Shown here piece after piece: positions 1 to 64,000 of a stretch of 64,000 nt of DNA (its first letter is position 1; each line of letters begins with the position of its first letter). The stretch is from an uncultured Bacillota bacterium. Lineage in GTDB: Bacteria > Bacillota > DTU025 > MWDF01. The stretch is from NCBI GenBank assembly GCA_963823655.1, contig CAWGMK010000013.1:160001-224000 (forward strand), in the 5' to 3' direction. The position numbers were made by a program, and so were the translations under genes. The notes beneath the pieces are model-generated. The model had not been told where the DNA came from and ran no database searches. It saw only the letters and a list, made by a program, of their open reading frames with translations.

Positions 1-1118
<1,118 letters not shown>

Positions 1119-1282
1119 TTAGGCGAAGCGCTCAGGCGCCGAGCCGAAGACTTCAGGTCGATGATCAATTCGTCCATGAAAGCTCGCGCCGGTGGCTGAC
1201 AAGCCGGCGGGTCAATGGTCTCTCTCAGACAACTCGTAAGTTCAACTTCCATGTTCCCGGTTTCCAGGGAGTCTTCCTTGGA

Positions 1283-1306
1283 GTGCTCTTTGGCAACCGC
1301 ATAAGG
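1283..1306 (+). promoter_or_regulatory. boxA-like element and 5' arm of the 23S processing stem
   Basis: TGCTCTTTGGCAACCGCA resembles boxA and pairs (one G-U) with TGCGGTTGCCAAAGGGCA at ~4461-4478, downstream of the 23S gene. Confidence 0.75.
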
Positions 1307-1415
1307 GAAAAGTGAAGAGGAAAGACAAAAAGGGTAACAAAAGGCAAGTGTATACAGTCCAGGCGAATACCTGGGAAAAGATAGAAGAAGCGCGTAAAGG
1401 GAAATAAAGACAATT

Positions 1416-4361
<2,946 letters not shown>

Positions 4362-4481
4362 TTCATAGCGGACTTCTGCCTTAAGAACAGATATCCGCCG
4401 TGACTGTAGCTTGCCCAACCCATTACCCCATAAATCCATCCTCTTCTTCAATTCACCTTTTGCGGTTGCCAAAGGGCATTT

Positions 4482-4597
4482 TCCGGTGGCAATGGCGGAG
4501 GGGCCACACCTGTTCCCATTCCGAACACAGTAGTTAAGCCCTCCAGCGCCGATGGTACTCGGCTGGCAACGGCCCGGGAGAGTAGGACGCCGCCGGA
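4482..4597 (+). rRNA. rrf: 5S rRNA
   Basis: CCCATTCCGAACACAG...GCCGATGGTACT...GAGAGTAGG motifs with complementary ends. Confidence 0.97.
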
Positions 4598-4606
4598 TCT
4601 TTAGTT

Positions 4607-4642
4607 AAAGGCTTTCGCTTATCGCGAGGGCCTTTTTCTTTA
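4607..4642 (+). terminator. rRNA operon intrinsic terminator
   Basis: AGGCTTTCGC/GCGAGGGCCT hairpin followed by a T-run. Confidence 0.8.
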
Positions 4643-4807
4643 TTGTGCTATGCTTGTAGTTCTTTTTTGCTTGACGCATAATTGATGTAACAATTCACAT
4701 GTCGGACCGACATAAATCCGCAATAAACAATTAGCATAATAGGAGAAACTGAATCATAAACTCCAATTTCGCATGGAATCGGCCCAAGATCTTCTTACAA
4801 GGAGGGC

Positions 4808-7755
4808 TTGAAGGTGGGATCCCTCGGAAGCAAACAATTTGAGCAATTGAAAGGCCAAATCGAAAAAGACAAACAGGGCTTGATAGTACTTTGTGCGAGC
4901 ACGAGGGCAGCAGCACTGCTTAAGCGCGTGCTTTTAAGCAAGCTCCCCAGCGGTGCAATGCTGAATATAGACATTCTGGCGCCGAATGAGTTGATAGCAC
5001 AACTTACAAGGGAGTTGGGTATAGAGGCTCAGGTCATAGGCGGTCTCGGGCGCGAGATGGTGTTAAATGAGGTTCTTGCCGGTTTGAAGAAGAAGCCGTT
5101 CAAAGAGGCGGAAATGAGCGACTATGTTAGAAGCATAGGAAAGGCAATAGGCGAGCTTATACAGGCAAATGTAACTGAGTCGGAATTAGGACGGTCAGGC
5201 TCAGGAAGCGATAAAACGGAGCTTTTAGCCGTAGCATATTCGGCTTATTTGAAAAGGCTGCGAAGCAGCAGTGCAATAGATGCAAAAGAGCTGCCTGACA
5301 AGGTATTTGAAAAGATCAGGCAAGACGGTTTACCGCGAATGTTGACATCCAGGAGAATTGTCAAATATTGCGTCCCCTCTGATATGTTGGCGGAAAAGCT
5401 GGTGAAGAGCCTTGAAGTTGAAGGTGTTCATGTTGAAAGCATAGATGAGGTAGGGTGTGGCGAATTTCAATTTAAGGCCGTTCACAGCATATATGCTAGG
5501 GAGGGCCGGCAGCTTGCCAGGGAGGCAGCCCGAAGGTGCAAGGAGCTTTTTGCGAATATGGTTGCAGCTATCAGGATATATGCATTGTAGTTCCACCGGT
5601 ACAGGGTGCAGAAAGGGAAGTAGTCAAGGCGCTTGAGTGGGCCGGCGTACCATCGTCTGATCCGCTTTGGATAAACCTCTCAGAGCATCCTTCCGCCTCA
5701 TCCCTTATCTCGGCAATGAGGCTTATTGCGCAATCAAACGAAAAAGTGGACATATTTCCCTATTGTGCAAGCCCTTATTACGGCTTGGATTACTTTAAAA
5801 GGAAAACAAAGGCAGATAATGAGCGCATAGCCGAATCTACGGCAGCAATGGTTTCGAAGATACTGGCGCGCCAGAGGCAAAAATCGGAGCCACTACATCT
5901 GAAAGAGTGGGCGGACGTCCAACGATGGAATAGGCACTTCAGAAAGATAAGCGAAGATGATCAGGTCATGGACTCGACAATGTCGGCCTTCTATGAATGG
6001 ACAGGGCTAATGCTCAAGCTTGCCGGGGAACTCAACGTTTCAGATACATGGGAAGCACACTGCGATAACCTTGAGGCTTTTGTTAGAGACTTCTATGCAG
6101 ACGATTCCCTTTTGAGCAATGAAGAGGATGATCCAGAACGTGCGGCGCTAGAACAGAAGGCAGTGGCGGGCATCAAGGACGTAATTGGCAAAGTAAGATC
6201 GGCATTTGCCCTTACCAAAGGGACTGGCGGCAGTGTTGATTGGGCGGAATTCTCTGCAACCATGACAGATGCATTTAAAGAGAAGAGACTGATGCTAAGA
6301 GGGGCATACAGGACTGGCGTAGGCGTGGCGGAGCCTAAGGATGTCCTAGGACTGCGGTTTAAGCATCTTATTGTTTACGATGTATCAGAACGGAATTTCC
6401 CGCTTCCTTGGAATCCAGGTTGGCTCCTCTCGGAAGGCGACAGGAAGAGCATAGAGGCTTTTAAGGAACAAACGGCTGAAGTCAAGAATGCGATCTCAAA
6501 AGAGCAATTCTTCCACGCAGTTTCCAACGCTGAGGATACTGTAAGCTTTATTATTCCTTCAATAGGTCAGGATGAGAAGGCAATAAACAGGAGCATTTGG
6601 GTTGGCGACATTGAGGAGGAATCTAAAGAAGCAGGCAAAGCGGTCACTGTGGAACATACAAAACGGAGGTTCCCCGCTCCTGAAGTAGTTGATTGCAGCG
6701 TTACCGAGAAGGAATTATCGCTGCACAGGTCCGATGAGGACTTCATAACCGAAGGAGGAGAGGACAAGCGCCTTAAAGACCTGTTTGAAGCCAATAGGGA
6801 AGATGCCGAGAGGTTGGCTTCATTTGCACATGTCAAGTTCCGGGATGGATATAAGTGGTCGGCGTCCATGATTGGACAGTATCTAAAATGCAGCATGGCA
6901 TTCATTCCAACATACCTTGCCGGCATAAGGCAGAAGGATGAATATGAAGAGCTGCCTTCACCGATGTCGGCCGGTAACTTCCTGCACAGCATGGCGAAGA
7001 TGGTTATCGACAAGATAGACGAACTTAGGAGCCTGCCCTATCAAGACGCCTCCGCCAAGCTGGACCAATTTATCGAGAAGGAGCTTAGCTATGATAGAGC
7101 CCGGCTCGCTGCGAACATGTCGGAAGAACTGTGGGGTATACTTAAGGTTCCACATGCCAGGATTTTAAAGAAGTTCGCGGAAAGCGAGCTCGAGTACCTT
7201 CAGACCAATGGTGCATGCTTCAATAGTCGGCTTACCGAGCAGAAGTTCTCAACAGGCGAAGACTCCGGAAAACTTCAGCTTAACAGCATCGACATCTCCT
7301 TCGAGGCCAGGATTGACAGAATAGATATCGATGAAAGCGATAATGCCGCGGTCTATGATTACAAATCAGGCACCTTACCGGATCGAGAGCAAGATGTTCA
7401 GGTAGACTTCTACTCGCTGATCGTCAGGCAGGAGCTGGGGAAAGTCCCCGTAGCTTCTGCTTACTTCCCCTTGAGCCGTGGCAAAGGCTGTACTCGGGCA
7501 GAAATCAGCCTGGGAAGCTATGTTGATGAGTTTCACGACAAATTGGGCTTTAAACCGCCGCGTTCAAATAACCTAAGCTTGGTTCATTACCCGAGGGACC
7601 AGGTTAATTCCAGGCTTGCCGAAGCTTCCTCCAGAATAGAGGACCTAGTCAATGGCATCCTCTCAGGAGCGTATTTTGAGGGCATGCCCGTCAACTCCAA
7701 TCCATGTAAATATTGTATAAAGAGCAATATCTGCTGGCTTTCCGCAAACTTATAA
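4808..7755 (+). CDS. addB: AddB/RexB-like subunit with C-terminal PD-(D/E)XK Fe-S nuclease; split by one frameshift near 5550
   Basis: ORFs 4808-5590 and 5536-7755 join at a T5 run. Motifs SAS..YLKC, GNFLH, RIDRID, YDYKSG and CxxC..C. Lies directly upstream of a UvrD helicase. Confidence 0.75.
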
Positions 7756-7769
7756 TTCGGTAAAAGGAG

Positions 7770-10700
7770 GTGAAGGGATTGCAGCTGGATACAAATCAGA
7801 AGCAGGCCGTGGAGATGCAGGATAGGAGCCTTGTGGTTACCGCTGGCGCCGGTTCAGGCAAAACCAGAGTGTTAGTGGAAAGATACATTGAGTTAATAAC
7901 TAAGATGACTGATGGGCAGATGGCAGGCCCCGACAGAGTTGTTGCGATAACCTTCACCGAAAAGGCTGCGGCGCAAATGAGGAGCAGGGTTGAGCGGGCG
8001 TTGCGAGACAGGATTTTGAATGAAAGCGACCCTAACAGGTTGATGCAGCTTAAGGGCATGCTTGAGAGGCTGGCGGCAGCACGGATCTCCACAATAAATT
8101 CGTTTTGCATGAACCTTGTCAGGCGTTTCCCGATATATGCAAACGTACATCCGGAATTCTCGGTAATCGAGCCTGCCGATGCTTCAAGCCTGCAATTCGA
8201 CAGCGTAAAAGATGCCCTGAATGAGTTTTTAAGGACTCTTCTGAAAACTGATAGGGAAGAGCTCATAGAGCTTATCACCAATTCTTGCGGCAGCCTGGAT
8301 CGCTTCCTGGAACATATGGAAACGAGCCTCTCCTTCGTATATACAGCCGGGAAGAAGGAGTATTCCGGCGGCATTTCTGATGCCAACCTCAACCTGACGA
8401 GGATAAGGCAGAGGGCAGTGGAGATTTACGAGGAAAAGCTCGCACGGATGAAAGCGCTTGATTTCGCCCTTATTGAGGACAAAGCCATGAAACTTCTGCT
8501 GGGGGATGCGGGCGAAGAGGCGCGCTCGGGCATAGACCACGTCCTTGTCGATGAGTACCAGGATATAAACACTGTTCAAGATACTCTGATTAGATGCCTT
8601 GTGGAGAAGCCGGGTGCAACTGAAGGTAAGGTACTGGACTCACGGAAGTTATTCATCGTCGGAGATCCGAAACAGTCAATTTACCGTTTCAGGGGGGCGG
8701 AACCGTCAATATTTGAGAAGTGGATTAGTGTGGCTAAGGCCAAATCGCTTCATGTTCACTTAGATAGAAACTACAGGTCCAATCCTATCCTGATTGGCTT
8801 CTCCAATATGCTTTTCAAGAAGATGATGTTGGAGAAATATACAGCCTCAGAACCGGGTAGGAAGCCTTTCGAGCTCAATGGAAACGTTCTGGTAAGGTTG
8901 CTTGCATGTCCGAAAAAAGAGAAGGACATGCTTTTCGACCGCACGGCAAGGGAAGTAATCTCTCTTGTGAGAAATTCCTACACCCATATAGGCACTACAG
9001 ATGCGAGGCCACTAGGCCTGAAGGACATAGCTCTTCTTACACCTAGCAATAACGGTATGGAACCGTATATTCGGGCGTTCAAGAAGCATGGGATACCAGT
9101 CGCTGTAATGAAGAGCGGAACCTTTTACCAGAGCGATTCCGTAGCTTTCATTATTAGCCTGCTAGGAACGGCCATAAACGATGCGGACGATATTTCTGCC
9201 TATCAGCTGCTAGCGTCGCCCTCTTATGGTATACGAGAGGCCACGATATCATCAATCTGCTACTTTGTACGGCCTATTTCAGGCTGCTTAACAGAAGAAG
9301 TACCTGATATCAGGGAGTATTTCTTTGATCAGGATGAGTACGACAACTTCGATAGGGCAAGGGCAATAGTTATCGCAGTCAGGAGAATGAGAAGCAGCTA
9401 TGGCACTAGAGAGCTGCTGGAGAAGCTCGCAGATGATTTCGGCTTTGAGGAAGATATATTGAGAGGGTATGGCAGGAGAGGCGTAGCTAACTTCAGGAAA
9501 CTTGTGGAATTATCTTCCAACGCAGCTCTTTCTCTTGGGAATCTCATCGATTTCCAGGAACATCTTACTTCATATAAGAGCAGGGAAGTACAGGCAGACG
9601 AGCCGGATATCCTTGACGACGACGAAGAGGCCGTTAAGATCATGACTATTCATAAGGCCAAAGGCCTTGAGTTTCCCGTAGTCATCCTTGGCGATGGCAA
9701 CTATGACCTTGAGGAGGGGCCCAGCCAGAAAGAGATTACAATGATTTCTATGGGAGACGGCGGCATTGTAGCCAAGAGCAGCAAAGGGAGCTCAAAAGAG
9801 ATTTACGATTTGGAGTTACTAAGAATTAAAGCGGAGAACGTGGCAGAGCGGCAGAGACTTATGTACGTTGCTGCAACACGCGCCGAGGAAATACTTATCA
9901 TTAGCGGGAGGGAAGAGAGCGACAAAACTGAGAACGGCCAACCGCTTAGAAAACCCCGATACCTTTTCGCAAAGCTCGAGGAAATCGACGCGAGCTCATG
10001 CGGTGCAGAGGGATTCCCCAATATGAGATGGGACCAGGTAATGCAGCCTGACGACAGCCCGATCCCGTTGCCGAATGTATGTGCCGCCGCACCCAAAAGA
10101 AGACCACTTGAATCCTGAAGCAATGTTGTCGAGAAGCAATGACCGGATAGTCAGGTTCTCTCCTTCATCCATCATGTCCTATATCAACTGCCCAAAGGAG
10201 TTCCTAAGGAGGCAATGGTATAGGCTTCCTGAGGAGGAGAAAGCAGCAGTGGCAGGTGATTCGTCCGCAAAACCCCACTATAGTGCCTCCGAGCTTGGTA
10301 CAATCGTGCACTTCATAGCCCAGCATTCTGAAAACCGGGAAGAAGGCAAGGTCGCTATGGAAATGGCGAAGGCGGCTTTCTCTGCCAGCTTGCCGGGCAA
10401 CCAGGCTTTGATGAGCAGGGTGCAAGATCTTGTGAATAATTACTATGACTTCATAGAAAAACACAAGTGCCAGGGGAAGCTAATGAAGGAAGTCAACTTT
10501 TCTATTGCGATCGAGGAATTCATTCTCGAAGGCATGATCGACAGGCTTGAGGAGGACGGCAAAGGCGTATGGACTGTCACAGACCTGAAGACAAACAACC
10601 TCAATAAGAACGACAGCGAATCACTAGCTAAGAAATACGAGATCCAGCTGATGGCATATATGTACGCTGCGGGAAAAGCGCTTGGCACAAAAGACATTTC

Positions 10701-10947
10701 TTCAAGGCTCTTATTTCTTGTAGATAACAGTATCGTTAAAATTGATAATGTTGACTTCGAAATCATCGAAGCCAGGCTCCTGGAAATCATGAAGAGCGCA
10801 TCGACTATGCCAGAAGAATGCAAGAGCCTATCCCAGGCCTGCGAGAAGTGCGATAAGAAGCGCGAATGTCCGTCCGGCCCGGAATTTCTTGAAGAAACCG
10901 ATCAAGATGAGGACGGCATTTCAGAAGATTTGCAGTACGAAGTCTAA
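7770..10947 (+). CDS. addA: AddA/RexA-like UvrD helicase-nuclease; frameshift near 10075
   Basis: Walker A AGAGSGKT, TFTEKAA, VDEYQD, VGDPKQSIYRFRGA, MTIHKAKGLEF, YVAATRA. ORF 10075-10947 supplies the nuclease domain (GTIVH, GMIDRL, DLKT, Q.MAY). Confidence 0.85.
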
Positions 10948-10997
10948 TTCGCAGCCTGCCATGAACGGATATTGAAGGGATTGGTTATTAGGATAAA

Positions 10998-11023
10998 GGC
11001 CTGTGGCTTTAGTGCCACAGGCC
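10998..11023. terminator. Hairpin terminator between convergent genes
   Basis: GGCCTGTGGC-TTTAGT-GCCACAGGCC perfect stem. Confidence 0.7.
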
Positions 11024-11067
11024 TAATTCAAGATTTGTAGTGGCTTCAAGAAGCCATTAAGCTAGGC

Positions 11068-11712
11068 TTAAAGCTCCATGCTGCCCTTATAGTCAACCTT
11101 GATACTGGTAAATATGACATCGCCGCCACCAGTAAGGTCCGAATAGAGGTTAATATAGTACTTGGCTGCCGCACAATTGGTCATGGGGAAATCTGCCACT
11201 TTATATAGGTTCACATATACTTTAATATTATTGCCGGTCTTAACAAGTCTCCAGATGTTTGGCCCCTTCCTTAGAAGAGTGGGCAGGGTACTATCTATGA
11301 CATCTACCGGCCGAACAGCGCTTGCCCCGTCATCTTCTACCCACCAATCCTCAAAATCCTCTAAGCCAATATTATTGAAGCGGCTATAGATATAGTTATT
11401 CGGAAAGAACCCCTTTCCATCGCCAACGCATATACCGAATAAGGCCGTATTGTCGGCATCGGTATTCAAAGAAAAGTTCACTGTTATGGTGAAGTCCTCA
11501 TCGAAAGCCACAGGGCTGCTCAATGCCCATTTGTTAAGCCTGACGCCAAAGGCTGGAACTGGTTCAATGCTTCCCAGTAGATCCTGCTGAGCCCAATCAG
11601 AATAATTGTCGGGCAATGCAAAGGAAACCTTCCATGTATTCCCAAAGCACCCGCCCAATGCAATTGAAAGCACAACTGCAAGTGCTGCAATTACCAATAG
11701 CCTGCTTTTCAT
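11068..11712 (-). CDS. Lipoprotein of unknown function, beta-rich (possibly ConA/LamG-like)
   Basis: SD AGGAGG, then MKSRLLVIAALAVVLSIALGGC with a lipobox; beta-strand-like pattern. Confidence 0.75.
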   Translation of the reverse strand: MKSRLLVIAALAVVLSIALGGCFGNTWKVSFALPDNYSDWAQQDLLGSIEPVPAFGVRLNKWALSSPVAFDEDFTITVNFSLNTDADNTALFGICVGDGKGFFPNNYIYSRFNNIGLEDFEDWWVEDDGASAVRPVDVIDSTLPTLLRKGPNIWRLVKTGNNIKVYVNLYKVADFPMTNCAAAKYYINLYSDLTGGGDVIFTSIKVDYKGSMEL

Positions 11713-12069
11713 GATATCCCTCCTTTCTTGCATATGTTCATTACGAATATGCAAAATCCTTTATCTGAAGTATGTATTTGTCTAAGCATTTTAGTATCAA
11801 ATGTATGATCAGGAATCTTGATAGCATTGAAAAGACAAGATAAATCAGGCTAATTTTGCTGTGAAGTGAGTTCCTCAAATCCGCTCAGATACAGAGGAGA
11901 GGCTGAAGGGAGCATTGGAATAAAGGAGCCAATACGAATTGCCAAGCGTTTGCTTTTCGATATTGATTCAATGGCTGGCATTGCCTGAGAACTCCTAAGG
12001 AAATTTGCCGCTTCAGCAAGAGAGCATCAAAGCTGTTACCTCTATATCCTAATCATGGGTATCGTAAAA

Positions 12070-12094
12070 AGAAAAACCCGGTCAAACCGGGTTT
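12070..12094 (-). terminator. Intrinsic terminator of the DUF362 gene
   Basis: AAACCCGG-TCAAA-CCGGGTTT hairpin with a U-run on the minus strand. Confidence 0.7.
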
Positions 12095-12114
12095 GCTTTA
12101 CTCGTATTGAAGTT

Positions 12115-13299
12115 CTAACGCCAGTCGTTCTCAATCCGCTTGTGCTTAAGCTCCCTGGCCTGTGACAGGCCGAAGAGCAACTTTGCGAAGAGGGGGGCCT
12201 TTAGCCTTATCGAGTTATAAGGGCAATGCTCCTGGCAGCAGTAGCATTTGATGCACTTTGCGTGATCGATATGCACTTTGCCCTTTACCATTTTCATGGC
12301 ATTGGCAGGGCAGCCCTTAATGCAGCGCTGGCACTTCTTGCAGGTTCTGTGTACGACTTTCGGCCTTACTGTGCCGATGGATCTCATGAACCTGGTCTTG
12401 GCGAATTTTGAAGTTATGCCTCTCCAGCTTCCGGGAAAGGCGAAATCGGGAACCCTGGCTTCGTCCATTGAAAGTCCTTTAACATCGATCCTGGCCAGGT
12501 CAGCGACACCAACGCCCCTTCTTGCCGCGACTGCCGTCGTTGCAAGCGATGATGGATCTATTCCGATTATTCCGCTGGCTACAACATCCAGCGCTACTCC
12601 GTCAGGGGACGCAAGGATAAGGCCAACTTGCTTGGGGGTGCCATTCGTGGGGCCGTCACCCTCCATGGCAACAACGGCGTCCATGATATTCAGCGTTGGT
12701 TTCGCAGTCATGTAGATATCAAGAAGGCCCTGCGCAAAGAGGTCGGGGGTAGGGAAACGGATATGGGAGTGGACCTTTGAAACCCCGCTTACTACGCCGA
12801 ACATATTTTTCACGCAGCCTGAGAACATCATGAAGCCATGTGTTTTCATCTTTGCAAGGTTGACTATCTTGTCGGCTTCCAGGACTGCCCTTACAATCTT
12901 TACTTTCTTGCTAAGTCCGCCATCGGGTACGCTCGTCTCGACTTCTCGATAGAAGTCCGCCACTTTTACCCCATATTCCCTCATGACGGCCATATAACCC
13001 GAAGCCTCAAGGGCCGCTTCGGGGCTTTCAAGCCCCGGGCTGTCACCCACGAAAACCTCAGCCCCTCTTTCCTGCAGGAGCTCGATGAGGGCCCTTAATA
13101 TCTCGGGGTGAGGGGAAATGGCGCTTTCAGGGTTGGCGCCCCTTACCAGGTTGGGCTTTATAAGCACTTTATCTTTCGGCGCAACATAAACCGAAAGGCC
13201 GCCTAAAGGCGATAACGCTTCTTCAACTGATTTCCTTATTGCAGCTCTTTCATAGCTTTCGCATCTAACAATTGAAACCGTAGATCTATCGGGCATCAT
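12115..13299 (-). CDS. DUF362-domain Fe-S protein with C-terminal 2x[4Fe-4S] ferredoxin
   Basis: VLIKPN, KMKTH...GCVKN.FG, EGDGP, D.VALD and two CxxCxxCxxxCP motifs. Confidence 0.9.
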   Translation of the reverse strand: MMPDRSTVSIVRCESYERAAIRKSVEEALSPLGGLSVYVAPKDKVLIKPNLVRGANPESAISPHPEILRALIELLQERGAEVFVGDSPGLESPEAALEASGYMAVMREYGVKVADFYREVETSVPDGGLSKKVKIVRAVLEADKIVNLAKMKTHGFMMFSGCVKNMFGVVSGVSKVHSHIRFPTPDLFAQGLLDIYMTAKPTLNIMDAVVAMEGDGPTNGTPKQVGLILASPDGVALDVVASGIIGIDPSSLATTAVAARRGVGVADLARIDVKGLSMDEARVPDFAFPGSWRGITSKFAKTRFMRSIGTVRPKVVHRTCKKCQRCIKGCPANAMKMVKGKVHIDHAKCIKCYCCQEHCPYNSIRLKAPLFAKLLFGLSQARELKHKRIENDWR

Positions 13300-13394
13300 A
13301 CTCTCCTGTTGTGAACAATCGCACAAGTCCTATAAAAATGCTCCGGGATCCGAATTAACGGACCCCGGATAATTTTACACTAAGTCAGCCCTTT

Positions 13395-15054
<1,660 letters not shown>

Positions 15055-15335
15055 TTACTTAATGGCCAGGATGTCCGACTCGCGAAGGATCAGGTAATCC
15101 TCGACCGTCGATCTTTGACTTCGGTTCCGCCGTACTTGGAGTAGATTACCTTGTCGCCTGCTTTGACTTCTACTGCGATGCGCTTGCCCTCTTCAAACCT
15201 GCCGGGGCCGACCGCTACGACTTCGCCCCACTGAGGGCGCTCCTTGGCGGTATCGGGAAGGTAGAGGCCTCCTGCGGTCTTCTCCTCCTCGACGCTCGGC
15301 TTCACGATGACCCTGTCGCCTAGTGGCTTTAGCAT
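15055..15335 (-). CDS. groES: Co-chaperonin GroES (frameshift near the 3' end)
   Basis: [44 protein letters not shown]; [12 protein letters not shown] continues in another frame. Confidence 0.97.
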
Positions 15336-15375
15336 TCCTAGAACCTCCTTATATGTAAATGATGTGCCTCCGTTG

Positions 15376-15402
15376 TTAGCACTCGGCATAACCGAGTGCT
15401 AA
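15376..15402. promoter_or_regulatory. CIRCE operator (HrcA site)
   Basis: Perfect TTAGCACTC-N9-GAGTGCTAA upstream of groES. Confidence 0.98.
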
Positions 15403-15407
15403 TACAA

Positions 15408-15436
15408 AATATAATGCGTATGAATCCGCCTGTCAA
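15408..15436 (-). promoter_or_regulatory. SigA promoter of groESL
   Basis: TTGACA-N17-TATATT on the minus strand just upstream of CIRCE. Confidence 0.85.
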
Positions 15437-15512
15437 TATATCTCTAAGCAGGAATGCGGATTATTTTATAGAAGTCATTAATGGTAAATCAATTATACGA
15501 GGGGGCTTTAGC

Positions 15513-16709
15513 ATGGCCAGGAAGATTCTGATCGCAATTATCATTTTGGCAATCGCAATGACCGCGGCGATTGCGTATGCGGCACCGACCGACAAGGAGA
15601 AGCTGCTTGAATACTACGCGAAGAGGACGGCAAGCAGCCTGGAATACACTTACAAGATCACAGTCGACAAGGAGCCGATGAGCACAGCCCTGGTAAAGAT
15701 GAAGGGCCAGAAGATGTATATGGAAACCACCATGGAAGAGATGAAGTCGTTCATGATCAACGACGGCCTTTTCATGTATATGTGGACATCGATGTCGAAT
15801 ATCGGCCAGAAATACGACCTTAAGGAATATGAGAACCAGGGAGAGGCGAACAAGGAAGATATCGAACAGGCCGATGTGCAGGTAAAAGTGCTCGGATATG
15901 AGACCGTCAACGGTTACCAGTGCATGAAAGTAGAGATCAAAATTGAAGGGACGGTTCAGTATCACTGGGTGAGCGAAAAGTACGGACTTTCTATAAGAGT
16001 CATCATGGAAGAGATGCAGATGGACATAACTGACATCAAAGAGAAGAACATACCCGATTCTACATTCGTGCCTCCGTCCAATATCAACTTCAGCGGAAAT
16101 ATGTTCGCAGGACTTGGCCAGGCAATGCAGCAAGCAGCACAGCAATCTGCGCAGCAGGCTGCTCAAGCCGTCGATGAGGCGATTGCGCAAAACAAGCCGG
16201 TATCCAAGGGCGAGTTCTTGGCGATAATGGCGAAGCGCGGCAGCATTCCTGCCGTATACACGGAAAAGTACGACAACCTTCTCAAGACGAAGGTAAGCAT
16301 TAGCATAAAGGGCGGGAAGGAATACAGGGTAGTGGATGCCGCAATAAAGCTTTACATGATGTGCGACGGCACCGACATCTATACCTGGAACTCTATGATC
16401 AAGACGGTCAACAAGGTGAAAGCTGACGATGTGGCTCTTAAGGTGCTGTCTCCATATGACCCAACCATAATGTATGCAAAGGATTTCTCGCTGTACGAGT
16501 ACATAGGAAGAGACGAGATAAACGGGGAGCAGTGCCGCCATGCAAGGGTGTTCTACAGCGGCAAGACTTATGAGATCTGGGTCTCCGAAAGGCTCGGAAT
16601 TCTCATGAGGTTGATAGTAGGGGACGTAGACATGACCGTAAGCACGGTAATTGAACAGGATATACCGGAGACGACATTCCAGCTTCCGAGCGGATATAAA
16701 GTAAAGTAG
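15513..16709 (+). CDS. Secreted protein with two tandem DUF4412/LolA-like domains
   Basis: Signal peptide ending AYA. Two repeats of G.E..NG..C...WVSE..G...R...IP..TF..PS joined by a Q/A-rich linker. Confidence 0.75.
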   Translation: MARKILIAIIILAIAMTAAIAYAAPTDKEKLLEYYAKRTASSLEYTYKITVDKEPMSTALVKMKGQKMYMETTMEEMKSFMINDGLFMYMWTSMSNIGQKYDLKEYENQGEANKEDIEQADVQVKVLGYETVNGYQCMKVEIKIEGTVQYHWVSEKYGLSIRVIMEEMQMDITDIKEKNIPDSTFVPPSNINFSGNMFAGLGQAMQQAAQQSAQQAAQAVDEAIAQNKPVSKGEFLAIMAKRGSIPAVYTEKYDNLLKTKVSISIKGGKEYRVVDAAIKLYMMCDGTDIYTWNSMIKTVNKVKADDVALKVLSPYDPTIMYAKDFSLYEYIGRDEINGEQCRHARVFYSGKTYEIWVSERLGILMRLIVGDVDMTVSTVIEQDIPETTFQLPSGYKVK

Positions 16710-16722
16710 AAGGCTACTTAAC

Positions 16723-16759
16723 CTGCCGCCCCGAATCAGAAACGGGGCGGCAGCTTTTT
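16723..16759 (+). terminator. Intrinsic terminator
   Basis: CTGCCGCCCCG...CGGGGCGGCAG followed by TTTTT. Confidence 0.85.
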
Positions 16760-16806
16760 AATTGCCTAAGTGCTGCGCAAGTGCAATACTGCTCGGGGTG
16801 ATGTGG

Positions 16807-17211
16807 ATGAAAATTGTGACTGCTGCGGTAATTATCGAAGAAGGAAAGCTTCTCATAGCAAGAAGGGGCGAAGGCTCCGACCAGACCGGTTTGTGGGAGC
16901 TTCCGGGAGGGCAAAGCCGAGGAGGGCGAAACACTCCAAGAATGCCTCAAGCAGGGAACTTAAGGAGGAGCTTGGGATAAATGCGAGCATAGGCGCTGAA
17001 ATCATGAGGGTGGGCATTCCCGGGCGCGAAGGAAAGATGGAGCTTGTCGCACTGAAGGCCGAAATTGAGGAAGGCAGGCCGATGGCCATCGAGCATTCGG
17101 AAATTGCTTGGATTAGCCTGCGATGAATTGGCAAGTTACAAGTTCTGCCCTGCCGACATGCTTATGCTAGCTGAGGTGGGCAAGCTTATGGAAAAGGGGG
17201 AGTGCAGGTGA
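16807..17211 (+). CDS. MutT/NudG-like NUDIX hydrolase (frameshifted)
   Basis: VTAAVI..GKLLIARR, GLWELPGG, RELKEELG and EHSEIAW across frames. Confidence 0.85.
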
Positions 17212-18683
17212 AGGGATTGGCCGGAGTCTCTTGCGCAACCGCCCAGGCCGGGTACAAGAGGACCAAGATAGTCTGTACTCTTGGCCCCGCAACAGACAAT
17301 GAGGCTGTTCTTAGGCAGATGATAGTCGAAGGTCTGAATGTGGCAAGGCTGAATTTCTCGCACGGCAATCATGAGGAGCATCTCGGCAGGGCGAACATGA
17401 TTAAAAGGCTCAGAGATGAGCTCGGACTGCCCATCGCCCTTATGCTCGATACCAAAGGCCCTGAGATTAGAATCGGCACCTTCCGCGAGGGCAAGGTGCA
17501 ACTTGTCGAAGGAAGCAAGTTTACTTTCACTGCCAGGGAAATCGAAGGCGACATGAACGGCGTTTCGCTGTCGTACAAGAGCCTTCCGAAACTTGTAAAG
17601 CAGGGAGATACCATCCTTGGCGACAACGGAATGCTGGAGTTTCGTGTAGAAGCGCGACTGATACTGGATATTGAACTGTGTTGTTGTGACCGGAGGGTCA
17701 GTTCTCAAACAGGAAGGGCCTCAATGTACCCGGCGTAAGCCTCGACATGCCATACCTTTCCGAGAAGGACAAGGCAGACATAGAATTCGCGGTTAAGAAA
17801 CGGATTTGACTTCATAGCTGCCTCTTTTGCCAGAAACTCGGGTGACATCAAGGATATAAGAGGAATGCTGGAAAGCCTTGGCGCTGCGAAGATCAAGATA
17901 ATCGCCAAGATCGAGAATGCCCAGGGAGTGGAGCATATCGACGAGATCATCGAGGCGTCTGACGGGATAATGGTGGCAAGAGGCGACATGGGCGTTGAAA
18001 TCGACCTGGTAGAGCTGCCAAGGCTGCAGAAGATGCTAATAAAAAAGACCTATTTAGCCGGCAAGCACTCGATAACAGCAACCCAGATGCTGGAATCCAT
18101 GATCAACAACCCGAGGCCTACGAGGGCGGAGACGACTGATGTAGCAAATGCCGTATACGATGGTACAAGCGCCGTGATGCTGTCAGGAGAGACAGCCATA
18201 GGAAAATACCCGGTAGATAGCGTTAGGACAATGAGATGCATAGCGCAGAGAACGGAGCAGGACATCAACTACAAGAAGCGGTTCTACCAGCTTGAGGCCC
18301 TGCACGATAAGAACATATCCGATGCGATCTCGCACGCCGCATGCACTACTGCCCACGACCTGGATGCAGCTGCGATAGTAGCTGTGACATCGACAGGTTC
18401 TACGGCGAGGCAGCTTTCCAAGTACAGGCCCGCCTGCCCGATAATCGCCGTAACGGACGAGGAGTCGACCTGGAGGCAGCTTGCCCTGGCCTGGGGCGTC
18501 GCGCCAGTATTGGGAAGCAGCATGAAGGATACCGACGGGCTTTTCCTGCATGCTGAGGATATGGCGCTTGATACGGGGCTCGTGGCCGAAGGGGACCTCG
18601 TTGTGTTTACGGGCGGAATACTTGTGGGCATACCGGGGAGCACTAATACGTTAAGGGTTAAACGCGCTGAAAAGCAACTTTAA
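17208..18683 (+). CDS. pyk: Pyruvate kinase (frameshifted around 17650-17810)
   Basis: [59 protein letters not shown]. Confidence 0.96.
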
Positions 18684-18781
18684 GCATCTTGATAAGCGGC
18701 GATTGCCGCACTATGGTAAAATATCTAGGTAAACATTTCACCGCCGAAGGTCTACTTCATGGCGGCACGGAGGGAAGACCC

Positions 18782-19543
18782 ATGTCAGGACACTCGAAGT
18801 GGGCGAACATCAAGCATAAGAAGGAAAAGACTGACGCCGCGCGCGGCGCTGCATTCACAAAGGCGGCAAGAGAAGTAATGGTAGCGGCCAAGCAGGGCGG
18901 GGGAGACCCAAATACCAACTTCAAGCTGCGTATGGCAATAGTAGCGGCCAAAGCCGTTAACATGCCTAACGACTCCATAACCAAAGCCATAAAAAGGGTG
19001 ACCGGCGGGGACGAGGAGTTCATATACGAGGAGATCTCCTATGAAGGATACGGACCGGCAGGCACTGCCCTCATAGTCGAGTGCATGACTGAGAACCGCA
19101 ACAGGACGGCGGCCGATGTCAGGTATATGTTCTCAAGAAGCGGCGGGAATATGGGAGAGTCCGGCTCTGTGGCCTGGATGTTCGACAGGCGCGGCGTAAT
19201 CACGATCAGCAGGGCGGCATTCAAAGGCGACGAGGATAAGCTTATGGAGCTTGCGCTTGAAGCAGGAGCGATCGATATCGTGACCGACGATCCGGATGTG
19301 TATGAAGTTATCACCGAACCTACCGAACTTGATGCGGTGCGCAAGAGCCTTGAAGCCCACGGCGTAGAGTTTACCGAAGTAAGGCCGAAGATGCTGCCGA
19401 AGAATACGATGGTGATGGATATCGAAGGCGCCTCGAAGGTGCTCAGGTTCATCGATACTCTAGAGGAGCACGATGACGTTCAGAGGGTATACACGAATAT
19501 GGAGATACCTGACGACGTCATGGCAAAACTGGAGGAAATGTAA
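18782..19543 (+). CDS. yebC: YebC/PmpR family protein
   Basis: MSGHSKWANIKHKK, YEGYGP, TENRNRT, DDVQRVYTN. Confidence 0.96.
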   Translation: MSGHSKWANIKHKKEKTDAARGAAFTKAAREVMVAAKQGGGDPNTNFKLRMAIVAAKAVNMPNDSITKAIKRVTGGDEEFIYEEISYEGYGPAGTALIVECMTENRNRTAADVRYMFSRSGGNMGESGSVAWMFDRRGVITISRAAFKGDEDKLMELALEAGAIDIVTDDPDVYEVITEPTELDAVRKSLEAHGVEFTEVRPKMLPKNTMVMDIEGASKVLRFIDTLEEHDDVQRVYTNMEIPDDVMAKLEEM

Positions 19544-20053
19544 TTGGGCAGAGTGGTCCTTGGCGTCGACCCGGGAACGGCCCATACGGGCTACGGGGCG
19601 GTATTGGAAGAGGCAGGCAAGCTAAGCTACCTCTGCGGCGGGGTTATCAAGACCTCCCCCGATACGCCGATGCCGGACCGCCTGCTGTCGATACACAGGC
19701 AGCTTGAGAGCGTCCTGCTTGAGGTCAAGCCGGATATGGCGGCAGTCGAAACCATTTACTTCAACTCGAACCAGAAGAGCGCAGTCCAGGTGGCGCAGGC
19801 AAGAGGAGTTGCGGTAATGACCTGCCGCATGTACGGGGCCGAAGTCGTCGAACTTACGCCGCTGCAGGTCAAAATGGCGCTTTGCAATGCCGGAAGGGCC
19901 GACAAAGAGCAGGTAGAGTACATGGTAAGGCTGCTTTTAAACCTAAAGGAAGTGCCTAAAGCGCATCATACTTCTGACGCCCTGGCTATGGCAATTACCC
20001 TTTTGCACACTAACGTGGCACTTAAAAGAAGCATCATGGGGGTGAGCCGGTGA
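19544..20053 (+). CDS. ruvC: Holliday junction resolvase RuvC
   Basis: LGVDPG...TGYG, AQARGV, ADKEQV, DALAMA. Confidence 0.96.
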   Translation: MGRVVLGVDPGTAHTGYGAVLEEAGKLSYLCGGVIKTSPDTPMPDRLLSIHRQLESVLLEVKPDMAAVETIYFNSNQKSAVQVAQARGVAVMTCRMYGAEVVELTPLQVKMALCNAGRADKEQVEYMVRLLLNLKEVPKAHHTSDALAMAITLLHTNVALKRSIMGVSR

Positions 20054-20655
20054 TCTCCCACATTAAAGGCAGGATAGAGGAAATCGGCGTCGACCACATC
20101 GTCATAGATGTGCAAGGTGTAGGTTTTCTCATTTTCATGCCCGCAAGGGACATCGCGGAAACGGGAAGGCCGGGCGAGGAAGTGCGCATCTACACTGAAA
20201 TGGTAGTGCGAGAGGATTTCCTTGGCCTCTATGGCTTCTCAACTCAGTTCGGCCGGCAGATGTTCAACCTTCTTTGTACAGTCAACGGGATAGGCCCCCG
20301 GATAGCGATGTCCGTGCTTTCAGGCTCATCCCCGGAGAAGATCGCGATGGCGATAAGCATCGGGGACCCCAAGGGCGTAATCGCCCCTGGCGTGGGCAAG
20401 AAGCTGGCGGACAGGCTGATACTGGAGCTGAAAGGGAAAGTGGGATCGACCGGAAGCCTGGGTGAAGAGGGCTTTGAGGGTTTAGAAGCGACCGGTGAGA
20501 TATCACCTGCCCAGGATGCGCTAAAGGCTCTAATATCCCTCGGCTATACGAGGATGGAATCGGAAAGCGCTGTGAGAAAGGCCTTGAAGCAGGACCCGTC
20601 CGCAGATGCCGGCAGGATCATCAGGCTGGCACTAGGTACTTTTTCGGGCCAGTAG
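20050..20655 (+). CDS. ruvA: Holliday junction branch migration protein RuvA
   Basis: MISHIKG, VRED..LYGF, V.GIGP, GVGKKLADRLILELK. Confidence 0.96.
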   Translation: MISHIKGRIEEIGVDHIVIDVQGVGFLIFMPARDIAETGRPGEEVRIYTEMVVREDFLGLYGFSTQFGRQMFNLLCTVNGIGPRIAMSVLSGSSPEKIAMAISIGDPKGVIAPGVGKKLADRLILELKGKVGSTGSLGEEGFEGLEATGEISPAQDALKALISLGYTRMESESAVRKALKQDPSADAGRIIRLALGTFSGQ

Positions 20656-20682
20656 CCCTTCTTGATTGCGGAGGTAGCCCTT

Positions 20683-21718
20683 ATGCAGGACGATCGCGTC
20701 ATAGATCGCAATACCGTCCAGGATGATTCCCCGGCCGAATTCTCTCTGAGGCCAAAGCACCTCGCTGAGTTCATCGGACAGGACAGGGTTAAAGATTCCC
20801 TGAGCATCAGCATACAGGCGGCCCTAAGTAGGGGTGAAGCGCTAGATCATGCCATACTTTGCGGCCCTCCGGGCCTTGGAAAGACCACGCTTTCGATGAT
20901 CATAGCAAATGAGATGGGTACAAACCTGAGAATTACCTCCGGGCCTGCAATAGAAAGAGCCGGAGACCTTGCCGCCATACTTACGAATATCGGGCCCGGC
21001 GAGGTCCTTTTCATAGACGAGATCCACAGGCTTAACCGTGCTGTGGAGGAGATACTCTACCCTGCAATGGAGGATTTCGCCCTCGATATCATCATCGGCA
21101 AGGGCCCTTCGGCGCGCTCTATAAGGATAGACCTTCCCAGGTTCACGCTAATAGGCGCTACCACAAGGCAGGGAATGCTCTCAGGTCCGCTGCGCGACCG
21201 CTTCGGGATGGTGTACAGGCTTGAATACTATGCGCCTTCCGAGCTTGAGACGATCGTGGTAAAATCTGCCGAGCTAATGGGGGTTCCGATAGACGCAAAA
21301 GGCGCGTCGGAAATAGCCAGGCGCTCGAGGGGCACCCCGAGGATTGCAAACAGGCTCCTAAGAAGGGTTCGCGACTTTGCAGAGGTAAAGGGTACAGGGT
21401 CGATTGACAAGACAGTTGCCGCAGAGGCGCTTCTTATGATGGAAGTGGACGAAAGGGGCCTGGACAGGCTTGGATCACAGGCTTCTTGATACGATAATCC
21501 TTAAGTATGGGGGAGGCCCCGTCGGAATAGACACAATGGCAGCCGCCCTCAATGAGGAAAGGGAGACCCTAGAGGACGTTTACGAACCTTACCTGATACA
21601 AATTGGCTTCATAGACCGTACACCCAGAGGCAGGGTAGCCACAAGAGCCGCTTTCGAACACATGGGAAGGGCTTATCAGGAAAAGGCCGAGGAGGAAGGG
21701 CAGGAGAAGCTTATATGA
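20683..21718 (+). CDS. ruvB: Holliday junction helicase RuvB (frameshift near 21470)
   Basis: [34 protein letters not shown]; the C-terminus GGPVG..EPYLIQ..RTPRGR is in ORF 21470-21718. Confidence 0.97.
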
Positions 21719-22269
21719 GCAGCATCCTGGTCCATGCCTGCTGCGCCCCGTGCGCTACCGCCTCCGTAGAGAGGCTTCTTTCAGAGGGCGAAAGCCCGTT
21801 CCTGCTGTTCAAAAACCCTAACATACATCCATATATGGAATTCAAGGCGAGGCTCGAAGCATTCGGCGAATACCTTAGGCAGCATGGCCTGCCCGGTGAG
21901 GTCGACGCCACCTACGGGCTTGATGCGTTCATGAACGGCGCCCCGGATTTCGCAAGGCCCCTCAGGTGCGCATTCTGCTACGAAATCAGGATGGAAGCCG
22001 CAGCGGAGGCCGCGAAGAGGCTTGGGATATCGAGGTTCACTACCACTTTAACGATAAGCCCATACCAGGACCATGAGGCAATAAAAGCTGCAGGCGCGAA
22101 GGCAGCTGCAAAACACGGCGTCGAGTTCGTGTACTACGACTTCAGGCCTCTTTACCGAAAGAGCCGGACTATGGCAAGAGAGGCCGGCTACTATATGCAG
22201 AAGTATTGCGGCTGCGTGTTCTCGGAGGCCGAAAGGTACGAGCCGGCAAAGGGCGGGGCAAGTAGATGA
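21715..22269 (+). CDS. queH: Epoxyqueuosine reductase QueH (DUF208)
   Basis: H.CCAPC, NPNIHP, RC..CY..R, Q.YCGC.FS. Confidence 0.92.
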
Positions 22270-23021
22270 GCCCGCAAAAGGCCAGGGCCATAGTCCTCAG
22301 GTCAAGGCAGTTCGGAGAGGCAGACCGTATTCTTACGCTTATCAGCGCGGAAGATGGCGTATTCGACGCAAAGGTGAAGGGGGCAAGGAAACCCAAGAGC
22401 AAGTTGGGGCCCGCCTGCCAGCAATTCTCGACGGTAGACCTGTCACTTTTCTGCGGAAAAAGCATTGATACCGTTACTGAAGCCTCTCTGATCAAATCAT
22501 CAGAGAAAATCGAATCCGATATTATCAGGCTCTCTTACGCCAACCTGGCCGCTGAGATCACACTTAAGATGTCGGTCGAAAGGCAGCCTGACAAGCGAGC
22601 CTACTCCTTGATTGACGGTGCGTTAGATGCATTAAGAGCAGGTGTGCACCCATCAATTGCTGCTTGTGCATTCATGATTAAGAGGCTCTTCATCGACGGT
22701 GTGATGCCGCAGATATCATCCTGCTCAGTTTGCAGGTCCAAAGATGATCTCCATTGGTTCTCGCCCGAGACCGGAGGCAGCCTCTGCCCCGCCTGCGCAG
22801 CGAATGCGCCGGCTGTTCAAAGGTTCGAGAAGGAGTCCAGATCACTTGCGCTTGAGCTTTACAAGAGCACTTGGGAGGAAGTTGCTGCGATTTCATATGA
22901 CGAACTTGCGGCGGACGACTTGGAATCCGCGCTTGCCGCGTTCTTCTCCTACAGAGGGGACATCAGGCTGAGGAGCCTTGAGACTTTAAACCTGCTTAAG
23001 GACGCAAAGACAGGGAGGTAA
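22266..23021 (+). CDS. recO: DNA repair protein RecO
   Basis: AIVLR...GEADRILTL, KGARKPKS, CxxC...GG..CxxC zinc site. Confidence 0.92.
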   Translation: MSPQKARAIVLRSRQFGEADRILTLISAEDGVFDAKVKGARKPKSKLGPACQQFSTVDLSLFCGKSIDTVTEASLIKSSEKIESDIIRLSYANLAAEITLKMSVERQPDKRAYSLIDGALDALRAGVHPSIAACAFMIKRLFIDGVMPQISSCSVCRSKDDLHWFSPETGGSLCPACAANAPAVQRFEKESRSLALELYKSTWEEVAAISYDELAADDLESALAAFFSYRGDIRLRSLETLNLLKDAKTGR

Positions 23022-23026
23022 GAAGC

Positions 23027-23804
23027 ATGAGGCTTGTGAAATTCGAACATAGGGGCGCAATAAGGTGGGGTGTCGTGGAAGAGGGCATAATCAGGGCTGT
23101 CCAGGGCCAGATTATGACTGGGCTTGACATTACCGATGAGCAGTTCCCGGTTGAAGAAGTGAGATTCCTTGCTCCCGCCCATGAGACCTGCGGGAAGTTG
23201 ATATGCATTGGGCTGAACTACCGCTCTCATATAGATAAGGCAGCGGCCAGCGGCTGGCAGGTACAGGAGAACGATGAGCCGATGCTCTTCATGGTCCCGA
23301 GGACTGCGCTTTGCGGGCAGGGGGATACTATAAAGATCGCAAGGCCGGGCAACCCAACGCAGTTCGAGGCCGAGCTAGTAATCGTGATCGGCAGGAGGGC
23401 GAAGGATGTGCCCGAAGAGGATGCGCACAGATACATCCTCGGCTATACATGCGGGAACGATATATCTGACCGGACTTTGCAGAAGAAGGACGGCCAATGG
23501 ACAAGGGCCAAGGCCTTCGCCACATATAAGCCGATGGGACCATGGATAGAAACCCAAAGGCCGGAAGATGGGGCTATGATCAGGCTTAGGAAGAACGGCC
23601 AGTTAAGGCAGGAAGCGGCTCTCGCCGATATGATAGCATCGCCTGATCGCCTCGTTAGCTTTATCTCCCATCAGTTCATACTTGAACCCGGGGACCTGAT
23701 TTTCACAGGGACTCCTGACGGCGTGGGATCAATTAAGCCGGGTGATGAAATAGAAGTCGAAATTGACGGCATTGGCAAGCTTAAGCAACACTGTAGCCGA
23801 ATAA
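23027..23804 (+). CDS. Fumarylacetoacetate hydrolase family protein (3' end apparently frameshifted; likely stop at 23802-23804)
   Basis: CIGLNY, EAELVIVIG, GYTCGNDIS.R, GPWI, PGDLIFTGTP.G. Confidence 0.92.
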
Positions 23805-23867
23805 GGGCCGATGTCCGTTGACATTGCGGGCATTTTGCGAATACTCTACTTATATACGAATATCTCC

Positions 23868-24065
23868 GATGAAGGGATGAAAGCGCGTAGCTGGCAATAA
23901 GAGAGCCGGGGTAGGTGGGATCCGGTTTGCACTTTAGCGGCGCAGGGCGGCCCTGAGGCAGTCTTCAAGAAAGAGGGCGGGGAGAATTTCTGACCCCGTC
24001 AATCAGGGTGGAACCGCGGAAAGCTTCGGCCTTCCGTCCCTGAGCGGGGCGGAAGGCTATTTTTA
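23868..24065 (+). promoter_or_regulatory. Glycine T-box riboswitch
   Basis: Stem I AGAGA/GGTG motifs, candidate GGC specifier, T-box AATCAGGGTGGAACCGCG (UGGA pairs with tRNA-Gly UCCA), terminator GCCTTCCGTCCC/GGGGCGGAAGGC plus T-run; upstream of glyQS. Confidence 0.92.
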
Positions 24066-24094
24066 CGCACTTTTCAGTGTAAAGGAGCAAACCG

Positions 24095-24716
24095 ATGGGA
24101 AAGGCTGGGCCCAATCTAATATCGATGACGGCAGGCGCATTGAATTCGATCACCCGCTATCTCATTTTCATGGTCTTCCTGTCGGCAACCGCCTCTGTCC
24201 TGGGCTATATGCGATCGGCGGGTGACTTCGGCAATATCGGGGTAATGATAAAAGGTGTCGAAGACCTGGCTGTAAGCCTTCGCTCCATGCCGTTGCTCGA
24301 ACAGTGGCTTTCGGTCTTCATTCACAATATGAGGGTCGTCATAATAGTTATAGGCATGTCATGGTTTCCGATCATACCTGTGATGACGGTAGCGCTCATG
24401 AATTCGATAATGCTGGGAGCTATGCTTAAAGCAACCGCCGAAGCCACCGGTATTGCGCCTATTACAGTGCTTGTTGGATTGATGCCCCACGGCATCTTCG
24501 AGCTGGCAGCATTCTTCATAGGAGCTGCGATAAGCCTGAGGATTGGGATGCTGCTGCCGCTATGGGTAACCAAAGGCAGTGGACGGGTCCAAGATAAAGA
24601 AGGCTGGATATGATGCCTTGCTCCTGTTCTTCACGGTAATAGTTCCATTGATGCTTGTGGCATCTTTCATAGAAGTGACATTTTCGGCTTGGCTTGCGGA
24701 AGTACTTGCAAGGTAG
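24095..24716 (+). CDS. SpoIIM/DUF95-family membrane protein (frameshift near 24590)
   Basis: VFIHN, N..MLG and PHGIFEL signature; C-terminal PLMLVASFIEVTFS in another frame. Confidence 0.8.
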
Positions 24717-24740
24717 CCGCAACGGTAGGAGGAAAACGAA

Positions 24741-25619
24741 TTGAACTTACAGGAGCTGATTTTCAAACTGGAGACTTACTGGGCCTCAAAGGGCTGCATG
24801 ATAATCCAGCCTTACGTGCTTGAGGTAGGTGCGGGGACAATGAGCCCACACACTTTCCTGCGCGTCCTGGGCCCTGAGCCCTGGAACGCGGCATATGTTC
24901 AGCCTTCAAGAAGGCCGGCGGACGGGCGGTATGGGGAGAATCCTAACAGGTTGTTTCAGCATCACCAGTACCAGGTGGTCTTGAAGCCCAGTCCTGATGG
25001 AGTGCAGGAGATGTATCTTGATAGCCTGAAAGCGATTGGATTCGATCCTGCCGAGCATGATATCAGATTTGTAGAGGACAATTGGGAGGCGCCAACCCTT
25101 GGCGCATGGGGAACCGGCTGGGAAGTTTGGCTAGACGGCATGGAGATAACCCAGTTCACATACTTCCAGCAGGTGGGCGGTTTGGATACGAAACCCGTCC
25201 CTGCAGAGATTACATACGGCCTTGAGCGTATCGCGATGTATGTGCAGGGCGTCGACAATGTGTATGAGCTGGAATGGGCCCCCGGAATCAAGTACGGAGA
25301 GGTCTATAAAGCGGCGGAGTTCGAGTACTCAAAGTTCGCTTTCGAGGCTGCCGATACAGAGCACCTGAAGGCCGATTTCGAGGCGAATGAGGTTCAGGCC
25401 AGGAGGCTTCTGGATATGGGGCTCGTGCAGCCCGGATATGATCACGTGCTCAAGTGTTCACACAGCTTCAACCTTATGGACGCAAGGGGCGCGTTCGGAG
25501 CATCACAGCGCGCAGCCTATATGGGAAGGGTAAGGAATTTGGCGAAGAAGGCTGCGTCGGCGTGGCTTAAGAAGCGCGAGGAGCTTGGCTTCCCGCTCCT
25601 GAACGGAGGTGCGAAGTAA
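24741..25619 (+). CDS. glyQ: Glycine-tRNA ligase alpha subunit
   Basis: [45 protein letters not shown]. Confidence 0.98.
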
Positions 25620-27731
25620 TGGCAGATATGAATTTCCGCGACCTCCTCTTCGAAATCGGAACTGAGGAGATACCAGCGAGGTTTATCCCCAAAGCCATAG
25701 AGGACCTCAAGGCTGCCGGAGCGAAATCCCTGGCAGATGCGAGGTTTGCCTATAAAGAGGTTAAAGTTTACGCTACGCCCAGAAGGCTGGCTATGCATGT
25801 TGAGGGCCTGTCGGAGTACCAGGGGGATCTGGACCGCAGGGTGAAGGGGCCTTCAGCGAAGGCTGCATTCGATGCGGAAGGCAAGACTACCAAGGCGGCA
25901 GAAGGGCTTTGCAAGGTCACAAGGCGTAGATCCCGCATCATTGCAGAGGATAACCGATGCGAACGGGGACTATGTCTATGCTTTCGTTCATGAAGCAGGC
26001 AAAAGGGTAAGCGATGTTATACCGGCGATATGCGACGGGATAATCCGCTCATTGGCATTCCCGAAGAACATGAGATGGGGATCATCCGATTTCAGGTTCG
26101 TAAGGCCAATCAGATGGATAGTTCTGATGTGGGGCGACGAGTCACTGCACCTTACCTTCGAGGGTATTAAGGCCGGAAAACTGAGCAGGGGGCACAGGAC
26201 AATGGGCCCATCAGGCCCTGTAAGCATAAAGAACGCAGAGAGCTATATTGATGCAATGAAGAGCGCAGGCGTTATCGTGGACCAGAAAGAACGCGAGTCG
26301 ATTACAAGGTCCAAGCTTGCGTCTGTTGCAGATGAGCTGGGCGGCACTGCCGTAATCGAGGAGGCGCTTCTAGAAGAGGTAGTCTACCTTGTAGAGTATC
26401 CGACTGCCTTTGCAGGAGGCTTTAACGAGAGGTATCTTGAACTTCCGGAAATATGCATAACGACGCCTATGCAGGGGCATCAGCGCTACTTCCCTGTGAA
26501 GCGGGGCGGAAAGCTGATGAACAGGTTCATTGCTGTAAGGAATGGCTCAGTGCCAGGGCTCGACAATGTCCGCCATGGGAATGAAAGGGTGCTGGCAGCA
26601 AGGCTTTCTGATGCGAGGTTCTTCTTTGAGGATGACATGAAGATCGGACTTGCTGCAAGGGCTGAGAACCTGTCAGGTTTATCATTAGCCGAAGGCCTGG
26701 GTTCTATGCTGGACAAATCGGAGAGGGTTACGAAGCTGGCAGTGAAAATCGCCGAGGCCGGGGACGTCGATGGAAAGCCTGATGCAAGGCAACTTGAACA
26801 TATCAGCGAAGCCGGTAAGCTGATGAAATGCGATCTTGCTACAAACATGGTCCGTGAGTTTACTGAACTGCAAGGCGAAGTCGGATCCATTTACGCAAGG
26901 CTTGAAGGTAGATCTGAGGAAGTCTCAAAAGCGATTGCTGAGCATTACATGCCTAAAGTGGCAGGTGGAGAGCTTCCTTCCTCTAGAATAGGGGCGGCAC
27001 TGGCTATGGCCGATAAGGCAGATAGCCTGGCGGGATACTTCGGTATCGGACAGGTGCCAACAGGTTCGGCAGATCCTTATGCCCTAAGAAGGAGCATGCT
27101 GGGGCTCCTCGCGATACATGAAACCAGAAGGCCCGCGATTGGCCTGATTGAAATGATGAGGGCTGCTCTTGAGGGCATCTGGTCAGATTCAATCCCTCGT
27201 CCGAAAGCCGAGATTATGAAGGACTTGGAGGAATTTGCCGCAGGAAGGCTAAGGGGCCTCCTACTTGAAGAAGGGCACAGATATGACCTCATTGATGCTG
27301 CTATGGCGCTTGGCATAAGCGATCCGGCAGTGATCAGGATCTCCCTGGGAGCTCTTGAAAGGGATGCAGATGAGGGTTGGATGCAGGAATTTGGTACAGC
27401 CTTCGTCAGGGTAAGAAACATAGCAAAGAGCGCGCATGACGGCACATTCGAAAGCTCAGCATTTACTGAGGACGCCGAAATTGCCCTAGAAAAAGAATAC
27501 GAGGATGCAAAGAAGGAGATAGGAAGATTACTGGAAAAAGGTGCCGACGTTAATTCTTACGCCAAGGCAATGAACAGGTTCGCGGCACTAAAACCGGCAA
27601 TTGATACATTCTTCGACGATATAATGGTCATGTGCGAAAATGAATACATACGGAAAAACAGATTGGGGCTTATCAAGTCGATAGAAATTCTGGCACTTAG
27701 AATGGCGGACTTTTCGAAAATAGTCCAATAA
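25619..27731 (+). CDS. glyS: Glycine-tRNA ligase beta subunit (frameshift near 25905)
   Basis: LLFEIGTEEIPA, TPRRLA, MRWG..FVRPIRW, HQRYFP, GNERVLAARL.DA.FF, PTGSADPYALRR. Confidence 0.97.
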
Positions 27732-27756
27732 ACACAGTTAAATAAGGGAAATGAGA

Positions 27757-27791
27757 AGCGGGGGCGATAAGGCCCCCGTTTTCGCTATTTT
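27757..27791 (+). terminator. Terminator after glyS
   Basis: GCGGGGGC-GATAAG-GCCCCCGT followed by T-rich sequence. Confidence 0.75.
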
Positions 27792-28073
27792 GTTAATATA
27801 TGTAAAAGCCAGCCAACTAACTAATCCGATAAAGTAAATATATCTTTGCAGGAGTTTAGCGAAATTAGAAGAAGATAATATCTAAGAAAATACGTAAGGG
27901 AAAGGCATCGCGGAAGGGATGCTGAATTTTGCGTATAGGCAGAGCGCATATATAGTGGCGTTTAGCAGCGAGATCATCCCAATAATAGAAAACCGAGAGG
28001 AGGGCTGCTTGGAAACCGAAATGGATTACTTTAGACAGCTAGTAGATACTCTTCAGAAAGGAGAGGGTAGAAC

Positions 28074-31000
28074 TTGAAAACAAAGTGGTTAAGATTATCT
28101 TTAGTCGTTAGCATTGTGCTTGCCATGGCATTCGCAGTTAGTGCCTCGCCAAGCCAACCTGGACTGCCTTTTACGATGGACGGGGACACTGGAGCAATTA
28201 CGTGGTATCCAGCAACAGCAGCTTTTCCGATTTATATACCACTGCCTCCACTGCCTCCTATTCCGGTCCCAAATTTCGTAGATTACTATTCTTGGCAGCT
28301 ATATTTGAATGGGGCGTTAGCCTCATTAACACAGAGGGCCAATACATCACTGCCGCCAGCGGCGACTTTCGATGGGACTATTTGGACTGACGACCTAGAC
28401 AATGGAATTGCGGGCACGGTCACTCCACTTGGCCCTGGGCATTATGACCTCGCTATCTACGCTGTAGATGTAGAGGATATGCCCACACCTAACTCGCTGA
28501 CACAGACCCAGCATTTCACCATTCTTCCTTTGACGCCTACCGTAGCGGCTGTGGAGGAAGTCTGGAATCCAGATGGCACATACCATATAACATGGAGCGT
28601 GCAGCCTGGAGTTGAGAGCGCCTATGTCGAATGGACAGTAAACGGTGTTCCATACAACAGCGGATGGATTGCAAACTCCGGCGCATATGATACTGGTGCG
28701 ATAGATCCATTGTATTTCTGGGATGCCAACAGCATTTCGGTAATTGTTAGAGATACCGAATCAATGCTGTCGAGCCTTCCAGGTACAACGACAATCAATG
28801 CAACCCCTTGGGCACCCGAAACAGTTACGCTTAATGTTACGGGGGCACCAGACTGGGTGATTAACTATTCATATGCAGCTCCGGGAGTAGACCCTGATTA
28901 CTTCGAATGGAGACTGTACGGATCATACTATGGCTATGCTATAGGATATATAACTCAGGGAATAGAAGACGGAGATAAGAACTTCGCTATTGACTTTAAT
29001 CCAGTTGATGACTCGACCTTGAGCAATATCTATGAAACGGAAAATGCCCATTATTGGACAATGACTGTACAAGCCTTTGCGCCCGATGATGGAGAAGCCG
29101 GAGGCTCAAATTCAGCCAGTCCTTACGGCATACCTTACGGGACTCCATCGATAGTGGCAAATGTAACCTTAGACCCGGATGCAAATCCGTGGGTATTTAC
29201 CGTTACCTATCATGACGATTATAACGATTATGCCTGGGGCATTAAAGGACCTACGGGTTACATCAATAATGTATGGCTACGCTTCATCTATGATGGAAGT
29301 ATCTTTACTGAAAATGAATTCCCTACTATGGTTCCTTTGGCAACGGGCGAGATACAGCTTACCGTAAACCCGGGAGCTGATTTATCGAATCCGAATTTCG
29401 TCAATAAATACAATGACTGGAGCGTTGAGGCGACTCCACGGGTATACTGCCCAACCACTGCCATGCATGAAATGGGAATGACGAGCATGGCCTTCGAGAC
29501 TGTATGCCCGCCGTTCGCTGCTCCGGCACCTGGTGCAACGTATTACGGCGCCTACCCGCCTGGAACGCAGGTACCTGAATATGTAGTAGGACCTTATCCG
29601 TCTGGCGGACCGGTACCTAATACATTTGAGCAGGGCGTAACTAGCGGATTGTCGCTTACGACTGCATGGCAGTTGCCTGCGAAACCGTTAACCTATTATG
29701 GGAACGACTTATACCTGCAATCGTTTGTTGAATACCAAGACTCAACAGCATTTGCAGGGCCATATTCGCTCTTCTCACAACATGATGTACCGTGGGATAA
29801 TGATACTCACTCCCGCGTATTCGGTACACCCCCAGCGTCAGTGACTTTCTATAAAGCGATAGTCAACATGCAGTACAACAACTTCGGAGATGCCTTGGGC
29901 GGAGGCTCGGGCTCATTTGAAGATGTATCGCCTGATGCTGAAATCGACAACTGGGAAGTCGATGACCTTAATCCAGATCCGGCAACCGCGAAGACGATGG
30001 TGGAAGAGCCGATTACTGAAGCATTCGGCAACCCATGGACTTTCACTTTCGTAGCGCCGCTGACGCCTGACTTCGACGAGTGGCAGGCTTTCCTCAGGGA
30101 GATGACATTTGGGCCGGCAATAACGGTATCGCCTTGGACCCTCTCATATCCTGGGGCGTTAGTCACTTGGACCGTGGATCAGGCGACTTTCGAATCCGAC
30201 ATCACACCGTTCCTGCCGTTCGGAGATCCTTTCGGCTGGTACAGGTTCGGTGTGCGCACCAGCGATAATACAGTGCCGTCAGATAACGACTTCATGGATG
30301 GCAACAATATGGATCCGCTGGTGTTCGAATACACTCTGTACGATGCCCTAGGCAAGATAACCGACCTAGACAAGCTTGCGGGCAGCGTCAGCATAGAGAT
30401 GCTTACTGCAGAGAGGGTAAGAGCAAGCTGGAGGGCCGTAGACCATAAGCCTTTCGGAGTGTTCCTCACCAACATACATTACAAAGCACAACTTCAGTAC
30501 TTAGACCCCAATCTCGGAGCATGGATAGCTGTCGATGAGACAGACTTCATCTATCCCTACACACCGGGTCCTGGAGTGCATCTAACAGACCCAGTAATGC
30601 ACGCTGAATTCTGCGCCGGAGACTATGATTATCCTGCAGGCGATTACAGAGTAAAGGTGTATTACGGCTATGAGATGCCTATGGGCGGCTGGTTGTATGA
30701 CGATGCCGGAAGCGCCATGAGCGATCAATTCGAAATTGAGTTCGAAGGATTCGCAATGGCGGCCCCGACTGCTGTCAATCCGGGCATGCTGACTGGTTTC
30801 TCATGGGTCAGCCCTGACTTAGACCTAGCTAATGAACCTCATATAATGGAATATCAGGTTGAGGTTTATGGGGCAAACGGGCTTGAACATGACGAAACAC
30901 TCTCAGGAGAGACTATGAACCTCGCATTTGATCCTGCTGCATGGTGGCCGCACGGTAACGTGTACTCCACCTATAGGGCAAGGGTAAGGGCTGTTGACAG

Positions 31001-34000
31001 CCTCGGCAGAACAGGAGATTGGAGCCCGCTTAGCGCAGAAGGCAACTTCCCACTACCTCTCATTAGTGCGTATTTGTTCGATGTGAGGCATGCTGATGGA
31101 AGTATTGCCAATCCGAGCACACCTATGACCGACAGGGAGCTGCGAGTGACATTCGGAAAATTCGATGTCGCTCCAGCAGGATTCATCAACTGGGATCCCA
31201 ATAAGGTAACATTCGATCTACAGGTTGATGTTTCGATCCCGCTGGAAAGGTGGTATTACGCTCTACTGCAGAACCAGTTCATAGAAGAAGGACACGTTGT
31301 ACCAGTAGGAGTAGAAGACTATGTAAAGGATTACATGTTCTACTTCAGACCGCTCTACGATGGTGTCCCGATGATGTCTGCATGGTCACAAAAGGGTCCG
31401 TTTACAATCGACCTTCAAGGACCAGCAGCACCTACAGGTCTTGGCGTAACAGTCAATCCTGTTACTGCAGGACCGACCTTTGATTGGGACTTCAACTGGA
31501 ATGACATGGCTACGGCAACTACCTATGATCTGACGATCAACAGGTTGTCTGCTGCAGGCGGAGCAGTTGATGCTACCCATATAGCGAAGGGCCTTACCGT
31601 ATCTGAGCTGCTGAACTTCAGTCCCGCGACTTACTTCAGCGACAGAGTATACGGCTTCTACAACTGCTCAGTAGTAGCATATGACTCGCTAGGCAACGCA
31701 AGCCTACCTGCAACGGCGACGTTCTCTCAAGGACTGCCGAGCCTTAACGTCAGCACAGTGACGGCAAGCTCAACGCAGATCTCATGGGCTACGTCAATCG
31801 AAAGGGTATCCTACGATGTCAAGCTAGTCGGAGACAACGGTCTCGAGTATGAGTGGGAGAATCTGACCACCTCGCCTCTGGCAATAAACCTCGCAACGCT
31901 ATTCGCAGGCCAAAATGTTTACACTAAGTGGGTAGCGTATGTAAGGGCTTATGACAGGGACGGAAATGTCGGAGACTGGTACTCCGGCACGTTCACACTC
32001 AGTCTGCCTAACTTTACAGGCCTGACTTTTGAAGTCTATAAGTCAGACAGCACAGTCGCACCAGTTTCCCCCACGAAGATGATCGATAGGGAGCTGTTCG
32101 TAAGGTGGGCGGAATACAATACAGTACCAGCAGGCTTTATCAACTGGGATAAGAGCAAGGTAACATTCCAGCTGAAGGGCCAGCTCAGCATCGACTCGAC
32201 AAGGACTCTCGACGTAGTTGAGATCAACAACGGCGAGACCAGCGTTCTTGTGCCCGTCGGAGAAGCAGGCAAGGAGATCGGATACACCTTCACCGTGGAT
32301 ATGTTCTACGACGGAGTACTCGTAACCCAGTCGGCAATATTGTCCAAGGGCGTCTATGTAATAGACCTCAAGGCACCGACTGCTGCAAGTCCCAATGCAC
32401 CAACAATTGACAGAGCAGGAGCGCCGACCTCATACAAGGTGAACTTTATGTGGTCGACCGCATCTGACCCTGTGAACTATGACGTTATAGTAAACAGGCT
32501 GTCTAATGTAAGCGGAGCAGTTGACGCGACTTATGTACAGACAAATGTCACAACGCCTTATCTGTCGAACTTCGAGCTTACGACTCACTTCGGCGACAGG
32601 GTATTCGGTGACTATGAATTCATGGTAGTAAGCCGCGACTCGATGGGCAACACAAGCACATCAAGTAAAGTTGCGTTCTCGGTACCAGCACCCGCCAAGA
32701 CAATAAGCAGCGTAACGCTTACACAGACGCTGCTGTCTTGGAGCGCTGCAGCCGAAGCAGTGAAATATGATATGTGGATAATGAGCGACAATGGACTAGA
32801 GTTCATCTGGCAGAATTACACAGGAACAAGCGTGGCCATAGACCTTGCAATCCTGTTCCCAGGCAAGAACGTGTACACCAGGTGGACGGCTCGCGTCAGG
32901 GCGTACGACAGGGACGGCAATGCAGGCCTATGGTACAGCAATGTAGCAACCTTCGGACTTCCTAACTTCTCGGCTCTGAGCTTTGAGGTTTACAAGTTCG
33001 ACGGAAGCGTCGCACCTGTATCGCCGACCAAGATGAACGTCAGAGACCTCTTCGTGAAGTGGGCTGAGTATAACTCGATGCCTGCCGGCTTCATCAACTG
33101 GGACAAGACGAAGGTCACGTTCCAGCTGAAGGCGCAACTAAGCATCGACTCAACTCAGTCTATCGACGTAGTAGGTATCAACAACGGAGAAACCAATGTA
33201 CAAGTACCTGTCGGCGAGGTCGGCAAGGAGATAGGTTACAGCTTCACGGTAGACATGTTCTACGATGGGGTGAAAGTAACGCAGGTATCTCCAGTGACCA
33301 AGCAGACATATGTAATCGACCTGAAGGCACCAGGGGTACCTACAGGCCTAGTACATAACATAGCGGTTGCTCCGTGGACATTCAGCTGGGTCAATGGCGG
33401 AGGCGCGGACACAACAGGTTATGTGTTCGAGCTTCAGAAGAGGGATCCAGTAACAGGCCTAGTTATAAACGACTACACCCTCGACCTTACGGGTACGAGC
33501 ACGACAGTCAATCCTCTTGAGCTCAACTGGAGCGTGTTCGGATCATACTGGTGGAGAGTAAGCGCTTATGACCAGTTCAGAAATCTCAGCTCCTCTGGAT
33601 GGGTGAGCTTCGTTTACACCCTGAACAGCGCAATAGCGCCTTGGAGCATGAATTATGAGCTGGTAGGCGAAGAGAACAGCATCTGGGATTTCATTCTCGA
33701 ATTCTCCAACAAGAGGACGGCCCTATTCAGCTGGTCAGTACCTAGCGTACCAGTGATAGGCCTCGATATGGAGCAGGTCGATTACGTATTCGAGCTGCAG
33801 AAGTCAACTGGCGCAGGGTGGGTAAATGTTAAGGAATACTCACTCACTTGGAACCCGACTTACATGGAATCTGAAGTCACGGTCGGCATCACCGACGAGA
33901 CGACATATTACAGAGGCCGTGTGAGAGCCGAGTACCAGACTGAGCAGACAGGCTGGATCTACTCTAATGTGTTTGCTATCGACTTGGAGAGGCCAGAGTT

Positions 34001-34781
34001 CATAGAAGGAGCCGAGGCGCCGAGTTACAGCAGCACAGACGAGGAGTATCCGAGCTGGCTGTTCACATGGGACATAGCGACAGATGAGGAAGTAGGCCTA
34101 GGAGGGTTCCTGTTCGTACTAGAAAGGCTGGAAGGCGACACGACTCACGCGATAGCGATGATCGACCTGCCAGTAGAGTATGAAGAGCCCGAAGACGACA
34201 GCATAGGAGCCTACAGCTTCGGCTTCGAGGAAGGCAAGTACCTGTTGGAGATGGATCCGTTCGAGTACGTAGAGACGATCGACGGCATCTTCCGCTACAC
34301 GGTAATACCTTACGACAGGCTGGAGAACCTCGGCGGCCCGATAGCAGGGGAGTTCACGTCGGTATGGTCCGGCGGGGGCAACTACGGCACATACCCGTTC
34401 ATCAACCTGTATGACAACTGGATGGGTGAGAAGCAGCTAATCGGGACAGTGAACAACAACACGTACGCGACGATAAGCTTCGACATCTTCGGCCTGGAGG
34501 GCTACACGCTGGAGTTCAGGCTCAACGGGACACTGCTTGTAGAGGGCACAGACTTCAGGCTGATAGACTCGCCGTACGGAAGCGACCTGTACTACCTGGT
34601 ACTGCTTGAAAGCGTACGCGACATGATACAAGCGGACGACATGGGCGAGCTTGAGATCTACGCATACGTAGAAGAGGACGACATAGTAGTGCAGTTCACG
34701 GTTGATGCGTTCAGTTACATCTACCTGAACCAGAGGACAGGGTTCGGCTTCGGCCGTTTCCGCCCTGCCCTTAATGACTAG
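28074..34781 (+). CDS. Giant secreted protein 1 (2235 aa): unique ~900-aa N-region, 3 three-domain Fn3/Ig-like modules, conserved C-terminus ending GFGFGRFRPALND
   Basis: Uninterrupted ORF, Sec signal peptide (..AMAFAVSA), repeated NVY..W.A.VRAYDRDG / GFINWD..KVTF / YDG...IDL..P motifs with ~955-bp period. Confidence 0.9.
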   Translation: MKTKWLRLSLVVSIVLAMAFAVSASPSQPGLPFTMDGDTGAITWYPATAAFPIYIPLPPLPPIPVPNFVDYYSWQLYLNGALASLTQRANTSLPPAATFDGTIWTDDLDNGIAGTVTPLGPGHYDLAIYAVDVEDMPTPNSLTQTQHFTILPLTPTVAAVEEVWNPDGTYHITWSVQPGVESAYVEWTVNGVPYNSGWIANSGAYDTGAIDPLYFWDANSISVIVRDTESMLSSLPGTTTINATPWAPETVTLNVTGAPDWVINYSYAAPGVDPDYFEWRLYGSYYGYAIGYITQGIEDGDKNFAIDFNPVDDSTLSNIYETENAHYWTMTVQAFAPDDGEAGGSNSASPYGIPYGTPSIVANVTLDPDANPWVFTVTYHDDYNDYAWGIKGPTGYINNVWLRFIYDGSIFTENEFPTMVPLATGEIQLTVNPGADLSNPNFVNKYNDWSVEATPRVYCPTTAMHEMGMTSMAFETVCPPFAAPAPGATYYGAYPPGTQVPEYVVGPYPSGGPVPNTFEQGVTSGLSLTTAWQLPAKPLTYYGNDLYLQSFVEYQDSTAFAGPYSLFSQHDVPWDNDTHSRVFGTPPASVTFYKAIVNMQYNNFGDALGGGSGSFEDVSPDAEIDNWEVDDLNPDPATAKTMVEEPITEAFGNPWTFTFVAPLTPDFDEWQAFLREMTFGPAITVSPWTLSYPGALVTWTVDQATFESDITPFLPFGDPFGWYRFGVRTSDNTVPSDNDFMDGNNMDPLVFEYTLYDALGKITDLDKLAGSVSIEMLTAERVRASWRAVDHKPFGVFLTNIHYKAQLQYLDPNLGAWIAVDETDFIYPYTPGPGVHLTDPVMHAEFCAGDYDYPAGDYRVKVYYGYEMPMGGWLYDDAGSAMSDQFEIEFEGFAMAAPTAVNPGMLTGFSWVSPDLDLANEPHIMEYQVEVYGANGLEHDETLSGETMNLAFDPAAWWPHGNVYSTYRARVRAVDSLGRTGDWSPLSAEGNFPLPLISAYLFDVRHADGSIANPSTPMTDRELRVTFGKFDVAPAGFINWDPNKVTFDLQVDVSIPLERWYYALLQNQFIEEGHVVPVGVEDYVKDYMFYFRPLYDGVPMMSAWSQKGPFTIDLQGPAAPTGLGVTVNPVTAGPTFDWDFNWNDMATATTYDLTINRLSAAGGAVDATHIAKGLTVSELLNFSPATYFSDRVYGFYNCSVVAYDSLGNASLPATATFSQGLPSLNVSTVTASSTQISWATSIERVSYDVKLVGDNGLEYEWENLTTSPLAINLATLFAGQNVYTKWVAYVRAYDRDGNVGDWYSGTFTLSLPNFTGLTFEVYKSDSTVAPVSPTKMIDRELFVRWAEYNTVPAGFINWDKSKVTFQLKGQLSIDSTRTLDVVEINNGETSVLVPVGEAGKEIGYTFTVDMFYDGVLVTQSAILSKGVYVIDLKAPTAASPNAPTIDRAGAPTSYKVNFMWSTASDPVNYDVIVNRLSNVSGAVDATYVQTNVTTPYLSNFELTTHFGDRVFGDYEFMVVSRDSMGNTSTSSKVAFSVPAPAKTISSVTLTQTLLSWSAAAEAVKYDMWIMSDNGLEFIWQNYTGTSVAIDLAILFPGKNVYTRWTARVRAYDRDGNAGLWYSNVATFGLPNFSALSFEVYKFDGSVAPVSPTKMNVRDLFVKWAEYNSMPAGFINWDKTKVTFQLKAQLSIDSTQSIDVVGINNGETNVQVPVGEVGKEIGYSFTVDMFYDGVKVTQVSPVTKQTYVIDLKAPGVPTGLVHNIAVAPWTFSWVNGGGADTTGYVFELQKRDPVTGLVINDYTLDLTGTSTTVNPLELNWSVFGSYWWRVSAYDQFRNLSSSGWVSFVYTLNSAIAPWSMNYELVGEENSIWDFILEFSNKRTALFSWSVPSVPVIGLDMEQVDYVFELQKSTGAGWVNVKEYSLTWNPTYMESEVTVGITDETTYYRGRVRAEYQTEQTGWIYSNVFAIDLERPEFIEGAEAPSYSSTDEEYPSWLFTWDIATDEEVGLGGFLFVLERLEGDTTHAIAMIDLPVEYEEPEDDSIGAYSFGFEEGKYLLEMDPFEYVETIDGIFRYTVIPYDRLENLGGPIAGEFTSVWSGGGNYGTYPFINLYDNWMGEKQLIGTVNNNTYATISFDIFGLEGYTLEFRLNGTLLVEGTDFRLIDSPYGSDLYYLVLLESVRDMIQADDMGELEIYAYVEEDDIVVQFTVDAFSYIYLNQRTGFGFGRFRPALND

Positions 34782-35430
34782 CCGAGCGGCGGAACGTAAA
34801 GGAGGTAAAGAAGAATGAAAAAGACTCTTAGGGTTCTTGCCGCAGTCCTGGCGTTGATGATGCTAGTAGGAATGTCGGGCTGCATCAACGGCGAGTGGGA
34901 TGAGGCAGAGGCAGACCAGTCAGCGCGCGAGCTGCTTGAGGCATTCGTGGGAGCGATCGAAGGGTTCGACGTCGACACGATAGACTTCATGCTGGCGGAC
35001 GGGTTCCAGCTTGAGATCTACGAAGGGTTCGTACACACTCAGACAAAGAGCAGGGCGCAACTGATGGGCGAGCTGAATGCTGATGAGACCTACCAGCTGA
35101 CGCTAAGAAGCGAGGGTTATGTGATGGATCTGGCAACCACGGAGCTGATATGCAACGTGGAGCCGGACGAATTGCTGACGATGCCCGAGTACGAACAGGA
35201 CTTCGCGGTGGAAGAGCTGGCAGTGATGCTGGGCTTGGATCCGGTATGGGTATCCGACACAGGGAACATGAAGTTCACATTGGTGTGGGATGCGAGCGGC
35301 GAATACAAGATCTACCTGATGGAGATCTTCTTCGACGCAAATCCCGAGGAACTGGTACCGGAAGACTAGATCAAGCAAGCTGACCGAATAAACGAAGCAG
35401 GGGCCGCTCCTTCAATGGGGCGGCCCTTGC
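33971..35430 (+). repeat. 1460-bp direct repeat, copy 1 (copy 2 at 43413-44872, offset 9442)
   Basis: Manual comparison found 4 substitutions: 34082/43524, 34139/43581, 34477/43919 and 35264/44706. Confidence 0.95.
34815..35369 (+). CDS. Acidic lipoprotein, probable NTF2/SnoaL-like fold (copy 1)
   Basis: SD AAGGAGGT, lipobox MSG-C, pattern ARELLEAF...D......LADGF.L.....KSRAQL and terminal strands ..EYKI.. Confidence 0.85.
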   Translation: MKKTLRVLAAVLALMMLVGMSGCINGEWDEAEADQSARELLEAFVGAIEGFDVDTIDFMLADGFQLEIYEGFVHTQTKSRAQLMGELNADETYQLTLRSEGYVMDLATTELICNVEPDELLTMPEYEQDFAVEELAVMLGLDPVWVSDTGNMKFTLVWDASGEYKIYLMEIFFDANPEELVPED

Positions 35431-35434
35431 TTTG
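35396..35434 (+). terminator. Terminator of cassette 1
   Basis: GCAGGGGCCGCTCC-TTCAAT-GGGGCGGCCCTTGC followed by TTT. Confidence 0.8.
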
Positions 35435-35826
35435 ATCTATAGATGGCAACACCGAAACTGTCATTATTTGAATACGTATAATAGAACATGGTACATATGG
35501 CAAATATATATATCATAGATGGAACTATTGGCATAACCAAGGATATCAGGCAAATAAACAGAAAAGCTAAGAAGGATAACGCTGTTATTGGCAGTATATA
35601 TTAAGTTGGATAAATGTGTAGATTGTTTTATTCGCAAAGCATGCAGAAAAGCTTTTTATAGAGGGAAAGGAAGCTAAGAAAACTCTTAACAATGTATTGA
35701 AAAAAAGAAACGAAACAACAAGAGATGATACAGAATTTGAGGTTTAAAAAGAAATAGGAAAGGATCTGATATGAGAATGATAAATACCTCAAGAATTTGA
35801 AACCTAATAAAAAGGGAGGTAAGCGA

Positions 35827-38800
35827 ATGAGGCGAAGAAATTGGCGAAGTATGATTACAGCAGTTGCAGTTATTGCAATTGCCTTATTTGTGGCAATACC
35901 GGCATCGGCCGCTGTGAGCAATCTTTCAATTAATACAACCAACGGATCAATAAGCTGGGCCCCCGACGCACAAAACTTTGATCCCCTTCCCCTTGCTGAT
36001 CCGTATGGGCGATATTACATACTGGATTATGAGTGGGAATTCACACAATGGGGAGGTCTTAATCTTTCAGGGAATACGGTGGGAACGTTAATAGGAGGTG
36101 ACTACTATAGCAGCTCATATCCAGGGCTGATATCGGTTGATTTACCGGGGACCTCTGGGCCATTACCTTACGGAATATATCATTTAAGAGTACGGCCCGA
36201 TATTTTAAGATTGCTGATTCCTGATCATGATTGGGTAGAGTACACATTATTATATACGGAGGACGTAAGCGGACCTCGCATGATATCAGTGGGCATGTCA
36301 GGCACTTCGACAGGTGCTACTATCAACTGGACTGCGGAAGCGGGAGCAGAGAGGTTTGAAGTAGCGCTAATGGGCACAAATGGCCTTGAGAGAAAATGGA
36401 TAAACGTAACAACAACTGGGATCTCTTTCGTTTGGTCAACGGCCTTTCCCGGGCAAAATGTCTATACTGGCTGGACGGCTTTTGTAAGGGCCTATAATAG
36501 CGATGGTGTCGATGGCCCATGGATGCAGGCTTCTCCGTCCTTTACACTAGCATTGCCAGAAGTTGTTCCGCTAGACTTCACTGTGTCAGATGTCTTTGGG
36601 AGTGCCTTGACGACCGGCACCAGGACAAATATCAGAGAAGTCTTAGTAGAATGGCCACAGTATACAGCGCCAAATATTACAAATTTCGATCCAAACCTTA
36701 TTACCTTTGAACTCATTGCTCAAATGAGTGGAGATTCTGCTGAGAAGTACGAGGTAACAGGAATAAATAATGGAACTACTAGCATAAATGTTCCAGTAGG
36801 CGAATTAGGAAAAGTGATCAGCTATCACTTCACTGTAGATGTATTTTACGATGGAGTAAAGCTATCAACTGTGATCGCGCCTGACAGCTTTGATCTAGTA
36901 ATTGATTTGAAAGGGCCTGCCGCCGTTACTCTTGACACGCCGCTTTTATATCGGCCCAATTATTTGTGGGATTTCAATTGGACAAGAGCCAGTGAAACTG
37001 ACCCACAATATGGGGCAGACTTTAAAATAGAAAGTGTCGAGGGGACTCTTGATGAAACAGTAGTTGGAACTTGGAGTCGCAGTTATAGTAATATTGCTTC
37101 TACTTTCGGCGTTGGAGTCGATCCGAGAGTGATTTTCGATAAGATATTTGGCAGATTTAGAGTGACAGTCACTCCGTTCGATTTATTAGGAAACAGGGGA
37201 ACTCCTGTAAGTCAAGTTTTCGCCTTCGACGCGCCTACTCTCTCTCCAACGATTACTTCATTCAATAGCATAGAAGTAGAGTGGACTTCTGCTACTGAAG
37301 CTGTAAGCTATGATGTGGAGATTAGGAGCGAGAACGGGCATTATACATGGCTTGCTCAGACAGATTTATCAGAATCAATAGATTGGGAAGCCCTATTCCC
37401 AGGCGCGAATGTTTACAAGCTCTGGAAAGCAAAGGTTCGCGCATATGATAGGGACGGCAATGTTGGAGCATGGAGCGCAGAAACAACATTCGACTTCCAA
37501 TTGCCGCAAATGACCACCTTCGCATACGATGTCCTGCATATAGACGGTGCAACTGCAAATATCAATGCGCCTATGACAGACAGGGAGTTGCTTGTAAGGT
37601 GGCCTATGCTGGCAAACGAGCCAGAGTTTATGGGTGAAGTTGACTTCCTCAATTGGGACTACAACAAAGTCACTTTCGACTTGGAAGTCGATATCGTTAG
37701 CAGCGAATCTCTGGCGAACGGCTCATCTTGGTACTATACCCTAATACAAAATCAATATGCCGTAGGGCATATTGTACCTGTAGGGATTGAAGGAGAAGAG
37801 ACTTCATACTCCTTCTGGATCAGGCCTCTTTATGATGGAGTTCCTCTCATGTACTGGGTTTCCGAGTACCCATATATTATTGACCTGAAGGGTCCTCTAG
37901 CTGTGAGCCTATCAGATGTAGCCCCTGTAAGGCCTCCGGCGGGTGCATACAGCTGGCCATTTGTGTGGGCTGCAGCTGAAGAGGAAGATAGCGCTACTCG
38001 CTATGACCTGATAATCGAAAGGCTGGAAGGCACGGATGGTACGGTTGACGCATCTGTGACGATCAGCGGCGAAACTCAGGGAGTTACAGTGAACCCTGAA
38101 GCGTACTTCGATTACATTTTCGGCAGGTTCAGATATACGGTAATACCTTATGACCTGTTAGGCAATGCAGGTATTCCCGTTAGCAAAGTATTTACATTTG
38201 CCGCGCCGACGCTCTCTCCTACGATAACGTCCTTTGATGAAGTGGATGTTACCTGGAGCGAAGCCGTCGAGGCTGTCTCATATGATGTCGAGATAAGAAG
38301 CGAAAACGGGCATCATCTATGGGAGGGTCAGACGGACCTTGTCGAGACTATTGACTGGGCAGTCCTATTCCCCGACTGCAACGTTTATAAGACCTGGCAG
38401 GCAAGAGTCAGGGCGCATGACAGGGATGGCAATATCGGGGCTTGGAGCGACTGGGTGGATGATCACTCCGAGTTCAACTTCCCGTTGCCGGTACAACCGG
38501 CCATGCCCTTAATCGTCAACACCAAATATAACGGACTTGCGCCTACTGATGGTACAGCAATTAATGATAGATACTTATTGGCGCTTTGGACTGGATTTAC
38601 GAGTATCTCTCCTTTGAACTTCATCAATTGGGACCTTAACAAAGTAACATACCAGCTAGACGTAATCCGTGTCCCAGGCATACCATTTATCCAAGTTGAG
38701 ATGAGGGATAGCGACCTCTCTCCCGATGGCTATCTGTTGCAGGTGGGAGAAGAGGGCGATGACGCCATGTACTACATTAGAGTACAGGCAATGTACGAAG

Positions 38801-41800
38801 GAGTCCCTCTTAGTGTGCTTTCGCAATATGGGCCTGTAATAGTGGACCTCAGAGGGCCAGAGCCTGTCTGGTTGGCCGATGTGGTCACTGCAAGGCCAAT
38901 ATACTCATGGGAATTCGATTGGGTGCCGTATGTTGAAGCTGATCCGGCCGTTAGCTATGACCTGATAATAGACAGGCTGGAGGCAGAGGACGGAACAATC
39001 GACGCAACAGTTAAGCTTCATCTTGTTGAAGAAATTACGGCCACGATAGATCCGACCGAGTATTTCGACTATATCTTCGGAACCTTCAAGTACTCGGTTA
39101 TCGGATATGACGCCTTGGGCAACGCGAGCGTACCCAGGGTTAAGGAGTTCACATTCCCAGCACCCGCGTTAACTGCAGCAATTAGCAGTTTCGACAGTAC
39201 TGCGGTGGCATGGAGTGCAGTAACCGAGGCCGTTAAGTACGATGTAGAGATAAGAAGCAACAACGGCTATCACATGTGGTATGGGCTTACCGCGACAAGC
39301 CAGGCGATAGACTGGGCCACGTTGTTCCCCGCAACCAACGTATACCAGGTATGGTCTGCAAGGGTAAGGGCATATGACGTTGATGGCAATGTGGGGACCT
39401 GGAGCGACTGGTATGAATTTAACTTCAGTCTGCCTCAGATAATGAATTATGATTTCAGCGTTTTGAAGCTCGACTTCACAGATGCACCAGCCATGGAACC
39501 TATGAACGACAGGCAGCTTCTGGTGAGGTTCCAAAAGATGGCAAGCGGGCCTGAAGGTTTTATAAACTGGGATCCTGATCTGGTAACCTTCAGCCTGGAA
39601 GTTGATTGTGTATCAATGACGCAGCCTCTCGGCGGGTGGTGGACCGCATGGCATAACGTTACCCTCGCCAACCTCAATGCCAACTGGACAAACGGGCACA
39701 TCGTACCTGTTGGAATTGAGGACGATGTTGTAGCCCATGCATTCAGCCTCAAGGTTCTTTACGATGATCAGCCGATGAGCGCTAGTTATACCGTTAAGGG
39801 CCCCTACTTCATAGATCTCAAGGGCCCCGGTGCTGCAGTCCTGGAAGAGGTGGAAACAAGCAGGCCTGATTACAACTGGCTGTTCGAATGGTCTGCACCG
39901 GAAGGGCCTATTGCCCCGCCTCCCGGACCGAATGGGATCAATAGTATCGGATCAGGCGCTATAGTCGCAGATGGCCCAGTAGCTCCATTCCTTTCTTTCG
40001 ATCCGGTAAAGTTCGACCTGGTCGTGAGAAGGCTTGAAGCATTGGACGGAACTGTAGATGCGGAGGTCTGGATCGAGATCCTCGCAGAAGAAGGACTTCC
40101 GCCCATGTTCTTCAACATGGATCCGGAATACTACTTCGACTACATATTCGGAAGCTTCGAGTACCAGGTGATATCCTATGACAACCTCGGCAATGCGAGC
40201 TATTCTGAATGGATGCCATTCACGTTCGCGGCGCCGGGCCTCACTACCGTAATAACATCATTTGACTCTGCCGCGGTGGCTTGGAGCTCTGCTTCCGAGG
40301 CTGTATCTTATGATGTGGAGATCAGAAGCGAGAACGGGCATCATACCTGGGAAGGCCAGACTGACCTGACAGAGGAAATTGACTGGGCGGCTCTCTTCCC
40401 GAACTGCAACGTGTATGTGACATGGCAGTCCAGGGTCAGAGCACACGACAGGGATGGGCATATTGGATTATGGAGCGAGTGGATAGACGTCAACTCACAG
40501 TTCATATTCCCGCTTCCAAAAATAAGCGAGTACCTATTTGATGTCCAGCACGTAAGCGGAACTGATGCTGCAGTTGGAGTTCCGATGAACGACAGGGAGC
40601 TTCTAGTACAATGGGATAGGTTCATTAATGCTCCGGAAGGATTTATAAACTGGGATCCAAACAAAGTAACATTCGATCTAGAGGTCGATAACGCGAGTAC
40701 CCAATGGTATTATGTGCTGGTCCAAAACCTGTGGCCTGTAGGGCATGTAGTGCCTGTGGGCGTGGATGGGACAGTGCAGGTCTATAAATTCTACCTAAGG
40801 CCGCTTTACGACGGCGTTCCTATGATGAGCGTATGGCAAGAGATGGGTTACTACATCATTGATTTGTTGGCACCCTTACAGGTGGACCTTAATGACGTAG
40901 TAACCGAAAGGCCCGACTATAGCTGGGCGTTCTCTTGGACGGCGGCCGTCGAAGATGATCCTGCAACAAGCTTCGACCTTATTATAGAAAGGCTTGAGGC
41001 GGCAGATGGAACGGTTGACGCAGCCGTTACATTCCACCAGACAGGACTAGCAAAGACGATTGATCCTGCGGATTACTTCGACTACATATTCGCAACCTTC
41101 AGGTACACCGTGATACCATACGATGCCCTAATGAACGCCGGTACTCCAGTTTCTAAGACGTTCGAATTCGCAGAGCCAGGGCTCGCAATGGGTGCGGTAA
41201 CACTAGTGGACACAGGCGCTTCATGGGGCAGCGTGGCTGAGGCCGTAAAGTACGACGTCCAGCTAAAGAGCGATAACGGAACCTACAGCTGGAACGATGT
41301 AACCGGCTTGAGCGTGGCCATAGACTGGGCGACGATGTTCCCCGGAGCCAATGTATACCAGACATGGCAGGCAAGGGTCAGGGCATACGATATGGACGGC
41401 AACTACGGCCTGTGGAGCGCATGGGCGAGTTACAGCAAGCCGTTCCCTGCAAATTCTGCAGTATCATTCAACGTGCTGCGCACAAGCGATGGCGCCGCTG
41501 CTCCCATCGGAGTTAACTTCAAAGAGGAAGCACTGCGGCTTACTTGGAGCCAGTACGCTATGCCTGCAGGGTTCATTAACTGGGATCCGGACCTCATTAC
41601 ATTCGAATTGGTTGCAACGGAATCAGTCGACGGATTGCCGGCGGTAATTACAGTTAAGCAGCTGATGGCAAACGTCGGAAGCCAGTCCGTTGAAATTGAG
41701 GTAGGAGTCCCGGGCGAGATTGCAACATACAAATTCAAGGTTAGGGCCTTCTACGACGGGGAACTCCTCAACGACGGCCTGGAAAGCTCCGCTTACTTGC

Positions 41801-44223
41801 TAGACCTAGAAGGTCCTTTCGCAGTTAGGCTGAATGCAGAAGTACTCGAAAGGCCGGTATACAGGTGGAGCTTCTCTTGGGCCAGGCCGGCTCAAACAGA
41901 TCCTGCAACCAGCTACGACCTAATAATCGACGAGCTGGAGTCAACAGGCACAGTAGTGGAAAGCTCACTGATATTCCACTTGGATGCCACCTCAAAGTCC
42001 ATATATCCTCAGGATCACTTCGACCAGATATTCGGATGGTTCAGATACACCGTGATACCATACGATGCTCTGGGCAACGCAGGCGATCCTGCAAGCATGA
42101 CGTTCCTATTCGAAAAACCTGCACTAACAATGGGTGCAGTTACCCTTAACGATACACGTATTGACTGGGACGATGTGATCGAAGCAGTTAAGTACGACGT
42201 AGAGCTAAAGAGCGACAACGGTACCTACAACTGGTATGGTGTAACCGCAACCGAAGTAATGATAAGCTGGGAGACGATGTTCCCGGGCGCAAACGTATAT
42301 CAGGTATGGCAGGCGAGGGTCAAGGCCTACGACAGGGACGGCAACTCGGGCCTGTGGAGCACATGGGCAAATTATGACAAGCTGTTCCCAGCAGTCAATC
42401 CGTTGACACCGAGCATATACCTGGGAAGCGATCCCGACACACATGCACCGTTAACTCCTATGAACGAGGACGAACTGTATGTGTGGTGGCCAATCATCGG
42501 CAAGCCGGCCGGGTTCTTGAACTGGGATCAGGATCTAATCAGCTACGAGCTCGTTGTGGGAGCAAGCAATGCGAACGGAGCAAGCTCGTTCAAGTACCAC
42601 ATCACCAACTATGAGCTCACCTCTGTGAGGGTTGATGTTGGGGTTCAGGGCTTGGTGACTTCATACAGCTTCCATTTGAACGTCTTCTACGACGGGGAGC
42701 TGTTACTAGCCGGGGACACATCCGCTGGTCCATACATAATCGATCTCAAGGCACCTGCAAATCCTAGCGCACTCAATGAAACAATAGCGGGCGTTAACTT
42801 GTGGAGATTCTGGTGGACAGCGCCTGCTGACTCTGATCTTGCAGGCTATATCTTCGAGCTGCAGAAGTACGATGCTCTAAACAACAAGTGGGCGCCGGCG
42901 TGCGCAAGCGATGAGATCGCTGCCGGCACCAATGAGACGTTCGTCGATCCTCTGATGCTCTATTGGAGCGTGTTCGGAAACTTCAGGTGGAGAGTCATGG
43001 CATATGACAACCTGGGTAACATGAGCGAAGGGGTTTGGGAATTCTTCGCATATACACTTGATGCAGCTCTTGCCCCAAGGACGGTTACTTACGAGCTGCT
43101 GGGCGAGCACAACACTCTCGACATGGGCATCGAATATGCAACGGCGGGTCAAGTAAGGTTCCATTGGAATACTCCTAGCGTTGCAATACCCGGTATCGAT
43201 ATGGGTATGGTGTTCTACAAGGTCGAACTCCTTGTAGGGACCGAAGACGACGGCATGGTGTGGGAGCCTGAGGTAACATACCTAATGCCATGGATACCGA
43301 GCGCAATGAAGGCGAAGTTCGATGTAGGCGAGAGCGGACTAACAAAGCACTACAAAGGACGAGTACAAGCGATATACCTGTCTGAATACAGCGCTTCTGT
43401 TCTGAGTGAAGAGTTTGCTATCGACTTGGAGAGGCCAGAGTTCATAGAAGGAGCCGAGGCGCCGAGTTACAGCAGCACAGACGAGGAGTATCCGAGCTGG
43501 CTGTTCACATGGGACATAGCGACGGATGAGGAAGTAGGCCTAGGAGGGTTCCTGTTCGTACTAGAAAGGCTGGAAGGCGATACGACTCACGCGATAGCGA
43601 TGATCGACCTGCCAGTAGAGTATGAAGAGCCCGAAGACGACAGCATAGGAGCCTACAGCTTCGGCTTCGAGGAAGGCAAGTACCTGTTGGAGATGGATCC
43701 GTTCGAGTACGTAGAGACGATCGACGGCATCTTCCGCTACACGGTAATACCTTACGACAGGCTGGAGAACCTCGGCGGCCCGATAGCAGGGGAGTTCACG
43801 TCGGTATGGTCCGGCGGGGGCAACTACGGCACATACCCGTTCATCAACCTGTATGACAACTGGATGGGTGAGAAGCAGCTAATCGGGACAGTGAACAACA
43901 ACACGTACGCGACGATAACCTTCGACATCTTCGGCCTGGAGGGCTACACGCTGGAGTTCAGGCTCAACGGGACACTGCTTGTAGAGGGCACAGACTTCAG
44001 GCTGATAGACTCGCCGTACGGAAGCGACCTGTACTACCTGGTACTGCTTGAAAGCGTACGCGACATGATACAAGCGGACGACATGGGCGAGCTTGAGATC
44101 TACGCATACGTAGAAGAGGACGACATAGTAGTGCAGTTCACGGTTGATGCGTTCAGTTACATCTACCTGAACCAGAGGACAGGGTTCGGCTTCGGCCGTT
44201 TCCGCCCTGCCCTTAATGACTAG
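35827..44223 (+). CDS. Giant secreted protein 2 (~2798 aa): 7 three-domain Fn3/Ig-like modules, same C-terminus as protein 1
   Basis: SD GGGAGGT, signal peptide ending IPASA, seven NVY..W...V(R/K)A motifs, uninterrupted ORF. Confidence 0.9.
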   Translation: MRRRNWRSMITAVAVIAIALFVAIPASAAVSNLSINTTNGSISWAPDAQNFDPLPLADPYGRYYILDYEWEFTQWGGLNLSGNTVGTLIGGDYYSSSYPGLISVDLPGTSGPLPYGIYHLRVRPDILRLLIPDHDWVEYTLLYTEDVSGPRMISVGMSGTSTGATINWTAEAGAERFEVALMGTNGLERKWINVTTTGISFVWSTAFPGQNVYTGWTAFVRAYNSDGVDGPWMQASPSFTLALPEVVPLDFTVSDVFGSALTTGTRTNIREVLVEWPQYTAPNITNFDPNLITFELIAQMSGDSAEKYEVTGINNGTTSINVPVGELGKVISYHFTVDVFYDGVKLSTVIAPDSFDLVIDLKGPAAVTLDTPLLYRPNYLWDFNWTRASETDPQYGADFKIESVEGTLDETVVGTWSRSYSNIASTFGVGVDPRVIFDKIFGRFRVTVTPFDLLGNRGTPVSQVFAFDAPTLSPTITSFNSIEVEWTSATEAVSYDVEIRSENGHYTWLAQTDLSESIDWEALFPGANVYKLWKAKVRAYDRDGNVGAWSAETTFDFQLPQMTTFAYDVLHIDGATANINAPMTDRELLVRWPMLANEPEFMGEVDFLNWDYNKVTFDLEVDIVSSESLANGSSWYYTLIQNQYAVGHIVPVGIEGEETSYSFWIRPLYDGVPLMYWVSEYPYIIDLKGPLAVSLSDVAPVRPPAGAYSWPFVWAAAEEEDSATRYDLIIERLEGTDGTVDASVTISGETQGVTVNPEAYFDYIFGRFRYTVIPYDLLGNAGIPVSKVFTFAAPTLSPTITSFDEVDVTWSEAVEAVSYDVEIRSENGHHLWEGQTDLVETIDWAVLFPDCNVYKTWQARVRAHDRDGNIGAWSDWVDDHSEFNFPLPVQPAMPLIVNTKYNGLAPTDGTAINDRYLLALWTGFTSISPLNFINWDLNKVTYQLDVIRVPGIPFIQVEMRDSDLSPDGYLLQVGEEGDDAMYYIRVQAMYEGVPLSVLSQYGPVIVDLRGPEPVWLADVVTARPIYSWEFDWVPYVEADPAVSYDLIIDRLEAEDGTIDATVKLHLVEEITATIDPTEYFDYIFGTFKYSVIGYDALGNASVPRVKEFTFPAPALTAAISSFDSTAVAWSAVTEAVKYDVEIRSNNGYHMWYGLTATSQAIDWATLFPATNVYQVWSARVRAYDVDGNVGTWSDWYEFNFSLPQIMNYDFSVLKLDFTDAPAMEPMNDRQLLVRFQKMASGPEGFINWDPDLVTFSLEVDCVSMTQPLGGWWTAWHNVTLANLNANWTNGHIVPVGIEDDVVAHAFSLKVLYDDQPMSASYTVKGPYFIDLKGPGAAVLEEVETSRPDYNWLFEWSAPEGPIAPPPGPNGINSIGSGAIVADGPVAPFLSFDPVKFDLVVRRLEALDGTVDAEVWIEILAEEGLPPMFFNMDPEYYFDYIFGSFEYQVISYDNLGNASYSEWMPFTFAAPGLTTVITSFDSAAVAWSSASEAVSYDVEIRSENGHHTWEGQTDLTEEIDWAALFPNCNVYVTWQSRVRAHDRDGHIGLWSEWIDVNSQFIFPLPKISEYLFDVQHVSGTDAAVGVPMNDRELLVQWDRFINAPEGFINWDPNKVTFDLEVDNASTQWYYVLVQNLWPVGHVVPVGVDGTVQVYKFYLRPLYDGVPMMSVWQEMGYYIIDLLAPLQVDLNDVVTERPDYSWAFSWTAAVEDDPATSFDLIIERLEAADGTVDAAVTFHQTGLAKTIDPADYFDYIFATFRYTVIPYDALMNAGTPVSKTFEFAEPGLAMGAVTLVDTGASWGSVAEAVKYDVQLKSDNGTYSWNDVTGLSVAIDWATMFPGANVYQTWQARVRAYDMDGNYGLWSAWASYSKPFPANSAVSFNVLRTSDGAAAPIGVNFKEEALRLTWSQYAMPAGFINWDPDLITFELVATESVDGLPAVITVKQLMANVGSQSVEIEVGVPGEIATYKFKVRAFYDGELLNDGLESSAYLLDLEGPFAVRLNAEVLERPVYRWSFSWARPAQTDPATSYDLIIDELESTGTVVESSLIFHLDATSKSIYPQDHFDQIFGWFRYTVIPYDALGNAGDPASMTFLFEKPALTMGAVTLNDTRIDWDDVIEAVKYDVELKSDNGTYNWYGVTATEVMISWETMFPGANVYQVWQARVKAYDRDGNSGLWSTWANYDKLFPAVNPLTPSIYLGSDPDTHAPLTPMNEDELYVWWPIIGKPAGFLNWDQDLISYELVVGASNANGASSFKYHITNYELTSVRVDVGVQGLVTSYSFHLNVFYDGELLLAGDTSAGPYIIDLKAPANPSALNETIAGVNLWRFWWTAPADSDLAGYIFELQKYDALNNKWAPACASDEIAAGTNETFVDPLMLYWSVFGNFRWRVMAYDNLGNMSEGVWEFFAYTLDAALAPRTVTYELLGEHNTLDMGIEYATAGQVRFHWNTPSVAIPGIDMGMVFYKVELLVGTEDDGMVWEPEVTYLMPWIPSAMKAKFDVGESGLTKHYKGRVQAIYLSEYSASVLSEEFAIDLERPEFIEGAEAPSYSSTDEEYPSWLFTWDIATDEEVGLGGFLFVLERLEGDTTHAIAMIDLPVEYEEPEDDSIGAYSFGFEEGKYLLEMDPFEYVETIDGIFRYTVIPYDRLENLGGPIAGEFTSVWSGGGNYGTYPFINLYDNWMGEKQLIGTVNNNTYATITFDIFGLEGYTLEFRLNGTLLVEGTDFRLIDSPYGSDLYYLVLLESVRDMIQADDMGELEIYAYVEEDDIVVQFTVDAFSYIYLNQRTGFGFGRFRPALND

Positions 44224-44872
44224 CCGAGCGGCGGAACGTAAAGGAGGTAAAGAAGAATGAAAAAGACTCTTAGGGTTCTTGCCGCAGTCCTGGCGTTGAT
44301 GATGCTAGTAGGAATGTCGGGCTGCATCAACGGCGAGTGGGATGAGGCAGAGGCAGACCAGTCAGCGCGCGAGCTGCTTGAGGCATTCGTGGGAGCGATC
44401 GAAGGGTTCGACGTCGACACGATAGACTTCATGCTGGCGGACGGGTTCCAGCTTGAGATCTACGAAGGGTTCGTACACACTCAGACAAAGAGCAGGGCGC
44501 AACTGATGGGCGAGCTGAATGCTGATGAGACCTACCAGCTGACGCTAAGAAGCGAGGGTTATGTGATGGATCTGGCAACCACGGAGCTGATATGCAACGT
44601 GGAGCCGGACGAATTGCTGACGATGCCCGAGTACGAACAGGACTTCGCGGTGGAAGAGCTGGCAGTGATGCTGGGCTTGGATCCGGTATGGGTATCCGAC
44701 ACAGGTAACATGAAGTTCACATTGGTGTGGGATGCGAGCGGCGAATACAAGATCTACCTGATGGAGATCTTCTTCGACGCAAATCCCGAGGAACTGGTAC
44801 CGGAAGACTAGATCAAGCAAGCTGACCGAATAAACGAAGCAGGGGCCGCTCCTTCAATGGGGCGGCCCTTGC
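43413..44872 (+). repeat. 1460-bp direct repeat, copy 2
   Basis: Near-identical to 33971-35430. Confidence 0.95.
44257..44811 (+). CDS. Acidic lipoprotein, probable NTF2/SnoaL-like fold (copy 2, identical protein)
   Basis: Same protein as 34815-35369, with one synonymous change. Confidence 0.85.
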   Translation: MKKTLRVLAAVLALMMLVGMSGCINGEWDEAEADQSARELLEAFVGAIEGFDVDTIDFMLADGFQLEIYEGFVHTQTKSRAQLMGELNADETYQLTLRSEGYVMDLATTELICNVEPDELLTMPEYEQDFAVEELAVMLGLDPVWVSDTGNMKFTLVWDASGEYKIYLMEIFFDANPEELVPED

Positions 44873-44876
44873 CTTA
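44838..44876 (+). terminator. Terminator of cassette 2, facing the convergent methylase gene
   Basis: Same hairpin as at 35396. Confidence 0.75.
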
Positions 44877-44910
44877 TATAGAATGCGTGAAATGGTGGGG
44901 CTAGTAGGGG

Positions 44911-45909
44911 CTAGTAATTCTTAAGGATCATGTAGTCGACAGCCCGGTCATTGCGTCCTCTTATTGAGTAAGAATACCTGGAGGACAGTGTGCGGTAGTC
45001 GAGGTTAAGTGGCCGGTAAAGGTCTTCGATGAAAGTAGTGCTCTCAACTATTAGAAGGAAATTCGAATCTAGCCCAGATAGGATGTCTCTGAGATCTGCT
45101 TGCTCCCGTCTTCCGAATTCATTACCTGAATAGCCGCTGAACTCGCTATCATAAGGCGGATCTAGGAATATGAAATCGTCCGCGGACGTCACAATGCTGC
45201 CAAGGAAATCCCTGAAATCCAAGCATGAGAGGCCTGCGTTTCTTAGAAACCCTTTTTGCCCGGCGATTCTTAAGTTGGCGGCCTTTGCCGCTAAATCCTT
45301 CCTGTCATAGGAGAAACCGCCATAGGGGATATTGAAGTGCTTTTTGGAGTTGTATCTGAACATTGAACCGAAACAAAGCTCCCTGATAATAAAAAACAAG
45401 CTGGCTTTGAAGGGATCATCGTTCCCGGTAATCCTTCCGGAATTGTATTCGTCCCTTGCTGCGTAATACAAGGCCGAATGCGCTGCCGTAGATGCTCTTC
45501 TCGAAGTTGCCATGGCTTTACTAATGTAGGAAGAAAGAATCTCAGGCTTGAATACCTGGCTGCCATTAGTTATATGGCCCTCCGAGATTAGCCGGCTTAT
45601 TGCTAGAGTTGAGATTTCGCAGGCGCCATCGGCAGCATTTGCCGCAGCAGCTTCTCCCAACAGGGTGAAGAGCCTGGAAAGGGACTCAACAAGGCCTAGG
45701 AATTCCTCATTTCCGTCTTTCACAAGGGAGTAGAAATTAACAAGCTCCTTGGAAAGGTCATTTACTTCAGAGGACTCGGGTTCGAGTGAGAAGAATAGGG
45801 CGCCGCCTCCCAGGAAAGGCTCGATATACCTGCCATGCTTTGGCACGAGGGGGGCAAGGTGCTTAATCAGCCTTCCTTTTCCGCCCGGCCATTTTATTAG
45901 CGGCTTCAA
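44911..45909 (-). CDS. Orphan Dam/D12-class N6-adenine DNA methyltransferase
   Basis: KPLIKWPGGKG, YIEPFLGGGALFF, FRYN...FNIPYG, FLDPPY; no adjacent restriction endonuclease. Confidence 0.9.
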   Translation of the reverse strand: MKPLIKWPGGKGRLIKHLAPLVPKHGRYIEPFLGGGALFFSLEPESSEVNDLSKELVNFYSLVKDGNEEFLGLVESLSRLFTLLGEAAAANAADGACEISTLAISRLISEGHITNGSQVFKPEILSSYISKAMATSRRASTAAHSALYYAARDEYNSGRITGNDDPFKASLFFIIRELCFGSMFRYNSKKHFNIPYGGFSYDRKDLAAKAANLRIAGQKGFLRNAGLSCLDFRDFLGSIVTSADDFIFLDPPYDSEFSGYSGNEFGRREQADLRDILSGLDSNFLLIVESTTFIEDLYRPLNLDYRTLSSRYSYSIRGRNDRAVDYMILKNY

Positions 45910-46071
45910 TGAATAGTCCTCCCCGGAAGTGATAAGATTATTATAGCTTATAAGTCCTTGTCAACCTTACTTATAGGTGTTGTTTGAATTCCACTCTGCT
46001 TAGTGTATAATTTATAAGGTTATTCAATACTTACGAGCATAAACAAATTAACATAGACGGGAGGGCATCTT

Positions 46072-48708
46072 ATGGAAAAGATGGTATATTTCTTCGGCGC
46101 AGGGCTTACTGAAGGATCCGAAGAGATGAGGAACCAATTAGGCGGCAAAGGCTGCAACTTAGCCGGAATGGCAAAACTGGGTCTGCCTGTGCCTCCAGGC
46201 TTCACTATCACAACTGACACATGCAATGCCTACTACGCCTCTGGCGCGAAATGGCCCGAAGGCCTTATCGACCAGGTCAAAGAGAACCTTACTAAACTTG
46301 AGGGCGTAACTGGAAAGAAGCTCGGCTCAAAGGAGAACCCGCTGCTTGTTAGCGTGCGTTCCGGCGCCAGGGCATCCATGCCCGGCATGATGGACACGAT
46401 TCTTAACCTTGGCCTCACTGCTGATACCGTGAAAGCTATGGTTAAGCTGACAGGCAATCCCAGGTTCGCCTATGACAGCTACAGGCGCTTCATTGAGATG
46501 TATTCGGACGTAGTCATGGGAGTAGACCGCCAGAACTTCGAGCATGCGATGGAGGAGCTTAAGCACAAGAAGGGCGTTAAGCTTGACACAGAGCTTGATG
46601 CGGCCGACATGGAGAACCTGACTGCCGAATACAAGGCGATCTACAAGAAGCATTTGGGCGCTGACTTCCCGGAGGAGCCCTGGGTGCAGCTTGAGGGCGC
46701 AATCAACGCTGTGTTCAGCTCCTGGAACAACCAGAGGGCGATAACATACAGGAAGTTAAACGGCATCCCTGGCGAGTGGGGAACAGCAGTCAATGTGCAG
46801 TCGATGGTCTTCGGAAACACCGGAGACGAGTCGGGCACAGGCGTTGCCTTCACGAGAAACCCCTCGACAGGAGAGAACAAGTTCTACGGCGAGTACTTAA
46901 TGAACGCACAGGGCGAAGACGTCGTCGCCGGCATCCGTACGCCTCATCCGATAGCGGACCTGGAAAGGGATATGCCGGACGTATATGCCCAGCTTGTAGC
47001 GATATATAAGAAGCTTGAGAACCATTACAAGGATATGCAGGACATAGAGTTCACCATAGAAAACAGGAAGCTCTACATGCTGCAGACCCGCTCGGGCAAG
47101 CGCACAGGAGCCGCAGCTGTTAAGATCGCCGTAGACATGGTCCATGACGGTTTGATCGATGAGAAAACGGCTATCTTAAGAGTAGCCCCGTCGGCGCTCG
47201 ACCAGCTGCTTCACCCGATGATAGACCCCAAAACCAAGGTAGACGCCGTGGCTAAGGGCCTTCCCGCATCCCCCGGCGCTGCAGTCGGCAAAGTAGTTTT
47301 CAACGCTGAAGACGCTGTCGAATGGTCCGAGAGGGGCGAGAAAGTAGTCCTCGTCCGCACCGAGACTTCTCCTGAGGACATTTCCGGTATGGATGCCGCA
47401 CAGGGCATACTTACTGCAAGGGGCGGTATGACATCACACGCTGCAGTAGTTGCCCGCGGCATGGGCAAATGCTGCGTAGCCGGATGTGGCGATGTACTTG
47501 TCAACGAGAAGAAGAAGGAATTCACTGTAAACGGCCATGTTGTCAAAGAAGGCGACTGGATTACCATAAACGGCAGCACTGGCCAACTGATACTCGGCCA
47601 GGTGCCGCTCGTATCGCCTGAGCTTTCCGGAGACTTCGGCATCCTTATGGGTTGGGCCGACAAGTTCCGTGCCCTCAAAGTAAGAACAAATGCGGACACA
47701 CCCAAGGACGCGGCCCAGGCAAGGTCATTCGGGGCAGAGGGCATAGGCCTCACAAGGACAGAGCATATGTTCTTCGCCGAAGATCGCATCAAGGCAGTAC
47801 GCGAGATGATCCTGGCGGACAATGTTGCCGATAGGAAGACCGCACTTGCCAAAGTACAGCCGTACCAGAAAGAGGACTTCATAGGGATATTCGAGGCCAT
47901 GCAGGGCCTGCCTGTAACAATCAGGCTCCTGGACCCGCCCCTTCACGAGTTCCTTCCGCAGCCGGACATGCACAGACAGATCGAGGAGTTGGCCCATGAG
48001 CTTGGAGTCTCCTCGCAGAAGATAGTAAACAGGATCGAAGCGCTCCATGAGCTGAACCCCATGCTGGGCTTCCGCGGCTGCCGACTCGGTGTAGTATATC
48101 CCGAGATCTTCGACATGCAGATAACGGCTATATTCGAGGCCGCCTGCGAGATGAAGAAGAAGGGCCTGGATGTCATACCCGAAGTCATGTTCCCGCTCGT
48201 GGGAACGACACAAGAGATGAAGATGCTCAAGGATTCGGCAGTGAAGCTTGCTGACGAGATTATCAAGAAGTACGCAGTAAAGCTCGAATACCTTATGGGC
48301 ACCATGATAGAGATCCCCAGGGCCGCAGTTATAGCGGACTTGATCGCTAAGGACGCCGAGTTCTTCAGCTTCGGCACCAACGACTTGACCCAGATGACCT
48401 TCGGCTACAGCCGCGACGATGCCGGCAAGTTCCTTCCCGTCTATGTAGACAAGAAGGTACTCAAGGCTGACCCGTTCCAGACCATAGACACAGAGGGAGT
48501 TGGCAAGCTGGTCGACATGGCAGTTAAACTGGGCCGTTCGACGAGGCCCACGCTCAAGTGCGGTGTCTGCGGCGAGCACGGCGGAGATCCGGATTTAGTC
48601 GAATTCTTCCATGGAGTAGGGCTGAACTACGTTTCATGCTCGCCCTTCAGGGTACCGATCGCCCGCCTTGCGGCGGCACAGGCCAACCTGAAGAACCCCA
48701 GGAAATAG
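46072..48708 (+). CDS. ppdK: Pyruvate phosphate dikinase
   Basis: LGGKG.NL, SVRSGA..SMPGMMDT, GGMTSHAAVVARG, EFFSFGTNDLTQ, CGEHGGDP. Confidence 0.99.
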   Translation: MEKMVYFFGAGLTEGSEEMRNQLGGKGCNLAGMAKLGLPVPPGFTITTDTCNAYYASGAKWPEGLIDQVKENLTKLEGVTGKKLGSKENPLLVSVRSGARASMPGMMDTILNLGLTADTVKAMVKLTGNPRFAYDSYRRFIEMYSDVVMGVDRQNFEHAMEELKHKKGVKLDTELDAADMENLTAEYKAIYKKHLGADFPEEPWVQLEGAINAVFSSWNNQRAITYRKLNGIPGEWGTAVNVQSMVFGNTGDESGTGVAFTRNPSTGENKFYGEYLMNAQGEDVVAGIRTPHPIADLERDMPDVYAQLVAIYKKLENHYKDMQDIEFTIENRKLYMLQTRSGKRTGAAAVKIAVDMVHDGLIDEKTAILRVAPSALDQLLHPMIDPKTKVDAVAKGLPASPGAAVGKVVFNAEDAVEWSERGEKVVLVRTETSPEDISGMDAAQGILTARGGMTSHAAVVARGMGKCCVAGCGDVLVNEKKKEFTVNGHVVKEGDWITINGSTGQLILGQVPLVSPELSGDFGILMGWADKFRALKVRTNADTPKDAAQARSFGAEGIGLTRTEHMFFAEDRIKAVREMILADNVADRKTALAKVQPYQKEDFIGIFEAMQGLPVTIRLLDPPLHEFLPQPDMHRQIEELAHELGVSSQKIVNRIEALHELNPMLGFRGCRLGVVYPEIFDMQITAIFEAACEMKKKGLDVIPEVMFPLVGTTQEMKMLKDSAVKLADEIIKKYAVKLEYLMGTMIEIPRAAVIADLIAKDAEFFSFGTNDLTQMTFGYSRDDAGKFLPVYVDKKVLKADPFQTIDTEGVGKLVDMAVKLGRSTRPTLKCGVCGEHGGDPDLVEFFHGVGLNYVSCSPFRVPIARLAAAQANLKNPRK

Positions 48709-48725
48709 CAAGGTCGCTAAGAACG

Positions 48726-48762
48726 GCCGGGGGGCAGCTTATACTGCTCCCCGGTTTTATTT
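48726..48762 (+). terminator. Terminator after ppdK
   Basis: CCGGGG(GG)CAG...CTG(CT)CCCCGG followed by TTTTATTT. Confidence 0.75.
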
Positions 48763-48837
48763 GCGCCCCGTTGGATGCCAATGGAGGAACAAACAGCACC
48801 CTTCGAGAAATGTATAGTAAAGCGGAGGTGTGTTTAC

Positions 48838-49872
48838 ATGGAATATCGGCTTGCCATTGAGCTAAGGGAGAGGAAAGTCCTTTCCCAGTATGCAGCGTTC
48901 GCGGATTCAAGCAGGGGCAGGCAGTATCCCGAAGAGGAGGACGAGATCAGGACCTGCTACCAAAGGGACAGGGACAGGATCGTCCATTGCAAGGCCTTCA
49001 GGCGGCTGAAGCACAAAACGCAAGTATTCTACTCGCCTGAGGGGGACCATTACCGGACAAGGCTGACGCATACCCTGGAGGTATCTCAAATCGCCCGCAC
49101 GATAGCCTCGGCGCTTGCCTTAAACGAGAGTCTGACGGAGGCAATTGCGCTCGGGCATGACCTGGGGCATACTCCCTTCGGGCATGCCGGGGAGGCCGCT
49201 TTGAATACAGTAGTGCATGGAGGGTTCATGCACAATGTACAAAGCCTCAGGGTGGTTGATAGCGTTGAGAAGAGGGAAGGAAGGGATACACCGGGCCTTA
49301 ACCTCTCCTGGGAAGTGCGAGACGGGATACTTGCCCACAGCTGGGCATGGGAGCCCAGGGCGTCCACTCTGGAGGGGCAGCTTGTGATGTTCGCGGACAA
49401 GATAGCCTATATCAACCATGACTTCGACGATGCAGTAAGAGCGGGCGTTGTAAGCGAGGCCGATGTGCCGAAGGAAGCGAAGCTGCTTCTTGGCGAAGAC
49501 AGAAGGGCGAGGCTCAACACGCTCGTCATGGATATAATCCGCGAAAGCGACGGCAAGGGAGCGATCCTGCAAAGCAAGGATGCCGAGTTCGGACTTAACG
49601 TAATCAGGGATTTCATGTTTGAGAAGGTGTACAACAGCACGGGGATGATCAAAGAGGAGACCGAGCGCTGCAAAAGGCTAGTCATCCAGCTGTTCATGTA
49701 CTACACGAACTTCCCGGAGCAGCTGAGGCAGGACTCGGGCTACAGCTTCGATGAAGCAGATAAACACGCTGTGACAAGGGCCGCCGTTGACTATGTTGCG
49801 GGGATGACTGACAGGTATGCCGTGATGGTGTTCTCGAAGATCTTCGTCCCGAGGCCCTGGCAGATATATTAG
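48838..49872 (+). CDS. dgt: dGTP triphosphohydrolase-like HD protein
   Basis: RDRDRI.H.KAFRRL.HKTQV, RTRLTHTLEV, GHDLGHTPFGHAGE, DYVAGMTD. Confidence 0.95.
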   Translation: MEYRLAIELRERKVLSQYAAFADSSRGRQYPEEEDEIRTCYQRDRDRIVHCKAFRRLKHKTQVFYSPEGDHYRTRLTHTLEVSQIARTIASALALNESLTEAIALGHDLGHTPFGHAGEAALNTVVHGGFMHNVQSLRVVDSVEKREGRDTPGLNLSWEVRDGILAHSWAWEPRASTLEGQLVMFADKIAYINHDFDDAVRAGVVSEADVPKEAKLLLGEDRRARLNTLVMDIIRESDGKGAILQSKDAEFGLNVIRDFMFEKVYNSTGMIKEETERCKRLVIQLFMYYTNFPEQLRQDSGYSFDEADKHAVTRAAVDYVAGMTDRYAVMVFSKIFVPRPWQIY

Positions 49873-49908
49873 AGAAATTCTCAAATCATGAGGAAGGGGG
49901 TGGCATGC

Positions 49909-51732
49909 TTGGCGGGCGGAATACCTGATGAGGTAATCGAGCGGATAAGGCAAGGTACCGACATCGTAGGTCTAATATCGGAGTATACAAGCCTTAAGCA
50001 GAACGGCCCCAGGCATGTAGGATTATGCCCCTTCCACAACGAGAAGACGCCCTCCTTCTCTGTAAGCCGGGACAAGCAGCTTTATTACTGCTTCGGCTGC
50101 CATGCATCCGGCAATGCCTTCAGTTTCGTTATGAATATTGAGGGCCTGACTTTCGTGGAGGCTGCAAGGAAGCTGGGTCTGAGAATTGGCATCGACGTTT
50201 CCGAGCATCTTGAGTCGGACGCTGAGAAGGCGAAGAGAAGGTTCAGGGAGTCAATAATCGAGGCATGTGAAGCTGCCTCGAAGTACTATTCCTGGATGCT
50301 TACAGATTCCAAGAATGGCTCAGAGTGCAGGAACTACGTTGAATCAAGGAAAATCGGCAAGGATGAGATTGCGGCTTTCGGGCTGGGTTTCGCCCCCGGA
50401 GGTCCTTCGATGGACAGCCTGACCGCCTACCTTAAGAAAAAGGGCTTCGAGGACCAGGTGCTTTTAGAATCAGGCCTTTCCCTCAAGAAGAAGTACGGGG
50501 TCGGGCTTTACGATTCTTTCCGCGACCGCCTTATGTTTCCGATAAAGAACCCCTACGGCAAGGCCGTGGCATTCGGCGGAAGGACCATCGCTGCGGGCGA
50601 TAAGCGGCCCAAGTATATAAACAGCAAAGAAGGACCCGCCTACTCCAAGCGCGCCAACCTATACAACCTGCACCAGGCGGCAACGGCAGCGAGAGCTGCG
50701 GGGCGGATGATACTCTGTGAGGGTTATCTGGATGTAATCGCGGTTTGGAGCGCAGGTTTTAAAGAAACGGTCGCATCTCTTGGAACAGCGCTTACGGCTG
50801 AGCAGTCCAAATTAATCGCGCGCCATTGCAAGAACGCTTTTCTAAGCTATGATGCGGATACGGCCGGGTCGGCGGCAACAGTCAAGGGAGTTCGCACGCT
50901 GGAGGAAGCAGGCCTCGATGTCAAAGTGGTACTGATGCCCCCTGGCGAGGATCCGGACAGCTTTTTGAGGAAGGCCGGGGCTGACAGACTTAGGGCCTCA
51001 ATTGACGGTGCCGTCAGCTACATAAGATTCCAGGTTGAGTCGGTTGTGGCAGGCTCTAACACAAGCACCAAGGACGGCAAGCTCATCGCCGCAAGAAAGC
51101 TAGTCGAGATAATCGGGAGCAGCTCGGATGCGGTCACAAGAGCGGAGCTTGTTCGCGAGTTTTCAGGAAGGCTGGCGGTCTCACCCGAGGCAATGGCACA
51201 AGATGTGCAGAAAGCAATGGCAAGAAGGGCGAAGCGGACAACGGGTGGAAGTGGGGACGCTCCAAAAGTCGACGACGACACATCATACTTCGAGGCCAGC
51301 GGCTTGTCTTATGCCATCGCCGAAACGGAGAAATCGATACTCGGCCTGTGCGCAAAGAGCCCGGAATCGTTAAAGTTAGTTTCACAGAGATTGCCTGAAG
51401 GATTTGAAGCCGATGGTAGCGAAGAAATATACAAAGCAATGCTGTCGCTTTGGGATGACGGTAAAGCCATAGATGAGAGGCTCCTGCCGCTACTTGAAGG
51501 CAAACACAGGGAAATGGCAGCAAAGATGCTATTTGAAGGCGAACGGGCTTTCGAAGACATTGCGAAGGCAATAGATGCCCTGATAGCTATTAAGATGCGA
51601 AGAAGGCTCAGGGACATAGATATTTGCATAAGGAAGGCGGATGCCGAAGGCAAGGTCGAGGAATTGGCGCCGCTGCAAAGAGAACAGAAGGAGCTAAGGG
51701 ATAAATTGGGAAATAGGACGGCGTTATACTGA
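49909..51732 (+). CDS. dnaG: DNA primase
   Basis: [13 protein letters not shown] zinc finger, [30 protein letters not shown]. Confidence 0.97.
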
Positions 51733-52908
51733 TGGGAGCCAGAAAGGCCAAGGCGGCAGAGCCTCAGATCGAGAAAGTAGAAGTAGCGGCAGGGGAGACA
51801 ACTATAGACCCTAAGGTCGAAAAGTTGATCGCCCTTGGAAAGCTGCATGGAAGCATAACCTACAAAGACGTACAAGACGCACTGGCAAGCGAGGAGATGT
51901 CGCCTGACCAGATGCAGGACATGTACGACACTTTGGCGGAGAACGGCTTCGAAGTTGAACCGGAGGAAGACCTATCCGGCGCAATAATAACGGACGACGA
52001 GCCAGAGCCTGACATCAATTTAATCGAGCCTGTCGAGGAAGTGGAGCTCGAACTGGCTCTTGTGCCTCCTGAAGGCGCAATAATCGACGACCCGGTGAAG
52101 ATGTACCTGAAGGAAATCGGCAGGGTCTCTTTGCTTACGGGAGAGGAAGAAGTCGAGTTCGCAAAGCGGATAGAGAATAACGACGATGAAGCCAAAAGAA
52201 GGCTGACTGAGGCCAACCTGAGGCTGGTCGTCTCGATAGCAAAGCGCTACGTTGGGCGCGGCATGCTATTTCTTGATCTGATCCAGGAGGGCAACCTGGG
52301 GCTTCTTAAAGCAGTGGAGAAGTTCGACTACAGGAAGGGCTACAAGTTCTCTACTTATGCCACCTGGTGGATAAGGCAGGCCATAACCAGGGCAATCGCG
52401 GACCAGGCAAGGACAATAAGAATACCTGTGCATATGGTCGAGACGATAAATAAGCTGACCAGGATACAAAGGCAGCTTCTGCAGGAGTTGGGAAGAGAAC
52501 CGTCTCCCGATGAAATTGCAGCTCAGATGGGCTTGACTGCCGACAGGGTAAGGGAGATATCGAAGATTGCGCAGGAACCCGTTTCCCTGGAGACTCCTAT
52601 AGGTGAGGAAGAGGACTCCCACCTAGGAGACTTCATTGAGGACCAGGACGCGCCGGCACCTCCTGACGTTGCGTCATTTACGCTGCTGAAGGAGCAGTTG
52701 GGTGAAGTATTGGATTCGCTTTCGCCCAGGGAAAAGGAAGTCCTTAAGGCTTCGTTTCGGGCTTGACGACGGCAAAGCCCGCACTCTTGAAGAAGTCGGC
52801 AAGGAGTTCCAAGTCACCAGAGAGCGCATCAGGCAGATAGAGGCGAAGGCACTCAGGAAGCTCAGGCAGCCAAGCCGCTCGAAAAAGCTGAGGGACTATC
52901 TGGATTAG
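51732..52908 (+). CDS. rpoD: Primary sigma factor SigA/RpoD (frameshift near 52748)
   Basis: [38 protein letters not shown]; region 4 ([16 protein letters not shown]) is in the next frame. Confidence 0.98.
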
Positions 52909-52956
52909 CACTTGACTGCAAGGCACGGCTTGTAGTAATTATATTAATGTACCCGT

Positions 52957-53031
52957 TCCTCGATAGCTCAGCGGTAGAGCAATCGGCTGTTAACCGATGG
53001 GTCGCAGGTTCGAATCCTGCTCGGGGAGCCA
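52957..53031 (+). tRNA. tRNA-Asn(GTT)
   Basis: Cloverleaf with anticodon loop CTGTTAA, T-loop GTTCGAATC and encoded CCA. Confidence 0.96.
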
Positions 53032-53148
53032 TAATTTAGGACTTCCGGTTCTGCTGGGAGTCCTTTCTGTTTGAATTAGCGGCAAAATGTGGCGCAATGA
53101 AGCTTATTACCTGTAAAAAGGCATGATTACAATCTTGAAGAGGTACTT

Positions 53149-54519
53149 ATGCTAAAGGATATGACTCACGGGAGCGAAACGAAGCATATTCTTTCGTTCA
53201 CAATTCCGCTCTTCATAGGCAATGCGTTCCAGCAGGCCTACAACATGGTGGATGCCATAGTTGTTGGCAGGTATATTGGACACAATGCTCTTGCTGCTGT
53301 AGGAACTTCGTTTCCTGTGCTGTACCTAATGATATCCATGGTCCTCGGGCTTACGGTAGGGGCTTCTGTTGTAATTTCACAGCTGTTCGGCGCCAAGGAT
53401 TACAGAAAGCTCAAAAGGGCGATATCGACTTTCATCTTCGTCCTTGTCGGTACAGCCGTCCTCGTCACGATTGCGGGCTTGATTCTCACAAGACCCCTTC
53501 TTATACTGCTTCAGACCCCAAAGGAAGTACTTCCCGATGCAACGGCATATATGCTTGTAACATTCGCAGGGATGATATTCCTTTTCGGCTATAATGCCAT
53601 CTCCGGTGTGCTAAGAGGGCTTGGAGACGCGAAGACCCCGCTATATTTCCTTATAGTCTCCTCACTTCTGAATATCTACCTGGACATACTCTTTGTAACA
53701 AAGTTCAAGCTGGGAGTAGCAGGAGTAGCTTATGCCACGATGATCTCGCAGGCGCTCTCAATGCTTCTTTGCGTCATTTACGCTTACTCAAGGATTGAGC
53801 TATTTCATTTCGGAAGGCGCGATTGGGTATTCGACAAGGCGATATTCCTATCAACTCTCAGGCTGGGCATACCGGCTTCCATCCAGCAGATGCTGACATC
53901 GGCCGGAATGATGATCATGCAGGGATTTGTTAACTATTTCGGCTCGATTACAATGGCAGCTTTCACTGCCGCCAGCAGAGTAGATTCAATCGCTGTCATG
54001 CCGATACAGAGCTTTGGCCTGGCAATAACCACGTTTACTGCGCAAAACGTCGGGGCAAACAGGCTCGACAGGGTGAGGAAGGCCTTCAAATCCACCATCC
54101 TCATGGTGCTGGCGACAAGTTTCGCAGCGGCATTGATAATGATATTCTTCGGAAAGAACCTCATAGGCCTTTTTATTAGCGCAAATGAACCGGATGTCGT
54201 GATACGAGGCGGAGAGTATCTGCTTATCGTCTCGCTTTTCTACATTCTTGCCGGCATTATGTTTACGACTTCAGGCATGCTCAGGGGGGCGGGGGATATG
54301 ATACCGTCCTCGGTCTCTACTCTTGTATCACTATTCATAAGAATTGCCGCCACCTGGGCATTGTCGCTATATACGCCGCTCGGGTATAGGGGAATATGGT
54401 GGTCCATACCGATCGGGTGGTTCTTCGGCATGATAGTTGCCATCTACAGGTACCGCCAGGGAGGGTGGCAGGGCAAGAGGATAGTTTCTAAACTTGAAGC
54501 CAAGGGCCCGATATATTAA
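53149..54519 (+). CDS. MATE family efflux transporter
   Basis: Q..YNMVD...VG, RGLGDAKTPL, N..LD, QNVGA; ~12 hydrophobic segments. Confidence 0.93.
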   Translation: MLKDMTHGSETKHILSFTIPLFIGNAFQQAYNMVDAIVVGRYIGHNALAAVGTSFPVLYLMISMVLGLTVGASVVISQLFGAKDYRKLKRAISTFIFVLVGTAVLVTIAGLILTRPLLILLQTPKEVLPDATAYMLVTFAGMIFLFGYNAISGVLRGLGDAKTPLYFLIVSSLLNIYLDILFVTKFKLGVAGVAYATMISQALSMLLCVIYAYSRIELFHFGRRDWVFDKAIFLSTLRLGIPASIQQMLTSAGMMIMQGFVNYFGSITMAAFTAASRVDSIAVMPIQSFGLAITTFTAQNVGANRLDRVRKAFKSTILMVLATSFAAALIMIFFGKNLIGLFISANEPDVVIRGGEYLLIVSLFYILAGIMFTTSGMLRGAGDMIPSSVSTLVSLFIRIAATWALSLYTPLGYRGIWWSIPIGWFFGMIVAIYRYRQGGWQGKRIVSKLEAKGPIY

Positions 54520-54521
54520 AA

Positions 54522-54545
54522 GATGATAGCCGTACGGCTATCATC
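54522..54545. terminator. Bidirectional terminator between MATE and glpK
   Basis: GATGATAGCCGTACGGCTATCATC palindrome. Confidence 0.75.
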
Positions 54546-54576
54546 TCATTTTGAATACATCATTTGGTTTTCGATC

Positions 54577-56076
<1,500 letters not shown>

Positions 56077-56089
56077 GGTGCATGCCTCC

Positions 56090-56914
56090 TTAGGAGAGAT
56101 TAGAGTTGATGAAGGTTATTATTCCTTTCATGAGAGGAGCGAAGCAGCAAGGCTCATTATGTAGCTCATGTGAGCCTTCCATCTCCAGGTAAATTCCCTT
56201 ATTACCTGCAATCCCGCCGAGCTTCCTTGATCCTTCGATGCTGACAATCCCGTCGTTCTTTCCATGGGCAAGGAATAGGGGGAAGGTAATTCCGTCGCTG
56301 TCTAGAACCTGTTCGGCAGAATCAATTGCATCAATTGCCGTGGCTGTCGATATCATGCCGTGTACTAGAGGATCATTTTTGTAGCTGTCCACGACCTGCT
56401 TATCGGAGCTTAGCAGCGAGGCATCTAGCTTGGTCGGAAGGGTGAAAGAGGGGAAGACCGAATTGAGTATCCTTGATACCGAAATCAGCGCGGCAGGCTT
56501 CTTATCCACCAGCTCAAGCCAAGGGGATGTTATCACGAAGCCTTTAGTTACCGATTTGGAGTTCATCATCTTTGAGAGAGCGATTCCGCCTCCTAAGCTG
56601 TGCCCATATATGAAAAGGGGGATATCGCCTATGGTTTCCCTGGCGCGGCATATCAGTGCGTCGATATCTTCTATCGTTGTCTTGAAGGAGCCAATGTGTC
56701 CTCTTTTTCCGCTGCTCTCACCATGGCCTCTGAGATCGAACGAGTAGACTGCGAAACCGCCTTCATTGAGGGCTGCCGCTACTTTACCATATCTTGCGGC
56801 ATGTTCCCCGATGCCGTGCACAATAAGGACTAATGCTGAACTCTTCTTGGGAAGCCAGCAGTGGCAGGACAGGATAACGCCGCGCTCTCTTTCGATGGTG
56901 AATTTGCTGTGCAT
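56090..56914 (-). CDS. Lysophospholipase/monoacylglycerol lipase (alpha/beta hydrolase)
   Basis: HGIGEH..RY, DLRGHG.S, GHSLGG nucleophile motif, HELHNE. Confidence 0.9.
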   Translation of the reverse strand: MHSKFTIERERGVILSCHCWLPKKSSALVLIVHGIGEHAARYGKVAAALNEGGFAVYSFDLRGHGESSGKRGHIGSFKTTIEDIDALICRARETIGDIPLFIYGHSLGGGIALSKMMNSKSVTKGFVITSPWLELVDKKPAALISVSRILNSVFPSFTLPTKLDASLLSSDKQVVDSYKNDPLVHGMISTATAIDAIDSAEQVLDSDGITFPLFLAHGKNDGIVSIEGSRKLGGIAGNKGIYLEMEGSHELHNEPCCFAPLMKGIITFINSNLS

Positions 56915-56976
56915 AATCTCACTCCTTCATGAAGCATATATTGTTAATCTTATCCCAAATTCGGGCAGGAGGCAGC

Positions 56977-57009
56977 AAAAAACAAGGAGGGCGGAAACCG
57001 CCCTCCTTG
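56977..57009 (-). terminator. Terminator of the riboswitch-controlled gene
   Basis: CAAGGAGGGCGG-AAA-CCGCCCTCCTTG with a U-run on the minus strand. Confidence 0.8.
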
Positions 57010-57031
57010 CAATGAAGAGGAATAGTGCTTT

Positions 57032-57392
57032 CTACCAGAGTACGTGGATTGGGTCGACTCGATAGTTTCGTCCGCCAACTACCACAGTATATCCACTCAT
57101 GCACCAGAGTCGAGGCCTTTATTCTCGGCCCACTCCATGGCCTTTTTACGAGTCGCTCCCGCTGTGAAGAAGAGGTCCATGCGAATTGCATAGTATACTC
57201 ATCCTGATCTCCGATTAGCTAGTGCTACGTCTGCCTTCTCAATTGCCTTGTCTATAAGATGTTGTATCCGCTTGTTTACGCTCTCTACGTAATTGATATC
57301 TTCCTCATACCTACGTTGGCAAGCGCCGGGACAGACATGGAGAGGGCGAGAAGAACTGCAAGAATCAAGCCGGATGCAAAAATCTTCCTCAT
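57032..57392 (-). CDS. Small secreted protein (~120 aa, reconstructed over several frameshifts) ending VVVGGRNYRVDPIHVLW
   Basis: SD AAGGAG, signal peptide MRKIF..VPALA, helical segment VNKRIQHLIDKAIEKAD; own terminator. Confidence 0.6.
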
Positions 57393-57438
57393 ACTTTCTC
57401 CTTCTTTCCAGGTCTTGGCCCTACCTATCACCGGTCCC

Positions 57439-57595
57439 AAATAAAAACGACCAATGTATCCCATACATCGGCCGCCATGATCCCGGAGAGGCACGTAGTG
57501 TCCTTCTTTCGGTAACTGGCAGCCATGAGCTTTCGCTTTTAGGCCCTAAAGCTTTGCGTCCCTGGCTTTCGCCAGGTTTGCTATTGTCGGTGAAG
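57439..57595 (-). ncRNA. GEMM-I (c-di-GMP-I class) riboswitch, A20 variant, with terminator expression platform
   Basis: CCGACAAUAGCAAACCUGGCGAAAGCCAGGGACGCAAAGC...CUAA...AUGG..GCCAGUUACCGAA; downstream hairpin CGGCCGAUGUAU/AUACAUUGGUCG plus U-run. Confidence 0.92.
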
Positions 57596-57641
57596 GTATA
57601 AAGCCCAACCTATTAATATTATGCGTCTAACGCACAATTCG

Positions 57642-57670
57642 AGTATAATCTAACATTTCCGCGTTTTCAA
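57642..57670 (-). promoter_or_regulatory. SigA promoter of the riboswitch transcript
   Basis: TTGAAA-N17-TATACT on the minus strand. Confidence 0.75.
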
Positions 57671-57682
57671 TATGCAATCGGA

Positions 57683-58966
57683 TTATGCCTTTCGAATAAT
57701 ATTTCCCTCTTCGATCAAAATCTCCTCTAGCGTGGAGACTATTTCGCCATCATATAGGCTACCAGACAGGCTTTTTAGCTCAGATATGGCATCCGAATGT
57801 GGCATCCCCTTGCGATAAGCCCTGTCAGAAGTCATAGCGTCATAAGAATCGGCAACGGCGACAACTTTCGCTTCAAGCCTTATCTGATCTGCTTTTAGCC
57901 CCTTGGGGTATCCCGAGCCGTCCAGCCTTTCATGATGTTGCTCGACAATGCTCGTTATCTCTTTTTCGAACTTGCTGCTGAGCATTTTTACGCTGTCGCT
58001 CGGATGCTGCCTGATAAATTCGAATTCAAGGCTGCTGAGCCTTCCTGCCTTGTTCAATATCTCGTCCGGGATATAGACCTTCCCGATGTCGTGGAATAGG
58101 GAGGCCACCGCAAGAGTCAGAAGTTTGTCGTTCGACAGGCCCATCCGGGCAGCGATTTTGAGGGAATACTGCTCGACTCGGATGCTGTGGTTGTGGGTAT
58201 ATATGTCCTTCTGCTCGTACTGGAAAAGTAGCTTATTTAAATCATCCATAAAGTCCAGAAGGTAATCGAAGATCGGCTTGGAAGTGATGTAAAGTACCTT
58301 CGCGCTGTCCTCGGCGGTAAAAGATAGGGCATGGTCCAGGTCGTATACATAGAAGCTGTCGCCCTGCTGCATATGATAGACTGCCTCATTGTCTTTTAAA
58401 TCGAAAGTCCCGTTCAATACATAGAAGAACTCCAGAAGGTCCGGGGCATCGCCTGGCGTTACGCAACCGGGTCTTTTGCCGAATATCTCCTGCAGCATGA
58501 TATCAAGGCCGCCGCCGCTTGCTAGAAGGCTAAGAGCGTTGTTGTCCTGAGAAGCACGATTAATGCAACCACGGCCCATAATATAAAGGCCGCCGCCCGG
58601 GGCGCGCCTCTTCGGGTCTTCCGAGTAGCTTACATTCATCTGCTTTGTTATGGAGATATTGCTAGCGATTAGAAGCTTTGCCCTGTTGCTTACCGAGACC
58701 AGGACTGCCTTCCTCAGGTTGTGAGTGTAGAAATACTCTCCCGCTTCAAGTTGGACTTTAAAGCCCCCGGACTCTATGATCACGTCGCCCTCAAGCACAT
58801 AAAAGAACTCAAGTAGGTCTTCAAATATCGTTGGCTTGATTTGCAGCGGAGAATCGCTTTCTACCTGCATTACGGATATCCTGACATTGGCCCTGTTAAC
58901 AAGAATCCTCTCCTGTTTTCCGGGTCCCAGCTCATATGAGGTTTCACTTAAGAAGAGCTTCTTCAT
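57683..58966 (-). CDS. HD-GYP cyclic dinucleotide phosphodiesterase with two N-terminal cupin domains
   Basis: LEFFYVL.G repeated twice; T..HS.RV, HDIGK, HHERLDGSGYP, DSYDAMTSDRAYR. Confidence 0.92.
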   Translation of the reverse strand: MKKLFLSETSYELGPGKQERILVNRANVRISVMQVESDSPLQIKPTIFEDLLEFFYVLEGDVIIESGGFKVQLEAGEYFYTHNLRKAVLVSVSNRAKLLIASNISITKQMNVSYSEDPKRRAPGGGLYIMGRGCINRASQDNNALSLLASGGGLDIMLQEIFGKRPGCVTPGDAPDLLEFFYVLNGTFDLKDNEAVYHMQQGDSFYVYDLDHALSFTAEDSAKVLYITSKPIFDYLLDFMDDLNKLLFQYEQKDIYTHNHSIRVEQYSLKIAARMGLSNDKLLTLAVASLFHDIGKVYIPDEILNKAGRLSSLEFEFIRQHPSDSVKMLSSKFEKEITSIVEQHHERLDGSGYPKGLKADQIRLEAKVVAVADSYDAMTSDRAYRKGMPHSDAISELKSLSGSLYDGEIVSTLEEILIEEGNIIRKA

Positions 58967-59003
58967 CTTACCCTCTTATTCGCGATGTATGCAGTTAATA
59001 ACC

Positions 59004-59435
59004 CTACTTTTCCGCTTTAGCTTCCTGAATCGCTTTTTGAATCACTTCAAGCGCGCAGGCTTTCTTCTCAATGATTATACCTTGAAAAAGGTTGGAAGAA
59101 ACCGCTTTAAGCTTTTCTGATAGCTCTGTTTGAAGCATTTCACCCAATTCAGTAAGCAATACCATGCTCGATCTGCTGTCCGACACTTTTCTGCTCCTAA
59201 TAAGCAGGCCTTTTGCCTCAAGCTTGTCAAGGGTGTAGGTAGCAGAACCGCTCGAAAGGCTGATCTTTGAAGCAAGCTGCTGAACTCCGATACCCGGGTT
59301 CTCATTAACGGCCTTAAGCAAGCAGTATTCTGTCCAGCCGGCGTTTTCGGAGCCGTCTTCATGATTCAAGGCCCTTGATAAAGCGCGTTGCAAGGCGCAA
59401 ATGGATAGGGCTAGGTCCAGATCTTCGTAAAGCAT
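59004..59435 (-). CDS. MarR-family regulator (MhqR-like)
   Basis: QQLA.KI.LSSGS.TY.LDKLE.KGL..R....D.R....LTE.G winged helix. Confidence 0.85.
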   Translation of the reverse strand: MLYEDLDLALSICALQRALSRALNHEDGSENAGWTEYCLLKAVNENPGIGVQQLASKISLSSGSATYTLDKLEAKGLLIRSRKVSDSRSSMVLLTELGEMLQTELSEKLKAVSSNLFQGIIIEKKACALEVIQKAIQEAKAEK

Positions 59436-59464
59436 TGGATCACTCCTCCATAAATATTTAACAT

Positions 59465-59509
59465 TATGACTATCTTGAAATCAAGATTATTTGAAGTAAT
59501 ATAGTCATA
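59465..59509. promoter_or_regulatory. Probable MarR operator
   Basis: Perfect ATCTTGA-AA-TCAAGAT (59472-59487) plus an outer inverted repeat TATGACTAT...ATAGTCATA between divergent genes. Confidence 0.7.
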
Positions 59510-59533
59510 TACGAAAATTCGGAGGTAGATGTT

Positions 59534-60376
59534 ATGGCGACTAAGAAAAAGACAAACCTAAGATTGATAGCGCAGGTTCTTTTCTTTCTGATAATCGCGG
59601 CAATAACGATAAACCATGGGCTAGCAGAGCAGCAGGCCGGTATTGAGGGTATTCCCGCGGCTTCAATCCATGCCGTTTGCCCGTTCGGCGGAGTTGTGAG
59701 CATTTACAGATTTGTTACGGCTGGCTCATATGTACAGAAGATACATGAGGCATCCTTTGCGCTCATGGTAATTGTCTTCTTCTCTGCAGTGCTCTTCGGC
59801 CCCATTTTCTGCGGTTGGGTCTGCCCGTTCGGAAGCTTCCAGGAATGGGTTGGGAAGCTTGGCAAGAAGATATTCAAACGTAGGTACAACACTTTCATCC
59901 CTTCGAAGATTGACAAGATTTTAGGGCTCCTTCGCTACGTTGTGCTTATATGGGTAGTATATGTCACTGCGGTAAGCGCCAAGCTGGTATTTGCAACATA
60001 CGATCCATACAACGCCCTGTTCTCGTTCTGGACATCTGAGGCGCAAGTCGCCGGCATAGTAGTGTTGCTGTTTGTGATTGCAGCCTCATTGTTCGTCGAA
60101 AGGCCATGGTGCAAATATGCTTGTCCTTACGGCGCGCTTCTCGGATTGACCAACTTCATAAGGCCCTTCTCGATCAGGCGCAATGCGAAGACGTGTATTT
60201 CCTGCGGAAAGTGCGACAAAGTGTGCCCTATGAACATTGAAGTATCGAAGTCCGGCAGCGTTAGAGATCCTCGCTGCATAAGCTGCCTCGAGTGCACATC
60301 TGAGGCCGCTTGCCCGATCAAAGAAACAGTTGAGCTTTCAATAGCAAAGCCGGGGAGGTCCGAACATGAAGCTTAA
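59534..60376 (+). CDS. Membrane 4Fe-4S protein (NapH/MauN/YccM-like)
   Basis: CPFGG, FCGWVCPFG, WCKYACPYG, two ferredoxin motifs and several TM helices. Confidence 0.9.
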   Translation: MATKKKTNLRLIAQVLFFLIIAAITINHGLAEQQAGIEGIPAASIHAVCPFGGVVSIYRFVTAGSYVQKIHEASFALMVIVFFSAVLFGPIFCGWVCPFGSFQEWVGKLGKKIFKRRYNTFIPSKIDKILGLLRYVVLIWVVYVTAVSAKLVFATYDPYNALFSFWTSEAQVAGIVVLLFVIAASLFVERPWCKYACPYGALLGLTNFIRPFSIRRNAKTCISCGKCDKVCPMNIEVSKSGSVRDPRCISCLECTSEAACPIKETVELSIAKPGRSEHEA

Positions 60377-61396
60377 TAAACTTGGGGCATTCATTGCCGT
60401 AATCGTAATAGTGCTCGGCGGGGCGCTGCTAGCAAACGCCCTGGGCCTTTTCGCAGTCGAGAGTGAGAAAGAAGCGGCTTTGATAAAGACCGGCGACTTC
60501 GCAGGGCTTGCCGATCCTAACGATATTAGAGGCTCATATTCCTTTGCGGATATAGAAACCAATTTCGGGGTTTCGCCCGAACTTCTCGCAAAGGCTTTCG
60601 CAATAGAGGGGACTCCGGCGGAGTTAGCTGCCTACCAGTGCAAAGGCCTAGAAGAGAAGTACATCGATGCGCCGGAAGAGATCGGCACATCCTCTGTGCG
60701 GCTATTTGTGGCGTTCCTGCTGGGCATGCCAGTGGAACTAGGGTCGTTCCTGCCTGAAAGCGCAGTAGAAGTGCTCTTCGAGAATGCAGCTTCACTGACA
60801 CCCGAAAGAGAGCAATACTTAAAAGAACATACAATAGTAATCGGAGATTCATCTTCTTTGGATACTGATCCAAGCACTGCACCGGCAACTTCGACAGCAC
60901 AAGCCGATCGGTGAAACAGTAGAGGAAACAGCCGAGGAGCAGCCCAAGCAAACAACAGTCGCAGCCGCAGTTCCTGTTAAATCAAGCGTTACAGTAGCAA
61001 CGCAAGAGAAGGCGACTGTTGCGGCACCGGTTGTTAGCAAAGAAGCTAAGAGCGGCTGTGCCATCCAATCCTGAACCTGTTCAAACAACTTCAACCACAA
61101 CACAAGCAGTAGAAACGGCAGGCGCTCCAGAGGCGAACGCCCCTGTTGCCGATGCTCCTGCAGTCGCAGCGACGGAAGAGCATGTGTCAAGCAAGGAAGT
61201 CGGCACAGTTAAAGGGAGCACTACCATTTTTGACATGATGAGCTGGGGCGTCAAGCGCGAGGACATCGGCCCTTCCGTTGGAATTGAACTCCCCTCCGAC
61301 AACGGAGCAAAGCTTAAGGATCTTATAACTGAAGCGGGCAAATCCTTCGATGAGTTGAAAATAATACTTCAGAAACTGGTTGATGAGGCCAAATAA
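60366..61396 (+). CDS. Membrane-anchored protein with two related small domains and an A/T/P-rich linker (frameshifts at ~60900 and ~61040)
   Basis: N-terminal TM; DIRGSYSFADI and TVKGSTTIFDM domains; low-complexity linker across frames. Confidence 0.65.
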
Positions 61397-61413
61397 GGAA
61401 GTGAACTTACCCT

Positions 61414-62106
61414 GTGTCGAGCAAGATTCTAATAGTCGAGGATGAAAGCCAGATAGCTGACATTATCATCGCCTACATGAAGCGCGATGGCTATGTAACT
61501 GAGTGGGCACGTGACGGAGCGGAGGGCCTGGAGAAGTTCAGGTCCTTCGCGCCTGATCTCGTTATTCTTGATCTTATGCTGCCGTTTATTAAAGGCGAGG
61601 AAGTGATCAGGCGCATAAGAGAAAGCTCCTCCCTTCCGGTCATAATGCTGACTGCAAAATCATCGGAAAGCGATATCGTATCCGGACTTGATCTGGGAGC
61701 AGACGATTACCTGCCTAAGCCATTCAGCCCCAGGGAGCTGTCTGCAAGGGTGAAGGCGCTTCTTAGAAGGTTCGAAGCCCTAAGCGCCGCAAAGCATAAG
61801 ATTATCAAACTCGGAGAGCTGAGCATCGACATCTCAAGGAAAGAAGTAGTGCGGGATGGGAGCCCAATCAAGCTGACGAAGAACGAGTATGTGCTGCTTG
61901 AAACCCTGATTCTCCACAAGGAGAGGACGCTTACCAGAGATGAGCTGATAAGCTCCGCATTGGGCAGCGACTTTGAAGGCTATGACCGGACCATCAATTC
62001 ACATATCAAGAACCTGAGAAAGAAGATTGCGGCGGAAGGCGACCAGACCGAATACATTGAGACAGTGCACGGCATAGGGTACAGGATAAGCGGAGGGCTT
62101 TTATGA
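61414..62106 (+). CDS. OmpR-family response regulator (BaeR/CopR-like)
   Basis: ILIVEDE, LDLMLP, MLTAK, GADDYLPKPFSP, IETVHGIGY. Confidence 0.95.
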   Translation: MSSKILIVEDESQIADIIIAYMKRDGYVTEWARDGAEGLEKFRSFAPDLVILDLMLPFIKGEEVIRRIRESSSLPVIMLTAKSSESDIVSGLDLGADDYLPKPFSPRELSARVKALLRRFEALSAAKHKIIKLGELSIDISRKEVVRDGSPIKLTKNEYVLLETLILHKERTLTRDELISSALGSDFEGYDRTINSHIKNLRKKIAAEGDQTEYIETVHGIGYRISGGLL

Positions 62107-63524
62107 GAATAGGGCTGAGGACAAAGGTCTCATTCATATACGCTCTGATAATTGCCCTTACAATAGGGGTCACTTACTTCGGCATAGACTACATGGTTAA
62201 GGAGACTTTCGGCGCCTATCTTGAAAAGAGGATAAAAGCTGAGCAGCAGGAGATCATAAATTCGCTGCCAAGCGCCTACAGTATCTTGGGCGGCTGGGAC
62301 ACCGAAAGGATTTTAAGCCTTGCCGAGAAGGCCGTGGGCAAGGGCATGACAATCGTCATTAGGGACGAGCAGGGGATCTATGTTGCTGGTACCGTCGGCT
62401 CAGGAATGGGCATGATGGGGCAAAGGCGCGGCCAGATGATGGGGGTGAGGGCCAATCCCTACATAACTGCCGATGTCCTGCCAATAACAGTGGATGACGT
62501 GGTTGTAGGCACGGCGGAGGTCGCATATCAGAACATATACCTTACAGATGCAGATACGGAGTTCCTGCTGAAATTCAACCGTTTCCTTGTTTACTCAGGC
62601 CTGGCCCTTGCGGCCTTATCGATATTGATGGCGATAGCTTTTGCCGACAGCATAAGCCGGCCGATAATCAAAGTCCTGGACATGGCAGGAAGGCTCGGCA
62701 AGGGAAATTATAAAGACAAGATCGAGGCGGCAAGCAGCACGCGGGAGATTGCGCAGCTTTACGAGGGCATGAATACGCTTGCTGACGAGATGAGCGGCCA
62801 GGAAGCCCTCAGAAGGCGCATGGCCGGGGATATTTCCCACGAAATAAAAACTCCGCTCACAATCATGAAGGCGCACCTTGAGGCAATGGCGGACGGTGTT
62901 GTGCCGCTCGAGAGGGAGAACCTTGCGGCAAGCCTTTCGGAACTCGACAGGCTATCCGAGATGACCAGCATGCTGGATAAGATAACGCGCATTGAAAGCG
63001 GGATTGAGGCCTTGGCTATTGGAAGCTGCGAAATCAAAGAATTGGTCAAAACGGCCTCTGAGGCAATGAAACCGCTCTTCGAGGCGAAAGGAATATCCTT
63101 CTCGACTAATCTTGAGGACTCCGAGAGGCAGATGCTTCTGGACTGCGAGAAGATTCGCAGGGCGCTAGACAACCTGCTTATGAACGCGATGAAATATACT
63201 GAAGCCGGCGGCAGCGTAGATGTCGCGTTAGAGTACTCCGAATCTGAAACCGCGATCCTTGTTACGGATACCGGCATGGGCATAGACGCGAAAGACCTTC
63301 CGTTCATTTTCGACAGGCTGTACAGGGCCGATAAATCAAGGGACAGGAAGACGGGGGGCGCCGGCATAGGCCTCTCGCTTGCCAAGAGCATCGTGGAAGC
63401 ACATGGCGGAAAGCTTTCCGTGGAGAGTGAGAAAGGGACAGGTAGCTGCTTCAGGATCAGCCTTCCGCACTCTTCTGAGCACTCACATTATCACTCATTG
63501 GAGGAATGTAAGATTTCCCTTTGA
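62103..63524 (+). CDS. HAMP sensor histidine kinase (BaeS/CopS-like)
   Basis: Two TMs, SHEIKTPL, NLLMNAMKY, D.G.GI, GAGIGL. Confidence 0.95.
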   Translation: MRIGLRTKVSFIYALIIALTIGVTYFGIDYMVKETFGAYLEKRIKAEQQEIINSLPSAYSILGGWDTERILSLAEKAVGKGMTIVIRDEQGIYVAGTVGSGMGMMGQRRGQMMGVRANPYITADVLPITVDDVVVGTAEVAYQNIYLTDADTEFLLKFNRFLVYSGLALAALSILMAIAFADSISRPIIKVLDMAGRLGKGNYKDKIEAASSTREIAQLYEGMNTLADEMSGQEALRRRMAGDISHEIKTPLTIMKAHLEAMADGVVPLERENLAASLSELDRLSEMTSMLDKITRIESGIEALAIGSCEIKELVKTASEAMKPLFEAKGISFSTNLEDSERQMLLDCEKIRRALDNLLMNAMKYTEAGGSVDVALEYSESETAILVTDTGMGIDAKDLPFIFDRLYRADKSRDRKTGGAGIGLSLAKSIVEAHGGKLSVESEKGTGSCFRISLPHSSEHSHYHSLEECKISL

Positions 63525-63550
63525 CGAACCCCTGTTCAATTATCTATAAT
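63521..63550 (+). promoter_or_regulatory. SigA promoter of the tRNA gene
   Basis: TTGACG-N18-TATAAT, 7 nt before the tRNA. Confidence 0.8.
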
Positions 63551-63557
63551 ATGCATT

Positions 63558-63632
<75 letters not shown>

Positions 63633-63776
63633 TTAGGTGGATTGTGGGGCGGCGTCTTGTGGCGCCGCTTTATTCTATCTAAAATAGAGTAAAGAAGGAT
63701 TCAAGTCTCATTGGTAGAAGTAGTACATGGTAAAGCTCTTGCTGAGTTATACAATCTTCTCGGAAGGTGGACGCTA

Positions 63777-63962
63777 ATGAAAAGGATCCGATGCGACACG
63801 TGCGGAAGGTTCATACCGAAGGAACGGCTTGAAGCCCTGCCCGGAACCCACAGGTGTATCGAATGTGCCAGAAGACTTGGCACTGACGTACAGGGGAAGA
63901 AGGCCGATATCAGTATGGACCCCGATACATACAAGGATCTTCTGGGAGCCACCAGGAGCTAA
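63777..63962 (+). CDS. Small TraR/DksA C4-type zinc-finger protein
   Basis: CDTCG..IP.ERLEALP....CIEC. Confidence 0.85.
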   Translation: MKRIRCDTCGRFIPKERLEALPGTHRCIECARRLGTDVQGKKADISMDPDTYKDLLGATRS

Positions 63963-64000
63963 GAAAGATAAGCATTGCAAGCAATCCGGATGGCCGCGGG

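Follow-up and report, generated by a model that had tools for sequence, protein, structure and literature searches.

Tandem cassettes of a giant secreted protein and a lipoprotein of predicted NTF2-like fold in an uncultured diderm Bacillota bacterium

Pilotins (PulS/OutS, AspS) are small lipoproteins that bind a short segment at the extreme C-terminus of a secretin (PulD/GspD); as outlined in PMC3542185, the pilotin is encoded with its client and sets the location of this large protein through its lipid anchor. The pair of proteins described here resembles them in that a small lipoprotein is encoded with its client and is predicted to bind the C-terminal end of the latter. It differs in the lipoprotein, which has a modelled NTF2-like fold and matches neither PulS_OutS nor any other Pfam family, and in the client, a monomeric giant repeat protein in which no secretin domain was found (Pfam, NCBIfam). 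The motif concerned is rich in Gly, Phe and Arg, and the host is a diderm member of the Bacillota.

In the LPXTG/sortase, PEP-CTERM/exosortase and T9SS C-terminal domain/PorU systems, large surface proteins carry a short C-terminal signal and a cognate partner is encoded in the genome. None of these signals is found in the giants of the window (the whole stretch of DNA that was analysed, 64,000 nucleotides). LPxTG and LP.[TSA]G are absent throughout; there is neither a basic stop-transfer tail nor a C-terminal transmembrane helix (19-residue hydropathy peaks at 0.83 in the final 300 aa); and the NCBIfam/TIGRFAM models of C-terminal sorting domains (PEP-CTERM, GlyGly-CTERM, T9SS etc.) match 0 families. 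A single weak match to a sortase is present in the genome. SLH domains (PF00395) have no Pfam match in the giants or the lipoprotein; SLH proteins are encoded elsewhere in the genome. The initial annotation had reported no LPXTG, SLH, C-terminal transmembrane helix, RTX repeat or autotransporter barrel, and motif, hydropathy and Pfam/NCBIfam searches agree with it; the C-terminus could not be assigned to any family of known anchors. Two further differences concern the motif, which is confined to two giants in this genome, and the partner, which compared with sortase-type systems is by its predicted fold a binding protein and not a transpeptidase; the link would therefore be non-covalent.

NTF2 binds FxFG peptide repeats. 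With the NTF2-like superfamily (NTF2, SnoaL/ketosteroid-isomerase-like proteins, dioxygenase beta subunits, CaMKII hub) the lipoprotein shares, in its model, a cone-shaped alpha+beta fold with a cavity; it differs in having no sequence family match, in its lipid anchor and in its predicted ligand, a protein tail and not a small molecule. The giants are very long acidic repeat chains, as are giant Ig-like repeat adhesins (Big_13/fn3-rich, RTX, intimin/invasin). Unlike the latter, they have a Sec signal peptide, remain below the Pfam cut-off and show no Pfam or NCBIfam match to an autotransporter, an intimin barrel, RTX or a T1SS signal (no GGxGxD either). LptD/LptE and Slam-type export are outer-membrane pairs of a barrel and a lipoprotein. 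They are comparable with the layout found in many lineages here, a large beta-barrel encoded with a small lipoprotein. The barrel concerned differs from them in having no Pfam match (best E with its profile in a PDB sequence search: 0.78), in being unlinked to the pair in this genome and in occurring also without it; a separate LptD-like gene is present in this genome.

Two cassettes lie at 28074-44872 (Table 1). Each consists of a gene encoding a giant with a Sec signal, a 33-bp spacer, a gene encoding a 184-aa lipoprotein and a hairpin. This double layout, the divergence of the giants ahead of a common end of ~270 aa with one S/T difference and the identity of the two lipoproteins had been noted before; all three were recovered from the ORF list and the sequence. 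ORFs, spacers and hairpins are found in both cassettes, the last 269 aa of the giants are the same but for one S/T exchange, 101 residues before the C-terminus, and both lipoprotein genes encode the same protein. AAGGAGG is present in both spacers. Giant 2 likely starts at the ATG, which is preceded by a putative ribosome-binding site (GGGAGG).

Table 1. Features of the two cassettes and their upstream edge (positions in the window)
Feature	Position	Strand	Characteristics
Hairpin 3′ of glyS	27755..27782	+	Terminator-like; bounds the cassette insertion on its upstream side
Giant 1 gene	28074..34781	+	TTG start, 2235 aa; Sec signal peptide at ~residues 1-24 (...AVSA-SP)
Giant 1 conserved C-terminal domain	34434..34778	+	Last ~115 aa; found by alignments, genome scans and representative search
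Giant 1 tail	34728..34778	+	NQRTGFGFGRFRPALND; invariant R-x-G-F-G-F-G-R motif; predicted lipoprotein-binding peptide
Spacer 1	34782..34814	+	33 bp; ribosome-binding site AAGGAGG
Lipoprotein 1 gene	34815..35369	+	184 aa; lipobox MSG-C at Cys23; predicted NTF2-like fold; predicted tail receptor
Hairpin closing cassette 1	35394..35430	+	Terminator-like, weak T-run; the duplicated segment stops here
Duplicated segment, copy 1	33971..35430	+	Giant 3′ end, spacer, lipoprotein gene, hairpin
Giant 2 gene	35827..44223	+	2798 aa from ATG 35827; ORF opens at TTG 35797
Giant 2 signal peptide	~residues 1-28	+	Followed by about seven super-repeats of ~315 aa
Giant 2 tail	44170..44220	+	Same sequence as giant 1 tail
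Lipoprotein 2 gene	44257..44811	+	Protein sequence same as lipoprotein 1
Duplicated segment, copy 2	43413..44872	+	Ends with hairpin 44836-44872

A 3′ segment of 1.46 kb is common to both cassettes and 99.7% identical (offset 9442; 4 mismatches in ~1460 bp). Within it, the lipoprotein genes differ by one DNA mismatch, at 35264, which is synonymous because both encode an identical protein. Upstream, residues 925-2235 of giant 1 and 1493-2798 of giant 2 share 51% identity; giant 2 has no related counterpart to the N-terminal ~900 aa of giant 1. Judged from the two copies, the constant C-terminus of ~270 aa is the product of a recent duplication or gene conversion. Short-read contigs break within the repeat, and for a contig of an independent DNA run the point of divergence is exactly 33971. 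An assembly artefact is ruled out for the tandem copy, since the tandem order is found independently in two genomes of the same genus, in which another giant begins after the lipoprotein gene (G004:C47, G006:C137). Multi-cassette loci are found in three other genomes (G010, G009, G020).

The cassette is accessory in the genus: in 3 of its 7 species the glyS-dam site is empty, a dam-like gene lying directly 3′ of glyS. This distribution, the dam-like methyltransferase gene that adjoins the cassette region and weak sub-threshold matches of the giants to Ig_J (phage tail tip) would fit a mobile-element or phage module (tail fibre plus chaperone) whose tandem copy is an assembly artefact. Such a reading is highly improbable and is largely refuted by the independent tandem order and multi-cassette loci, by the dam-like gene being present at empty sites too, by the signal peptides, Sec or lipoprotein, of both proteins, by the absence of any PHROGs match (0 families for giants and lipoprotein) and by the flanks of the cassettes, which are housekeeping genes with no phage, integrase or transposase gene.

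Giant 1 is strongly acidic; its unique N-terminal part of ~900 aa is followed by about three super-repeats of ~315 aa. The N-terminal signal peptide is the only hydrophobic segment of the giants. Neither Pfam nor NCBIfam has a family over the cut-off for those of the window, and Pfam gives only sub-threshold matches: Ig_J, Big_3_3 and DUF1510 (E 0.0026-0.045). Giants of sister families match Big_13, fn3 and Ig_Rha78A_N above the Pfam cut-off; NCBIfam matches of the giants of relatives concern repeat domains only, none of them at the tail. Sub-threshold matches and relatives together hint at a possible Ig/Fn3-like nature of the window giants, and the repeat modules are probably beta-sandwich domains.

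The initial annotation had paired the whole constant C-terminus of ~270 aa with the lipoprotein. The pairing is supported, but the matched element is shorter: a terminal domain of ~100 aa, homologous between giant 1 and the giants of other families (alignments, scans), that closes with the tail R-x-G-F-G-F-G-R-[FLI]-R. In two alignments of C-termini, the R-x-GFGFG-R columns show no variation (12/12 and 10/10 sequences). A profile search of 1,835,955,588 protein-cluster representatives (threshold: E<=1e-3) gave 64 matches to the domain, all at the extreme C-terminus. G[FY]GFG lies within the last 25 residues in 52 of them; in 52/52 an Arg is found two residues before it, and 4-12 residues follow it. 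Within the domain, the matched element appears to be chiefly the 10-residue tail R-x-GFGFG-R-x-R. Among the 22,220 ORFs of >=50 aa of this genome, the motif is restricted to the two giants. A general sorting signal in this genome is thereby rejected.

Tail, lipoprotein and barrel were surveyed in a sample of 401 genomes. Of 34 gene ends that carry the tail in other genomes, 30 are followed on the same strand by a lipoprotein gene (27 full-length, 3 truncated or split), which bears out the co-occurrence of C-terminus and lipoprotein expected from the initial annotation. In the fetched loci, a same-strand match to the lipoprotein profile is found at 26/30 tail-bearing ORF ends, at -118 to +211 nt; four further pairs are adjacent by coordinates (G014:C83:4484, G014:C228, G014:C38, G018:C149). 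The pairs are spread over nine or more families of the phylum (f1, f2, f4, f47, f56, f62, f66, f98, f109). The module of giant and lipoprotein is also encoded in G213, a complete genome of 34% GC that may come from an isolate. A detectable lipoprotein gene is missing at 4 of the 34 tails, and 3 more show a remnant only; lipoprotein remnants lie beside intact giants in the middle cassette of G010:C41 and at G106:C136. Lipoprotein genes with no giant: one behind a serine-hydrolase-like gene (G016:C117) and a partial copy (G007:C55).

The lipobox of the window lipoprotein is MKKTLRVLAAVLALMMLVGMSG-C, and that of relatives L-[AS]-G-C; G22 and C23 are invariant in 16/16 sequences. The window protein conforms to the lipobox pattern [LVI][ASTVI][GAS]C of bacterial lipoproteins (Lgt/LspA substrates). 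Its AF2 model (pLDDT 83, pTM 0.75) is NTF2-like: an alpha+beta cone with three helices on a curved sheet. Foldseek retrieved NTF2-like/cystatin-like entries (E ~1e-7, TM 0.68-0.76; including 2rfr, 3ejv, 2rgq). The top row of VIA-align is 8t6n_E (Z 16.9, rmsd 3.6 A, 139 aligned), and NTF2 itself (1ar0_A) gives Z 13.1, rmsd 3.2 A, 124 aligned. The fold proposed earlier from the letters alone is thus confirmed on the model. At the sequence level, Pfam and NCBIfam give 0 families at E<=0.1; SnoaL, DUF4440 and other NTF2-like sequence families are not matched. The nearest clusters in the protein atlas (0.90-0.91; leads only) are 'putative lipoprotein' and 'SnoaL-like' of Atribacterota. Word-indexed homologue searches gave close relatives on short contigs only (14 matches for the lipoprotein, 3 for the 269-aa C-terminus). 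A 6-row alignment search gave 5 related loci, all in MAG records of uncultured Firmicutes/Bacillota/Clostridia.

The complex of giant C-terminus and lipoprotein is predicted with an ipSAE of 0.89 (best of 3 controls: 0.00), so that an interface, one of the checks proposed for the pair, is predicted. The mark used for ipSAE is reached by 116/157 solved complexes and 2/215 mismatched pairs; it is a rough guide here, with own alignments used. Runs agree in >=84% of contacts, with a partner pLDDT of >=83. On the giant side, the predicted interface comprises tail residues 119-131 and 133 of chain 1; on the lipoprotein side, the tail is placed in the cavity. Binding of the tail in this pocket is a prediction graded by model confidence. 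Among the 30 predicted contacts of the mature lipoprotein are 13 of its 23 conserved positions (4.3 expected; hypergeometric p ~9e-6); this overlap is not an independent proof, NTF2 cavities being conserved for reasons of fold and ligand too.

The pair is probably, with considerable room for doubt, a new tail-in-pocket module for tethering or piloting, the binding being modelled and the anchoring or piloting inferred. A cleavable N-terminal signal peptide would direct the giant to export by Sec. The lipid-anchored NTF2-like protein would capture the tail of the giant in a conserved cavity, hydrophobic at its floor and rimmed by invariant acidic residues: the two Phe of the tail would enter the pocket, and its Arg would face E70, E86, D90, E134 and D148. 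Two roles of the lipoprotein would follow: a non-covalent anchor that fixes the base of the giant to a membrane, or a pilotin-like carrier that takes the giant to the outer membrane. In either case the variable stalk would be left free, possibly displayed at the cell surface.

The predicted binding applies equally to a lipoprotein acting as a transient chaperone or cap, which would mask an aggregation-prone or polymerising tail until a layer or fibre is assembled and would be missing from the final structure. A Gly/Phe-rich tail could pair with other tails, and the remnants beside intact giants suggest that several giants may share a single lipoprotein copy. A gene ratio close to one-to-one and the tight coupling by a 33-bp spacer fit a stoichiometric partner as well. 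This role is considered improbable.

The host is diderm, since its genome encodes BamA (Omp85, 137 bits); SLH proteins and an LptD-like gene beside that of BamA point the same way. In other families, a gene encoding an outer-membrane beta-barrel of ~500 aa often flanks the pair: it is directly downstream in nine genomes (at both loci in one of them) and directly upstream in a tenth (G010). Its homologue in this genome is on another contig (C6:82623-84248). Within the genus, the barrel is found in 4/4 carriers of the pair and is absent from 2/3 non-carriers. A strict linkage of barrel and pair is rejected: three genomes (G005, G012, G013) have the barrel with no pair.

The frequent adjacency of the barrel gene also bears on whether the tail is read by a third component (barrel protein, BAM or a processing enzyme), the lipoprotein being a second substrate or an accessory. 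Lipoproteins of families f2, f4, f47, f56 and f62 end in a GFGFG-like tail of their own (e.g. ...GFGFGTYTGW and ...GFGFGRLPMREGW), and the final residue of many tails is aromatic, as it is in barrel beta-signals (...GRLRPW, ...GRFRF). A third reader is nonetheless unlikely: the complex model puts the tail in the lipoprotein cavity (controls: 0.00), the pair is kept where the lipoprotein has no tail of its own (window genus, f109, f98), the window tail has a non-aromatic end (...RPALND), the barrel gene is found also without the pair, and the restriction of the motif to two giants is not that of a general sorting signal in this genome. In the AF2 model of a sister-family lipoprotein (pLDDT 79), residues 196-213 and 217-222 of its own tail are below pLDDT 50, too low to speak for or against docking of that tail in its own cavity.

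If the lipoprotein captures the tail, the barrel may serve as an outer-membrane dock or conduit. It is conceivable, and put forward only tentatively, that pair and barrel form an unrecognised envelope pathway of diderm Bacillota, in which the tail would be an address tag captured non-covalently by the lipoprotein and, with the barrel, fibres of several thousand residues would be carried to and moored at the outer membrane. Such a pathway would add a new class of secretion/anchoring to those of sortase, exosortase, T9SS and pilotins. The initial annotation recognised no named system with this layout; in keeping with this, no Pfam, NCBIfam, PHROGs or PDB-sequence family covers tail, lipoprotein or barrel, and a literature search found no paper on them. 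Papers found on NTF2-like lipoproteins and adhesins dealt with conjugation/T4SS, none was found that links GFGFG C-terminal motifs to the outer membrane, and GFGFGR yielded unrelated work only.

Diderm Firmicutes are devoid of most classical Gram-negative secretion and anchoring machinery. How they place very large proteins in their envelope is largely unexplained, and hardly any of their members have been brought into culture. If confirmed, the pairing of a ten-residue tag with a lipoprotein receptor dedicated to it would be a new principle of tethering of envelope proteins; a small non-covalent tag/receptor pair of this kind could suit surface display. Tail, NTF2-like lipoprotein and barrel together would provide an annotation signature for giants now only called 'hypothetical'. 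The presence/absence polymorphism and the fast-evolving stalks suggest an ecological role, e.g. in adhesion, or targets of phages or predators.

None of 22 sequencing runs contains more than 14% of the sampled words. Four runs were examined: they contain relatives 90-99% alike, as contigs, from which no expression level, transcript end or strand can be read. A 567-nt contig of an RNA library runs from the 3′ end of the giant across the spacer into the lipoprotein gene, most of which it covers, a weak hint of transcription, as DNA may occur in RNA libraries.

The two tandem cassettes described in the initial annotation (giant secreted repeat protein with a Sec signal, spacer, gene of a 184-aa lipoprotein, hairpin) are borne out at 28074-44872 by ORFs, spacers and hairpins. 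The spacer is 33 bp long and carries an AAGGAGG site in both cassettes, and a hairpin lies 3' of each lipoprotein gene.

Coordinates of the cassettes and of the conserved predicted contacts of the lipoprotein
Feature	Position	Strand	Remarks
Giant 1	28074-34781	same as other cassette genes	2235 aa
Lipoprotein 1 gene	34815-35369	same as giants	
Giant 2	ORF 35797-44223		likely start ATG 35827 behind GGGAGG, giving 2798 aa
Lipoprotein 2 gene	44257-44811	same as giants	
Intervals beside the cassettes	27782-28074 and 44872-44911		cassette region present or absent within the genus (loci L063-L065)
Conserved predicted contacts in the lipoprotein	L66, I68, E70, K78, L83, E86, D90, Y102, V132, E134, W145, S147, D148		

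Segment 33971-35430 is repeated at 43413-44872 with 4 mismatches; as a result, the giants agree in their C-terminal 269 aa bar one S/T change. Both this and the identity of the two lipoproteins had been noticed at the outset. Upstream of the shared end, the giants are 51% identical over about 1300 aa; the N-terminal ~900 aa of giant 1 show no relationship to giant 2. Assembly artefact was rejected as the origin of the duplication: two same-genus contigs (G004:C47 and G006:C137) also show a lipoprotein gene followed by the start of another giant, and a contig from an independent DNA run leaves the window sequence exactly at 33971. Between the lipoprotein gene and the next giant of the second of these contigs (L047, 1519-2640) lies an ORF pair resembling, by eye, a group II intron reverse transcriptase.

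The giants are strongly acidic, and their signal peptide is their sole hydrophobic segment. They contain neither LPxTG nor GGxGxD, and no Pfam, NCBIfam or PHROGs family was matched above threshold, in agreement with the earlier remark that no LPXTG, SLH, C-terminal TM helix, RTX repeat or autotransporter barrel is seen. That remark came with the proposal that the constant C-terminus of ~270 aa is the matched element. The shared end is real, but its identity is recent and the older conserved element is smaller (the terminal domain and its tail). The giants of the window end in ...QRTGFGFGRFRPALND; elsewhere in the order, every giant encoded beside a lipoprotein homologue has the C-terminus ...ER[ST]GFGFGRLRPW. 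When the last 115-135 aa are aligned, the R-x-G-F-G-F-G-R columns are invariant. A HMMER search of 1.84 billion cluster representatives with a terminal-domain profile returned 64 proteins at E<=1e-3 (49 at E<=1e-10, 36 at E<=1e-30), matched at the extreme C-terminus. G[FY]GFG occurs within the last 25 residues of 52 of the 64, all 52 having an Arg two residues ahead of it and 4-12 residues after it; the other 12 include several with a frameshifted end, a truncated sequence or matches to repeat domains only. No ORF of the own genome other than the two giants has the motif (22,220 ORFs of 50 aa or more).

Among the 21 genomes of the order, the lipoprotein profile finds matches in 13 and that of the tail domain in 10; in a 401-genome sample of the phylum, these numbers are 26 and 14. 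In several lipoprotein-positive genomes, the giants keep the tail but their terminal domain has diverged further. Among 30 tail-bearing ORF ends in the fetched loci, 26 have a same-strand lipoprotein match behind them, and four additional pairs are adjacent by coordinates (30/34 in total). Of these 30 lipoprotein genes, 27 are full-length and three truncated or split (G010:C41, middle cassette; G106:C136; G011:C21). No lipoprotein gene was detected at E<=1e-3 beside the other four tails (G010:C20, G014:C83:8581, frameshifted G009:C39, G019:C276), the last having a lipoprotein-gene fragment only. The pair is found in families f1, f2, f4, f47, f56, f62, f66, f98 and f109 of the phylum, including a complete 34%-GC genome (G213). 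A partial copy of the lipoprotein gene is found in G007:C55, and in G016:C117 the gene lies behind a serine-hydrolase-like gene. The latter, serine-hydrolase/beta-lactamase-like by eye, is placed in two f4 genomes (L040, G016:C117, 1-1332; L041, G019:C276, 1559-2998) between a degraded cassette and another lipoprotein gene.

The lipobox of the lipoprotein is conserved. Its AF2 model (pLDDT 83, pTM 0.75) has the NTF2-like fold expected from the initial annotation, with Foldseek matches at E about 1e-7 to 2rfr, 3ejv and 2rgq, among others. The top VIA-align row is 8t6n_E (Z 16.9, rmsd 3.6 A, 139 aligned residues); NTF2 itself (1ar0_A) aligns with Z 13.1 and rmsd 3.2 A (124 residues). A complex is predicted between the C-terminal 135 aa of the giant (alignment A3) and mature lipoprotein residues 24-184 (alignment A1); it scores 0.89, and the best of 3 controls 0.00. 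The score mark is reached by 116/157 solved complexes and 2/215 mismatched pairs, counts that are approximate here since own alignments were used. Runs agree in at least 84% of contacts, with partner pLDDT of at least 83. On the giant, the predicted interface is the tail (residues 119-131, NQRTGFGFGRFRP, plus L133); on the lipoprotein, it comprises 30 residues. Of the 23 positions that both families conserve, 13 are predicted contacts (4.3 expected; hypergeometric p about 9e-6), an overlap that supports binding but is not independent proof, since NTF2-like cavities are conserved anyway. The residue lists, rather than coordinates, suggest charge pairing of the three Arg of the tail with five acidic contact residues.

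The matched anchoring or export pair inferred in the initial annotation is supported by the tests of co-occurrence, interface and known anchors that it had itself proposed. Giant and lipoprotein probably constitute a tail-in-pocket module: the giant would be exported by Sec, and a lipid-anchored NTF2-like receptor would grip its C-terminal tag, so that the giant is held or piloted. That the lipoprotein is merely a transient cap or chaperone, which would involve the same predicted contacts, is rather unlikely. The nearest working analogue is the pilotin-secretin S-domain pair (PMC3542185); the likeness is one of working principle, and the window's pair has none of the pilotin-secretin family features. 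The window giants also fall outside the catalogued C-terminal sorting systems. Within open-access full text, no printed description of the motif or of NTF2-like lipoprotein partners of adhesins was found. The tail-domain, lipoprotein and barrel families (the last described below) are all uncatalogued. Lipoproteins of f2, f4, f47, f56 and f62 have their own linker and GFGFG-like tail, modelled at low confidence in one AF2 model; those of the window's genus, f109 and f98 have none. Such a tail might bind another lipoprotein copy or the barrel protein, or fill its own cavity until displaced.

In f56, f62, f66 and f109, the gene downstream of the lipoprotein gene encodes a 630-740-aa protein that has a signal peptide and an Ig-like N-terminal domain; its long C-terminal part has a beta-barrel-like end (...EWVLAF, ...VWVRRF). 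A 525-aa homologue (end ...VRFRF; blastp 3.7e-11 to the f56 protein) is encoded directly upstream of the cassettes in G010 (f4). The own-genome homologue (C6:82623-84248; 2.4e-20) lies in a locus syntenic with that of G010 but without cassettes. The family has no Pfam and no PDB-sequence match. Its gene is present in 4/4 pair carriers of the genus; G001 and G003 have neither barrel gene nor pair, G005 has a diverged barrel copy without pair, and the barrel gene also occurs without the pair in G012 and G013. As this linkage is loose, the barrel protein is a candidate partner only. A reading in which a third factor recognises the tag is unlikely. Outside the window, G000:C6:80198-86085 (L055) contains four outer-membrane-protein-like genes (ends ...RFLVNF, ...GLLIEF, ...GGYRF, ...GISFRL), then a beta-eliminating lyase and a CarboxypepD_reg-like lipoprotein; this cluster shares synteny with the cassette-bearing locus of G010. 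In G213:C1 (L053, 2409202-2412602), a 455-aa barrel-like ORF (end ...NYTYQF) comes after the pair, and then an LptD-like protein (LptC, LptD_N matches).

The cassettes lie among housekeeping genes, flanked upstream by recO, glyQ and glyS, and downstream by a dam-like methyltransferase gene (44911-45909, minus strand), ppdK, dgt, dnaG and rpoD. Giants occupy the glyS-dam site in G000, G002, G004 and G006; a giant-1 orthologue (44-45% identity) immediately follows glyS in G002 and G006, and G004 has the lipoprotein-dam-ppdK junction. Three same-genus species (G001, G003, G005) have an empty site, glyS directly preceding dam-ppdK-dgt. The cassette region is accessory and fast-evolving, given these empty sites and diverged orthologues; the methyltransferase gene, retained at empty sites, is not part of the module. 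An origin of the pair as an artefact, or as a module of a phage or mobile element, is very improbable. The host is a diderm member of the Bacillota, as its genome encodes Omp85/BamA (137 bits), an adjoining LptD-like protein and SLH proteins. A 437-aa protein (15396-16709) has DUF4412 and DUF2092 domains; if DUF2092 is LolA-like, the protein may handle envelope lipoproteins in a diderm Firmicute.

Several housekeeping genes are broken up or incomplete at 25619-27731, 4808-7755, 7770-10947, 17865-18683 and 54577-56076. glyS forms two overlapping frames, where five same-genus genomes have a single frame of 704-708 aa; addB, addA and an FGGY kinase gene are in two pieces each, and pyruvate kinase is reduced to its C-terminal half. 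Such breaks point to indel errors from long-read assembly, or to pseudogenes. Both giant ORFs are intact despite these splits.

Three RNA-library runs from two studies yield contigs, 90-99% alike, over parts of the 3' half of giant 1 and the lipoprotein gene; one of 567 nt (34727-35293, 7 differences) crosses the stop codon and spacer. They are a weak hint of expression, as DNA can occur in such libraries and contigs do not resolve single transcripts. For 28074-35430, relatives 90-99% alike occur in runs X1, X6, X10 and X2, which are labelled as soil, sediment, activated sludge and subsurface metagenomes. The stretch is covered in patches, more heavily in the duplicated 3' segment.
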